A stretch of DNA of 64,000 bases, taken from Euglena gracilis (lineage: Eukaryota). The notes under the pieces are model-generated. The model was not told where the DNA came from. It saw nothing but the letters and a program-made list of their open reading frames with translations, and made no database searches. Where the stretch lies: the NCBI GenBank assembly GCA_039621445.1, contig CP154954.1:33763737-33827736 (forward strand), written 5' to 3'. Positions 1 through 64,000 of this stretch are shown piece after piece. Positions within the stretch are counted from its first letter, which is position 1; every line of letters begins with the position of its first letter. The translations under genes were made by a program, and so were the position numbers.

Positions 1-3000
1 GAACCGTTCGGCAACCAAAGGGATTGCCCCCCCAAAACGGGTGGGTAACACAAGCGATTTTGTTATTTTGGGGCCCTCGAACAGTTCGGCAACCAAAAGG
101 TTTTGCCCCCCCCAAAACGGGTGGGTAACACAAGGGATTTTGTTATTTTGGGGCCCTCGAACAGTTGGGCAACCAAAGGGATTTGCCCCCCAAAACGGGT
201 GGGTAACACAAGGGATTTTGTTATTTTGGGGCCCTCGAACCGTTCGCCAACCAAAGGGGTTTGTCCCCCAAAACGGGTGGGTAACACAAGGGATTTTGTT
301 GTTTTGGGGCCCTCGAACAGTTCGGCAACCAAAGGGATTTGCCCCCCCAAAACGGGTGGGTAACACAAGGGATTTTGTTGTTTTGGGGCCCTCGAACAGT
401 TCGGCAACCAAAGGGATTTGCCCCCCCCAAAACGGGTGGGTAACACAAGGGATTTTGTTGTTTTGGGGCCCTCGAACAGTTGGGCAACAAAAGGGATTTG
501 CCCCCCAAAACGGGTGGGTAACACAAGGGATTTTGTTGTTTTGGGGCCCTCGAACAGTTGGGCAACAAAACGGATTTGCCCCCCCAAAACGGGTGGGTAA
601 CACAAGGGATTTTGTTATTTTGGGGCCCTCGAACCGTTCGCCAACCAAAGGGGTTTGTCCCCCAAAACGGGTGGGTAACACAAGGGATTTTGTTGTTTTG
701 GGGCCGTTCAACAATTTGGCAGCAAAAAGGGTTTGACCCCCCAAAACGGGTGGGTAACACAAGGGATTTTGTTGTTTTGGGGCCCTCAAACAGTTGGGCA
801 ACAAAAGGGATTTGCCCCCCCAAAACGGGTGGGTAACACAAGGGATTTTGTTGTTTTGGGGCCCTCGAACAGTTGGGCAACCAAAGGGATTTGCCCCCCC
901 AAAACGGGTGGGTAACACAAGGGATTTTGTTATTTTGGGGCCCTCGAACAGTTGGGCAACAAAAGGGATTTGCCCCCCCCCCAAAACGGGTGGGTAACAC
1001 AAGGGATTTTGTTGTTTGGGGCCCTCGAACAGTTGGGCAACCAAAGGGATTTGCCCCCCAAAACGGGTGGGTAACACAAGGGATTTTGTTGTTTGGGGCC
1101 CTCGAACCGTTTCGCCAAACCAAAGGGGTTGTCCCGTCAAACGGTGGTAACACAAAAAGCAAAAAAATACGAAGGTAAAAAAAAAAAAAAACAAAAAGGG
1201 ATTTTGTTTTTTGGGGCCCTCGAACAGTTCGGCAACCAAAGGGATTTGCCCCCCCAAAACGGGTGGGTAACACAAGGGATTTTGTTTTTTTGGGGCCCTC
1301 GAACAGTTGGGCAACCAAAGGGATTTGCCCCCCCAAAACGGGTGGGTAACACAAGGGATTTTGTTATTTTGGGGCCCTCGAACAGTTGGGCAACAAAAGG
1401 GATTTGCCCCCCAAAACGGGTGGGTAACACAAGGGATTTTGTTATTTTGGGGCCCTCGAACAGTTGGGCAACCAAAGGGATTTGCCCCCCCAAAACGGGT
1501 GGGTAACACAAGGGATTTTGTTATTTTGGGGCCCTCGAACAGTTCGGCAACCAAAGGGATTTGCCCCCCAAAACGGGTGGGTAACACAAGGGATTTTGTT
1601 GTTTTGGGGCCCTCGAACAGTTGGGCAAACAAAGGGATTTGCCCCCCAAAACGGGTGGGTAACACAAGGGATTTTGTTGTTTTGGGGCCCTCGAACAGTT
1701 GGGCAACAAAACGGATTTGCCCCCCAAAACGGGTGGGTAACACAAGGGATTTTGTTATTTTGGGGCCCTCGAACGGTTGAGCAACAAAACGGAATTGCCC
1801 CCAAACCGGGTGGGTACCACAAGGAATTTTTTTTTTTTGGGGCCCTGGAACAGTTGGCAAACAAAACGGATTTGCCCCCCAAAACGGGTGGGTAACACAA
1901 GGGATTTTGTTATTTTGGGGCCCTCGAACAGTTCGGCAACAAAAGGGATTTGCCCCCCAAAACGGGTGGGTAACACAAGGGATTTTGTTGTTTTGGGGCC
2001 CTCGAACAGTTGGGCAACCAAAGGGATTTGCCCCCCCCCCCCAAAACGGGTGGGTAACACAAGGGATTTTGTTGTTTTGGGGCCCTCGAACAGTTGGGCA
2101 ACAAAACGGATTTGCCCCCCAAAACGGGTGGGTAACACAAGGGATTTTGTTATTTTGGGGCCCTCGAACAGTTGGGCAACCAAAGGGATTTGCCCCCCCC
2201 AAAACGGGTGGGTAACACAAGGGATTTTGTTGTTTTGGGGCCCTCGAACAGTTGGGCAACCAAAGGGATTTGCCCCCCCAAAACGGGTGGGTAACACAAG
2301 GGATTTTGTTGTTTTGGGGCCCTCGAACAGTTCGGCAACAAAACGGATTTGCCCCCCCAAAACGGGTGGGTAACACAAGGGATTTTGTTGTTTTGGGGCC
2401 CTCGAACAGTTCGGCAACCAAAGGGATTTGCCCCCCCAAAACGGGTGGGTAACACAAGGGATTTTGTTGTTTTGGGGCCCTCGAACAGTTGGGCAACAAA
2501 AGGGATTTGCCCCCCCAAAACGGGTGGGTAACACAAGGGATTTTGTTGTTTTGGGGCCCTCGAACAGTTCGGCAACAAAAGGGATTTGCCCCCCCCAAAA
2601 CGGGTGGGTAACACAAGGGATTTTGTTGTTTTGGGGCCGTCGAACAGTTGGGCAACAAAAGGGATTTGCCCCCCAAAACGGGTGGGTAACACAAGGGATT
2701 TTGTTGTTTTGGGGCCCTCGAACAGTTCGGCAACCAAAGGGATTTGCCCCCCCAAAACGGGTGGGTAACACAAGGGATTTTGTTATTTTGGGGCCCTCGA
2801 ACAGTTCGGCAACCAAAGGGTTTTGCCCCCCCCCCAAAACGGGTGGGTAACACAAGGGATTTTGTTATTTTGGGGCCCTCGAACCGTTGGGCAACAAAAG
2901 GGTTTTGCCCCCCCCCAAAACGGGTGGGTAACACAAGGGATTTTGTTGTTTTGGGGCCCTCGAACAGTTGGGCAACCAAAGGGATTTGCCCCCCCAAAAC

Positions 3001-6000
3001 GGGTGGGTAACACAAGGGATTTTGTTATTTTGGGGCCCTTGAACCGTTCGCCAACCAAAGGCATTTGCCCCCCAAAACGGGTGGGTAACACAAGGGATTT
3101 TGTTGTTTTGGGGCCCTCGAACAGTTGGGCAACCAAAGGGATTTGCCCCCCAAAACGGGTGGGTAACACAAGGGATTTTGTTGTTTTGGGGCCCTCGAAC
3201 AGTTGGGCAACAAAAGGGATTTGCCCCCCCAAAACGGGTGGGTAACACAAGGGATTTTGTTGTTTTGGGGCCCTTGAACAGGTTGGGAAAAAAAAGGATT
3301 TTGCCCCCCAAAACGGGTGGGTAACACAAGGGATTTTGTTGTTTTGGGGCCCTCGAACAGTTGGGCAACAAAACGGATTTGCCCCCCCAAAACGGGTGGG
3401 TAACACAAGGGATTTTGTTGATTTGGGGCCCTCGAACAGTTCGGCAACCAAAGGGATTTGCCCCCCCAAAACGGGTGGGTAACACAAGGGATTTTGTTGT
3501 TTTGGGGCCCTCGAACAGTTGGGCAACAAAAGGGATTTGCCCCCCCAAAACGGGTGGGTAACACAAGGGATTTTGTTGTTTTGGGGCCCTCGAACAGTTC
3601 GGCAACAAAAGGGTTTTGCCCCCCCAAAACGGGTGGGTAACACAAGGGATTTTGTTGTTTTGGGGCCCTCGAACAGTTGGGCAACAAAAGGGATTTGCCC
3701 CCCCAAAACGGGTGGGTAACACAAGGGATTTTGTTTTTTGGGGCCCCCGGACAGTTTGGGAAACAAAAGGATTTGCCCCCCCAAAACGGGTGGGTAACAC
3801 AAGGGATTTTGTTGTTTTGGGGCCCTCGAACAGTTCGGCAACCAAAGGGATTTGCCCCCCCAAAACGGGTGGGTAACACAAGGGATTTTGTTATTTTGGG
3901 GCCTTCGAACAGTTCGGCAACCAAAGGGTTTTGCCCCCCCAAAACGGGTGGGTAACACAAGGGATTTTGTTATTTTGGGGCCCTCGAACCGTTGGGCAAC
4001 AAAAGGGTTTTGCCCCCCCCAAAACGGGTGGGTAACACAAGGGATTTTGTTGTTTTGGGGCCCTCGAACAGTTGGGCAACAAAACGGATTTGCCCCCCCA
4101 AAACGGGTGGGTAACACAAGGGATTTTGTTGATTTGGGGCCCTCGAACAGTTGGGCAACCAAAGGGATTTGCCCCCCAAAACGGGTGGGTAACACAAGGG
4201 ATTTTGTTGTTTTGGGGCCCTCGAACAGTTCGGCAACCAAAGGGATTTGCCCCCCCAAAACGGGTGGGTAACACAAGGGATTTTGTTATTTTGGGGCCCT
4301 CGAACAGTTCGGCAACCAAAGGGTTTTGCCCCCCCCCCCAAAACGGGTGGGTAACACAAGGGATTTTGTTATTTTGGGGCCCTCGAACCGTTTGGCAACA
4401 AAAGGGATTTGCCCCCCCAAAACGGGTGGGTAACACAAGGGATTTTGTTATTTTGGGGCCCTTGAACCGTTCGCCAACCAAAGGGGTTTGTCCCCCAAAA
4501 CGGGTGGGTAACACAAGGGATTTTGTTGTTTTGGGGCCCTCGAACAGTTGGGCAACCAAAGGGATTTGCCCCCCAAAACGGGTGGGTAACACAAGGGATT
4601 TTGTTGTTTTGGGGCCCTCGAACAGTTCGGCAGCAAAAGGGATTTGCCCCCCCCAAAACGGGTGGGTAACACAAGGGATTTTGTTGTTTTGGGGCCCTCG
4701 AACAGTTGGGCAACAAAACGGATTTGCCCCCCAAAACGGGTGGGTAACACAAGGGATTTTGTTGTTTTGGGGCCCTCGAACAGTTGGGCAACAAAACGGA
4801 TTTGCCCCCCCAAAACGGGTGGGTAACACAAGGGATTTTGTTGATTTGGGGCCCTCGAACAGTTGGGCAACAAAACGGATTTGCCCCCCCAAAACGGGTG
4901 GGTAACACAAGGGATTTTGTTATTTTGGGGCCCTTGAACCGTTCGCCAACCAAAGGGGTTTGTCCCCCAAAACGGGTGGGTAACACAAGGGATTTTGTTG
5001 ATTTGGGGCCCTCGAACAGTTGGGCAACAAAACGGATTTGCCCCCCCAAAACGGGTGGGTAACACAAGGGATTTTGTTGTTTTGGGGCCCTCGAACAGTT
5101 GGGCAGCAAAAGGGTTTTGCCCCCCCCCAAAACGGGTGGGTAACACAAGGGATTTTGTTATTTTGGGGCCCTCGAACCGTTGGGCAACAAAAGGGATTTG
5201 CCCCCCCCCAAAACGGGTGGGTAACACAAGGGATTTTGTTATTTTGGGGCCCTCGAACAGTTGGGCAACAAAAGGGATTTGCCCCCCCCCCAAAACGGGT
5301 GGGTAACACAAGGGATTTTGTTGTTTTGGGGCCCTCGAACAGTTGGGCAGCAAAAGGGATTTGCCCCCCCAAAACGGGTGGGTAACACAAGGGATTTTGT
5401 TGTTTTGGGGCCCTCGAACCGTTCGCCAACCAAAGGGGTTTGTCCCTCAAAACGGGTGGGTAACACAAGGGATTTTGTTGTTTTGGGGCCCTCGAACAGT
5501 TGGGCAACCAAAGGGATTTGCCCCCCCAAAACGGGTGGGTAACACAAGGGATTTTGTTATTTTGGGGCCCTCGAACCGTTGGGCAGCAAAAGGGATTTGC
5601 CCCCCAAAACGGGTGGGTAACACAAGGGATTTTGTTAGTTTGGGGCCCTCGAACAGTTGGGCAACCAAAGGGATTGCCCCCCCAAAACGGGTGGGTAACA
5701 CAAGGGATTTTGTTGTTTTGGGGCCCTCGAACAGTTGGGCAACCAAAGGCATTTGCCCCCCCCAAAACGGGTGGGTAACACAAGGGATTTTGTTGTTTTG
5801 GGGCCCTCGAACAGTTGGGCAACCAAAGGGATTTGCCCCCCCAAAACGGGTGGGTAACACAAGGGATTTTGTTATTTTGGGGCCCTCGAACCGTTGGGCA
5901 GCAAAAGGGATTTGCCCCCCAAAACGGGTGGGTAACACAAGGGATTTTGTTATTTTGGGGCCCTCGAACAGTTGGGCAACCAAAGGGATTTGCCCCCCCA

Positions 6001-9000
6001 AAACGGGTGGGTAACACAAGGGATTTTGTTATTTTGGGGCCCATGAACCGTTCGCCAACCAAAGGCATTTGCCCCCCAAAACGGGTGGGTAACACAAGGG
6101 ATTTTGTTGTTTTGGGGCCCTCGAACAGTTGGGCAACCAAAGGGATTTGCCCCCCCCCAAAACGGGTGGGTAACACAAGGGATTTTGTTGTTTTGGGGCC
6201 CTCGAACAGTTGGGCAACAAAAGGGATTTGCCCCCCAAAACGGGTGGGTAACACAAGGGATTTTGTTGATTTGGGGCCCTCGAACTGTTGAGCAACAAAA
6301 CGGATTTGCCTCCCAAAACGGGTGGGTAACACAAAGGATTTTGTTGTTTTGGGGCCCTCGAACAGTTGGGCAACAAAACGGATTTGCCCCCCAAAACGGG
6401 TGGGTAACACAAGGGATTTTGTTGATTTGGGGCCCTCGAACAGTTCGGCAACAAAAGGGATTTGCCCCCCCAAAACGGGTGGGTAACACAAGGGATTTTG
6501 TTGTTTTGGGGCCCTCGAACAGTTGGGCAACCAAAGGGATTTGCCCCCCCCCCCCCAAAACGGGTGGGTAACACAAGGGATTTTGTTGTTTTGGGGCCCT
6601 CGAACAGTTGAGCAACAAAACGGATTTGCCCCCCCAAAACGGGTGGGTAACACAAGGGATTTTGTTATTTTGGGGCCCTCGAACAGTTGGGCAGCCAAAG
6701 GGATCTGCCCCCCCAAAACGGGTGGGTAACACAAGGGATTTTGTTGTTTTGGGGCCCTCGAACAGTTGGGCAACAAAAGGGATTTGCCCCCCAAAACGGG
6801 TGGGTAACACAAGGGATTTTGTTGTTTTGGGGCCCTCGAACAGTTCGGCAACAAAAGGGATTTGCCCCCCAAAACGGGTGGGTAACACAAGGGATTTTGT
6901 TGTTTTGGGGCCCTCGAACAGTTGGGCAACAAAAGGGATTTGCCCCCCCAAAACGGGTGGGTAACACAAGGGATTTTGTCAGTTTGGGGCCCTCGAACCG
7001 TTCGCCAACCAAAGGGGTTTGTCCCTCAAAACGGGTGGGTAACACAAGGGATTTTGTTGTTTTGGGGCCCTCGAACAGTTGGGCAACCAAAGGGATTTGC
7101 CCCCCAAAACGGGTGGGTAACACAAGGGATTTTGTTATTTTGGGGCCCTCGAACAGTTCGGCAGCAAAAGGGATTTGCCCCCCAAAACGGGTGGGTAACA
7201 CAAGGGATTTTGTTGTTTTGGGGCCCTCGAACAGTTCGGCAACCAAAGGGATTGCCCCCCCAAAACGGGTGGGTAACACAAGGGATTTTGTTGTTTTGGG
7301 GCCCTCGAACAGTTGGGCAACCAAAGGCATTTACCCCCCCAAAACGGGTGGGTAACACAAGGGATTTTGTTGTTTTGGGGCCCTCGAACAGTTGGGCAAC
7401 CAAAGGGATTTGCCCCCCCAAAACGGGTGGGTAACACAAGGGATTTTGTTATTTTGGGGCCCTCGAACCGTTGGGCAGCAAAAGGGATTTGCCCCCCAAA
7501 ACGGGTGGGTAACACAAGGGATTTTGTCATTTTGGGCCCTCGAACAGTTTGGCAACCAAAGGGATTTGCCCCCCCAAAACGGGTGGGTAACACAAGGGAT
7601 TTTGTTATTTTGGGGCCCTTGAACCGTTCGCCAACCAAAGGGTTTTGCCCCCCCAAAACGGGTGGGTAACACAAGGGATTTTGTTGTTTTGGGGCCCTCG
7701 AACAGTTGGGCAACCAAAGGGATTTGCCCCCCCAAAACGGGTGGGTAACACAAGGGATTTTGTTGTTTTGGGGCCCTCGAACAGTTGGGCAACAAAACGG
7801 ATTTGCCCCCCAAAACGGGTGGGTAACACAAGGGATTTTGTTGATTTGGGGCCCTCGAACTGTTGAGCAACAAAACGGATTTGCCCCCCAAAACGGGTGG
7901 GTAACACAAGGGATTTTGTTGTTTTGGGGCCCTCGAACAGTTGGGCAACAAAACGGATTTGCCCCCCAAAACGGGTGGGTAACACAAGGGATTTTGTTAT
8001 TTTGGGGCCCTCGAACAGTTGGGCAACAAAAGGGATTTGCCCCCCCAAAACGGGTGGGTAACACAAGGGATTTTGTTGTTTTGGGGCCTTCGAACAGTTC
8101 GGCAACCAAAGGGATTTGCCCTCCCCCCCCAAAACGAATGGGTAACACAAGGGATTTTGTTGTTTTGGGGCCCTCGAACAGTTGGGCAACAAAACGGATT
8201 TGCCCCCCAAAACGGGTGGGTAACACAAGGGATTTTGTTGTTTTGGGGCCCTCGAACAGTTGGGCAACCAAAGGGATTTGCCCCCCCCAAAACGGGTGGG
8301 TAACACAAGGGATTTTGTTGTTTTGGGGCCCTCGAACAGTTGGGCAACAAAAGGGATTTGCCCCCCAAAACGGGTGGGTAACACAAGGGATTTTGTCAGT
8401 TTGGGGCCCTCGAACCGTTCGCCAACCAAAGGGGTTTGTCCCTCAAAACGGGTGGGTAACACAAGGGATTTTGTTGTTTTGGGGCCCTCGAACAGTTGGG
8501 CAACCAAAGGGATTTGCCCCCCAAAACGGGTGGGTAACACAAGGGATTTTGTTATTTTGGGGCCCTCGAGGGGGGGGGGGGGGGGGGGGGTAACACAAGG
8601 GATTTTGTTAGTTTGGGGCCCTCGAACAGTTGGGCAACCAAAGGGATTTGCCCCCCAAAACGGGTGGGTAACACTTTGTTTAGGTGTTTTTGTTTCTTGT
8701 TTGTTTTGTTGGGATTTTTTTTTTTTGTGTTGTTTTGGGGCCCTCGAACAGTTGGGCAACCAAAGGCATTTACCCCCCCAAAACGGGTGGGTAACACAAG
8801 GGATTTTGTTGTTTTGGGGCCCTCGAACAGTTGGGCAACCAAAGGGATTTGCCCCCCCAAAACGGGTGGGTAACACAAGGGATTTTGTTATTTTGGGGCC
8901 CTCGAACCGTTGGGCAGCAAAAGGGATTTGCCCCCCAAAACGGGTGGGTAACACAAGGGATTTTGTTATTTTGGGGCCCTCGAACAGTTGGGCAACCAAA

Positions 9001-10700
9001 GGGATTTGCCCCCCCAAAACGGGTGGGTAACACAAGGGATTTTGTTATTTTGGGGCCCATGAACCGTTCGCCAACCAAAGGCATTTGCCCCCCAAAACGG
9101 GTGGGTAACACAAGGGATTTTGTTGTTTTGGGGCCCTCGAACAGTTGGGCAACCAAAGGGATTTGCCCCCCCCCAAAACGGGTGGGTAACACAAGGGATT
9201 TTGTTGTTTTGGGGCCCTCGAACAGTTGGGCAACAAAACGGATTTGCCCCCCAAAACGGGTGGGTAACACAAGGGATTTTGTTGATTTGGGGCCCTCGAA
9301 CTGTTGAGCAACAAAACGGATTTGCCCCCCAAAACGGGTGGGTAACACAAGGGATTTTGTTGTTTTGGGGCCCTCGAACAGTTGGGCAACAAAACGGATT
9401 TGCCCCCCAAAACGGGTGGGTAACACAAGGGATTTTGTTATTTTGGGGCCCTCGAACAGTTGAGCAACAAAAGGGATTTGCCCCCCCAAAACGGGTGGGT
9501 AACACAAGGGATTTTGTTGTTTTGGGGCCCTCGAACAGTTGGGCAACCAAAGGGATTTGCCCCCCCCCCCCCAAAACGGGTGGGTAACACAAGGGATTTT
9601 GTTGTTTTGGGGCCCTCGAACAGTTGAGCAACAAAACGGATTTGCCCCCCCAAAACGGGTGGGTAACACAAGGGATTTTGTTATTTTGGGGCCCTCGAAC
9701 AGTTGGGCAGCCAAAGGGATCTGCCCCCCCAAAACGGGTGGGTAACACAAGGGATTTTGTTGTTTTGGGGCCGTCGAACAGTTGGGCAACAAAAGGGATT
9801 TGCCCCCCAAAACGGGTGGGTAACACAAGGGATTTTGTTGTTTTGGGGCCCTCGAACAGTTGGGCAACAAAACGGATTTGCCCCCCAAAACGAATGGGTA
9901 ACACAAGGGATTTTGTTGTTTTGGGGCCCTCGAACAGTTGAGCAACAAAACGGATTTGCCCCCCCAAAACGGGTGGGTAACACAAGGGATTTTGTTGTTT
10001 TGGGGCCCTCGAACAGTTCGGCAACAAAAGGGATTTGCCCCCCCAAAACGGGTGGGTAACACAAGGGATTTTGTTGTTTTGGGGCCCTCGAACAGTTCGG
10101 CAACAAAAGGGATTTGCCCCCCCCAAAACGGGTGGGTAACACAAGGGATTTTGTTGTTTTGGGGCCCTCGAACAGTTGGGCAACAAAAGGGATTTGCCCC
10201 CCAAAACGGGTGGGTAACACAAGGGATTTTGTTGTTTTGGGGCCCTCGAACAGTTGGGCAACAAAACGGATTTGCCCCCCAAAACGAATGGGTAACACAA
10301 GGGATTTTGTTGTTTTGGGGCCCTCGAACAGTTGAGCAACAAAACGGATTTGCCCCCCCAAAACGGGTGGGTAACACAAGGGATTTTGTTGTTTTGGGGC
10401 CCTCGAACAGTTCGGCAACCAAAGGGATCTGCCCCCCCAAAACGGGTGGGTAACACAAGGGATTTTGTTGTTTTGGGGCCCTCGAACAGTTGGGCAACCA
10501 AAGGGATTTGCCCCCCCCCAAAACGGGTGGGTAACACAAGGGATTTTGTTGTTTTGGGGCCGTCGAACAGTTGGGCAACCAAAGGGTTTTGCCCCCCCAA
10601 AACGGGTGGGTAACACAAGGGATTTTGTTGTTTTGGGGCCTTCGAACAGTTCGGCAACCAAAGGGATTTGCCCCCCCAAAACGGGTGGGTAACACAAGGG
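1..10700. repeat. Tandem satellite, ~78-80 bp monomer (~135 copies), running off the left edge
   Basis: Monomer GAACAGTTGGGCAACCAAAGGGATTTGCCCCCCCAAAACGGGTGGGTAACACAAGGGATTTTGTTGTTTTGGGGCCCTC repeats head-to-tail. Length varies mainly in the C run. There are no unique spacers. Confidence 0.98.
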
Positions 10701-11950
10701 ATTTGTGTTTTGGGGCCCTAGAACGGGTAGTTTGAGCAAACAAAACATGGCATCTGCCCCCAAAACGGGTTGCCAACGGGATTTTGTATTTTGGGCCTCG
10801 TTGTTTTGGGCCGGTCCCACAAAAGGGACAACACGGGATGTTTGGCACAAGGGATTGTTGTTTTGGGGCAACTCAAAACGGGGCCAACAAAAGGGAATTT
10901 GCCCCCCCAAAACGGTGGCGGTAACAAGGGTCATTTTGTTGTTAGGGGCCGTCGAAATATTTGCACCTGACAAAAAACGGGATTGCCCCCCCACGGGTAT
11001 GGTAACACAAGGGTTTTCTTGTTTTTCCCTCGAACCAGTTGAAGCAAACCGAACGGGTGGGTAACACCAAGGGATTTTGTTTTGTTTGGGGCCCACCAGC
11101 TTCGGCAACCAGTCAAAGGGAATTCACTTGCCCCCAATAAGGGTTGTGAGGGGCACATGCACCAGATTTTGTTGTTTTGCCATGCCTGGCACCAAAGTCG
11201 TCCCCGTTCCTCCCTCGACGGCAACAAAACGGATTGCCCCCCGGGGGAATAAACGGGTGCCGTAAAGCTGGGTGTTGTTGAACCGGGATTTGGATGCGGG
11301 TCTGTGGGTGCTAGACGTCCAAGGTGGAGAGTGGCTGCAGCAGCGGAACCCGGCTGGCAGGCCAGCGGCATGCTAAACCTTGTTGATCCCATAAATCGGT
11401 TGCCGGTGGAACGTTCTGCCTACTTCGAACGTGGCTGCACCCCACCTTTCAAAGATCCTCTTGTTTGTGGGACCCTACCATGTCCCAGAAAACGCCACCA
11501 TAATACACTGTGTCCCAGGAGGAGACGGTGTGGCCATTTGTGTTTTGGCCCATCAGTTGAGGCAACAAAGGGTGCACCCCCCAAAAAATGGCGAGGGGGT
11601 TGCCAGGTTTTTGGGAACCAACTTTTGCCAACTTGTCCCCCCAAAAACGCCAGGATTTTGTTGTTTTGGGGGCCCGAACAGTTTTTCAGCAACCAAAGAT
11701 TTTTGCCCAGGCCCGCCAAGTGGGTACTGGTAACACAATGCTTTTGTTTTGGGGCCCCTCCCCCACGCCAAGATTCGGCAACGGGCGAGGCCCCAAAAGG
11801 GGGTGGGTTATGGTGGTAGGGACGGGGAAACGAAAGAAAAAAAGGAGGGCCAAAGGGAGAAGGGGGCCAACGTTGGAAAAGAAGGGAGGGGGGTTAACCA
11901 AAGTGGGCAACGACCCGCCCCGGGTGGGGACCGAAACGGGAAGGAAAAGA
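10701..11950. repeat. Degenerate edge of the 79-bp satellite (diverged monomers or low-quality consensus)
   Basis: Fragments such as GGTAACACAAGGG, GATTTTGTTGTTTTGGGG and CCCCCAAAA persist amid many indels. Confidence 0.8.
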
Positions 11951-12049
11951 AGGTGACCCTGAAAGGGCGGCGCAATTTTTGACCACGGAGGGGCCTTGGG
12001 CCAGGTTATTTGGGGTGGGGTTAGCTTTTGGAGTGCCACTGAAGCCACT

Positions 12050-13220
12050 TTTTACTCCTCCATTGGTGGTTCATTTGCTTTGCGCGCATCACGTTGCTTG
12101 TGGGCACAAATGCGCAAATGAACCACATCTGCTGCTGGCGTTTCACCCTTTTCTGCAAATTTGTGTTTTTGCAAACCGTTTTTTAAAAACACAAACACCA
12201 GGTTTGGGCATAAACACCCCGAGGGGGAGTGCCGGAGGTCCGTTTTCTTTGGGTTTATGTGCGCATTTGCGTCCACCAATACAAATTTTTTTCGTGGGCG
12301 CAAATGCGCGCATAAACATAGTTTTGTTTGTGCGCGCATTTTGCGCCCATAAGCTAACGCCGTCGACAAACGGTGAGACAAAACCCACCAAATTATGTTT
12401 ATCGATGGCACGCTGGTTCGCACCGTCACGGCCTCTTTGTCACGCCGTTTACCGACGGCATCAGTTCATGGGTGTTGAAGACCAACCCTTGAAAGACAGA
12501 ATTATGGTTCTTTACGCAAATTCGCACACCAACATAAATATGTTGGTGCGCAATTGCGCAAATAAACACAAATTTGTTCTTTAAGGGTTCGGCTTCTTTC
12601 TTCTGCCGGGTTCTTTGCCACAAAAACTGGTTGTGCAGATCCCGGGGTAAATAGGGTGGGGACTTCATTCCCTGAGGTCCCTATTTCTTCCCCCCTGCGC
12701 ATTCCTTGCCAAACACCCCACACTTATCTTCCTTTCCCTGCGTCCTTCCCGCCGGCTTGGCCACACCGCACCCTCACCCCCCCAGCACTTCCTCCCCGCG
12801 CTTAACAAACAACCCAAAAAACACCACACCAAGGCGCCACAAGCGAAGCAGTCCGGCAAACACCCAGGACACACACCGCCGGCAATCCAGGCCCACCCAG
12901 GAAAACAGCCGACAAGAGCAACAAAAGGGCAGCAAAGTCCCGTTCCTTTGCCGCTTTTTTGCCATTTTTTTCTCCCTTGGACGGGAAAGTCCCGGGGGTT
13001 TCGACACGCGGAGGCATTTCCGGACCCACCAAAAACACCCATTTTTTGGCCAAAGCCCCAGGGGTCTCACAGCCAAAAAACAGAATTTAGCTCATTTTTT
13101 TTGCACTCTCTTGTCACCGTGTTTTTCAAACACACCCCGGAAGCCATACAGCCGAAGTGAAGAAATCCGGGATTTGCGCAAATGTGCAAATAAACATAAA
13201 AAAGCTTAAATGCGAAATCC
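12050..13220. repeat. Interspersed repeat rich in TGCGCAAAT motifs; related copy at ~59750-60950
   Basis: TTTGCGCAAATGTGCAAATAAACATAAAAAAGCTTAAATGCGAAATC at ~13173 resembles TTTGCGAAAATGCGCAAATAGACCAAAAAATAGCTTAAATGTGCAATC at ~60897. Boundaries are approximate. Confidence 0.55.
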
Positions 13221-16200
13221 GGCCTCCTAAGATCCATACAGATGGTGACGCACATCCACTGTACGGTTGTGACGCACATCCACCGGATGGTGACGCACAT
13301 CCACCGGACGGTGTAGCACAGCCACAGCACGGTGACACACATCCACTGGACGGTGACGTATGTTCCGGCGGACGGTGATGCACATCCACCGGAGGGTGAC
13401 CCACCTCTGCCGGACGGTAACACACATCCACCGGACGGTGACGCGTAATCCGGCGGACGGATGCATCCACCGGAGGGTGACCCACCGACCCGGACGGTAA
13501 CACACATCCACTGGACGGTGACGCATGCTCCGGCGGACCGTGATGCACATCCACCGAGGGACCCACCTCTACCGGACGGTAACACACATCCACCGGACGG
13601 TGACGCAAATCCACGGGACGGTGACGCATATACCACCGGACGGTGTATGAAAACATCTACCGGACGGTGACGCACATCCACCAGGTGACACACACTGGGC
13701 AAAGTCACACGGGGGGGGTCCACCGGACGGTGACACACATTCTTCATATGGTGACGCACATCCACTGGACAGCGACGCACATCCACCGGAAGGTGACGCA
13801 CCTCCACCGTATTGTGAGTAAATCCACCGGACGGTGACGCACAGCCACCGGACGATGACACACATCCAACGGATGGAGATGCGCAACCACTGAACGAAAA
13901 CTAACAGCTACCAAACGGTAAATCACATTTACCGGACGGTGATGCACATCCACCAGACGGTGACGACATCCACCGGAGTTACGCACCTCCACCGGACACT
14001 GACGCACATCCGAAGGAAGGTGACACACATCCACCGCACGGTGACACACAACCACCGATGGTGACGCACCTCCACCGGATGGTGACACACATCCACCGGA
14101 CGGTGACACACATCCACCACCGTGGCACACATCCAACGATGCACATCCACTGGATGGTGACACACCCCACCGGATGGTGACGCACGTACACAGACACTGA
14201 CGCACATCCACCGGACGGTGACACACATCCAACCGGACTGATGCATCCACTAGACAGTGACGCACACCCACCGGACAGTGACGCACATCCACCGGACGGT
14301 GACGCACCTCCACCGGACGGTGAAAGACCTCCACCAGACCGTGACACACATCCAACGACACATCCACCGGACGGTGATGCACATCCACCGGACGGTGATG
14401 CACATCCACCGGACGGTGACGACACACATCCGAAAGACGGTGATGCACATCCACCGGACACTGACGCACATCCGAAGACGGTGACACACATCTAACGATG
14501 CACATCCACCGGACGGTGATGCCCATCCACCGGACGGTGATGCACATCCACCGGACGGTGACGCACATCCACCGACGGGTGACACCAAGGGTGACGCACA
14601 AACGGACGGGACAACACAAAACGCATGACAAACCAATGGTGACGCACATCCACGGACGGTGACACATCCACCCGGAAGACAGCACATCCGACGGGACGCA
14701 CACAACACATACAAAACAACGGACGGTGACCACACGGACATCCACCACCACCGGACGGGACCGTGACAACCGGTGTTGACACCCTCCCACCACGGACACA
14801 ATCACATCGGTGACGACACCGGACGGTCCACAAATAAGACACATCCCAAGGACATACGCACAAGGACACCAACCAAAAAGGAACGCACATCCACAACGGT
14901 GACCCACGGCGGTGACAAACATCCCACAACCAAGTGATGCACAACGGACGGTGAAACCACCAACAGGACACAACGGACGGTGACGCACCACACCGGCCAG
15001 ATGACACACCCCCACCGGGCACGGTACCCCACCGACGGTGATGCACATCCACCGGACAGTGACGCACATCCAAAACGGTGATGCACATCCACTGGAGGGT
15101 AATACACATCCACCGACGGTGACGCACATCCAAGGACGGTGACACACATCCACCAATGGTGACATGCATCCACCAGACGGTGACACACACAACAACGCAC
15201 ATCCACCGCAATGACGCACATCCACCGGACGGTGATGCACATCCACCGGACGGTGATGCACATCCACCGGACGGTGACGCACATCCGAAAAACGGTGATG
15301 CACATCCACCGGACACTGACGCACATCCGAAAGACGGTGATGCACATCCACTGGAGGGTAATACACATCCACCGGACGGTGACGCACATCCGAAGGACGG
15401 TGACACACATCCACCAAATGGTGACGTGCATCCACCAGACGGTGACACGCATTCAACAACGCACATCCACCGCAAGATGACGCACATCCACCGGACGGTG
15501 ATGCACATCCACCGGATGGTGATGCACATCCACCGGACGGTGACGCACATCCACCAGACGGCGACACACATCCAACGGCGCACATCCACCGGACGGTGGC
15601 AGACATGCACCAGATGGCGACGCAGTTCCACCGGACCGTGACGCACATCCACCGAAAAGTGACGCACATCCACCCGGTGGTGACGCCCATCCACCCGACA
15701 GTGACGCACATCCACCAGACAATAACTCACATCCACCGGACGGTAACTCACATCCACTGGACGTTGATGCCCATCCACTGGTGACGCACATCCGAAGGAC
15801 GGTGAAACACATCCGAAGAACGGCGATGCACATCCACCGGAGGGTAATACACATTCACAGGACGGTGACACACTTCCACGGAACGGTCATGCACATCCAC
15901 CGGATGGTGACGCACATCCACCGAACAGTAACGCACATCTACCGGACGGTGACACACATCCACCGGACGGTGACGCACATCCACCAAACGGTGATGCACA
16001 TCCACCGGACGGTGACGCACATCCACCGAACAGTAACGCACATCCACCGGACGGCGACACACATCCAACGACGCACATCCACCGGACGGTGAAGCACATC
16101 CACCGGACGGTGATGCACATCCACCGGACACTGACGCACATCCACCGAACGGTGATGTACATCCACTGGACGGTGACACACATCCAACGACGAACATCAT

Positions 16201-16951
16201 CCGGACAGTGATGCACATCCACCGGACGGTGACACACATCCACCAGACGGTGACGCAAATCCACCGGACGGTGACGCACCTCCACCGGGCGGTGACGCAC
16301 CTCCACCGGGCGGTGACGCACATCCACCGGACAGTAACGCACATCCACCGGACGGTGACACACATCCACCGGATGGTAATGCACATCCACCGGACGGTGA
16401 CACACATCCACCAGACGGTGACGCACATCCACCGGGCACCTCCACCAGACGGTGACGTACATCCACCGCACGGTGACGCACCTCCACTGGACCGTGACAC
16501 ACATCCAATGACGCACATCCACCGCACGGTGACACACATCCACCGGACGGTGATGCACATCCACCGGACATAGGCGCATATTCCTTCGGACGGTGACGCA
16601 CGTCCACCAGACGGTAACTCACGTCCACCGGACGGTGGCAAACATCCACCGGACGGTGGCACACATGCACCAGACGGTGACGCAGTTCCACCGGACGGTG
16701 ACGCACATCCACCGAACATTTACGCACATCCACCCGATGGTGACGCCCATCCACCGGACAATGACGCACATCCCCCAGACGGTGATACACATCCTGACGG
16801 TGACTCGCATCCACCGGACAGCAACGCACATCCACCGGACAGTAACTCACATCCACCGGACGGTGATGCCCATCCACCGGACGGTGATGCACATCCACCG
16901 GACGGTGATGCCCATCCACCGGACGGTGATGCACATCCACCGGACACTGAC

Positions 16952-17258
16952 CATGCTTGTGCTTACCGACCGGGGGGGGGGGTGGGTGCTATAGGGGGCC
17001 TGCCCCTAGCAGGCACCCCCCCCCGGGGGGGGGATAGGGGTCCGGGCCGGACCCAGAAAATTTTCATTGAAAATGGCCGTTTCCGGGCCCCCGGCGCCTT
17101 CGGCGCCGGGGTCGGAGGGGGGTGCCTGCTAGGGGCAAGCACCCCCCCCAAAACCCTACTCCCCCCCGGGGGGGGGGGGTCGGATCGGGTGCTATGGGGT
17201 GCCTGCCCCTAGCCCCCCCCCCCCCCGTGGGGTAGGCACCCGACTAAGCACAAGCCTG
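16952..17258. mobile_element. Non-autonomous DNA transposon (hAT/P-like MITE) with 8-bp TSD
   Basis: Terminal inverted repeats (TIRs) CATGCTTGTGCTTA / TAAGCACAAGCCTG (13/14). Perfect TSD ACACTGAC at 16944-16951 and 17259-17266. Confidence 0.93.
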
Positions 17259-17621
17259 ACACTGACGCACATCCGAAGGACGGTGACGCACATCCACTGG
17301 AGGGTAATACACATTCACAGGATGGGGATGCACACCCACCGCATGGTGAAGCACATCCACCAGACGGCGACACAAATCCACGGGACAATGACGCACATCC
17401 ACTGGACAGTGACGCACATCCGCCGGATGGTAACACAAAACGGTGACACACATCCACCAGACGGTGATGCACAACCACCAGACGGTGGTGCATCCACCGG
17501 ACGGTGCCGCACATCCACCGGACCGTGATGCAAAAAAAAACAACCACGGGACGGTGATGTACATCCATCGGACAGTGACACATATCCACTGGACAGTGAC
17601 GCACAGCCACAAGACTGTGAC

Positions 17622-17915
17622 CATACCATTGCTTAGCGACCCCCTGGGGAGGCGGTCACTTTCCACTCTGAAAAACCAATCAGTCATTTTTTCTGAAAAA
17701 AAACCAATCAGTCACTTTATCCCCCCGGGGGGATCGGCCACGCTTCAGGAGGCAATGAAATGTTGTCAAAAAATCCGGCGCCTTCGGCGCCAGGCCAGCC
17801 ACTTTTCATTTTCAGGCCTACCCCACCCCCCCCAGGGGGGGGGTGGCTCTGGGCCGGAAAACCAGTCAGTCACCCCCCTGGGGGTGGGGCAGGACAGGTG
17901 CTCTGCAATGGTATG
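17622..17915. mobile_element. MITE with 11-bp perfect TIR and 8-bp TSD
   Basis: CATACCATTGC...GCAATGGTATG with TSD ACTGTGAC at 17614-17621 and 17916-17923. A related copy starts at 18988. Confidence 0.93.
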
Positions 17916-18570
17916 ACTGTGACACATGTCCACCAGGTGGTGAGGCATATCCATTGGATAGAGATGCACATCCACTGGACGGTGGCACATATCCATTGGA
18001 CAGTGACTTACATGTGACAGACAGTTAAGAGATGGTGACGCACATCCACCAGGCGGTGTTGCACATCCACCAGACTGTGCCGCCCATCCTTTGGCTGTCT
18101 GTTGGTTATGTGACTATGTCAGGCATGCACTCTTTTTGGCGTTTGGGATTCTCCCTTCAAAATAAGAACCTCCGGACTGTTATATACTTCTGCAACACAT
18201 TGCTAAAGTAAACTGGGGTGTTATGGTTATTACTTGGAAACCCAAGTCCACGTGCCAGTGCTGGTAGCTTTTTTTGTGGCAATAAAATTTCCATTTTCAA
18301 TAGCGCTTCAGGTTACCCCTTTTTGGTCATTAGAACCATGGATGCTGCTTTTCTTTTCATTCTGTCTCACATTTATTTGAATTTTCGGCTTGCCGTGTAA
18401 GATTTTATGATTGTTTCCATTGCAAAAAAAAAAACGTGGGCTTTATTGCCTGCAAATTCAAAATAAATCGACAGGCTCGGGGGGATTATTATTGGGTATC
18501 AACTGGATTCTAGCTGGGGTTGGATTGCCTCCCCCTGTGTGGGGGGGGGTTCTTGTGGGGGGCAAGGCAC

Positions 18571-21500
18571 CTTCCCACCGCCGCCTGCAGGCCAAAGATG
18601 GTGAAGCCGCGGGCACTGTTGGTGGGGTCGAGGATGTCGGAGAGGTACGCCTGCAGTGGTGTGGAAGAGAACGACCCCCCCCCAACCTGTGCCAAAAGGG
18701 GGAGGGGGGGTATTACTCAGGGAGAAAACGTCCGGATAGTTGTAAAGCAGCACAGTGCACATTTCTCTAGCCGATTGCAACAGCAGTGGGATTCGCCCAT
18801 ACCGACGCCTGGGGCAGTTTGCATCAAGTGAAGGTGGATGGGTGGGGCTTAAAATGAAGCCATAAGGCCCCAAAATAACCGATGAAACTAACCCCCCTCC
18901 AAAGAACTCTCAGGACACAGAGGTGGGTAAGACCCTGCCCTGCCTCAAAACTTTTTGGTTGGAGTGCCATCAGTCGAGGGTTAAGGTCATACCATTGCTT
19001 ATTGACCCCCCGGGGGAGGGGGGTCACTTTCCACTTCCAAAAAAACAAATCAGTTTTTTCAAAAAACCAGTCACCCACTTCCCACCCCCTCCCTGGGGGG
19101 GGTCACTTTGGCCACTCACTCAGCCAAAAAAAAAAATTCAGTTCGGTTCAAAATGAATGGATTCTGTCAAAAAATTTTCACCAAAATCCAAAACCAAAAT
19201 CAAAATTTGACCAAAATTTTGGTCAAATTTTGGTCTTAAAAAATTTCCTGCGCCTTCATAGGCGGGTGGTGACTTTCTGCCCCACCCCAGTGTGAGGCGG
19301 GAATCGATGTAATTTAGGAGGGTCACAAATTGCAAAATTTAGCTGTCAAAGGTTTGGCCTTAGCTTTGCAGGGTACGCTGCGGCAGAGCTGGCTGGGGAA
19401 CTGCTGCGCAGAGTGGTGCTGTGCCAGTGTACACACGCCATCACCACGCCCCATGGGCTGGCAGAGGCTTCAGGTGCCAATTGGAAAATATTCGCTGGAG
19501 GAGGTGAAAATTAATTTTCATACATCTCCAATTTTATGGGTTGTACCCAACCCCAAGCCATAAAAACAAGCAGTTTGTTGACATAAAATCCAGAAAATTG
19601 ACAAAAACTCAGTCTCAGGTCAAAAACAGGCCAAGATGAGGAATTCTTCATAATCAGCAAACTCTTCCACAAGGTATCGAAAATCGCGGGGACAAAAAAC
19701 AAAACAAGGAAAAAAACACAAATTTTGCCAAAGTTTGAAAAAAAGCACAAAAAATGAAAACACATTTGCTTTCTGCCCCCCCCCCCCCAGCCCTTGTTTC
19801 TCCCATGCAGCCCTGTTGAGGAAGTTTGCAGCCCTGGGGAGTTTGGAGGAGTTGAGGAACCACCCCTCACTCCCTTGAGGGCAGCCTTTGTCGTGAAAAA
19901 CAATTCGGCATCTTTGGAGGGGGACACCTTCGACACGGAGATGTTGCCGTTGGACAGCCCCCATAAGAACCGCAGGCACAGCGCGTGGAGGTAGGACGAG
20001 CTCAGCCCGAAGAGGAGGATGGCGACGGCGGTGCCGGCCAGTCCTGAGCCGCACCGCGCAAAGGGGGAACCAAAGCCAGACAACAGATGGAATATTAAAA
20101 AAAAATGCTTACAACAAGAAATCAAAGCACAAAAGCACCACACATTCCAAGCTGCCACGGGTGAACCCCACCGCCCTGCCAATCCCACGCCCCACCCACC
20201 CGCCCGCCCGCCCCACAGGGTTGCCGGGGTTCTCGTTCAACTTCGCCCCAACCGGCCACGCGGGGCAGAGAGGAGGGCCCACACACACCGGCCATGAGGA
20301 TGGGCCGGCGACCCCAGCGGTCTGCCGCCCAGCCACCGCCAGGGGTTGGGGGGCTCCGGCGGGGTCAGAGGGTTGGGGGGCTTGGAAACCTGGCAAACTG
20401 TCAGCCCCCCCCCCTCGTCCCGGCAAACCCTGGCCCCAGCCATAGGCGGCCAGCAGCTGCCCGAGGAAGAAGGCCGTCGTGAGGTACCCGGTGTAGTACC
20501 TGCCGACAGCGGCGCAGAAACCCACGAAGAACCGGACGGAAGCAAATGAAGCGGGAAGGGGACGGACCTTGCAATTCGCTTCACCAGCCAGGCAGACCTT
20601 GCTTTTGAGAGGGAGGATGACCATTGTACACGGATGGGACTGATCACGACATCCCGCCAGAAAATTTTTGGGGCGCAGATACCTGCCAAGCACGATTGCA
20701 TCAAATCAGCTGCTGGGAATCTTTGCACAGAGCTCCCTCCTTTGTTGCAATGCAGCCAAAAAGGCTGGGTGCCGGAAGGAAGCAGGAAGACTCGAGCAGC
20801 AAAGAGAACACACATTGCACCAGGGGAAAAACGCCCTAATCTCCTCATTTCTTTGTGAGATTTTTTCCATAACCTTGCAAAAAATTTTAGTATGTTTATC
20901 TGGTCTTGAGTCGAGACATATTTTGATGGTTTTGTGAAATTTCTAAAAATCTCCACCTCCAGCTCCTGAGTCTTTTTGCATCTGTGTGCGTGTGTGCATT
21001 TCTGCCTGCCTGCCTGCCTGCGCGTGTGTTTGCATGACGAGTTTACACTTACTCCATTTACACTCAATCCCATTCTTGGTTTGAGCTTGATTCACAGCAT
21101 CCACCTGCTTCATTTCAAGCAAAGAATGCAATAACATAAACAGAACACAAAGAAAAATGGTTGAAACTTGATCCAGAGACACAAAATTTGACAGGTCCAT
21201 TCACTCAAAACCTGCGGTATATTACCCCCCCCCCACACACATTTTCAACCAACGCAAAATGATTACCATCTGTTTGTGAGATCCTGATGTGTCCAAACTC
21301 GGGCTGGGCTGCATCAATTGTGCTGACCAGGTTTGACTGACGCTTACAGGCAGCCACGGCCATTCAGGTGGGAGGGGGTGGGGGCCGCGCCGCACACCCA
21401 AGCTGCGACGTGGGGGAGGCGGGGAAGAACGCGCCGACCATGAAGGGGACGACCGGGAGGACGACCAGCATGCTGAAGTGGTTGGCGAGCAGCACCGCCC

Positions 21501-21622
21501 CGCCCAGGGACCCCCTTCACGTCCGCCCCGGAGAGCGGAGTCACACGGGCGGGCGAAGGGGATCCCTGGCCCCGACGGTGAGCACGCGGCGCCACGGCAC
21601 CGGCGTCGGGGCGACCTCGGCC
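18571..21622 (-). CDS. Major facilitator superfamily transporter (ZIFL/TetA-like), N-terminal half, multi-exon, 3'-incomplete in this window
   Basis: Exons 21622-21572, 21499-21398, 20499-20436, 20334-20289, 20043-19928 and 18650-18571 splice in frame. Product: AEVAPTPVPWRRVLTVGAVLLANHFSMLVVLPVVPFMVGAFFPASPTSQLGYYTGYLTTAFFLGQLLAAYGWGWAADRWGRRPILMAGLAGTAVAILLFGLSSSYLHALCLRFLWGLSNGNISVSKAYLSDILDPTNSARGFTIFGLQAAVG. It contains MFS motif A (GxxxDRxGRR) and RFLWG..NGN. Three introns are GT-AG and two are non-conventional. Confidence 0.9.
18988..19300. mobile_element. Second, right-end-degenerate copy of the CATACCATTGC MITE (intronic)
   Basis: CATACCATTGCTTA...GGTCACTTTCCAC...AATCAG matches the start of 17622. 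The right TIR was not found. Confidence 0.7.
20335..20435 (-). other. Non-conventional (euglenid-type) intron, 101 bp
   Basis: ggcCAGggtttg...caacccCTGgcggt. Ends base-pair, there is no GT-AG, and removal restores YGW|GWAADRWGRR. Confidence 0.9.
21500..21571 (-). other. Non-conventional intron, 72 bp
   Basis: ggcCAGggatccccttc...gaagggggtccCTGggcgg with a ~15-bp terminal stem and an in-frame stop inside. Removal gives LTVGAVLLAN. Confidence 0.9.
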
Positions 21623-22360
21623 CTGGCAACAACGCGAGGGGCGGGGAGTGGGGCACACAGACAGAGATGAACACGGGGGGGGGGGCAAGGCCAACCAACA
21701 ATGAGAGGAGGGGGAGCATACCGGGGCCGACGGATGCCAAACACAAGTACAAACGGCGGGGGCGGGGGGGGGGGGGGGAAGTGCGGTGGCGACCATTGCC
21801 GCGGGGTTTTAAACGCACTACCGATCCGGAATGCGGAGAGAAACTGTGGGCTTGACCTTCACCGCTATCTTAACTGTGCAAAATGTGAACCTGGGATCAG
21901 TCTGTTTTGAGAGATATCGGCTGGCAAAAAAACCTGACAGAATACTCTGATGTTCAGATGCACAAGAGTATGCACAAAAATATGCACATTCTGGCTGCTT
22001 TTTTGCCTGACAGAGAAAATGACGAATATCGGAATCCCACTGCCACTCTGGGAGGGGTAGTACAACGCTCTTAGAGTGCTCTCGTTCGCCCACCAGAGGG
22101 TTATTAAACACTTGTGCTATTTGTAATGTACCGGTATGGAGTGTACACCCAACGGGCAGTTTCTGCCAATGACTTCAGGAGCATGTGCACGTGCGCGCGT
22201 GCATGCGCATGTGTGTTTGGCATCATACTGGGTCTCGGGGGCTGTTGCGGCATGTGTCATCCCTCCATCGGGCTGCAAAGAATAGAAAGAAACCAGCTGG
22301 AGTTCTGCCAAATATTTCGAAGTAGGTAGTCAGGGTCAAAGGTTAAAATTTTTGTTTCAA

Positions 22361-23307
22361 TCAGGGTGCTTAGTGACCCCGGGGGGGGTCCAGCTCAGAG
22401 GCTGGAAAGTTTGGGTCGAAAAAGGCTGCTGGCTTTCTTCGACCCAAAAAGACCCATGGAGGTGCCCCCCGGCTGGAAGCGGCCCGAGCCCGACTGGGGG
22501 TCGCACCAGGTAACAAAAAAATTGAAACAGACCCAAAACTGCCACCTATGGGAAAAAATCATTTTTTGACCTGGCCTGCTCTTTTTCAACCCATCTTTGC
22601 CCGGTTTTGGCCCAGTTTGAGACCTCTAAAACCGAAAAATCCGTTACCATCCAGCCGTCCCTTGGGAGACTCCAAAACAGTTTAAACGTCGATGGCGGGG
22701 GTCTGGAGCTGGAAAAAGCTGCTGGCTAGAAAAAGGCTGCAGGGTGGCTGGACCCCTGGGGGGATGGGGCAGGGGGAAATATGCAGCAAGGCACCTCGAA
22801 CTATGCAATGCAAAAAAATGCAGAAAAGTGCAACAAAAAACATACAAAAAGAATGCAAGTTGCACATGTAGATTCCTTTAGGAGCTCCCCGGGGCTGTAC
22901 ACTTCTCCACTGGAAAGGACTTAGACTTTCACCTTCTCCAAAAATCTTCTTCAACTTTCACCTGCTCCAAAAATGCAACACCAAAATAGAATGTGGGTGC
23001 AAACTACAAAGTCATATGGTGGTTCATCTAATTGCATCCACTTATCCATTGATTTCATTATGCAACTGCTTATGTGCATTAGGTCCGAATGCAACTTCCA
23101 GCTCTCTCGCAGTGGAGCAATTTGCCCGTTTTGTCTGTGCAAATGCATGGAAAAAAAAGCGGAAATCGAAAAGGCAAAATGTGCAAAAAAAATGTAAAAA
23201 ATGCAAAAAAAATTTTTCAAAAATTTTCATTATGCAAAAAAATGCACATTATGCAACTTGCATATCCCCCCCTGGATGGGGTGCCCTCTGGTTTAAGCGG
23301 CGCCTTG
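22361..23307. mobile_element. CAGGG-type MITE with a nested second element at 22770-23274
   Basis: The host shares GGGGGTCCAGC...AAAAGGCTGCTGGC blocks with copies at ~34770, ~36000-36425, ~38200, ~45030, 58212 and ~61550-62315. The nested element CAGGGGGAAATATGCA...TGCATATCCCCCCCTG is flanked by GATGGGG on both sides. Confidence 0.75.
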
Positions 23308-24429
23308 GTTTCGGTTCCTTCTATGGACAACATTGCTCACAAAAACAATGAAATGAACTCACTTTGCATGCATCTTTGCCTGCTGACTTTCACCGCCAAA
23401 TGGAGTGAAAGAATGGTGCCACCAAAGCCATTTTGAGGTGAGGCATGAACTGGAAAGTGGAAAGTGCTTTGACTCTTTCCCATTCTCCAAACCCTTATGC
23501 CAACCTTTTCCCCAAACCTCGAGCCCTTACCCTTCACTGGCAAGCCCTTGCTTCGGAACTGAAGATGAGCACTAACCCATGCAAATTTTCCTCCCATTCA
23601 TCACATATATGGTGTGACATTCACCCTGGAGCCTCCCCAGGGGAGTTGGTTGAGGAGACATAAAATCTTCTTGCGCACGAGCCAACCTTTGCCTGTTTGA
23701 CACGAAGGCAATTGAGCCGAAAACAGAGCACATTTCAGCGGATGAAATCAGACTGCAGTTAACCAACCTGGGGGGGGGGGTTCGGGTTGCACTGGAATGC
23801 CTGGGCAGGTATTGGAATGCCTAGGCATTACATTACGCTGCACTGCTGCACTACCAAACTACCCCATTGAGGGGTCAAAATGCTCAGAAAAGGCTTCTCT
23901 GGGCTTCAGGCGCCTTTGGCGCCGGAAGAGCCTTGGCCGAGTACAAATAGGGGTGGACCTGGCTGCCTTGGAGTGCCTGCCCAGGCAGGCCCCCCAGAGT
24001 GGGGTTGGCCTCGCCCCAAAATTCAGCCTGGGTGACAGTACATCAGCAACGTGATGCCAGGGTGGAATAGAAATACAAAAATGTATCGACCACTTCTGCA
24101 AAATTCACAAAATATATGTTTAATTGTAATGATTACAACAACCCAAAAGACAGATGACTAAATGATGTTGTCACAATTTGGTATAACTCCTAGCAAACAC
24201 CTGTGAATACCTGTTCAATCCTAGGGAATGGAGTATGGCTCACAGAAAGCAGGTATTGTTCAGTTTCAAAAAGGGGCCCACGTCATGTCGCAGTCACGGA
24301 CGGCAGGACCACTGGCAAGAATAGGACGTGGCAAAGGGCGTTGTCCCACAAGAAAGAAACCCATCGCCACATGGACAGCATTTGCGTGCGGGAGAAGGAT
24401 AGGGTACAAGGGGGCAGGGCAGACGTGGG

Positions 24430-24898
24430 CGTCCCTGTGTAGCGTTCCGGGGGACCCGAGTCATCGAAGGGGCTCGTCCTCCGTGGTGTTGCCCCAGGGG
24501 TCGCTGCCGCCGTGCGAGGAGTCCGACAGCTCCTCGGGGCCGTCGCCCCCCAACCCTTGCACCTCCACCCATCCCACTGAGCCAGGCGGGCCGTCCGGCC
24601 CTGGTCCAGCGGTCCAGCCCCGGCGGGGGTCTGCCCACCACCTGCCTTGGCGCGCCACGGCACCGCCGCACGGGGTCCCCGGGGCACCTTTCCCTCAAAG
24701 CGACTACCGTTCACAAACCCAGCCTCCGCCCTCGAGTGCGTCCCCAGAGGTCAAGGGTGGGGACAGGCTGGGGGGGCCACGCGCGGCGGAGTCGACCCGG
24801 CCGGGGGCCCGCTGGGGCACTTGGGCGGCGGCGGCGGCGGGGGCGGGGGGGCCGTGCCGGCGGGCGAGGAAGAGGGCGCCGAGGACGCCGTGGGCCAT
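24430..24898 (-). CDS. Probable 5' exons of the MFS gene (MAHGVLGALFLARRHG...; ...EELSDSSHGGSDPWGNTTEDEP...)
   Basis: GC-rich, coding-like segments with an ATG at ~24898 upstream on the same strand. Splice junctions are not resolved. Confidence 0.45.
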
Positions 24899-25393
24899 GG
24901 TCAGGGGTTGGCGGGCGGGCGGGCAGGCGGGCGGGGCGGGGGGTTGGCGGCCCCGAGCAACAAACAACAAAAGCTAACAACAGCTAAAAATCGACTTAGT
25001 CCACCGTCGCAAAGAAAAAATCAGAAAGCCCCGCACCACGCGTCACGAAAGAACTGACCTCGAAATCTTCAGAAGTCAGATAGATGAGTGGAGAAAGTGC
25101 AAAGGAATGGATGGCAGAAATATGGATCAGCGCGAGCAGATGGCAACATAATTATACCCACTCATGCTCAGACACGGGGAGGCAACCTGACTCGTAAAAA
25201 GATCTGCCAGACATTTCAAAGGTCAAAATGCGTTCAACTGGGGGGTATTCAGATATGACAACGCTATTTCACCAGAGGTTTTTAAGTTTACTCTTCCAAT
25301 GCACACACAGATGACCTTGGTATAAAGATGGGTAGGGATCAGAGTTTGCACACGGCACTGTTTGGAGGAGCAGAACCTTGGTGGGCGTGCCAC

Positions 25394-28300
25394 TTACACG
25401 TGGGAGCACCGCCTGAACTGGTTCACCGCCTTCCGGAGGCCTCTGTCCTTGGTTTCACCTTGGCGCTTTAGAGTTTTGTCACTCTGGTGGGCACTGGGCA
25501 TTTCGGGGGGGGGGGGAAGCCGCCCCCTGCCACCCCCTGGGCAGCCGCGGCCGTCGGGCCGGGGGGCCGACCGTCGCTGCCGCCTTCCTCTTCACCCCCT
25601 TGCCCTTGCCCTTGCCCTTCCCCTTGCCCTTGCCGGGGACGAGGGGCTTCTGGGGCAGCGCGGCCCCGGGGCCCCCCTTTCGAGCCCCCCCAACGTCACA
25701 GGGGGCTGGGAGGGGGGGGGCGGGGTGCTGGGCGGTGCCAATGGCCGGTGGTTTGTTGGGAGGAATTGGTGGGGCCGAAGGGGCGGCAGGAAACGTCCCC
25801 CTCCCCCTCCATGGACCGGGGGCCAACGTGTTGGGGGGGGGGGTCTGTGGCAGCCGCGCCAACGCCAGCGCAGGGGGCGCAACGGGGGAAAGGGTCGCCC
25901 CGCACGCCTTCCCACGGCGTTGTCCAGCCGAGGCCACACCATTGCTTGCCGGCCCTCGGGTGTGGGTTCACAATCCATTTTCAGAAAACAAGTGAGTCAA
26001 AGGGCCAAAATAATCACCCAAGCATCGTGTTCACATAGAAACTGTTCACGAATAAATCGGAACGTGCAATTTACTTAAGAGATCATCTGGTGAGAAAAAT
26101 TTAGTAAACTTTTGCAAACTATAAAATAAATAAATATAAATAAAACCCCCAACTCTCGCCTGTGCAAAACTGACACTCAGTTAATACCCTGTCCTCCCCC
26201 CGCCAAGACTTTGCACGTGTTGCAGCCAAGTGTCACAAAGGGCAGACCAGGGGTTGCACTGCTGAATGCACAATTGTTTTTTGTCGATTTTTCAAAAAAA
26301 TTACCCAAAAGTTTCTGCTCCCCGCAAAATAAACTTTGCGAGGCAGGAGGAAGTCGAAGGCTTATTTAGGGAGGAGGCTGCATCATTTTTTTTGGGCCCC
26401 TCTCCCGCTTCGGATTTTCCTGAACTTCAAAAAATACAAGAGTTAACCCCCCCAAAAAAGAATCCCCCCCCCTGGGCCGGGCGGAAAAAATGACACCCTG
26501 ATGGGGTAATAATGCAAACCAATATTACAATCCTTGCCAAAAAGGATTTTCTCCACAGCGCCAAGTTCTCAACAAATATACTTTTCTTCAAGAATGACTT
26601 CAGCCACGCAAACAATAAATCCCAGCAACGTCAAAGAAACTATGTACTTCTCCCAAATTCAAGGGCAAGCAGGGGCCTGGCTCTGGCACAGGTCCAGCAT
26701 GAACACCTGCTGCTCCGGGTTGCCCAGCACCCGGACCAGCCCCAGGCCGGGGGAGTAGCAAGTCCGGGCCGCCGCCCCACAGACAGGGAGGCCCCGGCAC
26801 CCGACGGTTCAACGTTTGCCTCCAGGACGAGAAAGGCGGTGCTAAACCTGTTGACGCAACGGCATCACCGCGAGGCGAGCTGGTTTCAAAAATATCCTGT
26901 CGGGTCCCGGCGTTTTGAAGCGGGCCCCAATTGTGCACCAAGGCTGGGTCACGCCCCGTTTCTGGGGTCAAATTAAAAAAAAAAACGACAGACTGCAAAA
27001 CACCAAAAAAATTCAACAAACGTGTATTTTGGGCATAAAAAGTGTACAAAAAGAAATCAGCATAAACCTCAAAGCAATAACCCCTGAATTTGGGGAGGGC
27101 ACCATTTTGATACAACTGTGTGCAAAATAGACATTTTTTTTTAGTATACAAATCCTTCAAGTTAAAGAACATATCCAAACATAACAGACTTTCCTTTTTT
27201 TTTGAGAAATGGCAGAAGCCCCCCCCCCTCGGGTTTTCCGCAGACTGACCGAATAGTAGCCCTGGGGGGCTTCTAATGGGGGGGGGTAATATGAAAGGCC
27301 TACTCTTGGGATAGGGCTAGGTTTTTGGTTAATTGAAAACAATAGGGTTTGAGGTTTCGGGAATAGAGTTAGGGTTAGGGTTTAGGCCTTTGGCCTAAAT
27401 TTCACCTAAATTCGGCCTAATTCAGGCCTAAATTTAGGCCTGATTTCGGCCCAAATCCCTAACTTTGGCCTAATCCTAACCATAATCCCTTTCTTAACAA
27501 CAATTGTAACCCTAACCCTGTCCCTAAAAATAACGAACACCACCAAAAACGTGTCGTAGAAAGCCCCCCTCAGCTTGTGTTCAAGAATGTGGACCTCCCT
27601 CCCCCGTTTAACTACTGGACCCCAAGGGGGGGGGGGGGGCAGTAGTTCAAGGCTGCCATTTGAAAATCCAATCGGTGGCTGGGTGTCCCAGATTCAAAAA
27701 GTGTGGAAACAGAGTCAAAAAGAGCGCGATTTCAAATAGCCTGGAAACGGTCCTGTTTTCATCACAAACAGGAAACTAATCGTGCACATAACCACGGAAA
27801 AAGTGTGTCCGTATTCATGACCACCAAACCATTCCGATCTAAAGGTATGAAACACATGCGAGCTGATACAAGTGGGTAAAGTGTTTTATCTCCAAGATGT
27901 TGCTGTATTAAAGAACTCCACAACCACAAGAAAAACTAAAATCTCACCAAAATTTTTGGCATCATAGCAAGAAGCGACTTTTCATATTTTTAACTGTGTT
28001 TATGAGATCTGAATCCGAGGATTCCTAAAAAAAATACCGTTTTGCTCCGCCGCGGAAGGTTATTCTGGTTTTTATGAAAGCATTCTGATGTACCTGAGAA
28101 TTTCAGTGTTACAATTCGCTGGATCCCCTCCCCTGAGCGCCCAGAATTGTCACCGACACCCTCCAAGGTTGTGAGGCGGTGCAAGCCACGCCACACCTTT
28201 CTGACTGTGGTCGGTGACAAGCCAATCAGGCCAAACTTAGGCCGCCCAATGAAAATTTGACTGGGCAAAGATCCCGAAAGCAGCACCAAAAACCCCGCAA

Positions 28301-31300
28301 ATTTTTTTTCAAAATTTTGGATGTCAGAGGTGACTTAAAAATTAAATCGGCTGCTGTTGTTGGCATCGCTGTGTTGTGGCAGGCAAGCACCTTCCCTCTT
28401 GTATCCACCATCATTGCAAGGAAGCGGCTCAAATCAAACCTTGATGACTGAGGCTGGATGCCACTCCACATATTCATCTCAGGAAAGGGGTAGCACTCTC
28501 TGAACCACCAGCGTCTTCCACAATGCTGCATCTCAGCTCGTTATTGAACCCACAAAAAAACTTCAGACCCATCACATTTGGCCAAAAAAGTCCCTGGTGG
28601 CCCTCCCTCTCCCATTCAATTGAGGTGCCGCTCCGCAATGTCCGCAATGCCCCACACGGGGCCATGACGGCGCTCGTCAGGAGGGCACACCACATTCCCT
28701 TTGTAAGCGCACAGCTGTGGGTGTTCCAGGGATTAAACAAGACGGCTGCAGCACCATCCAGACGGCATTCCGTGTCCCGCAATACAACTGGGCCAAATCA
28801 CAACAACTCGTTGACAACCAAGTTTCCCATAAGACATTTCTAAACCTCCTCCAGGGGGAGAAACTGCACGGGCCTACACGGGCCTGTCAAAAACTGCACC
28901 GCAAAAAAACTGCAAAAAACTGCAAAAAAAAACTGCAAAAAACTGCACTTCAACAAAAAATAACAATAAACAAGCTGAAAGGGTATGCATATGCAAAACA
29001 ACGTAAATTGCTACCGCATGAGCACGCCCCAATTCACTTAACTTTTTTTTGCACGGCTTTGGAGCCGATGACGACAAAAATGGGAGCAATCAATCAAGGT
29101 GCACTGTGCATGGTTTTTCATGCACTGAAATGCAAATCATGTGTCCGGATGACGGGTCACATCGGTTTTCCTGCATCAAAACTTGTGCCGACCATGCCCA
29201 CAAAGATGCCAAACGGCTGTCTTTCTAAATATGGGGAAAATGCACATTTACCCATACACAGAAATTTTCAATGCTTTCATTTCTTGCAGGGGATGTTCAG
29301 TTTGGAACTTCCGGTCCATCACCTGGTAAAGTTTCCCCATGTCACGATGAAAAAAAAAACTACAAAAACCACCACAAACTTTGAACATTGTCCTTAGGGG
29401 AATGCCAAATGGTCTACAACCTGGGAATTTCTTGCAAATAAGAAAGAACTTCTTGCTCTTTGAAGCATTTGGCTTATGTGACATTTGGCCACAATGCTTG
29501 GGGCAAGACCCAATCTTCTTCAGGAGCTCCTTTGCAGCACCATGAATTTCGAAATCCTCAACTCCAACTGCAACCAAAATTTGCACAAAAAAAAGTTTTT
29601 GTATTTAGTCCCTAGGAATCCCGACATAAATAGTTGAATCTGCTCAGGAGTGCGCAAATGACACTTGCCAAAATGAGCATCGTCAAATCTATCAGCACAG
29701 GCTGGAGATGAAGCAATTTTGGTTGGGGAGTAATTGTGGTCTTGTCACCGAGACAATCTGTTGTTTTTTTTTTGGGGATGGTGGCTGCACCAATCTGTGT
29801 TTTTAAGAGGCAAGGCAGTTAGCAAGACAGTTGGGGGCAAAACAATTGGTGGGATAACTGTAGACAACACAACTCCTGAGAGATGATGCCTTTTCTTGAG
29901 AAACACCCTTCAAAACATATAATCCAGCACCAAAAAAAAAACAGACACGTCAGGTTTCCTCAAAATTGGAATAAAAAAAAACTGCAAAAAACTGCATCTG
30001 TGCAGTTTTATTTCAAAAAAAAGGTGCAAAAAAACTGCAAAAAAACTGTAAAAAAAACTGCAAAAAACCCCCCAAAACGTGAAAACTGCAAAAAAAACTG
30101 CAAAAACTGCACGGTGCATATCCCCCCCTGGCTCCTCCCTCCCCCTGCATTCGTGTGTCATTTTGCAAGGCCCCATCTGGACCAGGCTGGCCAGGTTGGG
30201 CATGTTCTACGACTCTCCCAGATGAACGTGCCATCACAGCAGAACCTTAGTGTTTGACCACTCACCACCACCGCGTGTCTATGACATACAGGCTATTTTG
30301 AATTGCACACATCCCAGATGAAAGCAGTGGGTTCCGACTTCGTCTCCCCCTCCTTCTAGTGCCTCTTCCGACCACTCAGGCCTTCGAAGTCGTTGCCCTG
30401 AAAATTTTAATCTTCAGAACGAAGCGTGACTCTGCTTCCTTCTGGCCGCTTTAAATTTTTTTGGGAGTTTCTGTTGCACCTCCTCCTGCCCCTCATTTCT
30501 GCCGATTGACGTCCAAAACGAAGCGGGTTTTGGCAATCTCCGCTTCCCCTTCTCTTCCCATCTTCGCTAAAACCCCCATTTTGGTCATTTTGCATTTTGG
30601 CGACTCGGCATACAGTGGAACTGGGCAATGACGAAAAATTGTTTTCGCTTCGCCTGAAAATTTTGTGTACTTTTCGCCGTTGACTTCCACTGAAAGCATG
30701 CCCCTTTTTTGCTCATTTGGGCCTCTTGTAGAAATCCATTACTCCAAACCAAAACGGACTGTTCCAAAAAAGGTTAAAAACTTTAGGGGGTCGAACGAAG
30801 CGGATTTCCACTTCCTTCTCCGCTTCAAACCTTCAACAACTTTTGGGCAACTTACGCCGCCCAAGCCAAACCTCCAGGGTTTGCCTGTTTTTATTCTTCT
30901 TCAGCTATTTAACACAATTAAGCTAATTAAGTTAATTTGCAGTTGCGGTTGGTCGCCAACACACAGCAGGTGGGGTGGTGGAGCCCAGCCCGCAGCCCAG
31001 TGAACAGCAGCCCTGCTGCGCCCCAACCGAGGCAACGGCCCGTGGGGACGGCCCCCTTCAGGCCCTTCCGCTTCCACACCCAGTCCCCCCCGGGGACCCG
31101 CTGCAGCGTGCCGAGGTGCTCCTCCGGGAAGCACCCGTCGAGGTGGGCCATGAGGGCCTCCGGTGGCCCCGTGAACCTGCGGCACGGGAGGACGATGGGA
31201 GAGGGAGGGGGACGGTTGGGGAGGAGGGCTGGGCTTGGGGTGGGGCCTGTGAATGAAATGCGGGGGGGGGGGGGGGGGGAGGCCGCGGGGGGAAGGGGGG

Positions 31301-34300
31301 GGGAGGAGGACTGGGGGGTGTGGGTAAACTTTCCACTTTTCTCAACGATTGATGACACTATGCGATTTGCAGCATTCTTTTTTTGGAAATTCAGCACCAT
31401 GACCTTGCTTGACAATACTTGAGCTTGAACAGAAAGCGCGCAAAATTTTTTTTTGCATTTTCATTGGTCGGCAGGAGATGGTCGGTATGAATGTGTAAAT
31501 ATGGAGAGTGGGAAGCAGCCCCAAAATTTATAGGTGTCAGTTTTGGTGTGCACGACGGGGGAGGCACACATCAAGTGGGAGTAAAACCACCCAAAATAAT
31601 GTCCCTGAGGGTCGGACTTCGACCGAGGAGTAAATATCCCCCTGCCAAGGACTTCGCACGTGTTGACGGTGGGCAATATTCTTTTTAAGGGCCTTAAAAA
31701 CCTTACAAGAACTTTAAAAATTGGTACCGGAAAATATTTTTCGAATTTTGAGCAAAAAAAAATCACAAAATCTCGGCAAAAACAAATCAACTTCGCGATA
31801 AAATTATTTCTGGCATCGCTGGAAAATTGTCTCTCCACCCAAAACTTAAAACTTAAAAAAAAAATGTGTTTGATTTTTAACCTGGACAGACGTTGTTTCG
31901 ATGCCCGGATGGCTCTTTGACAGCCTGTGAAAAAATGGACGCCTTAAAAATTCTTAAAAATTTGAAAATGCCTGAAAAACCTTAAAAAAACCTTTTAAAA
32001 ACGCCTTAAAAAACCTTTAGTTTTTTAAAAAATTAAAAATAATTGTGCCTGGTTGCTGCCAAGGGTCGCAAAGGCCCGTGCAGTTCTTTCCCTCCCCAAC
32101 ATTCCCGCTGTTTGAGAGACAATCTCTCTTGAGCAAATGCACAAGAGGTGTTCAAGCATTTTCTCTCGCCATAGTTGTTTTGGGGCCCTTGTCCTACCTC
32201 GGATTTTTTGGACTTCAAAAAATTCAGGAGTTAATAACCCCCCCAAATAATCCCCCCCTGGGCCGGAAAATAATACCCGGGGGGTATGATTTATTATTTT
32301 GGGAGGGGGATTCAGACTGATTTGAAAAGGCATCTGCAAACCACCACATTGGGTGGACACGGCCAGAGAGGCGTCGGAGAGCCATTTCATTTGCAGTGTT
32401 CGGCCCGAGACCCCAGCCCCCGCCCCGAGGTGGCCGGGGGAGGGCAGGCCTGCGGCACAGCCGGCGCTCTGCGTCCTCCGCCGTCTCCGGGGCGGCGGCC
32501 TGCACGGCCCGCTTGGCGCGGCGGCGGACGCTGCTGTGGGCGGTCGGCCGGCGCCGCGCCCGCCAGCTGGCGTGGGGGATGGGAGGGGCCAGACCCTACC
32601 CTGGCCGGGGGGCCGGGGGGGGGGAGTGGGTGATGGCCCAGGGGGGTGGGGTGAGTTTTTTTTTTGAGTTCGAAAATCGGAATGGCAACGTTGGAGTTGG
32701 GTTGGCGGCCGACGATAAAACGGAGGGGATGGGTTGGTGGCAACCGTTTCAGTGAAGAGACAGATGGCCAGAGATGGGGGAAGATGGCCAAAGATGGGAT
32801 TCTGTCGGTTTCGAAAGACATGTTATGACCAAAATTTCACAATGCTGATCAACGTCATTTTGTCCCATTTGAGTCTGGCAGGGTTGCACCTTCGAGTTAA
32901 GGTCTGGGCGTGATCCACGGCGTTGGGGGCGGGGTGGCACCCGTCAAGGATTTGTCTCAGAGCAAAGCTGTGGGCACTGTGTGTGCCTGTATGTTCGTGT
33001 GCTGTGTTGTGTTGTGTTGTGTTGTGTTGTGTTGTGTTGTGTTGTGTTGCGTTTGTGTTGCGTTGTGCTGCGTTGTTCTGTGTGTGTGTGTGTTTCTGTT
33101 TGTACGTTGTGTGTATGTGTGCAAACGTGTGCGTGCGTGCGAGGGTGTATGCACGGACAGGGTGTCACCAGAAATCGATTGCAGTGATGCCACCACAAAC
33201 CTGGGCAAAACAATGGTGACCAAGTTGGAAGTAGACCTATCCCAACCTCAGTGACGGTCGGCTGCAAAGAGGGAGCATGGCCGTCCCGGGCAGGGGGACC
33301 TCCGGGCTGCGGCGGACACTGCCCAGCCGGACCCACTCCGCCTCCGGGAGCTCCCACGGCTGGGCCGCCTGGCGCATCACCGGCAGGCTGGCGGGCCACT
33401 GCGGGTGCACGCCGAAGTCGAACACCCCCACGGGCACGATGGGCCGGGGGCAGGGGCGGCGCACTGCTGTGACCCCCCGGATATCACAACCCCCTGCCAG
33501 GACATTAAAATCAGAGCTGCACACCCCCTCCCCTGATGGAATTGCAAAAAGCAAATCACGAAAAAAATATCATTGTGTGGCAATTTTTTTGTTATTTAGT
33601 GTGAACCATCATTTTCCCTTACAAATGGTGCCCAGCTAAGAAATGTTGGAAAGCACATGTGTGTTTCTGGACCCGAATTTTTGAGGGTGAAATGTGCCCC
33701 CCCCAATAAAAACCTTGAAATCTCACCCCAGTATAAAGGATAAACTACACAGAAATGGTGCTCGAAAAATGGGGTGGTGGTCCTTGCCCGAGGGTTCAAC
33801 GTAAGGGCAGGTGGAGGAGGTCAGAACCCTCTTCGGTCCAGGAGGGAAGGGACACCCCTTCCCTAAACAGGCGCAGTCCGGTGACCGGTGTCAACGGTGT
33901 CAATCGAAATCAGAATCAGCGGTGTCCGGTGATTGTCGGTCTTGGCGCGAATTGCTGGACCGAAAATCTCTGCCCCAAAGACGGCCAAAGATGCATTTTT
34001 GGGCACTTCTTGGGCAAAAATACGTCTAAAATGCAAAAATTTTGGGCGCAAAGCGCCAGAAGGAAAATTTTGATGTTTTGGGGGGTCCCGGGTACATCCC
34101 CCCCTTGGCAGGGGGGTCAGGTGGAGGTGTCCCCCGGTCCAGCAGGGGGTACACCCCGCACCTTCACCTTGAACGCCTCCTTATATCGAACCCTGCCTTG
34201 CCCTCAGCGATACTCAAAGTGATGGCTGGACCTGCGTTGCCGCCACCCCTGGGTTGCCCTCACGCCGGTGCGTCCCGCGGTGCCACTTGTCGTTGAGCGG

Positions 34301-37300
34301 CATCCTCAGGCTTCCGGTGGCAGTCCGCCATTCATGCCTGACACCATCTGCAGTCAATGGTTTCTCGCAAAAAAAAAACAACAAAAAATGCACATGCACT
34401 GCACACAAAGTGCACATGTGTGTATGAAGCTCTCTGTGTACAGAGCAGAAGATGTACCCTCCGACAGATTGCCACTTGAAAGGTTGACCATTGCTGGGGA
34501 CTTTGATAACTTCTGACAATTACTGGTTGGCTGGCAATCAGCGACCAGCATGGGTAATCATTTGTCCTCCATAGGGTTATTATTATTCGAAAAATTGGTT
34601 AAAACCTGGGGAGGGGATGGGGGGGGGGGGCTATTTTTGGGGGCTATTCTTGGAGGTTTTGCGTCGAAAAATAAATGCATTTGAGCGTTTACAGCAAATC
34701 AAAAAAAAATAATGATTGAAACCCCCCAGTGTTACATCACCGTGTAAAATGGAACTGCTCAAGCTCAAGCTTTCCGTGGGGGGTCCAGCCGGCTGAGGGA
34801 TGGCTGGTACCCGAAAATGGGCAAGCAACCCCAAATCCAGCTGGGTTGGAATTTCCAACCAAATATTTGAAGGTGAAACACCCAAAACCCCTCGAAAATA
34901 CCACTTTGCGCCATTCTGTCCAAGTTCCAAAGTTTACGGTGCTTTGTGCCGAAAACCATTTTTTCCCAGTCCCAACTTAATTTCAGTGAACCCGCGGGGG
35001 TCCAAAGTCCAGATGGGGCCTCCTGCTGAAAAAAAAAAACCTCTAGCTGGCTGGACCCCCCGGGGGGGGGGGGTCCTCTCCGGCCGAAGGAAACCCCTGC
35101 CTGCCTGCCTGCCTGCCTGTCAGCATGCAACTCCCAGGCACAGCGTGGCGAACGGCCGGAGAGGCGGAGGCAAGGCGGCAATGGCGGGCCGGGCGGCGCG
35201 CACGGCAGTGATGTCGAACACGACGTTCCACAGCTCCGCCGGGGGCGGGGGCGGCACGCGGCCCGTCGGGTCGGCCATCACCGCCAGCAGGTTGGCCGAG
35301 AGACCGGCCAGCGGGCCCCACGGCCCCTGCGACGCGGCGTTCAGGACGTCCGAGGCAGGCGCCGGGCCGGTGCGCATGGCACCCCCCCCACCCGGCCGTC
35401 ACGGTGCAGTGTGGTGTAGTGGGGGTATCAGGGCATCGGGGCAGGGCCTGGCCCACCGTCTTGAGGCGCACCACGTGGGCGCGCTCCGTGTCGACGTGGA
35501 TGTCGGGCCACACGCAATGGAAGCTGGTCTTGGCGCCGACGAGAGGCATATGCTTTTTGGAGTATGCGTCCATGCGCACACCTGTGCACATATTGTGTGT
35601 ATGCATGTGTGTATGCATGTGTGTGTGTGTGTGTGTTTCAGTATGGGGTACACCATTCCGAAGGCAAGTTTGCGGCGCCAGAGCCCCTCGCCGGCCGGGG
35701 CAGTCCTTCTCCTTGCTCCAGCCGCTGCCGGTGAAGAGCAACAGCCGCAGCGGCCGCAGGCACGGGAACATGTCCAGCAGGATGCGGGCCCGGAACCGCC
35801 AGAACGCAAACTCGTCCCTGGGGACCGCCTGCCCACCGGGCGGGGGAGGGGGGGCGGAAGGTGGGGGCGACGCCTCCCGGGATGGCAATGCGTTGATGCC
35901 GGGGCCGGCGATGCACATCGGGGATGGCTTTGGGGTGTCGTGCAGAAGACAATGGACCTTTGGGGTTGGGGGTGTGGACATCGGATGACGTCCCTCAGAC
36001 CAAGCTTTGAGATAAGGGCAGGTGGGAGGGCCCCCCCTTGGTTGGGGGGACACCCCCAACTGAACCCCGACCACCTCCCCCCCCTCCCCCCCATAGGGGT
36101 TCCCTGGCTGGAACTGGGCCCAACCCGGGGAAAAATCGAAACTCCAAAATGCCCCCAAAAACTGTCAGTTATGCAAAAAAAAAAAACGATTTTTTGACCC
36201 AAATTTGCCCTGGCCAGCCCAAATCCAACTCATTTTTGCCAATTTTCACCCATTTTTGCACCTCTGAAAGCCAAAAATCCATCACCATCCAGCTGCCCAA
36301 AGGACAGCTGGGAAATAAATAAACCTCGTCGATGGGGGGGGGGGTCCGGGGCTGGAAAACGGCTGCTGGCTGGCAGGACCCCCAGGGGGGGGGGAAGGGT
36401 GCCCTTTGGCTTAAGAGACGCCCTGGGGTTCTGCAGCCCAGCTGGGAGTGCTGGCTGGAGAAAAGGTGCTGGCTCGCTAGACCCCCTCCCGGGGGTAGGG
36501 TGGATCCGGTTTGAGAAATTCCCTGATTTAGAAATCAATGCACTCACCGATGATGGTGATGTCCAAAATAAAGGTTGCCCAAGGTGTCCTTTGCCACTTG
36601 CCGAGCTGTTCTGAGGCCAAATGGTCAGGCTCACCGCGGTCAATCATGGTGAGTGTGCCGACCGTCTTTCCTTTCTGTCTGAGCAGGCAGGCACGCGGCG
36701 GCGTTGTGCAGCAGCTCGTTGGGGGGCTGGGCCAGGGGCTCCCCCTGATGCGCCGGGCTTCACTGAAATGCCTTTCCAGTGGGCACACAGCCGCCCAAAC
36801 CGTTCCCCCCCAACGTGTGAAGCTCCAGGAATGCCGGCCGACTGGTCAAAAAAGAACACCCAGTTCGGGCCCTTGGGAGGGTTCCCGTGAAAATAGCAGC
36901 ACGGTAATTGACTTTTGGGACATCGTGCAATGTTGCACATGATGTCTTTGAATGTCTGAACCTCGAAGGCGATGAAAAACATTTTCTCCGCATTCTCTCT
37001 GGTGAACAAAAAATAGCTTCTTTTGGCAAAAAAAAATTGTCGATGAACATTTTGGGGGATTCACACCTTGCCTTGGTGACATGACAATCCGGACCACCTG
37101 TTGGAACGGAGGCCCTGCTGGGCACACTGCGGAGCAAGCAGGTCGATGTCCTCCGTGTACGGGTGGCGCCACCGCTGCGTGTCGCGGCATAAACCCCCCC
37201 CAAAAATAAGACCCCGGGTCCATTTCATGGGTCGGTTGCTGGAAGGCCCGAGGGGGGGTCTTATTCATGGGGGGGGGTCCATTTTATGGATTTTTTCTGG

Positions 37301-38067
37301 AAAAATTTTCGACCCCAAAATGTCCAAAAATGCCCCCCAAAATACCATTTTTCGGCGCTTCGCGCCAGACAAATAGGGGAAAATATGCTGAATTGTATGG
37401 AAACTGTCCCAAAATGACAGATTTACCCCCCAAAATGGCCCTTTTTTCAAAAATCTGGCGCTTCGCGCCGGCAGGGGGGGTCTTATTCATGGGGGGGTCC
37501 ATTTCATGGATTTTTGCTCGGACCGGCCAGGGGGGTCTTATTTTTTGGGGAGGGTCCATTTTATGGGGGGGGTCTTATTTTTGGGGGGGGTTAGGTCCAT
37601 CCCCACGTCCCACCGGCAGGGATTGCATGGCGCTGCGGTGGGCAGTGCAGGGTGTGGCGCTCCACCAGCGTGAGTGGTCGCCCAGCGCGGTGGCACGCCG
37701 CTGGCCCCAGGGCTGCCCACCGGGCCTTGCCAAAGGGGGGGGGAGGGGGGGCGTGCCCATGGCAGAGTGCTTCCCTGCCCCCAGGGGGAGGAAAGCAACC
37801 CGGTGCCTCAAAAAAAAAAACGTGACACAAAAAAAAACAGGAAAAAACACAAATAAACTCAAATAAACACAAAAATCACAAGTTGCATGTAAAATACTTC
37901 AGGAGCTCCTCCAAAATGTGGACCCCCCCCCCGGTGTGAACCCCGGCCCACACCTTGGGTAGGCCTGGCCACAGCCTCACAGAGGGTGGGGGCCAGCTCG
38001 TCAGGGACCTTCAGCTTGCCGGTCGGGGTGAGGAAGTCCCGGCCGCCCATGAGGCTCGAATGGGTCG
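25394..38067 (-). CDS. Archaeo-eukaryotic primase (AEP/PrimPol-like, NCLDV-type) domain protein, multi-exon; 5' part extends further upstream
   Basis: Exons ~38067-37971, 37702-~37660, ~37178-37100, ~36745-36697, 35828-35697, 35531-35454, 35350-35195, 34315-34255 and 33445-~33280. They give THSSLMGG..TGKLKVPDE..EAVAACHRAGRPLTLVERH..RHPYTEDIDLL (motif I DxD)..FTGSGWSKEKDCPKTSFHCVWPDIHVD (motif II SxH)..WNVVFDITAVRAGSLRMPLNDK (motif III D)..EGRPIVP..WVRLGSVRR. Likely downstream exons lie at ~32570-32445, ~31180-31045, ~26750-26685, ~25670-25530 (GK repeat) and ~25465-25394 (stop). Confidence 0.82.
27211..27657. mobile_element. GGCAG...CTGCC element with AT flanks and internal TTAGGG/CCTAA-like repeats
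   Basis: AT|GGCAG...CTGCC|AT; internal TTAGGGTTAGGGTTTAGG and CCTAACCCT. Same architecture as 51523-51808. Confidence 0.6.
28852..30130. mobile_element. CAGGGGG...TGCATATCCCCCCCTG family element with AAAACTGC subterminal repeats and ~0.85 kb of internal sequence
   Basis: Termini match the 22770 and 39724 copies. Flanks CCTCCTC / GCTCCTC (6/7). AAAAAACTGC arrays at 28890-28950 and 29975-30110. Confidence 0.6.
32990..33145. repeat. (GTGTT)n / (GT)n microsatellite
   Basis: Direct inspection. Confidence 0.9.
33446..34254 (-). other. Non-conventional intron, 809 bp
   Basis: accCAGgggtggcg...cgccgcccCTGccccc; removal gives REGRPIVP. Confidence 0.85.
34316..35194 (-). other. Non-conventional intron, 879 bp
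   Basis: gccCGGcccgccatt...aatggcggaCTGccacc stem; removal gives VRA|GSLRMP. Confidence 0.85.
35351..35453 (-). other. Non-conventional intron, 103 bp
   Basis: ggcCAGgccc...ggcgcCTGcctcg; removal gives KTV|DVLN. Confidence 0.85.
35532..35696 (-). other. Non-conventional intron, 165 bp (stop-free, in frame)
   Basis: ggcCGGcgagg...ctcgTCGgcgcc stem containing a (CA)n tract; removal gives KDCP|KTSFH. Confidence 0.75.
37188..37594. mobile_element. MITE with ~25-bp TIRs inside an AEP intron
   Basis: AACCCCCCCAAAAATAAGACCCC ... GGGGTCTTATTTTTGGGGGGGGTTA, with internal repeats of GGGGGTCTTATTCATGGGGGGGTCCATTT. Confidence 0.75.
37703..37970 (-). other. Non-conventional intron, 268 bp
   Basis: ggcCAGgcc...gccCTGgggcc; removal gives EAVAACHR. 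Confidence 0.78.
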
Positions 38068-38989
38068 GCCGGCAGGGGGACCGGGGAACAAAGGGCAGGG
38101 CAGAGGTGGTGGTGGGCGGAAAACAGCTGCAGGTTGCAGCTGTTTTAACAGCAATGGGCAGAAAGCCATTTCCTCAACAAGCAAATCTTGGTTCAAACGG
38201 GGATCAGGGTGTTGCTCAAAGACTCTCTGGGGGGTCCAGCTCAGAGGCTTGGAAAATGGAAAAAGGCTGTTGGCTGACCCCCCAACCAGACCCAGGGTCA
38301 AACTGGGTAAACCCTCCCCCAAATAACCCCCCCATTGGGGTCTGACTTTAACCGAAAAAAATAATACCCCCAATCTGCGACTGCATTTGAAAATAAGAAA
38401 TCACGGCAATAAATGACCAAAAAATGAGTTTCTGTGGTCTGGCCTCCAAAAAAAATATCAATTTTTTGGCAAAAAAAAATGCAGAAAATGACCAAAAAGG
38501 TTGGCTTTGGGTGTAATTTGGGGTCTTATGGATTTTCAAATAATAACCCCCCCAAATAAAGCCCCAGGGGGTTTTCCAAAAAAAAATCGAAACTCCAAAA
38601 AAGACTTAAAAAAATCAATTTTTTTTGACCCCAAATAATCCCTGGTCAGCCCAATCCGATCTATTTTTGACCATTTCACCCCATTTTTTTTGCACCTAAA
38701 ATCCATAACTGTCCAGCCGCCTTCGGGTGGCTGCAAACTAAATAAAACATGGATGGGGGGGCTAGAAAAAAGTTGCTGGCTGGCTGGACCCTGTGGTCAA
38801 ATTTTCTTAAGCAACGCCATTCAAAAAAAATGGGCACCACCTTGACGATACCCCAAGCAGACGATACCCATGCAGACATCCACCGAGAGCTGTCAGGTAG
38901 CCAACCAAGAGTCGATCCACGTAAAAAACGAACCGTGGAAGGAAAAAAATGTTTTTTGCTCTTCGCCGAGGATGGGGTTGCCTCAAGGC

Positions 38990-41900
38990 TCTGGCCACCG
39001 ATGCCACGCTGGGGGCAGCCCCCCTGGCCCAGTCCTTCTCCGCGTGGTCGCAGGCGCACGACCGGATCGCCCGCAGGGCCCGCTGGGTGGCGGCGTCGAA
39101 GGAGGCCAGGAAGGCGCCGTGGGGCGCGGCGGGCAGCGGGGCGCCCCCCGGGGTGGGGCACGGCGCCTCCCCGGGCCTCCGGCCATCCTGAGCTGACAAT
39201 TTGTTTCAAAAAATAATTTAACTTTTGGGGGAAATTTGTTGAGCTCCGACTTCCATTTTATTGAAAAACGCTTGGATGATACTACGAACACGAAAATACC
39301 AAAAAACCAGGGGTGTAATTGCACCAACAATGGAACACCAAAATCCCCCTGAATGAGATCCTGGCAAATCCAATAGAATTTCAACTGAAACTCTCCCAAC
39401 ACCCACAAAAAACGTTTTTTTTTCTTCACAACCCTCCTTTTAAAAAAAACTTCCAGGTGCGACTTTGTCTGAACCACACACACCCTACACCACTGCCCAA
39501 CGTCACTGGAGCGCCGCGGTTGGGGGCCACCGTTGCCGAAGCGGCCCCCAGCGCCGGGGCAACCGTGGAGGACGTGGCGGCGGCGGGGACGGGGGCGGTG
39601 GGCCGGGGATGTTGATGGGCTGGCAGCGGCAGGAGGGCGGGGGGCTGGAAGTGTTGGGGCACGCCGCTGGGGGCAGGGCCGGGTGGGGAGGGGAGCAGGT
39701 GGGGGAGGCCGGCGAGCTGAAGCCAGGGGGAGGGAATTTGCAGCAAGGCTCTTCAAAATAAGCAATGCAAAAAATGCAAAAAAAATGCAGGTTTCATGTA
39801 AATTCCTTTAGGGGCACCCCGTGGCTGTACACTTCTCCACCGGAGAGGACTTTTAAAACATTAACCTGCTCCAACAAAGCAACAAAAAGAAAATGTGGGT
39901 GCAAACTGCAAAGTTATATTGGTTGTTTCACCAAATTGCATCCGCGTATCTTTGACTATGCAACTACCACTGAGGTGAATTAGGTCCAAAAACGTGAGGT
40001 ATTGCAACTTCCAGTGGTCTGAAAGTGGAGAAATTTTCCTGTGTTGCCTGCACAAATGCCCAGGGAAAAAAAAAACGGAAAATATGCAAAATTGCATAAA
40101 ATGCGACTTTGTTCAAAATGTTCAACTTTTTCTTTATTATGCAAAAAGTGCAAATTTTCAAGATTTGGATTATGCAAAAGAAAATGCAAAGTGTCAGCTT
40201 GCATATCCCCCTTGCTGAAGCGTCACAGTCAACCACATGGGGGGGGGGGATCCAGGGACTGCGAAAAGCATTTGATTTCAATTCTCTCCCAATTCCTCTG
40301 CTGGTTTTTGGGGGGTTCGGCGAAATATCAACAAATCACAAAAGAAAGAGCGAAGCTGGCCTTCCTTCTGCATTGTCAACTGTGGGTGTTGGCGCTGGTG
40401 GGTATTCGTTGCAGATACCCAGGGACGCCGAACGCCGAACGCCGTTGCCTGTTCACCGCATTCGCAACGATTATGCACGATCCCACAGACTGCGGAACTG
40501 ACCGCTCGGACCATCCCACGTTGGTGTGGAGTTGACAAGAAATCGGCGAGGCAACCTCCTGGGCGGTGGCAGTGCCTTGCCAGGTGGAACACCCACTATC
40601 TGGTCCAATCTATTACTCCCCTTCCCTTTTGTCGGGCGTGTTTGAGAACCTCTAAAGCACAACCAGTGTCCAGAGGGTGGACACTTTTTTTCCCTTCAAT
40701 ATTACTTATCAGTCTTTTTTTGGCTCCTTGCTCGAGGTGATAAATTGGGGAGGGGTATTTGACCTGCCCCCTACGGCGGCAATATGTCATACCGGGGGGG
40801 GGGGGAAATTTTGTGCCAGAGAAACTTTGCGGCGACAAATTTCGCGGACGACAAATTTCGCGGGATTTCTTAAAAATGTCCGGAAATATTTCGCGGGATT
40901 TTTTTTCCTGTGAAGCAAAAATGGCGTGAAAGGGAATACATGGACAAAAATTTCGCGGGATTCCTTAAAAATGCCCGGAAATATTTCGCGGGATTTGCTT
41001 CCGCGAAATTTGTCCGCGCAAATTTTCTCTAGGGCAAAATTTTTCCCCCCCCGGTATTTGCTTACAGTGGATTTGAGTGGGTCGATTTCGGAGGCACTGC
41101 TCTCTCACCCCTCCGTCCGACATGCTCCATGCTCCATGGAGGAATGGGCTCAGAGGAGAGGAACCCGGCGAAAAGCAAACGGCCAATGCATCCAGCCCTG
41201 GCTGACAAAGATCGGGACCAGAGGCAGGGGCAGGGGAACGGGGATGGGGGCCCGCTCAACAGGAGGGGGGGGGCATATCCTGCGTGCCACAACTCCTCGT
41301 TCAGGGTTTTAATTCTGGGATATTTCGGACATGAGGTGACTTTAAAAAAAATGCTGGAGGAATCATACTCCAGTCATCCAGGCATCTTTGTCTGTTGGCT
41401 AATGGTAATGGCCGGGTTTGTTGCGACTCATTCTCCAAAACATGTCCAAGATAAAGAAGCATTGCACCAAACTTGGGGCATTTTCTTTGCGTGAAGGGCA
41501 AACCAATGTGCACAAAACAAGTCTGTACAGAAGAAACTGAAAAAAAAAATAATACCAGAAAACCCCCAAGGAAAAATCAGCAGGGCTGAAAATTCCTTTT
41601 ATTGGAAATACCCCTGTGGAATTCATCAAATGCATGTAATTTTCGCAACAACAAAAAACCGGTTGGCAGAACCATGGCAATGACTATTTCAGAACTGTTC
41701 TTTGGGATGTTTTCCAAAATAGCAGATTTTGGTTGCTGCTTCTTGGCAATCTGTTTGCGCGGAACCAGAAGGGATCAGGAAGCCCCGAAACCCTATGGGC
41801 AGCATAGGTGCGGGGTGTAACGCCTCACCAGGCCTTCCTGTGCAGCCTTGACCTCTCCAGATCTTCAATGCGGTCATTCATTTGTGCTTGTCCTGCTGAA

Positions 41901-44000
41901 TGGCTAGAATGATTTTGTTTACCCTCAAAAATTCAATACAATGACCTTTGGTTTTTTTTATATTTATGTTCACTTTCATAAACCAAACAATTTAGGTCAC
42001 CAAGGTCCAAATTGACTCATCAAGCAGTGCTGAACCCCAAACCCCTGCCCGACCCCTGTGGGGTGGCCCTCCCCTGCTGCCGAACTATGCCGAAGGGCAT
42101 TGTTCTTCCCCCTTCCATCCTGCCTTCCATCGTTCTTCCCTGGGCAGAGTCCTCGGCAGGGGCACATAGACGGGCCGGGGGTCAAACCGGGGCTGTGAGA
42201 CTGCGCAGGGCCGGGCGGGCGGGGCCACAGGGCCGGCGGCCATGGGCGACGCGGCCAGCGGCGGGCAAGGCCACTTCCTCCAGGGTTGATTTGTGCATGC
42301 CGATGATTCGGAACCTCTGTTCCTCGAAAGCGACAGGTGCCTGCTACGAGGTGCCCGTGCGCGCATGCGCGCGCGCGCGTGTGTGTGTGTGTGTGCGAGG
42401 TGACCAGGGCTGTCCGGGAAAGCCTGGGGGCCCCCCACTGCCTGTGGGCTGGGTGGGGGCAGCACGGGGGGCCCCTGCTCCGGCCGCCGTGGAGGACGTG
42501 GCGGTGGCGGCGGCGGCGGTGGGCCGGGGCTGCAGCCAGTCCGGCATCGGCAGGAGCGCTGCGGGCGGCGGAGGCGAGGGCACGCCGGGCCCAGGGCCGG
42601 GGGGGGGGGGGGGATCCCCCCTGTCATGTGGACGGCCCCGCCCCCGCGAGCTCGTTTAGGCTGCCGGTGGCACACCAGTGGGACAAGGCTTGGGCCGCAC
42701 GGTTGGGGGGGGGAAGCCCGGCCCTGGCGGACGCCCACTGGGGCGGGGCCGGCAGGGCGGACAGCAGCCTGGCCCGGAGCCAGGGAGGGAGGAAGGGGTT
42801 CCCCGGCACGGCAGTGGACAGCCCCCCCCCGCCCCCCCCCCCCGGCCGTGCCCGACAAATGCCTGGGGGGGGGGGACAACCGAGGCGCTGCCACCACCGG
42901 ACCGGGGCTGGGACCAGAGGCCTCCTCGGGGGGAGGGTCGCCCTCCCTGGACGGTGCCCGCGCCGGGGCCGAGGAGAGGGACCGGGGCGGCGGGGGCTTC
43001 GGCGCGTCGTGGGGTGGTGGCGCCGCTTCCTCTGCCGGCGCCGGCGGTTCCGCTTCGGGGCGCGTTGTGGGCGGGAGTCCCCACACAGGGACCTCGCACC
43101 ACGTGCCACAGCGACAATGGCAAACAACCTTCCCCTTCCTGGTGAATGCCAGTCCCAACTGTTTATCACCATTTCTACTAATGAAAAAACATGATTACTA
43201 TTTTGACTATTGTTACTATTATCACTATTTGTTGTGGTCAGAAAGCTTTCACTGCCAAAATTACTTCATACAAAAAAATCATCCTTTCATCCTTGGGAGT
43301 TGAGTTCCCTGCAAAATATGATTCTTTTTGGTTTGAACAATATTATGTTTGGGCAACGGCTAACTGCCTGGTTGCGGGAGGGGTCACTTGCGCAGTAGAA
43401 ACCTCTCGCTCCAGGGTTTGATTTGTCATGCCTACGATTCTGAACCTCGTTTCCTGTAAAGCGACAGGTGCCTGCTACGGGTGCCCGCGTTTGTGTGTGG
43501 TGCGCGCGCGTGTGTGTGTTGTGTGTGTGTGTGTGTGTGTGTGTGGCGTTGGGCGGCAGGGCCAGGTTGGCGTAGAGCCAGGGGTGGGGGTCGGTGGGGG
43601 ATGACGTCATGGCCCCAGGGGTCCCTTTGGGGTCATGTAAAGGAGAAAAGGAACACCGCCACATCAGACGTGGCAGGAATCCTGCGGCGGAGGGGCTTTC
43701 AGAAACCGCCGGGGTGGGCATCAACCCATGCTGGGAAAGCGATGGGGGGAAACCCCTCCAGATTCCCATCACCGGCGAGGTGCGGTGATGCGGGAACGAG
43801 GGAGAGTCCGTCCGGAAATGAGTGCAGCTAACATTCGAGGAAGACATGCAGAGTTGCCCTGGCACAGCATCACCAATGACAATTCCATGATGGAGGATGA
43901 GGCGGATCAAACCCAGGGGCTCTGGTCTCCTGACTCGAAGGGGTCCCAGGGCTTCTCACCTTGGAGGTGGCTGCAGCAGGGCCTGAGCTGCCTGTGCAGG
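38990..44000 (-). CDS. Low-complexity Pro/Ala-rich exons upstream of the AEP domain (probably the same gene)
   Basis: Coding-like GC-rich blocks at ~39185-39030 (GAFLASFDAATQRALRAIRSCACDHAEKDW), ~39615-39505, ~42590-42450, ~43060-42890 (PEAEPPAPAEEAAPPP) and ~44000-43555. Junctions are unresolved. Confidence 0.5.
39724..40214. mobile_element. Copy of the 22770-23274 MITE family
   Basis: Shares GCAGCAAGG...ATTCCTTTAGG...GGCTGTACACTTCTCCAC...TGCATATCCCC; flanked by CTGAAGC on both sides. Confidence 0.85.
40792..41054. mobile_element. Tc1/mariner-like MITE, TA TSD, ~50-bp TIRs
   Basis: TA|CCGGGGGG..AAATTTTG..AGAGAAA..ACAAATTTCGCGG ... CCGCGAAATTTGTCCGCGCAAATTTTCTCT..AAAATTTTTCCCCCCCCGG|TA. Confidence 0.85.
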
Positions 44001-46053
44001 GAGGAATCAGTAAAAACACTGGTTTCTTGGGGAGGTGGCCATAATCAAAAATAGAAGATTATTCATCAGCTGCGACAAACCCAGCTTCCCACCCACCCAT
44101 TGACGTGCACTCATCCACCGGCAGCGTTACAGTAGGAGGATGCACCGTAGAAGGAGTCTTTCGAGCCTCCTCGAACCACCTCGAACGACATCCGAGGAGG
44201 CTCTCGAGCTTCCTCAAATGTCGTCCAAGGTCATTCAAGGAGGCTCGAAAACCTCCTCAAATGTCGTTTGAGGAGGCTCAAAATCTTTCTTGAATGTCAT
44301 TCGACAGGGCCAGGAAACCTTTCCGGTTGGTGGAAATTTTTGTTCAGGGGTTTTATTCCGGAATATTCCGGGTTATTCTGGAATATTCCGGAATTTATTC
44401 CGGGTATTCCAATGACTTTTTGCAGAGAAATGACTCAAGAAAATTTCCTGTGCGCCCTCCCAGACTTCAGGAATTCACCTAAATTTGTTGGTTGCCCAGC
44501 CTCACCAGTTGGTCGTCCAGCCTCACCAGTTGGTCGTCCCTGCACCGAAAAAAAATGCAGCAATCAGATCAATACTGATGGAATCTTTTTTTCAAAGCCA
44601 TTGGAATGAACTCTGGTTCATGCGTTCGCACCTTTGGACTGCAATTTAATCTTAACAATTTAATCTTGAACCGCAATTTAATCAACAAAAAAAATCATGA
44701 CCAAACAGGCTTCTTTTTACCAACCCCCAAGGGGTGCCTTGTGTTATGGGGTGCCTGCCCTATAGGAGGCCCCCCCCCCCCCCCCGTCAGCTTTGCTAGT
44801 GCCTTGCCGACCAAGCCGATCCTCCATTGAAAATGGTCATTTTCGGCCCTCTGGCGTCTTCAGTGCCAGGGGCGTTATGCTAGAGCACTGAACCCCTCCT
44901 CCCAAATAACAGTTGCAGGGGGAAAGCCGAGAGAGATTTCTCCAAATGACTTTGTCCCCCCCTTCACAAAAAAAAGTGAAAAATGGCGCTTCTTTTTTGG
45001 AAAAGCAGGAGTGGGTAGGACCCACTTCTACCCATTTCTTAAGGACCCCGGGGGGGGGGGGTCCAGCCTCTGGCTGGCAAAAAGGCTGCTGGAAGGAAAT
45101 GAGCTGCTGCTGGACCCCCCGGGGAAAATGGGGGGGTCTGGGACTTGTGGGGGCTGGGCTAGGCTGGGTCAATGGAAAACAAAAAATTCTGAAAATTTTT
45201 CGCCATTTTCGACATTTTGCTGGATGGAGATCAAGACTGGATCGGGACTGAAGGAACAGCCTAATAATTAATGAAAAAATGCAGGGATAGGTGAGCTGGG
45301 CAGCCCGTTTGGCTGGCCAGCCGGCGGCCGGCTGGCCCGGTTCCGGCCGGGCTAGATACAACTTTATTTCACTCGACCCCCCCCTTAGATGCACTTTGGC
45401 TTCTGTCTGGTTTAAGGCCTGGCGCTGCATTCCGCTTCTGGCCCTTTCTTCGGAGCAACCCCCCCCCCCTAGTTGCACTAAGGCTTCTTGTCTGTTTATG
45501 GCCGGCGCTAACTTCGCTTCTGGCCCAGTTTTGCTGCGTGGTGAGTGGCCAGGGACCCCTTACACCATTCGGGCTGGCAGCCCCCCCCCCCGGGGGGGCT
45601 GCCAGCCCGAATTTGGGCTGCTGGCTGGATTTGAGCTGCTGGCTGGCTGGACCCCCCCCCAGGGGATAGGGCAGGGATGGATGGGAAGCCTTGAGGGGGG
45701 GGGGGTCGGACCCCCCCCCTCCTACCTCGAAACTGAGGGGGGGCCGAAATTTTTTCGATTTCATGGACGGGCAAAAGGCCGGAAATCGGGTTGGAATCGG
45801 TCAAAAACCCCTGATTTTTCTTTGAAAATCGATCCAAAAATGCTCATTTTTTGAATTTTTTTAAACATGTTTTTGGGGGAAAACACCAACACATCAAAAA
45901 ATGGGCAATATGGCCAAAAGTCAGCAAAAGGGGTGTTTTTTGCTCATTTTCCGGCGCGCAGCGCTGGAAGAAAATTTTCTGCTATTTTTGGCACCTGTCA
46001 AGGAGGGGGGTGGGGGGTCCGGACCCCCCTCCCAACATCTAGGGGGGGGGGTC

Positions 46054-47925
46054 GCTGAGCTCTTATCTCTTTAGAGTAAGAGCGAAGCTTACCACCCCGG
46101 CGACGGGGGGGTCCGACCCCCCCGCCCCCCCGCCCCCCCCCGCCCCCCCTGGGTAGGTTGGGTGCCCCTAGGATTATCGATGTGATTGGATTTCCGGACC
46201 CGAGAAGTGAATAGCCTATAGGTTAGGGGACGATCCCTAGTTTCTCCAGAGCCGTCACGTTACCCGCAACTCCTCGCCAGTCCGGAGATATGGCCCGAGC
46301 AAAAAAGTTGTCTACCGTTTTTTTTCCAAAGAAATTTTGTTGGACCGGCAAAAGGGGTCATTTTTGGGGTCAAAAAATCGAAAAATTCAAAATATCTCGA
46401 AAAGGCTGGGGAGTTGAGAAAAAGTAAAGAGTACCTCATTCCACAACATTGGGACGCCCTATCCACCAGTATGCGCGGTTTGGGCCAACTCCCCGCCTGG
46501 GCCGAGATACGGCCGTTTTGAGGGTTCGCCACGGGGGGACTCTGCCATTTGGAGCCCAAAACGGGCCAAAAAACCAGTTTTTGCAAAATATCTCCAAAAT
46601 CGTGGGGAGTTGAAAAAAATGTCCGGAGACCTAAATTGAAGCCCTTGGAACGCCCTATCTACTAGTATTTTGATTTCCCCGCAACTCTCCGCCTAGCCGT
46701 AGATACGGCCGTTTTCAGGTCCAAATGGCCGTTTTGTACACTTTTCCCTCTGTCCGACTTAGCCGTTTTCGGGCCAAAAATTCGAAAAAAATCGAAAATT
46801 TTTTTTTTGCCCAAAACCATGTTTTTAGGCTTCCTGGACCCGGAAAACGTGTTTTCGAGTTGAAAATTGGCGTTTTTCGACCCGCCAGCCCCTCATGGCC
46901 CTCATGGTCATGATGCGCATGATGCCCAATGATGGCCATCATGACCAATGATGGCCATCATGACCCCGGATGGCCATCATGACCAATGATGGCCATCATG
47001 ACCATGATGGCCATCATGACCAATGATGGCCATCATGACCCCGGATGGCCGCCATGACCAATGATGGCCACCATGACCCCAGATGGCCATCATGACCAAT
47101 GATGGCCATCATGACCCCGGATGGCCATCTTGACCCCGGATGGCCATCATGACCCCGGATGGCCATCATGACCAATGATGGCCATCATGACCCCAGATGG
47201 CCATCATGACCAATGATGGCCATCATTACCCCGGATGGCCATCATACCCATGATGGCCATCATGCCCAATGATGGCCATCATGACCAATGATGGCCATCA
47301 TGACCCCGGATGTCCATCATGACCAATGATGGCCATCATGACCCCGGATGGCCATCCTGACCCCGGATGGCCATCATGACCAATGATGGCCATCATGACC
47401 CTGGATGGCCATCATGACCCATGATGGCCATGATGACCCCGGATGGCCATCATGACCCATGATGGCCATGATGACCCCGGATGGCCATCATGACCAATGA
47501 TGGCCATCATGACCCCGGATGGCCATCATGACCCATGATGGCCATCATGCCCAATGATGGCCAACATGACCAATGATGGCCATCATGACCCCGGATGGGC
47601 ATCATGACCAACGATGGCCATCATGCCCAATGATGGCCATCATGACCAATGATGGCCATCATGACCCCGGATGGCCATCATGACCCCGGATGGCCATCAT
47701 GACCCAAGATGGCCATCATGACCTCGGATGGCCATCATGAGCATCATGAGCATCCGGGTCGGGCCGGGCCGCCGGGCCGCCGGGCCGCCGGGCCGCCGGG
47801 CCGCCGGGCCGGGCCGGGCCGCCGAGCTGCCGGCCGGGCCGCTGGCCGGGCCGGTCCGGCCGCCGGCCGGGCGCCGGGCCGGACTGGGGTGGTCTCCCAA
47901 AGAGCTCAGCTCTACGTCACACCCT
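46054..47925. mobile_element. Unclassified inserted element with asymmetric inverted ends and internal tandem arrays
   Basis: Absent from the 59181 copy. Starts GCTGAGCTCTT, with AAGAGCTCAGC at 47900-47910; GGTC on both sides. Confidence 0.7.
46900..47750. repeat. 19-bp palindrome-rich minisatellite GATGGCCATCATGACC(AAT/CCG), ~45 units
   Basis: Direct inspection; followed by a (GGGCCGCC)n GC-rich tract at 47755-47885. Confidence 0.95.
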
Positions 47926-48679
47926 GGTCCGGACCCCCCCCCCTACCACCTTACCCCCCAGGGGGGGGGTGGTCGGGACCCCCCCCCCTACAATACCGAA
48001 GGGCTTCCCATCCATCCCTGGGATAGGGTCCCCTCTTAAGAAAACTGCTGGGCGCATCTCGCACTGGAGCGTTTTTTCTTTGTCGGTGTGCGCAAATGCA
48101 CACATGGACGAAGAAAATCAAATGAAGCGTGGGAGTGTATTGCATTATGTGGCCCGCTGACCACAGGGATTTTCAAGCTAGCAGACACATCCATTTTCAG
48201 CCAATGAACCGTGCCTCATTTTTGGACTAAAATACTGGGGGTGAAGGGCACTTCCAAACTCAATTATATCACAACTAATGAAAAAATAAACACCATTTGA
48301 CAACAAATAGCTTTTAGGAAAGTGGTCAGGCGGTCTGTCAATGGTTTTGATAATAACTTCGCATGGGGCGGGGCCAGAAAGATCGGCCCACTAACTTTGC
48401 AGGGGGCAAAATTATTTGAGCGATTTGGTTCATTCACCCCAAAATCCGACCCCCCCCCCGGGTAAAAAAAATGTCCAACCCCCCTGACTGCCAAGCACCC
48501 TCCCCCCAGGGGGATGAGACCTTCCTTGAAAAGCAGCCTGAAAAAAAACCCACAACCTCTTGGAAAACATAAGAACATCCTTCTCAGAGCAAAACAGGAC
48601 TAAATGATTGAGTGTGCCTGATGCCAGCTGCACTTTTTGCTGCAGAAGAGTGGGAGTTTTGCCTTCCCTCACTTATTTT

Positions 48680-48989
48680 TGGCCACTTTTTGCCATTTTT
48701 GTTGCCTTCGAAGTCAAAAGTAGCAAAAAGTGGCCCAAATTGGCCTGAAAGTGGCCAAAATGGATGAACATGGCCAAAGCTCACTTCATCTGCTGAAGGC
48801 AAGAGTGTTCTCTGGGCAGCGGCCACATGGTGAGGTGCCAGAGGAAAATACGACGTGTGCGAGGAGAACTGACGGCGAAATGGGTGAACTGTGGTCGGAA
48901 TGAGACCAGGAATGTTTTCATTCAAATCAGCAAGAGCGAAAAAATCGAAATCGTCAAAAAATCAGCAAAAAATGTGGCCAAAAGCAACA

Positions 48990-49028
<39 letters not shown>

Positions 49029-49620
49029 AAAAAAAAAGAAAAAAAAAAAAAAAAAAAAAAAAAAAAACAAAAGCAACAAAAAGTGCCACAAATCTGCAAA
49101 AATGGCCCAATGCAGACAAAAGCATCGTGCCACAAGTGGACAAAAGTGGCCAAAAGCACAAAAAACCATCAAAAAGCGGCAGAAAGTCTGCAAAAATGCC
49201 CAAGAAGCAGCAACGACCCAACAAAGGTGGTAAAAAGCAGTCCAAAGTTGCAAAAAAAAAAAACTGGCCAAAAGTCGGAAGGTGGCCAAGAGCAGGCAAC
49301 AGCATAATAAAAAAAAACAGCAAGATGTCAGTAAAACTGGTCAAAAGCAGCAAAAGGCAACCAAAAGTCGGCAAAAATGGCCAAAGGCAGTCAAAAAAAA
49401 ATAGCAAAAAATGGCAATTAAGTGACCACAATCAGTTGATAGCAGTAGAAGCAGCCTAAAAGTGGCAAAAGATGGCCAAAAGGACCAAAGGCTGCCTAAA
49501 AGGCCAAAAAGTGGGCAAAAGTGACCAAAAGCACCTGGAAGCTGCCAAAATGGCTAAAGTGGCCAGAAAAGGCTGAAACGCCCAAAAGTGGGCAAAATAG
49601 GTAAAAATAACAAAAAAAAT
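48680..49620. repeat. A-rich degenerate AAAAGTGGCCAAAA repeat with long poly(A) run at ~48990-49067
   Basis: Direct inspection; the Lys-rich and Phe-rich ORFs are compositional artefacts. Confidence 0.8.
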
Positions 49621-49759
49621 GAGCAAACATGCTTAAAATTGTGCATTGTATGGCTGTGATGTGCGCTCATTTTTTGTTGTGTTTCCCCCACCTGTGACCG
49701 ACTACTTGCCAACCAGGGCCAACTGTGGCACCAAAATGGGAGTCGCCATAAATGCCTGG

Positions 49760-51049
<1,290 letters not shown>

Positions 51050-51129
<80 letters not shown>

Positions 51130-51135
51130 CGTGTG
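51050..51135. repeat. (TC)n(TG)n compound microsatellite
   Basis: Direct inspection. Confidence 0.97.
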
Positions 51136-51160
51136 GGTGGGTGGGTAGATGGGAGAGTTA

Positions 51161-51343
51161 ACGTAGGAAGAGGCTCGAGCTCGAACGTTCGAGCTCGAGC
51201 CTCAAGCCGTTTTAAGCCCCCCCCCCCCCCCTCAGGGGGCTTAAAAAACCTCCTCGAACCACCTCGAACGACATTCGAGGAGTCTTTCGAGTCTCCTCAA
51301 ATGTGCTTGAGGAGGTTCGCGAGCTCCAGAGCCTCCTCCTACG
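51161..51343. mobile_element. Short MITE (CGTAGG...CCTACG); related sequence at ~44130-44280
   Basis: ACGTAGGAAGAGGCTC / GAGCCTCCTCCTACGT inverted ends; CCTCCTCGAACCACCTCGAACGACAT is shared with 44167. Confidence 0.7.
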
Positions 51344-51522
51344 TACACATATGGGGGTGCTTTGGGGCCCTCTGTGAAAAGTTGCCTACAAAACGACTGG
51401 CACAACAAAGGGGATTTGCACACACAGGGCATATGTATTCAGGGTCCTCCGAACAGTTGCGTACAAAAGGGCATCGGCAACAAATGGGGTTTAAAATTAG
51501 TTGAATATGTATGTATACATAT

Positions 51523-51808
51523 GGCAGCTAGAGTTTACTTGCCCCCCCCCCCGGGGGGTCCAAGTAAAGACTCCAGGGGGGGGTCAGAATTTTTTTTGTG
51601 TTAATGATGGAGTAGCGTTAGGTGCGCGCATTCGGCCTAACCCTAACCCTAACTTGTACACCTAACACCTGTCTATAAGTTGGGCCTAACCTTAGGCCTA
51701 ACTTGCGCACCTAACCCTATTCCATCCTTAACACAAAAAATCTATTTTGACACCCTGGAGTCTTTACTTGGACCCCACGGGAGGGGGTGCAAATAAAGTC
51801 TAGCTGCC
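51523..51808. mobile_element. Foldback-like MITE with ~100-bp TIRs in an (AT)n tract; telomere-like core
   Basis: GGCAGCTAGAGTTTACTTGC..GGTCCAAGTAAAGACTCCAGGG.. mirrors ..CCCTGGAGTCTTTACTTGGACC..GCAAATAAAGTCTAGCTGCC. Core CCTAACCCTAACCCTAAC; AT on both flanks. Confidence 0.88.
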
Positions 51809-51847
51809 ATATACATATACATATATGTATATATATATATGTATATA

Positions 51848-51878
<31 letters not shown>

Positions 51879-52359
51879 GTTTTATATATAAACCGGAAAT
51901 AAACTGGAATAGAAATTGTCAGAATATCCAGAATATTCCGGAATTTCCGTGAAAAAAGCGCAGTGGAAAGTATGAAACATTTTCATGTAAAGGTGGCTTT
52001 TTGCGCTTTATTTGACTGCCAACGCTCCATTAAAGGTGGCCAAAAAGCTGCCAGAAGTGGAATCTGACAGGAGATCCGGGTTCCACCATTCATAGGGTTT
52101 GGACAGCCCTGGGGTCTTCCGGTTGGAAAAAAATATATCTGGCACTTCGCACCGATCTGAAAACGGGTTTTAACCTTTTTTTTTTTGCTAATCTTGTTCC
52201 AAAAATGCCAGGTTTCTGTGATCAGCTGGTGCGAAACTGGGAAAACCATTCCGCAAAATGGGGTTGCAAGAGTTTCCACTAGAAATTGCACTGCCCAGCT
52301 TTGGACTTGCTACAACCCAGCTTCTCAGGGTTTGCAACTCCTTAAGCAAAGACCTGACC

Positions 52360-52403
<44 letters not shown>

Positions 52404-52734
52404 GCTCAGCTCCCAGTGTTTTGGACATGGGCGACCACCCATGCTCCTCCTCACCAGGAAAAAATTGTCGTCGCCGCCTGGGTTGCTTGCAGCAGTGGGA
52501 GTATCGATATACAAAATGTTTTCTCAGGCTGGGCAGATGTATAATTTTTTAAAAAATAATCAACGGGGACAGAAAGAATTTACAGGCCACCACCCACCCA
52601 CCTACCCGCACGCATACACTCATGCATGCAATACCCACACACGTACACTCATGCATATGATACCCACACACATGCCCACACACACACCAAACAAAACAAA
52701 CACACACCACACAGTAACACCATCACACAACACA

Positions 52735-55700
52735 CCCAGCGCGGCTTCCTGCACCTCGAAGATGGGCGACCATCGCCCTTCCTCAGCAGGCTCAACAGGG
52801 GAGTAAATCGCTGGGGAGGATGGAGCCAGGGGGTCCTCGTCGTCGTCATCCAGCACCATGATGGGGATGGGTCGCACGGGCTGTGTTCGAGATGCCGGTT
52901 GCTGTTGGGAGGAAGAGAGGGATGTAGGCACGGCAAGAAAAGGCTGAGGTGTGCCGGTTGGGCACTGTTCAGCAGCCGCAGAGCACTCGTGCACACAGCT
53001 CAAGGCTCACAGGCACACAGGTCAACAAGACAGAGATTCACATGCGTCCGCATGAGTGGTTTAGTGCTTTGATACCTAAATACCATTTTTTTGGATTTGG
53101 TGGATGGCACGGACTTATACAGGACACGCCTGAGAATGCTGCCGAAGGAACGTATCGATGGAGGCACGGGATGCGCCGTGATCCCCAGAGTCTGAATCCG
53201 AGTCCGATGCTGCACACAGCCTTTGTCGCCCTGCAGGCACCCCTGGGGGTCTGGCTGCAGACTTCTTCCACCTCATTCCAGGTTTCCCATTGGGTGCGGT
53301 TGGGGTAAAAAATCTTCAAATTCCAAATTCTTCTCAACCCCAACCCAAACCCTCACCCTCACCCAACTTCGGTCCACATGCGGTTCATTTTGCTGGGAAA
53401 ACCACGGAAATCAAGGGAATGGGGGGGGAGCTAACTATGCATATCCTTTGTGCCGGGCAGGGGTTGTGCTAGACACATCTTCCTCATCACATACTTATTA
53501 TCATCCTTACCACATCACTTATCCGTGCTTGGGGGGAGATGGCTGTTGCCGATGCAATTGATTCTGACCCTCCCCCCAAAAAGGTGTTGTGGTCGAGATC
53601 ATGATTGCCGCTTCGTCGTGGCGGGTGGAGTGTGTTCTCTCCTGCGCTGCCACCTGCCACACGGCGAAAGGGTATGTGGCACGGACGCTCCTGCGTCCAG
53701 TGTCCCCGGCCACCCATTCAGGTTGACCGTGGACCCCCAAAGGCATACAGCTGCCGCGCACGGACGGGATGTGAACGGGTGAGGCGGGGGGGGGCACCGG
53801 CTGCTCGGCGGCCGCCACCGTGCTTTCGATGTTGGCGAGGGTGGTGAGGGAAAGCACCTGCACCCAGCGCGGCTCCACGCACCGCGGCCGAGGGCCTCGC
53901 CGAGAGGGGGGGGGGCTCAAGGGGCCAACCTCCTTCCCGTCCCATCACAGTTGCCGCCTAGGGCCCAAAATGGAACTTTGGGATTCCTCAAAAGCTCGCT
54001 TGCTTGCCCATCATTGATGTGGATGAGCAAATCCATAAGAACCCCCCCCTGCCATAATTGCCCCCGGGGTGCCCCAGACCAGACACGTGCCAAAACTGGA
54101 CTGGGAGGAGGGCCCCGAGCATGAGTGGTAAAGGTCCGCGTACTTCGCCCACGGCCGCAGACAGGAGCAGGCCAGCGCTGCTGGCAGGCACGGGCGATGG
54201 CACCCACCACGCCCCCCTCCCCACTGCTGTCCGCCCCTGTCCACCCCCTCCCCCTGGAGCCGGGCCTGGCCTCCAGGCCGGGGGCGAAGAGGGAGGCGTA
54301 GACGGGGTGGGTGTGCACAACGAGGGTGTCCAGCAGGATCCTGATGGGGGAGGCAGTCCCATTGAGCACCCGGGTAGACCCCACCGTCCTGGTTTGGTGT
54401 TCCCACACAAAATGTTGCCCCGACGTTCTGGATGAACAAATGCGAGGGGAATTTGGGGTTACCACAAGGAGTAAGGGAATTGATAGGGGAAGCCCCACCC
54501 AAGCGAAGATTTGCGAAAATTTTTCGTAAAACTGCATTGTTCTTGATGGGATTCTGCCGTTGGGGGCACCTCGGCCCAACCTTAAACGGCTGGGAACATC
54601 CGAGAGATTCCGAAAAAATGCAATTCTGAGACCTTCATACCTTGTGGCATAATCAAAACTCTCACACGGATTATTGTCCATTTTCACAGAAATATTCAGG
54701 GTAAAGATCCTGGGTCACAAAATCCTAGAAAATGGTCTGGTGCTTCTGTTGTCACAGTACAGTTATTCTTCCATATTGGACAAAATACTCTGTAAAGCTT
54801 CAAATTAACATTGGAACTTGGCGCTGTACAGGCCAAATGAACACAATTAGCAGGCTTCCATTTTGGGGTTTCCCCGCATTGGCTCGAATGATAATGTTTT
54901 TTGGTTTAATGTTTATGTTTGTTGTACCTGACAAATCAAAAACAGCCACCCACCTCAAATAGGCTTTGCCGCAGTGCAAATGGCAGGACACATGGTGGGC
55001 ATGCAGGAGCACCCGGGGTCACACACCAGGCCGCCAGGCGCGCCAGGGGGGTGGGGGCCCCGCGGACGCGCTCCTCCACAAGGGCCACCACCTCCCCGGC
55101 CCACTGCGGGGCCAGCGCCCCGCCGGCCTTGGCGACCCGGATGATGGCGGCAGACCGTCGCGGGGGTTGGGAAGGGAGGCGGGGCCCAGGCTGGAGGTGA
55201 CCCCCCCCCCGCGTGCCCGGGGGTGCCGGGACAGGCAGGCACCCCTCTGCACCTCTCTCTCCCCTGGGGTGGGGTCGGGGCCTGCCTGGTTGTGGCCCAA
55301 AAAAGTGCCAGAAATGGACTCTTCTGGAATTGCCTTGACTGTGTGCCCAGGCACTTCTGGCCATAAGCCCAACCCCCCCCCCCCCAGGTGCAGATCTGGG
55401 TGCTTTGGAATGCCTACCCCCTTGGGGGACCTCAAAATTCAGCCTGTTGGGGATCCCACCTGCCTGCCGGGATCAGGCCGTATTTTACCAACCCCGGAGG
55501 GGGGGGTCCAGCGTGCCTATGAGTGCCTGCCCAGGCAGGCACTACCCCCCCCCCCTGCGAGGGGGTCGGATTTCGGCCTGCGCCCAGGCACATTCCTTTG
55601 AAAATAGGCCATTTTTGGCTCCCGGCGACTTCGGCGGCGGGTCTGTGCTAGGGCACTTTTGGCCGTGTGTCCGACCCCCCCCCCCCCCAGGGGGTTCGGA

Positions 55701-58312
55701 TATGGAGTGCCTTGGAGTGCCTGCCCAGGCAGGCCCCCCCCGGGGTGGGGTCGGCACCTGACTAAAATACAGCCTGGCTGGGATGGCAGGAGGTCCCAAC
55801 CATCTGAATCACGGCACATGTAAATGAGATGTGTTGATTAACAAAAAAAATCTAACAGGCGCGCACAGACGATGAGCGCACAGACGGCGAGCACAGGTGC
55901 TCATCGCCTGTGCGTGCTGGTTTCGTTTGGAGGGAACAGAAAAGCAAATTCCCAAACACCCAAGATGAGGTTTCCTGAGCCTCCCCATGCGTGGGGATAA
56001 GCATGTTTTGGGCCGGGCCGGGTTGGACATGACAGGATTTGCTGCGAACCCAGGGGGCAAAATCTGGGAACAAAAATTTGAAAGGACATGCAAGCTGAAC
56101 CTCCTGGAAGGCCAAAGATCAGCCACATGTGGTAAATCATCAGGGCAAACAAAGTTGGGGATTCGCATTCAAAGAAGGGACAAGCCTTGGGTAGAAAAGC
56201 ATTCACATATCGCCCAAACCCCAGACAAAAAAAATAACGGACAAAGGGGATAATATTTTGATAGCACATTGAGCAGATGGATGCTTGTGTGCGTTGCGTT
56301 AAACTTTGTGAGTGTTTACACGGGAGCACGAAACCGAATCGCATCCAATTGACACCGGGAGACCAACTGCCTGGCCAGTCTCACATGGATCCGGCCGCCG
56401 CAACGCGAAGAGGTCCTGCCGGAAGGCGTCCAGAGAACCCGGCGGCGCGGCCATCACCCCGGGAAGAGGGTGTGGGGCAACATGGGGCGGGGGAAGAGCT
56501 CTGACCCCCCTGGCGGCGCAGAGCAGACCGTCAACGTTGGTTGGGGCAATCCGGGCAACGGAATCGGGGCCACCGCCAAAAATAGGGATATCTGAGGATG
56601 CAGTGGCGCCAGGACCATACCCGGGGCAGGCCAGCCATTTGGGTGGGTGGGCGCACCCGTTCCGAAGGCAAACCAAACCGTCGTCCCGTTTCGACCCATG
56701 GCAGGCTGTCCCGGGAGCCTCGATTCTCATTCTCGTTGCCTCCAAATGTGCCACAGGGGTAAAACTTTTGGGATGTAACAAAAACGGTTGGGTAGTACAG
56801 ATTCCTGGTCAAAGAAACAGAGACATGTGTTTGATAGCAAAACGTTATCCACATTGGTTTGTTTGGCTGCCTCCCATTCCCGAGTGGGGTTGACCCCCAG
56901 GCCCCCCCCCCCTGCATTGTATGCCCCCCTGTAAAAGTGGTGTCCAGGGGTATGGGCGCAGAGCCGGAAAGACCAGACGGAGAGAGAGACCTGGCAACTG
57001 GTCCCTTGGCTGGTATTGCGCTGGATCTAAAACGTGGTGCCCCCCACGCACAAGGAGGGTTCACCACAGGAGAATTTCAGCTGGAAAATAATACATGTTG
57101 AAAATAGAAAAAGGTGGTGGGCAGCGCTCGCCGTCCCCCACCCCAGGTAGATAGCCAGGTTTCCTGCTCACCCTGGCTTTTTATCTGGAGAATAAATCCA
57201 TAAATCAAAAAATTGAGAAGACAGAATAAACACAAGAGTGTAAAGGGGCTGTATGCATGACCGCCCTCCCAGCACCTCTGAGCTTGAACTACAACTTCAT
57301 TGGCAAATTCACATTGAAACAATTTGCTATTCTGCTGAGGGAACTCAACCACAAAACCAGATATATGAGTTGCCTGTACCATCCAATTACGCAATTTTCT
57401 GGGAGGGTTGGGAAGCCATCTCTCTCCCTGCCCTTCTTGAGAGACCACAATGCAACCCCCCTTGGCAAAACGGCTGTGCTGTGAAATCGAGGTGGAGCCG
57501 TGTCCGTTGCCTCGTGTCTGTTGGCGAGGGGTGGCGGAGTGCGAGTGCGATTGGACACCGGATGGCACCTTGCTGCGGGGCCGTGCACAGCGTGGAGAGT
57601 GTGGAGGGGCGAATGTGCTGTGAACTGGACAGAGAGTTCGGGTTCGGGCGTCGCAGGCATACTGAAGAAAGAAGTGCAGGCGCTCGGGCGGGTGGATGAC
57701 AGGCAGTTCAGTCACCAAGCGGACTTCCGTCAAATGCATTTGTGCATCTCAAACCATTTTTCATTAATTGTGGAATGCGCCATCAATGCAGTAGAGACAG
57801 GGACATGGGTAAAGGGCTTGTTTTTGGGCGGCGGCCAACTGCGCGGATCCAGAGTTCAGCCATCAAACCAATCACTGGGCCAGATTGGAACCAGTCCAAA
57901 AATCCACCGACCCCGTCCCACTCTCTGACACTCTCTGACGGCTCTGGGACCCAGGGGGTCCCAGAGCAGTGGAGGCGAGTGGTTCAGGGGGCAAGCCCAC
58001 TGGCCGTTCGACGCTATGAGTGAAACGCGACAGGTGGGCGCGGGCGGCGAAGGGGACCGAATAGTACAAGTGAGACACACACGGAAGGAGCAACGGTGCC
58101 GGCGTCCCGCCTCGAAAGCCACGATGGTGGACCCCACCCAAGAGCAGGGGGGAGGGCCTGCCTGTTTGGGGGATAAAACATTTGCTCCCGCTGGTGGGAA
58201 AGCGTCCAAAGCAGGGGTTTTCTTAAGGACCCCCCCCCGGGGGGTCCAGCGTCCGGCTGGCAAAAAGGCTGCTGGCTGGAAATGAGCTGCTGGCTGGACC
58301 CCCCGGGGGATA

Positions 58313-58349
<37 letters not shown>

Positions 58350-59024
58350 GGGCTGGGTCGATGAAAACCAAAATTTTCTAAAGCATTTTTGCCATTTTCG
58401 AAATTTTGATGGATGGAGCTAGGTGAAGGCTGTGATTGGTTGAGCTCTCTGATTGGGAAGCTGTGATGAGGGGAAAAAATGCAGGCATAGGTGAGTTGGG
58501 CAGCCCAGTTGGCTGGCCGGCCTGCGACCGGCTGGCCTGGCTCCAGCCGGGCTGGACCCGACTTTATTTCACTCGACCCCCCCCCCCCGGGGGGGGCTCC
58601 CAGCCCGAATTTGGGCTGCTGGCTGGAATTGAGCTGCTGGCTGGCTGGACCCCCCCCCCGGGGGGTAGGGTACCCTCCGGCTTAAGAAAACCCCTGGTCC
58701 AAAGTGTTTGGGGGTTCCATCCAGATCGGAGGCGGCCCACCAGACAGGCCGTCAGGGGGCCGCGTTCCACACCGCCTTGAACCTCGCCAGCTCTGCGTCC
58801 AGGTCCACGCCCTCCCCCCGCGGCCGCTCCGCCTCCCCGTCCGCCGCCGCCCCCGCCGCCCCCGGGCCCTCCGGCGCCGGCTCCGGCCGGGCGGGGCTGG
58901 GCTCGGCCTCGGCGGGCTCCGGCCGCTGGTCCGGGTCGGTGAGGCCGAAGGAGAACGTGTCGTTGGCGTTCTTGTTGCCGAACGGGAAGAGGGTGGGGCC
59001 CACGGCGGCCGGGGCCCGTGCCAT
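52735..59024 (-). CDS. Multi-exon gene region with a CID (RPR/Pcf11-like CTD-interacting) domain followed by an acidic low-complexity segment
   Basis: First exon MARAPAAVG... from 59024. Exons ~55160-55027, 54340-54272 and 54179-~54120 splice (GT-AG, then non-conventional 54271-54180) to SAAIIRVAKAGGALAPQWAGEVVALVEERVRGAPTPLARLAAWILLDTLVVHTHPVYASLFAPGLEALACSCLRPWAKY. A following exon reads RWVQVLSLTTLANIE. The pattern resembles CID helices (A.EIV.LIE....AP...KL...YLLDSIV). The last exon seen ends at a GT donor at ~52734 without a stop. Confidence 0.6.
54180..54271 (-). other. Non-conventional intron, 92 bp
   Basis: ggcCAGgcccgg...ccgtgcCTGccagc; removal gives PGLEALAC. Confidence 0.78.
55380..55775. 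mobile_element. MITE family with GAGTGCCTGCCCAGGCAGGC repeats; second copy at ~23760-24030
   Basis: Shared TGGAATGCCT, GGAGTGCCTGCCCAGGCAGGCCCCCC and terminal AAAATxCAGCCTG. Confidence 0.65.
58212..58696. mobile_element. hAT-like MITE, 16-bp perfect TIR, 8-bp TSD (intronic)
   Basis: CAGGGGTTTTCTTAAG / CTTAAGAAAACCCCTG; TSD GTCCAAAG at 58204-58211 and 58697-58704. Confidence 0.96.
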
Positions 59025-59180
59025 CCTTTAGCCGGCGGGGCGGGGGGGGGGGGGGGGGGGGAGCGGCCTCCTGCTACCGTTGAGGAATGCTTGTGAGCAG
59101 CCTCGAAGCGACCCTTTGGGGATGCTGACAAACTCCCTCGGGTGACGATGAAGGATGGGTCCAGCGGGGTGGGGCCTTGG

Positions 59181-59664
59181 CAGGGATGGATGGGAAGCCT
59201 TGAGGGGGGGGGGGGGGGGTCGGACCCCCCCCCGCAACGGAGGGGGGGGGGGGTGGGTTGGACCCTCCCCTCCTACCTCGAAACTGAGGGGGGGCCGAAA
59301 TTTTTTCGATTTCATGGACGGGCAAAGGGCCGGAAATCGGGTCGGAATCGGTCAAAAACCCCTGATTTTTCTTTGAAAATCGATCCAAAAATGCTCGTTT
59401 TTTTAATTTTTTTGAACATGTTTTTGAGGGAAAACACCAACACATCAAAAAATGGTCAATATGGCCAAAAGTCAGCGGGGGGGGTGTTTTTTGCTCATTT
59501 TCCGGCGCGCAGCGCCGGAAAAAAATTTTCTGCTATTTTTGGCACCTGTCGAGGAGGGGGGGGTGGGGGGTCCGGACCCCCCTCCCAACATCTAGGGGGG
59601 GGGGGGGGTCCGGACCCCCCCCTACCACCTACCTCAATACCGAAGGGCTTCCCATCCATCCCTG
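59181..59664. mobile_element. hAT-like MITE, 19-bp perfect TIR, 8-bp TSD
   Basis: CAGGGATGGATGGGAAGCC / GGCTTCCCATCCATCCCTG; TSD GGCCTTGG at 59173-59180 and 59665-59672. The TIR starts like maize Ac (CAGGGATG). Confidence 0.96.
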
Positions 59665-60958
59665 GGCCTTGGGGTCCTGGGGGGAAACCGGCCATCGCTT
59701 GCTGGTTCCGTGCAACTGTCTGCGGGGTCCCAAAATAAAAAGGATCCCTTGTGTACACGCGCAACTGTGAAAAGTGCAATGTGTGCCAATGTGTGCTATG
59801 TTTACAAAATTGTACAAATGGTTGGTTTTTGCAAATGCAAAAACAGAGTCTTTGGTCGATTTGCGCATCTGCACACAACAACCACTTGTGAAAATTAATA
59901 CACGTGCCATTTAGAGGGCGTGGCACCACTGCAGTTTGGAAATCCTTCAGTGCGAGATAAACACAACTAAAGGACGCCTGCGGGCCCGAATTTGGGCATT
60001 GGCAATTGAAACTGTGAAAAAATATTTCTTAGCCCCTGGAACCTCAAAATAAACAACGTTTTCAGGTTTTATCAGGAAAAGCTAAGTTTAGAAGTGCCCT
60101 TCACCCCCAGTATTTAGTCCGAAAATGAGGCACAATTTATTGGCTGAAGATATATAGATGTGTCTGCTGACTTGAAAATCCCCGTGTTCAAGGGGCCCAA
60201 AAATGCAACACACTCACACACTTTATTTGACCTTCTCAGACACACCTTACAACACCACCACTTTAAGCACAACACCTCAACAATCTGCTCTCCTCCTGTT
60301 TCGATTATTTTCTTGTCTCAGAAGGCCCTGTTGCCAAGGCCTCAAAATGAAAAATAGTTTTGGTTGGTTCCCACAATTGTGAAAAACAACCATTTTAATG
60401 GTTAATGTGCGCAATTGCACACACCAACTGCCCAAAAATACCAGCATTCAACAGGGGTCCAGAACCACAGAAATACAAAGGGGGTAATACCACAGCGTTG
60501 CCACACTCATTTTCCAGCTCCAAATACATTGTTTATGTGGCATGTGGACTTCCACTCCTTTTGTAACCAAATTCCAAAATCTCCACAACGTGGAGCAAAA
60601 CTGACTTAAAAAAGCACAAAGGGGTGGACCTGCAACCCACCTCCAGAGCACCACCTCGCGTTGGCAGTTGCCACACAGGGAATGGGGGGAGGCGGTTGTC
60701 AGTGTTTTTTCACTTTGGGGGATAGGTCCGGGGGTTTTTGTGTAATTCCGACCCCCCCAAAAAACAGCAAAAAAAAAACACGTAATTCCCGGGAGAGCCA
60801 GGGCCAAAAATGACAATCCGCTCATATTTTGTCCAATCCTGCTCCCTCTCGCTCTCACCCTTTGTAACGCCGACGCTCAAAATGGTTTTTGGTCGGTTTG
60901 CGAAAATGCGCAAATAGACCAAAAAATAGCTTAAATGTGCAATCTGAGAAATGCCGGG

Positions 60959-63150
60959 TCACCCTGGGGCGGGCATCACGATGTTGGAGCCGAACGGTGC
61001 GGCGGTGCCCGCGGTGGCAGTCGCCTCCGTGGACTGCGCCGAAGGCCCAAACGGCATGGCGGGGGCGCAGGGCCGCCATTTGCAGGGGGAGGGGGGCCCC
61101 CGACCCATGCCGACGGCACAGCATGGCATGCCACATCGGGGGTCCGACGGACACAACCGTGCAAAGTGGAGAGAGAATTGTCTGTGTGAATGAGCCCACA
61201 GCCCCCACTCCCAGCTCCAGGTCGGAGACCCCATACGCCCATACATCGAGACACCCGTGCACCCATCCACCGGGTGTTGTGTATCCGGCGGCAGCGCCGA
61301 CCCCAGACCCCCACCACCGCTGACCCTAAAGGCGTCGGATGGCGGGCTCTGTGCGGAGGCGGCCGCGTTGCTGGGGCCGTCCGCCCGCCGCTCCCCGGCC
61401 TCGCCGCCCTCCCCCTTTGGCCGCCCGAACGTGTCGCCGGAGACGTGGTCGAAGGGGGTGCTCTGGGAGGCGCTGCGCTTGGCGCCCGAGCCCCCGAAGG
61501 GCGACTCTGCGTGGAAGGAGGGGAGGGTGGGGATCAGGGCATCCCTTAACGACCCACTCGGACGGGTTCAACTCAGAGGATAGAAATTTTGAGACGGCTG
61601 GGAAAAGGCTGCTGGCTGACCCCCCCCCCATAGTGGTCCCCCACCTGGAACTGGGCCTTACAAGGGGTCAAACCTGGATAACCCCCCCCCCCCAAATATA
61701 ACCCCCTCTGGGGGCCTTGAAATTCCACCCAAATGTAAAACCCCCGGACGGAAAAATCCAATAATTTCATCATTTTGTGACAGCATTTGGTCATGATTTT
61801 GACAATTTTTCCAAAAAATGGTCACAAGCTGTATTTCACCATAAAAAAATGGTGAAATTTAATCAAAATGGGGCGCAAAAATGCAAAAACACGCTTTGGT
61901 CACGGAAGTTTGATTTTCCTGCCCAAACATAAAATACCCCAAATATAAAGCCCCCCTCAGGTGTTGAAATTCCCACAAAATATGATACCGGGGGGTATAT
62001 TTGAGGGGGGTTGCCCTAAAACTAAAACTGGAAAAAAAAATGCCTCAAAAACTGCCAATTAGATGATAAAAATCGATTTTGGACTTAAAAATTGAGCTGG
62101 GCAGCCCTTTTCTGACTCATTTTTGCCCATTTTTGGCCCATTTTTGCAACTCCGAAAGCAAAAAGTCAGTTACCATCCAGTGGCCCTTTTGGGCGGCTGG
62201 AAATAAATGCACTCGTCGATGGCCAGGGAAGGAGTTTGGATGGAAAAAGGCTGCTGGCTGGCTGGACCCCCCCCCCCTGGGGGATGGGGTGCCCTTTGAC
62301 TTCAGAAACACTCTGGTGGGGAGAGGAGCCACCCAATGAGTTCTGTAAACCGAGAATGCCTCAAGCAAGGTTGCTGTCTGAAAAATAAATACAAATGGTT
62401 TAAAAACCATTTAAGCCTCCACCAGGGCGAAGCAGCAATCAGAAAGGTGTTCGCTTCATGGGGAGTCATCTGAATAAAAATCTCCGGAACCAAGCGCCAA
62501 TCAAATCATTCACCCACCCACAGGCAATTCCGCAAATGAAACGGGAACGTTGACCAGATGGCGGTTCTTCAGAGGCGGTCCACAAGCCCCCCCCCAGACC
62601 AGCGTTGGGACCGCCCTGCCGACCGCAGCGCTGTTCCGCGCGGCGGGCCGCGTGGGCAGCCGCGCGGCGCGCCGGGGCACACCGTCGCTCTCCAGCGGCT
62701 CCTTGCACACGTGGCGGGTGTGCCCGGTCCGCCGGCAGCGCGTGCAGAAGATCTCCCGCGGGCAGTCTCCCACAGGGCGGCAGTTGAAATCTGGTGGGGG
62801 AGGTGACCAGGGCTGTGCACGAAGGCCGGGGGGGGGGGGCTGGTCAGACCCCCCACCCACCCACCCATGGGGTTGCGGGGATTCCGGTACAGCCCTGGGG
62901 GTGACCCCCCCCCGGGAGGTCAGGATGGCACTGCGCAAGGGAAAGTGCCTTTGTGCCGAAGGAAAACTTGCCCGAAAAAAAAGGCGGCCCCCTGGAAAAA
63001 AGAGATGCCCCACTCAACCAACCGCCAGCAGAGGGTTTTGGGGATTCCCGTCCGGCCCTGGTCGCGCAGGCCGTGGTCGATGCTGCCGCAGTTCCGGCAC
63101 GGCCCGTCACTGCTCGGCCCCCGCGAGGGGGAGGACGCTCGCCCTGGGAA
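60959..63150 (-). CDS. Tandem CCHC zinc-knuckle protein (3' part; multi-exon)
   Basis: Removing intron 63063-62768 gives CRNCGSIDHGLRDC-PREIF-CTRCRRTGHTRHVC, two CX2CX4HX4C motifs. Further coding-like exons lie at ~61510-61325 and ~61070-60959. Confidence 0.75.
62768..63063 (-). other. Non-conventional intron, 296 bp, splitting a zinc knuckle
   Basis: gacCAGggcc...gccCTGtggga; removal restores the fourth ligand Cys. Confidence 0.9.
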
Positions 63151-64000
63151 GGGGAGGGGGCGTTCATTCCCCTTCAACCCCTCTCAATGATGCCACAGAA
63201 ATACACACTGGGCAGGAACCTGTCCAGCGGAATGGGCTTTAACGGCGCGTTGGCCACCAAGGGAAAAACAAGAAATGTTGCGGGGTGGTTGGAACGACGA
63301 GCTGCGGAATCGATCGGCTGGTGCTGTGAGAAGGATGGCAGCACAATCCACCTCTGCGCCCCAAATAAACCTTTGGCCGATTTTGGCCCGACACCCAGAT
63401 CCAAGCAGCCCCTGATTAAATGCCCTGAAGGGCTTTTGATTGTTTGTCGTTGGAATGGAAGCGGCGTTCCAATAAAGCCAAACCCAAATACAATTCCCCA
63501 GGCCAATATTCAGAAACCCAATTAAAAGAAGCCAGTTGCTATCAGTCAGGAATGACGCATGCACATTGACACTGTTTCTTCAAAAAAAAGAGTATGGACG
63601 GGATGTGGGAACGACATACCACCATCCCGGCACACATGGTGGGTATGCCCTTTGTTTCCAGCCACCCGTGGCCGTCAAGCAAAAGCTTGCTGTTGGTGCA
63701 TTTCTGCATGGAACTAATTCTTCACTGATTAATTACTGATGGTCACTTAACCAATGAATCAATCATCGAGATGGATGGGGGTGTGGGCGGACGCCCCCAC
63801 CGGACCACCCATAGAGTTTCGGGGATTCCCATTGAGCCCCCCCCCCCCCTGCAGGGGCACACCAGGCTGGGTGGGTGGGGCTTAAAGCTGGGCCCTGGGG
63901 GCTTTAAACAGAGATGGTCGACCATCTGGTTCAACCATCCCTTCCTGGTTCCCAAATTTTAGGTATTTTTAAAAAAAAATAAGTAATTCAATTTTTCGTT

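Follow-up and report, generated by a model that had tools for sequence, protein, structure and literature searches.

Transposon ends and 8-bp target-site duplications that fit the nonconventional intron code at a Euglena gracilis locus

Relation to described introns and transposons

The closest described counterparts of this locus are the nonconventional (NC) introns of euglenids (Milanowski et al., 2014, 2016; Nomura et al., 2025), with which the candidates reported here share non-GT-AG ends, base pairing between these ends, CAG/CTG or CGG variants at positions +4 to +6 and −8 to −6, a purine at the start of the next exon, and short repeats at the junctions. Removal of NC introns takes place in the RNA and follows a code, N3-CDG...CH'G-N5 before a purine, in which distances are counted from the paired ends; the donor spacer is strictly 3 bp and the acceptor spacer 5–6 bp (PMC12501133). 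Experiments showed that the purine is required for splicing, that fully synthetic 50-bp introns containing only the code features are spliced, and that an acceptor spacer of 6 nt is tolerated (PMC12501133). NC intron ends show an enrichment of CAG(G)/(C)CTG, with +7/−9 being G/C in 31/55 cases, and the junctions of a newly gained NC intron in gapC of E. agilis carry direct repeats of eight nucleotides (PMC4770533). The same 2016 study attributes this repeat to double-strand-break repair, unlike the reading as a target-site duplication (TSD) considered here. A MITE origin of NC introns has already been proposed (Milanowski et al., 2014, 2016; Nomura et al., 2025), and CAG/CTG as a terminal inverted repeat (TIR), TSD-like repeats and the 8-nt repeat at the gained intron are likewise published (PMC3935182, PMC11282704, PMC4770533); in their text outside the supplements, the euglenid papers neither name MITE families nor tie the 3- and 5-nt spacers to an 8-bp TSD.

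Introner elements are MITE-derived spliceosomal introns of Micromonas, dinoflagellates, and Fritillaria (PMC11282704). The arrangement considered here is similar in that a short DNA transposon with TIRs and a TSD lies in an exon, is gone from the RNA, and leaves no scar because the TSD shares in the splice boundary. Introners, however, occur as many near-identical intronic copies, depend on the spliceosome, and have TSDs of 3–5 nt (PMC11282704), whereas no family of introns came to light here, the TSDs are 8 bp long, and a non-spliceosomal, helix-measured code would govern removal.

The elements in the window, i.e., the 64,000-nucleotide stretch of E. gracilis DNA that was analyzed, resemble hAT/P superfamily MITEs in their 8-bp TSDs, short TIRs starting with CAG or CAT, lack of coding capacity, and very high repetition. 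They may be hAT- or P-like, as judged from just the TSD length and the CA(G/T) ends; the autonomous transposase that the original prediction proposed to look for was not found among 130 ORFs, and neither was an autonomous copy. The CAGGGATG terminus may resemble that of maize Ac. A further parallel is the intron created by maize Ds, where a hAT-type non-autonomous element that sits in an exon is cut out of the transcript; in the case described by Giroux et al. in 1994, spliceosomal sites reportedly lie within or near the element and removal is not precise to the TSD.

Intact MITEs and the splicing code

Judged by its intron type, the window is nuclear DNA of the euglenid kind. It contains two satellite arrays, several non-coding MITE families, and minus-strand genes with both GT-AG and NC introns. 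We scanned it for 12-nt TIRs, allowing up to 2 mismatches, that were flanked by a perfect 8-bp repeat. This yielded 33 rows, mostly homopolymer or satellite artefacts, and recovered four of the five MITEs listed earlier: M2 (17622–17915), M3 (45672–48020), M4 (58212–58696), and M5 (59181–59664). The fifth, M1 (16952–17258), carries a mismatch in the terminal seed; its TSD, ACACTGAC, is perfect. All five predicted MITEs with perfect 8-bp TSDs were therefore verified. M1 has CAT...CTG ends and sits in a 21-bp satellite. Its empty site, reconstructed by taking out the element and one TSD copy, matched a neighboring satellite unit at 35/36 positions, better than when both copies (26/36) or neither (30/36) were kept, and M1 thus passed an empty-site test at a paralogous site. 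For M2 (CAT...ATG ends, TSD ACTGTGAC), the match was 28/36 whether one TSD copy or neither was retained. M3 (TSD GGATAGGG) contains an internal 19-bp tandem array and belongs to the M5 family (94.4% identity across 359 nt); M4 has TIRs CAGGGGTTTTCT, the TSD GTCCAAAG, and further family copies at 45035–45665; and M5 has TIRs CAGGGATGGATG and the TSD GGCCTTGG, with its minus strand being the transcribed one. An extra MITE at 55474–55776 is M1-like but has CAG...CTG ends, flanked by a 7/8 TSD (GCCGGGAT/GCTGGGAT). The CAG-ended elements start with CAGGG or CAGGC. In the DNA run X1, bins with M3, M4, M5, or the 55474 element had depths of 1.3×10^5–8.8×10^5, compared to 67–124 in unique neighbors; taken as a sign of repetition rather than as a copy number, these depths indicate that the families are highly repeated.

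The code N3-CDG...CH'G-N5|R fits M3 on the plus strand, M4 on both strands, M5 on the minus strand, and the 55474–55776 element on both strands, with at least 13/15 positions paired, while the CAT ends of M1 and M2 fail its CDG/CH'G requirement. As CAG-ended MITEs with their TSD satisfy the code, excision by this code would take out the element together with a single TSD copy, leaving no scar; the arithmetic of the original prediction (3 + 5 = 8) is correct, although the spacer sum is not strictly 8 given that a 6-nt acceptor spacer is tolerated. A CAG...CTG MITE with an 8-bp TSD accordingly supplies every element of the code. The TIRs provide the helix, the left TSD contributes its final 3 nt as N3 and the right TSD its initial 5 nt as N5, and excision gives back the uninterrupted exon. 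We consider it fairly probable that at least a part of the NC introns stems from MITE-class insertions fitting the NC code, with CAG/CTG ends and an 8-bp TSD.

The same fit would arise if the code came first and MITEs with suitable ends and TSD length were tolerated in genes and thereby became abundant, in which case the match shows which transposons survive rather than a machinery shaped around them. The distribution of elements is in line with such filtering: the off-code M1 and M2 are located in satellite, the code-compliant M4 and M5 lie in a transcribed gene, and the 55474–55776 element lies near minus-strand RNA contig pieces. Filtering is also favored by the six MITE TSDs, in which, as read by eye, a pyrimidine|purine step is not clearly preferred at positions 5|6, so the purine rule of the introns looks like a splicing requirement. 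Nevertheless, the sample is small, at seven or eight elements, M4 sits within an intron, where filtering is unneeded, and MITE insertion would still be the intron source, such that the difference from an insertion origin concerns only which side adapted. We regard filtering as a tentative and somewhat unlikely explanation.

Candidate introns and their flanking repeats

The nine candidate introns (I1–I9) all lie on the minus strand, with 3 bases preceding the 5' triplet (CAG in 7/9, CGG in 2/9) and 5 following the 3' triplet (CTG in 8/9, TCG in 1/9). Their ends pair at 11–16 of 16 positions, compared to a mean of 6.1 for random intervals, 2.3% of which reach 11. A purine opens the downstream exon in all nine and GGC forms the first three intron bases in six. 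The predicted geometry and paired ends therefore held for each candidate, except that the TCG of I6 falls outside the published CH'G rule; with this reservation, the nine candidates and a tenth, RNA-verified intron (58095–58745) are counted as fitting the euglenid NC type.

I1 (20335–20435, 101 nt; N3 GGC, CAG...CTG, N5 GCGGT; 11/16 paired) has a boundary that slides by 3, a next exon beginning with G, and flanking 8-mers identical at 6/8 positions. I2 (21500–21571) is paired at 16/16 positions, has a boundary that slides over 7 positions, and consists of a 64-bp MITE-like CAGGG...CCCTG hairpin element (21505–21568) together with a single copy of a duplication matching at 7/8, with the flanks GTCGGGGC and GGCGGGGC; its unspliced frame, read by eye, meets a stop codon inside the hairpin element, and I2 is the one candidate here for an insertion-derived NC intron. 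The boundaries are not slidable for I3 (33446–34254, 809 nt; N3 ACC, CAG...CTG, N5 CCCCC; 11/16 paired; flanks 2/8) or I7 (37703–37970, 268 nt; N3 GGC, CAG...CTG, N5 GGGCC; 11/16 paired; flanks 3/8). I4 (34316–35194, 879 nt, CGG...CTG type) and I5 (35351–35453, 103 nt; N3 GGC, CAG...CTG, N5 CCTCG) are each paired at 12/16 positions with flanks of 4/8, and in I6 (35532–35696, 165 nt, CGG...TCG type, 12/16 paired) the third pair within the motif triplet is a G-U wobble. I8 (54180–54271, 92 nt, 11/16 paired) fits the code. I9 (62768–63063, 296 nt, flanks 6/8) includes a 90-bp CAGGG...CCCTG mini-element (62808–62897, 13–14/16 paired), itself flanked by GAGGTGAC and GGGGTGAC (7/8).

When the nine introns were compared with the MITE families by BLAST, none belonged to or clustered with a family. 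The sole match was an internal M4-like fragment within I4 (35043–35099), and I1, I2, I3, I5, and I8 had no non-self match at E ≤ 1e-3. The original prediction that intron geometry equals a CAG...CTG transposon plus one TSD thus holds for the CAG-ended MITEs, which fit the code, but its extension to these families as intron generators is not supported, as they have no family in common with the introns, M1 and M2 fail the code, and M4 is a passenger in a larger intron.

The flank identities given as decayed TSDs (7/8, 6/8, 6/8, and 2–4/8 for the remainder) were reproduced exactly. They sum to 40/72, the highest of 13 registers, compared to 33.5 ± 3.3 for permuted pairs (P = 0.042). However, this marginal excess is carried by I1, I2, and I9, for which the boundary is one among 4 to 7 equivalent positions, whereas I3–I8 reach 21/48, which is background (cross-pair mean 3.6 per 8). 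Within the 3-nt portion of the 8-mer, identity is just what cross-pairs would give (17 vs 17), and candidates and boundaries had been picked by eye to suit the rule. The TSD-decay signal is consequently weak, given this P value and the six introns at background. Pairing of 15/16 or better was seen in 88 code-like pairs. In eight of them, flank identity reached at least 6/8 at the predicted register, compared to 0–2 at each of 8 shifted registers; the eight are M3, M4, and M5 on both strands, the 55474–55776 element, and I2. I2 is in the same statistical class as intact MITEs.

Another explanation is coincidence: RNA-cutting and -joining machinery measuring from the helix would set the 3/5 geometry, the MITEs would be ordinary hAT-/P-type elements unconnected with intron origin, and the junction repeats would stem from double-strand-break repair or base composition. 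The marginal pair-specific signal and the lack of common families agree with this, as do the repair interpretation of the gapC repeat (PMC4770533) and the direct repeats around 84.4% of all E. agilis introns, conventional ones included (PMC12501133). Moreover, outside the satellite, this G+C-rich DNA contains 8,360 code-like pairs in which 12/16 or more positions pair, and the code features alone are therefore not selective. Coincidence nevertheless demands that three independent features meet, i.e., CAG/CTG termini, base pairing of the ends, and a spacer sum equal to the length of the TSD. In addition, the empty site of M1 demonstrates 8-bp duplications by transposition in this genome, and the predicted register is the only one at which I2 groups with the intact MITEs. 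N3 also shows no pairing with the first bases of N5 (10/27 positions), so that cutting of a simple extended helix with a 2-nt overhang is not indicated. We judge coincidence to be unlikely.

RNA evidence and the proposed origin

RNA reads were mapped on 44001–64000, a region that takes in I8 and I9, with I1–I7 outside. Neither intron had a joint among the joints listed (827 further joints exist). For I9, the RNA contig piece on the right-hand side of 62683 spans 82 nt and thus ends at 62764, which is the intron start minus a 3-nt slide, and the RNA-defined exon (62683–63142) has no open frame unless I9 is cut out. The proposed RNA check of the junctions hence backs I9 indirectly. Two conventional GT-AG introns occur in the same minus-strand gene, at 61507–62682 (joint in nine X21 reads, six X24 reads, and one X15 contig) and 63143–63618 (cut +1; seven, four, and one, respectively), with neither joint in the DNA run. 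For I8, raw-read RNA depth was 0.16–0.18 per strand; its bin had a DNA-run depth of 110.8, the level of unique neighbors, and I8 is therefore not repeated sequence.

The tenth NC intron (58095–58745, minus strand, 651 nt) was verified by RNA, directly follows a stop codon, and holds the whole of M4. Its joint (58092>58744, slide 2) was present in 13 X21 reads, seven X24 reads, and one X15 contig, with none in the DNA run X1. With the 2-nt slide, it has N3 GTC, TGG...CCG, N5 GCACC, G at the next exon, and 13/16 paired positions; flank identity, read by eye, was 4/8. Splicing of a 58212-family copy at its own ends was not borne out, since M4 is a passenger here and only the joint of the host intron is among those listed there.

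It is quite unlikely, in our assessment, that some of the nine are not introns and instead are chance hairpins in non-coding or pseudogenic DNA, picked for a GGCCAGG/CCTGGCC pattern. The GGC start in 6/9 suggests pattern-led selection, thousands of code-like pairs arise by chance, and I8 is without a listed joint. Furthermore, Pfam matches were found for 0/10 exon translations, and a search for relatives of the 52-residue exon found none. However, the joining of open frames by each removal, the downstream purine with at least 11/16 pairing in 9/9, and the exon that requires I9 removal all argue for genuine introns. The joined frames, moreover, may contain a motif of transporters, motifs of the primase type, and CCHC knuckles (a CCHC zinc-knuckle in the I9 gene).

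In favor of a MITE origin are the perfect TSDs, the M1 empty site, the repeated families, the code fit, the splicing of synthetic introns, the 88-pair test, the 40/72 identity, the gapC repeat, and the CAG(G)/(C)CTG enrichment. Against it are the lack of a common family, the unique depth of I8, a signal from three introns, eye-picked boundaries, and M4 as a passenger, as well as the 4/8 flanks at 58095–58745, the off-code M1 and M2, the 6-nt spacer, RNA coverage outside I1–I7, and no transposase in 130 ORFs. Altogether, transposon ends and 8-bp TSDs that fit the NC intron rule support, but do not prove, the published idea of a transposon origin. What appears to be new is the explicit tie between this rule and the 8-bp TSD, made with concrete MITE families.

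Geometry of the candidate introns

All nine candidate nonconventional (NC) introns lie on the minus strand, at 20335-20435, 21500-21571, 33446-34254, 34316-35194, 35351-35453, 35532-35696, 37703-37970, 54180-54271 and 62768-63063 (I1 to I9 in that order), and script translations showed open frames being joined on removal of each. None has GT/GC-AG ends. As the original prediction had stated, three bases stand ahead of the 5' triplet and five past the 3' triplet in every candidate, and the ends are paired at 11 to 16 of 16 positions; random intervals averaged 6.1, with 2.3% reaching 11. The 5' triplet is CAG in seven introns and CGG in two, and the 3' triplet is CTG in all except I6, where it is TCG. 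The rule N3-CDG / CH'G-N5-6 with complementary middle bases describes eight of the nine (seven CAG/CTG, one CGG/CTG), and I6 falls outside its CH'G part on account of the TCG. The downstream exon begins with a purine in all nine.

These features can be set beside the experimental Euglena code, given in PMC12501133 as 5'-N3CDG-/-CH'GN5-6|R, with a donor spacer of strictly 3 bp and an acceptor spacer of 5 bp, 6 being tolerated. The same study describes CGG-CCG and CGG-CTG variants as accepted and fully synthetic 50-bp introns as spliced. Outside the satellite, 8,360 code-like pairs showed pairing of at least 12/16, so the code features alone are not selective. Six of the nine introns begin with GGC, which suggests pattern-led picking. 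Full-length circular RNA is the release product of NC introns according to Guminska et al. (2021), as cited in PMC11282704 and PMC12501133. A staggered cut of the RNase III type along an extended helix was considered and rejected, as N3 and the first bases of N5 paired at no more than 10 of 27 positions.

Two tandem-repeat arrays occupy the left part of the window, a 79-bp satellite (1-10724) and a 21-bp satellite (13244-16945) that continues beyond the first MITE, the array extending to 17620; the remainder of the window is G+C-rich. The type of its introns marks the DNA as euglenid-like. Rfam gave no match in the window at the gathering score. In 130 ORFs (120 aa or longer) from 18000-64000, Pfam matched low-complexity families only, and long ORFs without a Pfam domain fit genes split into small exons. 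Ten in-frame exon translations matched no Pfam family at E ≤ 1, and the 52-residue exon at 35195-35350 had no longer relative at E ≤ 0.001. Judged by motifs in the translations, the genes may be transporter-like, primase-like and CCHC-knuckle genes.

RNA evidence for splicing

A search of sequencing runs listed no RNA run that contains the window; six runs with a small share are presumed to be RNA, four raw-read RNA runs were chosen by species label, and 14 DNA runs from 11 studies contain at least half of the window's sampled words. RNA mapping covered 44001-64000, the part with MITEs, I8 and I9, and used two of the raw-read RNA runs, one presumed RNA contig set and one set of DNA contigs. 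Three joints were found in all three RNA sets and were absent from the DNA set: 61506>62683, 63142>63619 and 58092>58744. The first two are GT-AG on the minus strand. The third, when slid by two ambiguous bases, reads N3 GTC, TGG...CCG and N5 GCACC, with a next exon starting in G and 13/16 pairing. The interval 58095-58745 is an NC intron of the same geometry as the nine, again with ends other than GT/GC-AG and with a downstream exon that opens with a purine, and was missing from the list in the original prediction. Its triplets are TGG and CCG, the first pair being a wobble. It starts right after the stop codon of a minus-strand gene and encloses the MITE at 58212-58696 (M4) whole.

Neither of the junctions predicted for I8 and I9 was represented among the joints listed for 44001-64000, but removal of I9 from RNA was supported indirectly. 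To the right of 62683, the contig piece measures 82 nt and so stops at 62764, a position equal to the I9 boundary once a 3-nt slide is subtracted. Moreover, every frame of the exon at 62683-63142 meets a stop as long as I9 is left in, and removal of I9 completes a CCHC knuckle across the junction. Raw-read depth over the candidate I8 was 0.16-0.18 per strand; DNA depth in its bin was at the level of unique sequence, which shows that I8 is not a repeated element.

The minus-strand gene at 57481-64000 is expressed and encodes putative CCHC zinc knuckles together with a C-terminal region in which FG-type motifs abound. Its molecules start at 57481, which is probably the 3' end of the transcript. 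It includes a micro-exon of 35 nt (63619-63653); immediately ahead of this exon, the gene strand has CTG-N5|A, like the end of an NC intron.

MITEs and their target-site duplications

We scanned the whole window for 12-nt terminal inverted repeats (TIRs) with up to two mismatches, 40-2500 bp apart and with a perfect 8-bp direct repeat on their outer sides. Most of the 33 resulting rows were homopolymer or satellite artefacts; the rows also included the elements at 17622-17915 (M2), 45672-48020 (M3), 58212-58696 (M4) and 59181-59664 (M5). The element at 16952-17258 (M1) escaped because its terminal seed differs (CAT rather than CAG), and its target-site duplication (TSD), ACACTGAC, is perfect. 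All five intact MITEs of the original prediction were therefore confirmed, each with a perfect 8-bp TSD immediately outside the TIR. A second scan added an M1-like element with CAG...CTG ends at 55474-55776 and a 90-bp element nested in I9 (62808-62897), both with TSDs matching at 7/8 positions. The 21-bp array is the insertion site of both M1 and M2, and its adjacent units serve as paralogous empty sites. Compared with such a unit, the M1 empty site matched at 35/36 positions with one TSD copy kept, 26/36 with both kept and 30/36 with neither. For M2, the comparison gave 28/36 with one TSD kept and the same with none kept.

The MITEs are 294-485 bp long, or 2349 bp where an internal tandem array is present, contain no Pfam domain and have further copies in the window. 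M3 is a copy of the M5 family (94.4% identity over 359 nt) and encloses a tandem array of 19-bp units; this array comprises about 45 copies at 46895-47740, and a short form of M3 that lacks it is represented by a 47925/46050 joint in DNA and RNA contigs. In DNA run X1, element-bearing bins reached depths of 1.3x10^5 to 8.8x10^5 versus 67-124 in unique neighbours, an excess of 10^3- to 10^4-fold that is a depth figure and not a copy number and that indicates heavily repeated element families. By TSD length and termini only, the MITEs would be classed as hAT- or P-like. The autonomous transposase with the same TIRs that the original prediction had proposed to search for was absent from the window, where none of the 130 ORFs encodes a transposase domain. 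An exact scan of metagenome contigs for the 19-nt terminus of M3/M5 found eight loci with one match each and no inverted partner within four mismatches; these matches are at chance level.

Several further intervals resemble such elements. One of 288 bp at 51522-51809 has 12-nt TIRs that begin with TGGCAG and is flanked by TATACATA, a perfect 8-bp repeat that may be due to chance, the flanks being TA-rich. Another, of 1849 bp at 29544-31392, has GAATTTC-type inverted ends (10/12) and the perfect 8-bp flank repeat AGCACCAT, and could be an element or a chance match. The GT-AG intron at 61507-62682 contains a CAG...CTG interval of 781 bp (61535-62315) that is paired at 13/16 positions, has flanks repeated at 7/8 and may be a further nested element. 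RNA reads over the M4-like segment at 45464-45567 (47-83 per loose end) continue into other sequence with an agreement of 0.92-0.97, and a copy of this segment appears to be carried by an abundant transcript elsewhere in the genome. The otherwise unrelated families (M1 to M5 and 55474-55776) have in common internal C-then-G runs, i.e., poly-C/poly-G palindromes, and a GGCGCCTTCGGCGCC-type hairpin, which account for many weak BLAST cross-hits.

Introns and MITEs as a possible matched pair

The origin of euglenid NC introns and the machinery that removes them have been open questions for some thirty years. The original prediction held that the splicing code removes a CAG...CTG MITE plus one TSD copy, given that three and five bases sum to eight. 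By structure, this would apply to M3 (plus strand), M4 (both strands), M5 (minus strand) and the 55474-55776 element (both strands), which show every element of the code when their TSDs are read as spacers, but not to M1 and M2, because these are CAT-ended. Pairing reached 15/16 or more in 88 code-like pairs, of which eight had flank identities of at least 6/8 at the predicted register, compared with zero to two at each shifted register. These eight are the intact MITEs and I2. On this basis I2, with 16/16 pairing and a 7/8 TSD, is a 64-bp MITE-like hairpin; left unspliced, it would stop the apparent coding frame.

The flanking 8-mers, which had been proposed to be decayed TSDs, matched at 6, 7, 2, 4, 4, 4, 3, 4 and 6 of eight positions for I1 to I9, respectively. 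These values exactly reproduce those first reported (7/8, 6/8, 6/8 and others 2-4/8) and sum to 40/72, versus 33.5 ± 3.3 for permuted partners (P = 0.042). Register 0 was the highest of 13, the remaining registers giving 20-33. The pair-specific signal sits in the 5-nt part of the 8-mer (23 vs 15.75; P = 0.023), while the 3-nt part equalled its cross-pair expectation (17 vs 17) because a G-purine-C consensus is common to both positions. At the intron boundary, the candidate TSD matches at 7/8 positions in I2 and at 6/8 in I1 and I9; the other six introns are at background (21/48). The boundaries of I1, I2 and I9 can slide over 4, 7 and 4 positions, respectively, so the cut 3 nt before CAG is a choice in these introns. 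For nine hand-picked introns, the signal of TSD decay is no more than suggestive.

The further claim that the MITE families generate introns found no support in this window. BLAST found no intron-to-intron or intron-to-MITE family match, the sole exception being an internal M4-like fragment inside I4, and no RNA excision at a MITE's own ends was seen among the joints listed. Introner elements, in contrast, occur as many near-identical intronic copies across genes, and no such intron family is present here. Overall, the original observation was largely correct, and an origin of these introns from MITEs draws support from structural logic and from I2 as the one good example; it finds no support in family membership, in solid statistics or in RNA joints listed at a MITE's own ends.

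A MITE origin of NC introns was proposed in 2013 (PMC3935182) and the proposal is repeated in PMC6221363, PMC11170887, PMC12621601 and PMC12501133. A 2024 review terms the CAG/CTG at +4 to +6 and -8 to -6 a TIR and the junction repeats TSD-like (PMC11282704). Eight-nucleotide direct repeats at a recently gained gapC intron of E. agilis were ascribed to double-strand-break repair in PMC4770533, which also asks if the source sequence left CAG(G)/(C)CTG behind as a fingerprint. The discussion of a 2025 functional study still terms the origin unclear (PMC12501133). Full-text literature searches of main texts found none that equates the summed 3- and 5-nt spacers with an 8-bp TSD, assigns the elements to hAT or P, or names a MITE family. 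Reading the introns as MITEs gives a published hypothesis a sharper shape that can be tested.

It is possible, if still rather doubtful, that euglenid NC splicing and CAG-ended DNA transposons with 8-bp TSDs form a matched pair, with the cut geometry (three bases before the helix, five after) corresponding to the TSD, such that any insertion into an exon in sense orientation would be a scarless intron on landing, provided that TSD position 6 is a purine. If true, this would account for the approximately 72% of introns that are NC in E. agilis, as well as for the frequent junction repeats and the 8-nt repeat at a newly gained intron. Genome and RNA data sets able to settle the question already exist, E. 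agilis alone having 649,158 junctions. Were the 8-bp match real, the loose idea of a MITE-like origin would become a quantitative, falsifiable model in which junction repeats are capped at 8 nt in a fixed register, younger introns have higher repeat identity and a defined transposon class is spliced scarlessly at once. The machinery would then best be sought among factors able to bind hAT-like ends in the form of RNA hairpins, and NC introns would be the first non-spliceosomal intron class linked to a named transposon architecture.

Follow-up and report, generated by a model that had tools for sequence, protein, structure and literature searches.

The locus is a real nuclear gene, expressed in a Euglena-type protist, which lies on the minus strand of the window (the whole stretch of DNA analysed here, 64,000 nucleotides long) and is cut into many small exons by non-conventional introns. 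Positions 31001-42000 were covered with Logan contigs from three runs of three studies (X1, X2 and X4) and with raw RNA-seq reads (X21), and exact joints in these contigs and reads define 10 confirmed coding exons, running from 39158 down to 33292. Beyond exon 10 lie a 14-nt micro-exon and then one more exon, giving a total of at least 12 small exons with lengths of 14-156 nt. The features are as follows, with joints written as the two joined positions.

39029..39158, minus strand: exon 1 of the confirmed series (not the gene's first exon), residues 1-43 of 309.
37971..38065, minus strand: exon 2, T-H-S-S-L-M-G-G-R-D-F and G-K-L-K-V-P-D, with G-G-R-D-F at 38047-38033; joints 37702>37971 and 38065>39029.
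37644..37702, minus strand: exon 3, L-V-E-R at 37668-37657, a candidate counterpart of PrimPol Y-E; joints 37164>37644 (3 raw reads) and 37702>37971 (2 raw reads), both in three of three contig runs.
37192..37592, no strand assigned: repeat element of about 400 bp within intron 3, with perfect 24-nt inverted repeats at its ends; non-coding.
37117..37164, minus strand: exon 4, motif I, E-D-I-D at 37153-37142; joints 36725>37117 and 37164>37644, each in three of three contig runs and 3 raw reads.
36696..36725, minus strand: exon 5, 30 nt; joints 35815>36696 and 36725>37117 in three of three contig runs.
35697..35815, minus strand: exon 6, a hydrophobic strand with T-G-S-G-W-S-K at its end, preceded by a predicted helix; joints 35531>35697 and 35815>36696 in three of three contig runs.
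35453..35531, minus strand: exon 7, motif II K-T-S-F-H at 35531-35517 and the helix after it.
35194..35349, minus strand: exon 8, whose C-terminal end is motif III, F-D-I-T-A-V at 35218-35201; joints 34314>35194 (three of three contig runs) and 35349>35453 (X1, X4 and 1 raw read).
34255..34314, minus strand: exon 9, L-R-M-P-L-N-D-K at 34309-34286, with the Arg and Lys that belong to the motif III region; joints 33445>34255 and 34314>35194 in three of three contig runs.
33292..33445, minus strand: exon 10, the R-P of E-G-R-P (E-G ends exon 9) and G-S-V-R-R; joints 33445>34255 (three of three contig runs) and 32585>33292 (X1, X2).
32911..32924, minus strand: micro-exon, 14 nt, the X1 letters between the sides of joint 32585>33292.
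32550..32585, minus strand: start of exon 12, Arg-rich, 36 nt confirmed by X1 record 1.

Within 33280-38067, seven of the eight joints are present in all three contig runs and the remaining one (35349>35453) in two of the three, while each of the eight is crossed by 1-3 raw reads. Support for 38065>39029 comes from two of the three contig runs (X2 and X4) and from 0 raw reads, and for 32585>33292 from X1 and X2 contigs. When a script concatenates the ten exons by their coordinates, a single stop-free frame of 309 residues results, with an in-frame GC3 of 0.94 (high in exon 1 as well) and an exon GC of 0.73 versus 0.53 for the introns. The motifs D-I-D, K-T-S-F-H, F-D-I-T-A-V and L-R-M-P-L-N-D-K all fall inside this frame.

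A sequence-only reading of the same DNA had placed an AEP primase-polymerase at 33280..38067, and six-frame translation locates every peptide string that it quoted on the minus strand inside that interval. Whether transcripts join the motifs in frame had been set beforehand as a check that could refute this reading; the three contig runs and the raw reads do join them, in the 309-residue open frame. Its estimate of at least five introns was right in that there are many, and the count is higher, with eight in the interval and 11 confirmed overall. The interval itself does not hold as the extent of the gene, which continues past both 33280 and 38067, with the exon at 39029-39158 and those below 33280 lying outside it. 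The 30-nt exon 5, which sits between the D-x-D exon and the S-G exon, was absent from the quoted strings. The sequence-only reading had also raised the possibility of a domesticated viral-type primase or repair polymerase; judged by its introns and its GC3, the gene looks fully host-like.

The confirmed series stops short of both gene ends. At the upstream side, X2 record 14 aligns over 39029-39158 and then carries 10 extra letters that disagree with the window. An upstream exon candidate ending at 39596 was rejected, as the contig runs on into letters of which the first 12 bases are absent from the window. At the other side, the 14 letters of the micro-exon have one exact occurrence in the window, at 32911, and a high third-base G+C over about 60 codons in frame suggests that the coding part of exon 12 extends to about 32405. 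Raw-read 'joints' between 31260-31282 and 32607-32624 have poly-G flanks and were taken as artefacts.

None of the 11 introns has GT..AG borders. According to the available text of the published work on Euglena (PMC12501133), its non-conventional introns have CAG or, alternatively, CGG at positions +4..+6, CTG or CCG at positions -8..-6, and an acceptor exon that opens with a purine. Six of the 11 introns (2, 7, 8, 9, 10 and 11) fit this code exactly within the allowed slide, among them both introns flanking the 14-nt micro-exon; introns 3, 4 and 6 have complementary triplets at the code positions, and introns 1 and 5 show no exact fit. Among the six exact fits, five have a purine as the first base of the acceptor exon; the remaining one, intron 11 at slide +1, has T there. 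The earlier claim that non-conventional introns split the gene is thus borne out. The locus is rich in repeats throughout, and over the repeat at 37192..37592 contig depth rises to as much as 1192 in X1, compared with a depth of about 18 in contigs of the gene itself.

The AEP motifs are defined, in the part of the source available (PMC4538821), as hhhDhD/E (I), sxH (II) and hD/E (III). The spliced frame contains all three catalytic motifs that the sequence-only reading had proposed, in the AEP order I, II, III. Motif I is D-I-D at 37150-37142; the three residues preceding it are Y-T-E, a hydrophobic strand is not evident there, and a Glu lies 11 residues ahead of the D-x-D. Motif II is represented by S-F-H within K-T-S-F-H, and motif III by the F-D that starts F-D-I-T-A-V. 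The L-R follows 9 residues past this Asp and the Lys 6 past the Arg; in giant-virus PrimPols, the Arg lies one residue further from the Asp, and the distance from Arg to Lys is identical.

For comparison, we used a giant-virus PrimPol family of 121 members (P0004 and P0005-P0124) from IMG/VR and metagenomes. P0004 was identified by PDB matches to human PrimPol (5l2x/7jk1, E=1.4e-6) and by the Pfam family Herpes_UL52 (24.9 bits versus a cut-off of 21), with a further weak match (E=0.19) to 8xig, the D5 primase domain of a poxvirus; widening the family in IMG/VR returned the same family again, all at ≥41% identity. From the family invariants we derived a nine-residue pattern, E..D.[DE] ... K.S.H ... 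D..[FLM]R..K. This is a post hoc test, as the spacing windows were set after the protein had been seen and were widened to admit it. With these post hoc windows, the pattern matches all 121 giant-virus PrimPols and residues 89-248 of the spliced protein, and, with the same windows, only 1 of 200,000 shuffles. Among the 691 ORFs of two giant-virus contigs it occurs once, in the PrimPol itself; among 658 ORFs from all the DNA sequences used here it finds only nine PrimPol genes (0 of 649 unrelated ORFs), and it is found in none of 35 PriS sequences.

Standard profile and alignment statistics give no such signal, with no significant profile similarity to the AEP families compared (giant-virus PrimPol and PriS) by HMM, hhalign, phmmer or blastp. 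The HMM of the 121 PrimPols scores the spliced protein at -5.0 bits versus +1.4 for the best of 1000 shuffles, hmmalign to this HMM produced no alignment, and hhalign to the PrimPol profile returns a probability of 0.35-0.69% with a single-sequence query and narrow reference families. Pairwise phmmer and blastp searches against the PrimPols yield no E below 0.3, and their top-scoring matches are misplaced; the best-placed blastp match (P0043, E=5.2) lies at motif II. HMMER and hhalign likewise align the protein to the PrimPol profile only at the motif II exon 7, the homologous place. Of 202 targets, the HMM built from 34 Asgard PriS ORFs reported 49, the spliced protein not among them, and hhalign against PriS gave 0.4%, placing motif I of PriS opposite the strand of motif III. 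The statistical tests that did not DISCRIMINATE were conserved-block chaining and invariant-residue threading. In block chaining, the real score was reached by 5/500, 3/300, 7/300 and 11/300 shuffles for PriS and by 1/200, 2/200 and 13/200 for PrimPol (p of about 0.005-0.065), and in every case most blocks lay off the catalytic motifs; in threading, 12, 38, 196 and 212 of 250 shuffles equalled the real count. Such failed profile searches are to be expected for euglenozoan members, because TbPPL1 and TbPPL2 are themselves so divergent from human PrimPol, to which they are about 16% and 11% identical, respectively, in the available text of Rudd et al. 2013 (PMC3898837).

Searches with contiguous pieces of the locus were similarly silent. 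Pfam found nothing relevant on eight ORF pieces and only DUF6894 (E=0.01, below its cut-off) on 10 flanking pieces, and neither Pfam nor PDB returned anything relevant for the frame-1 read-through P0003. For the in-frame contiguous piece P0002, PDB gave one unrelated match (E=0.45), the ESM Atlas nothing relevant (top score 0.80), and AlphaFold an unusable model (mean pLDDT 47) with low-confidence helices at residues 2-26. Against 5.8 billion clusters, exon 6 found no protein with three 5-residue words in common, and exon 7 two word-search candidates, neither of which scored. P0003 had 0 matches in five giant-virus records, and phmmer of the spliced protein against the 691 giant-virus ORFs reached a best E of 0.89. 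Matches to apparently related loci in viral contigs and metagenomes were due to intron-derived residues of P0002 (L002 being bacterial) and were set aside, and a giant-virus D5-like helicase (L196/L199, 817 aa) was dropped as a reference for having no evident AEP part.

As to accessory domains, the confirmed exons, which stop short of the gene's 3′ end, contain no UL52-type CHC2 zinc finger. Searches for C.D..C, C..H..N and CHC2-type spacing in minus-strand single ORFs below 33300 returned only unrelated-looking minisatellite or low-complexity matches; a finger split by an intron would escape both this single-ORF search and Pfam on the flanking ORF pieces, which found none. PriCT-2 (PF08707) had no match on 18 ORF pieces, a test that a domain split over short exons would also escape, and in six giant-virus records PriCT_2 gave one weak match (E=0.023, under the cut-off). 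PF03121, the profile for the UL52-like finger, had no match on the record of L001, but the controls gave none either.

Taken at the motif level, the protein is probably a divergent PrimPol-like enzyme, and we favour, with moderate confidence, the reading that this expressed euglenid gene with non-conventional introns encodes a PrimPol-type AEP catalytic core of the NCLDV-herpesvirus branch. The gene's mRNA is put together from at least 12 short exons of very high GC3, from between which non-conventional introns of the end-pairing CAG/CTG type, lacking GT..AG, are spliced out. In the putative AEP fold, which consists of an alpha/beta module and an RRM-like one, the Glu and D-x-D would form motif I and bind metal, K-x-S-x-H would serve as motif II in nucleotide binding, and a hydrophobic residue and Asp, followed by [L]R and Lys, would supply motif III with its triphosphate-binding residues. 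By analogy, we infer an enzymatic activity as a DNA-templated primase and/or damage-tolerant polymerase, with a possible cellular role in nuclear or mitochondrial DNA maintenance.

A less probable, though serious, explanation is that the gene is real and expressed and its product is not an AEP, the motif likeness being coincidental in a lineage-specific protein. This would agree with alignment-based tests, none of which rises above the shuffled controls, with the absence of any Pfam, PDB or Atlas signal on contiguous pieces, with a search of 5.8 billion clusters in which no protein has three 5-residue words in common with exon 6 or scores with exon 7, and with a motif I that lacks the usual hydrophobic strand. 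However, coincidence fits poorly with a nine-residue pattern in PrimPol-like order and spacing that is so rare in shuffles and unrelated ORFs, and with the fact that the sole profile-aligned stretch is the homologous motif II. We think it improbable that the protein is instead an AEP of the D5/iridovirus type like PRI1/PRI2, that is, a mitochondrial replicative primase rather than a PrimPol/PPL-type enzyme: PriCT-2 had no match on the 18 ORF pieces. In favour of the D5-type alternative, the sister group of kinetoplastids possesses PRI1 and PRI2, which fall in the NCLDV-herpesvirus clade (Guilliam et al. 2015, PMC4538821, as far as its available text goes), the UL52 zinc finger was not found here, and the weak match of P0004 to 8xig implies that both types have motifs in common.

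Very improbable indeed is a decaying viral or mobile-element remnant that is transcribed and non-functional. An NCLDV-like origin has been proposed for the PrimPol clade (PMC6222260, in the part available) and the locus is filled with repeats, but 11 introns of host type are spliced precisely and leave an open frame, with its GC3 of 0.94 and identical joints in runs of several studies. A bolder version of the PrimPol-type reading, which we hold to be doubtful, would make the protein the founder of a euglenid-specific AEP lineage, having a PrimPol-type core without UL52 zinc finger or PriCT-2, lying beyond current profiles and possibly serving an unusual replicon (multiple linear mitochondrial chromosomes or extrachromosomal rDNA circles). 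This would fit because no finger, no close relative by word search and no profile match were found; these three nulls have more ordinary explanations, respectively in exons that stop short of the 3′ end, in searches limited to shared words and in queries with a single sequence.

PrimPol-type genes are widespread in eukaryotes, and the PrimPol assignment would come as no surprise to specialists. If correct, it would extend to a euglenid the set of PrimPol-like enzymes that have until now been studied in trypanosomes, with a PrimPol-like sequence that has no report in the literature searched. With its 14-156 nt exons and 11 non-conventional introns, the gene also shows cleanly how one can be invisible to ORF-based annotation.

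Among known systems, PriS/Prim1 (PF01896) shares with the euglenid protein the general AEP motif logic, and the consensus motif I-III strings look alike by eye, whereas HMM and hhalign find nothing and the PrimPol pattern is absent from PriS. The sequence-only reading had preferred an NCLDV-type layout over PriS; the motif pattern, with its post hoc windows, agrees with this preference (121/121 versus 0/35), whereas standard statistics give nothing above shuffles. Trypanosome PRI1/PRI2, D5/iridovirus-type AEPs with PriCT-2, have the AEP clade and host phylum in common with the euglenid protein, judging from their description in the available text (PMC4538821), but differ in that PriCT-2 was not detected in ORF pieces of the euglenid locus. 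The giant-virus PrimPol family resembles it in the nine-residue pattern and in local similarity from motif II to the next helix (P0043), yet its members are compact (about 340-360 aa) and intronless, with the UL52 finger present (Pfam), and its HMM fails to recognise the euglenid protein.

Human PrimPol (5l2x, 7jk1) was compared through the alignment of P0004 with 5l2x, the family invariants and the pattern test. Relative to it, the spliced protein lacks significant sequence similarity, has DxD rather than DxE as motif I with polar residues ahead of it, carries insertions within motif II and in the segment from G-x-R-x-F to the Glu, and has so far not revealed a UL52-type CHC2 zinc finger. Shared with human PrimPol are E...D.x.[DE], K.x.S.x.H and D...[FL]R...K, in equal order and with approximate spacing, as well as a helix followed by a hydrophobic strand ending in small residues ahead of motif II. 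Trypanosoma brucei PPL1 and PPL2, compared by published description (the available text of PMC3898837), carry a C-terminal CHC2 finger, whereas none was found in the confirmed exons here. Like the protein described here, they are euglenozoan, PrimPol-like and extremely divergent from animal PrimPol; PPL2, which is essential in trypanosomes, also has the DxD form of motif I in common with it.

Every peptide string of the sequence-only reading, which had placed an intron-split archaeo-eukaryotic primase (AEP) gene at 33280..38067, was found on the minus strand, across three reading frames, in a six-frame translation of 32800-38600. The window itself is eukaryotic DNA of patchy GC content, in which short GC-rich islands sit amid repeat-rich sequence. 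Nineteen public sequencing runs of a single organism carry 5-15% of the sampled words from 31001-41000, as expected of a spliced transcript from an intron-rich gene, and one further run, probably genomic, carries 73% of them; four of the runs carrying these words are raw RNA-seq. Alignment of Logan contigs from three different studies (X1, X2 and X4) and of raw RNA reads (X21) to 31001-42000 gave one consistent chain of splice joints.

Exons of the gene (window positions, strand, evidence)
39029-39158, minus strand, exon 1 of the confirmed series, transcript joints
37971-38065, minus strand, exon 2, transcript joints
37644-37702, minus strand, exon 3, transcript joints
37117-37164, minus strand, exon 4, transcript joints
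36696-36725, minus strand, exon 5, transcript joints
35697-35815, minus strand, exon 6, transcript joints
35453-35531, minus strand, exon 7, transcript joints
35194-35349, minus strand, exon 8, transcript joints
34255-34314, minus strand, exon 9, transcript joints
33292-33445, minus strand, exon 10, transcript joints
32911-32924, minus strand, 14-nt micro-exon, 14 transcript letters with a single exact occurrence in the window
starting at 32585, minus strand, exon 12 (36 nt confirmed), transcript joints

A single X4 contig of 877 nt covers 33289-38065 across all internal joints. Seven of the eight joints within 33280-38067 are present in all three contig runs and the remaining one in two, with one to three raw X21 reads at each of the eight; the joint 38065>39029 is seen in two of the three contig runs and in no raw read. 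Joined by coordinates with a script, ten exons form one stop-free frame of 309 residues (hereafter, the spliced protein) with a coding signature (GC3 0.94, exon GC 0.73; GC 0.53 in the 4937 nt of intervening introns), and the gene extends past both ends of this frame. The transcripts thus join the motifs in frame, where a failure to do so would have refuted the sequence-only reading, and the split gene first recognized from its motif strings turns out to be larger, with at least 12 exons reaching beyond its proposed span.

The introns were likewise correctly described as non-conventional. GT..AG borders occur in none of the 11. According to passages of PMC12501133, the Euglena code for such introns sets CAG behind a 3-nt spacer at the donor and CTG ahead of a 5-nt spacer at the acceptor, with CGG-CCG and CGG-CTG as variants and a purine at the start of the acceptor exon. 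When only slides that leave the mRNA unchanged are admitted, six introns (2, 7, 8, 9, 10 and 11) fit this code exactly, three more (3, 4 and 6) carry complementary triplets at the code positions, and introns 1 and 5 have no exact fit. The placement of the micro-exon at 32911-32924 is supported by the code as well, because both introns flanking it obey the published CGG-CCG / CAG-CTG rule. Introns of this type are known solely from euglenids and diplonemids (PMC6221363), and on this ground the organism is inferred to be a euglenid.

At the upstream end, the ten letters by which an X2 contig overruns 39158 have no match at that place in the window. A candidate upstream exon, rich in GC3 and with its end at 39596, was not counted, since the contig that extends to it goes on with letters of which the first 12 have no counterpart in the window. 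At the other end, high GC3 suggests that coding in exon 12 may continue to about 32405, for ~60 Arg-rich codons. An expressed exon at 31046-31176 is covered by a 335-nt X2 contig at depth 14 and by X21 raw reads at depth 9-15 in the bin; the neighbouring parts of its contig fall outside 31001-42000, and it is probably part of another gene immediately downstream.

Two sets of apparent joints were set aside. The joint 35069/38797, which skips 3727 nt, occurs in all three contig runs, but was tentatively taken for a repeat from another locus given its G-rich sequence and its shorter side of only 22 letters. Among the X21 reads, 439 of the 454 aligned fit only partly, and the joints and backward jumps at 31260-31282 / 32607-32624, lying beside long poly-G loose ends, were read as sequencing artefacts on G-rich stretches.

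Repeats are plentiful in and around the gene. Intron 3 holds an element of ~400 bp (37192-37592) with perfect 24-nt inverted repeats at its borders and G-rich direct repeats inside; its contig depth reaches 117-1192 across these runs (X1, X2 and X4) versus ~10-18 for the gene's own contigs, and it resembles an abundant, MITE-like repeat family found in many transcripts. The contigs of X1, X2 and X4 are also very deep (36-383) over 36139-36505 and 40543-41276, which probably represent further dispersed repeats. Within intron 10 (32998-33094), a microsatellite of (TGTGT)n / (GTTGT)n produces a long spurious ORF. Elsewhere, the window contains a satellite of 79 bp whose two blocks cover 1-1155 (~15 copies) and 1196-10724 (~120 copies) with 91-92% matches, a 19-bp tandem array (46895-47740, ~45 copies, 85% matches) and several blocks of a 21-bp minisatellite (13244-17532; unit GGTGACGCACATCCACCGGAC; ~68-75% matches), the last giving rise, on either strand, to long spurious ORFs rich in His, Arg, Val and Asp.

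For comparison, giant-virus contigs of IMG/VR were reached through archaeal RNA polymerase and two records were taken whole. A crude AEP pattern retrieved a single ORF from them, P0004 (L208:11461-12507). Its product is a compact, 349-aa PrimPol carrying a UL52-type finger; in a PDB search it matches human PrimPol (5l2x/7jk1, E=1.4e-6) and gives a weak match to the D5 primase domain of poxvirus (8xig), and it scores 24.9 bits against Pfam Herpes_UL52 (cut-off 21). A search at E<=0.001 gave 127 relatives, and the 120 of them listed, almost all unnamed, come from metagenomes and giant-virus bins; P0004 and these 120 make up the family of 121 proteins from which a PrimPol HMM was built. A further giant-virus protein (L199:3638-6091) is a D5_N / SF3 helicase of 817 aa, whose N-terminal ~250 aa are of low complexity (Gly/Ala, Val/Glu repeats) with no evident primase domain.

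AEPs are defined by the motifs hhhDhD/E, sxH and hD/E (passages of PMC4538821). We took nine catalytic-core residues from columns invariant across 24 diverse members of the PrimPol family, and not from the euglenid protein, and set them in a pattern (E, D.x.[DE], K.x.S.x.H, D, [FLM]R, K) with windows for the spacing. The windows, however, were widened post hoc, with the euglenid protein already seen: compared with the giant-virus PrimPol family, this protein is two residues shorter from Glu to Asp and one residue shorter from Asp to Arg, and L or M was allowed in place of the F of the PrimPol F-R. The pattern matches all 121 family members and residues 89-248 of the spliced protein. It also matches one of 200,000 shuffled versions of that protein with unchanged composition, a frequency whose true significance is weaker than 5e-6 because of the late widening. 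Within the two giant-virus contigs it finds one of 691 ORFs, the PrimPol itself, and among 658 distinct ORFs of >=160 aa in all DNA of the analysis only nine PrimPol genes. Even with post hoc windows, chance is not a comfortable explanation for the match.

Alignment-based methods gave no significant similarity. Against the PrimPol HMM the spliced protein scored -5.0 bits, aligned at motif II (K-x-S-x-H) only (best of 1000 shuffles, +1.4); hhalign matched 13-20 columns of the PrimPol profile, covering motif II and the helix after it (probability 0.35-0.69%), and hmmalign produced no alignment. Pairwise searches against the family yielded nothing significant, the best-placed match being 37 residues of the giant-virus PrimPol P0043 starting at motif II (E=5.2), and two chaining/threading statistics of our own did not discriminate. 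Pfam, PDB, Atlas and cluster searches used contiguous translated pieces as queries: the ORF pieces round each exon, P0002 (exons 6 and 7 translated together with the 165-nt intron between them, which is in frame) and P0003 (the frame-1 translation of 34256-39157, stops written as X, containing exons 1, 2, 4, 8 and 9). None of these pieces had an AEP match in Pfam, PDB or Atlas, and a word-indexed search of 5.8 billion clusters returned no relatives of exon 7 or exon 6.

The replicative primase PriS was represented by 35 ORFs obtained via PF01896 (five from five archaeal genomes, 30 from the phylum to which a Thorarchaeota (Asgard) genome belongs), of which 34 entered the alignment and HMM. The catalytic pattern matches none of the 35, the HMM did not report the spliced protein (the 49 of 202 targets reported were all shuffled controls), and hhalign to PriS gave a probability of 0.4%. 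The proposal that the protein is closer to the NCLDV/PrimPol type than to PriS agrees with the pattern test and with these negative PriS results. As for the AEP assignment as such, motif order and spacing speak for it, but no HMM, hhalign, hmmalign or pairwise alignment was significant. On motif order and spacing rather than fold, the product is probably some AEP; that it is specifically PrimPol-like we consider somewhat less secure, though still the favoured reading.

As for the suggestion that it may be a domesticated viral gene, nothing at the locus looks recently viral. We found no description of a euglenid PrimPol-like gene in the literature searched: the passages of a trypanosomatid telomere paper holding both 'Euglena' and 'PrimPol' do not discuss a Euglena PrimPol, and 'primase' is absent from the main text of PMC7052976.

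PrimPol and the trypanosome PPL1 and PPL2 carry an extra C-terminal UL52-like CHC2 finger (passages of PMC3898837), and PRI1 and PRI2, which belong to the same clade as PrimPol/PPL, contain PriCT-2 (passages of PMC4538821). No CHC2 finger was found among the confirmed exons, nor within any single minus-strand ORF further downstream, and Pfam detected no PriCT-2 on the ORF pieces. A euglenid-specific, finger-less AEP lineage has a minority chance, and a very divergent PrimPol-like protein is the reading that we prefer. Identity to human PrimPol is ~16% for TbPPL1 and ~11% for TbPPL2, the two share ~10% with each other, and PPL2 has DxD (passages of PMC3898837). Because PPL1 and PPL2 are so divergent, it is unsurprising that a query of one sequence failed against a viral profile this narrow, although that failure is still not evidence.
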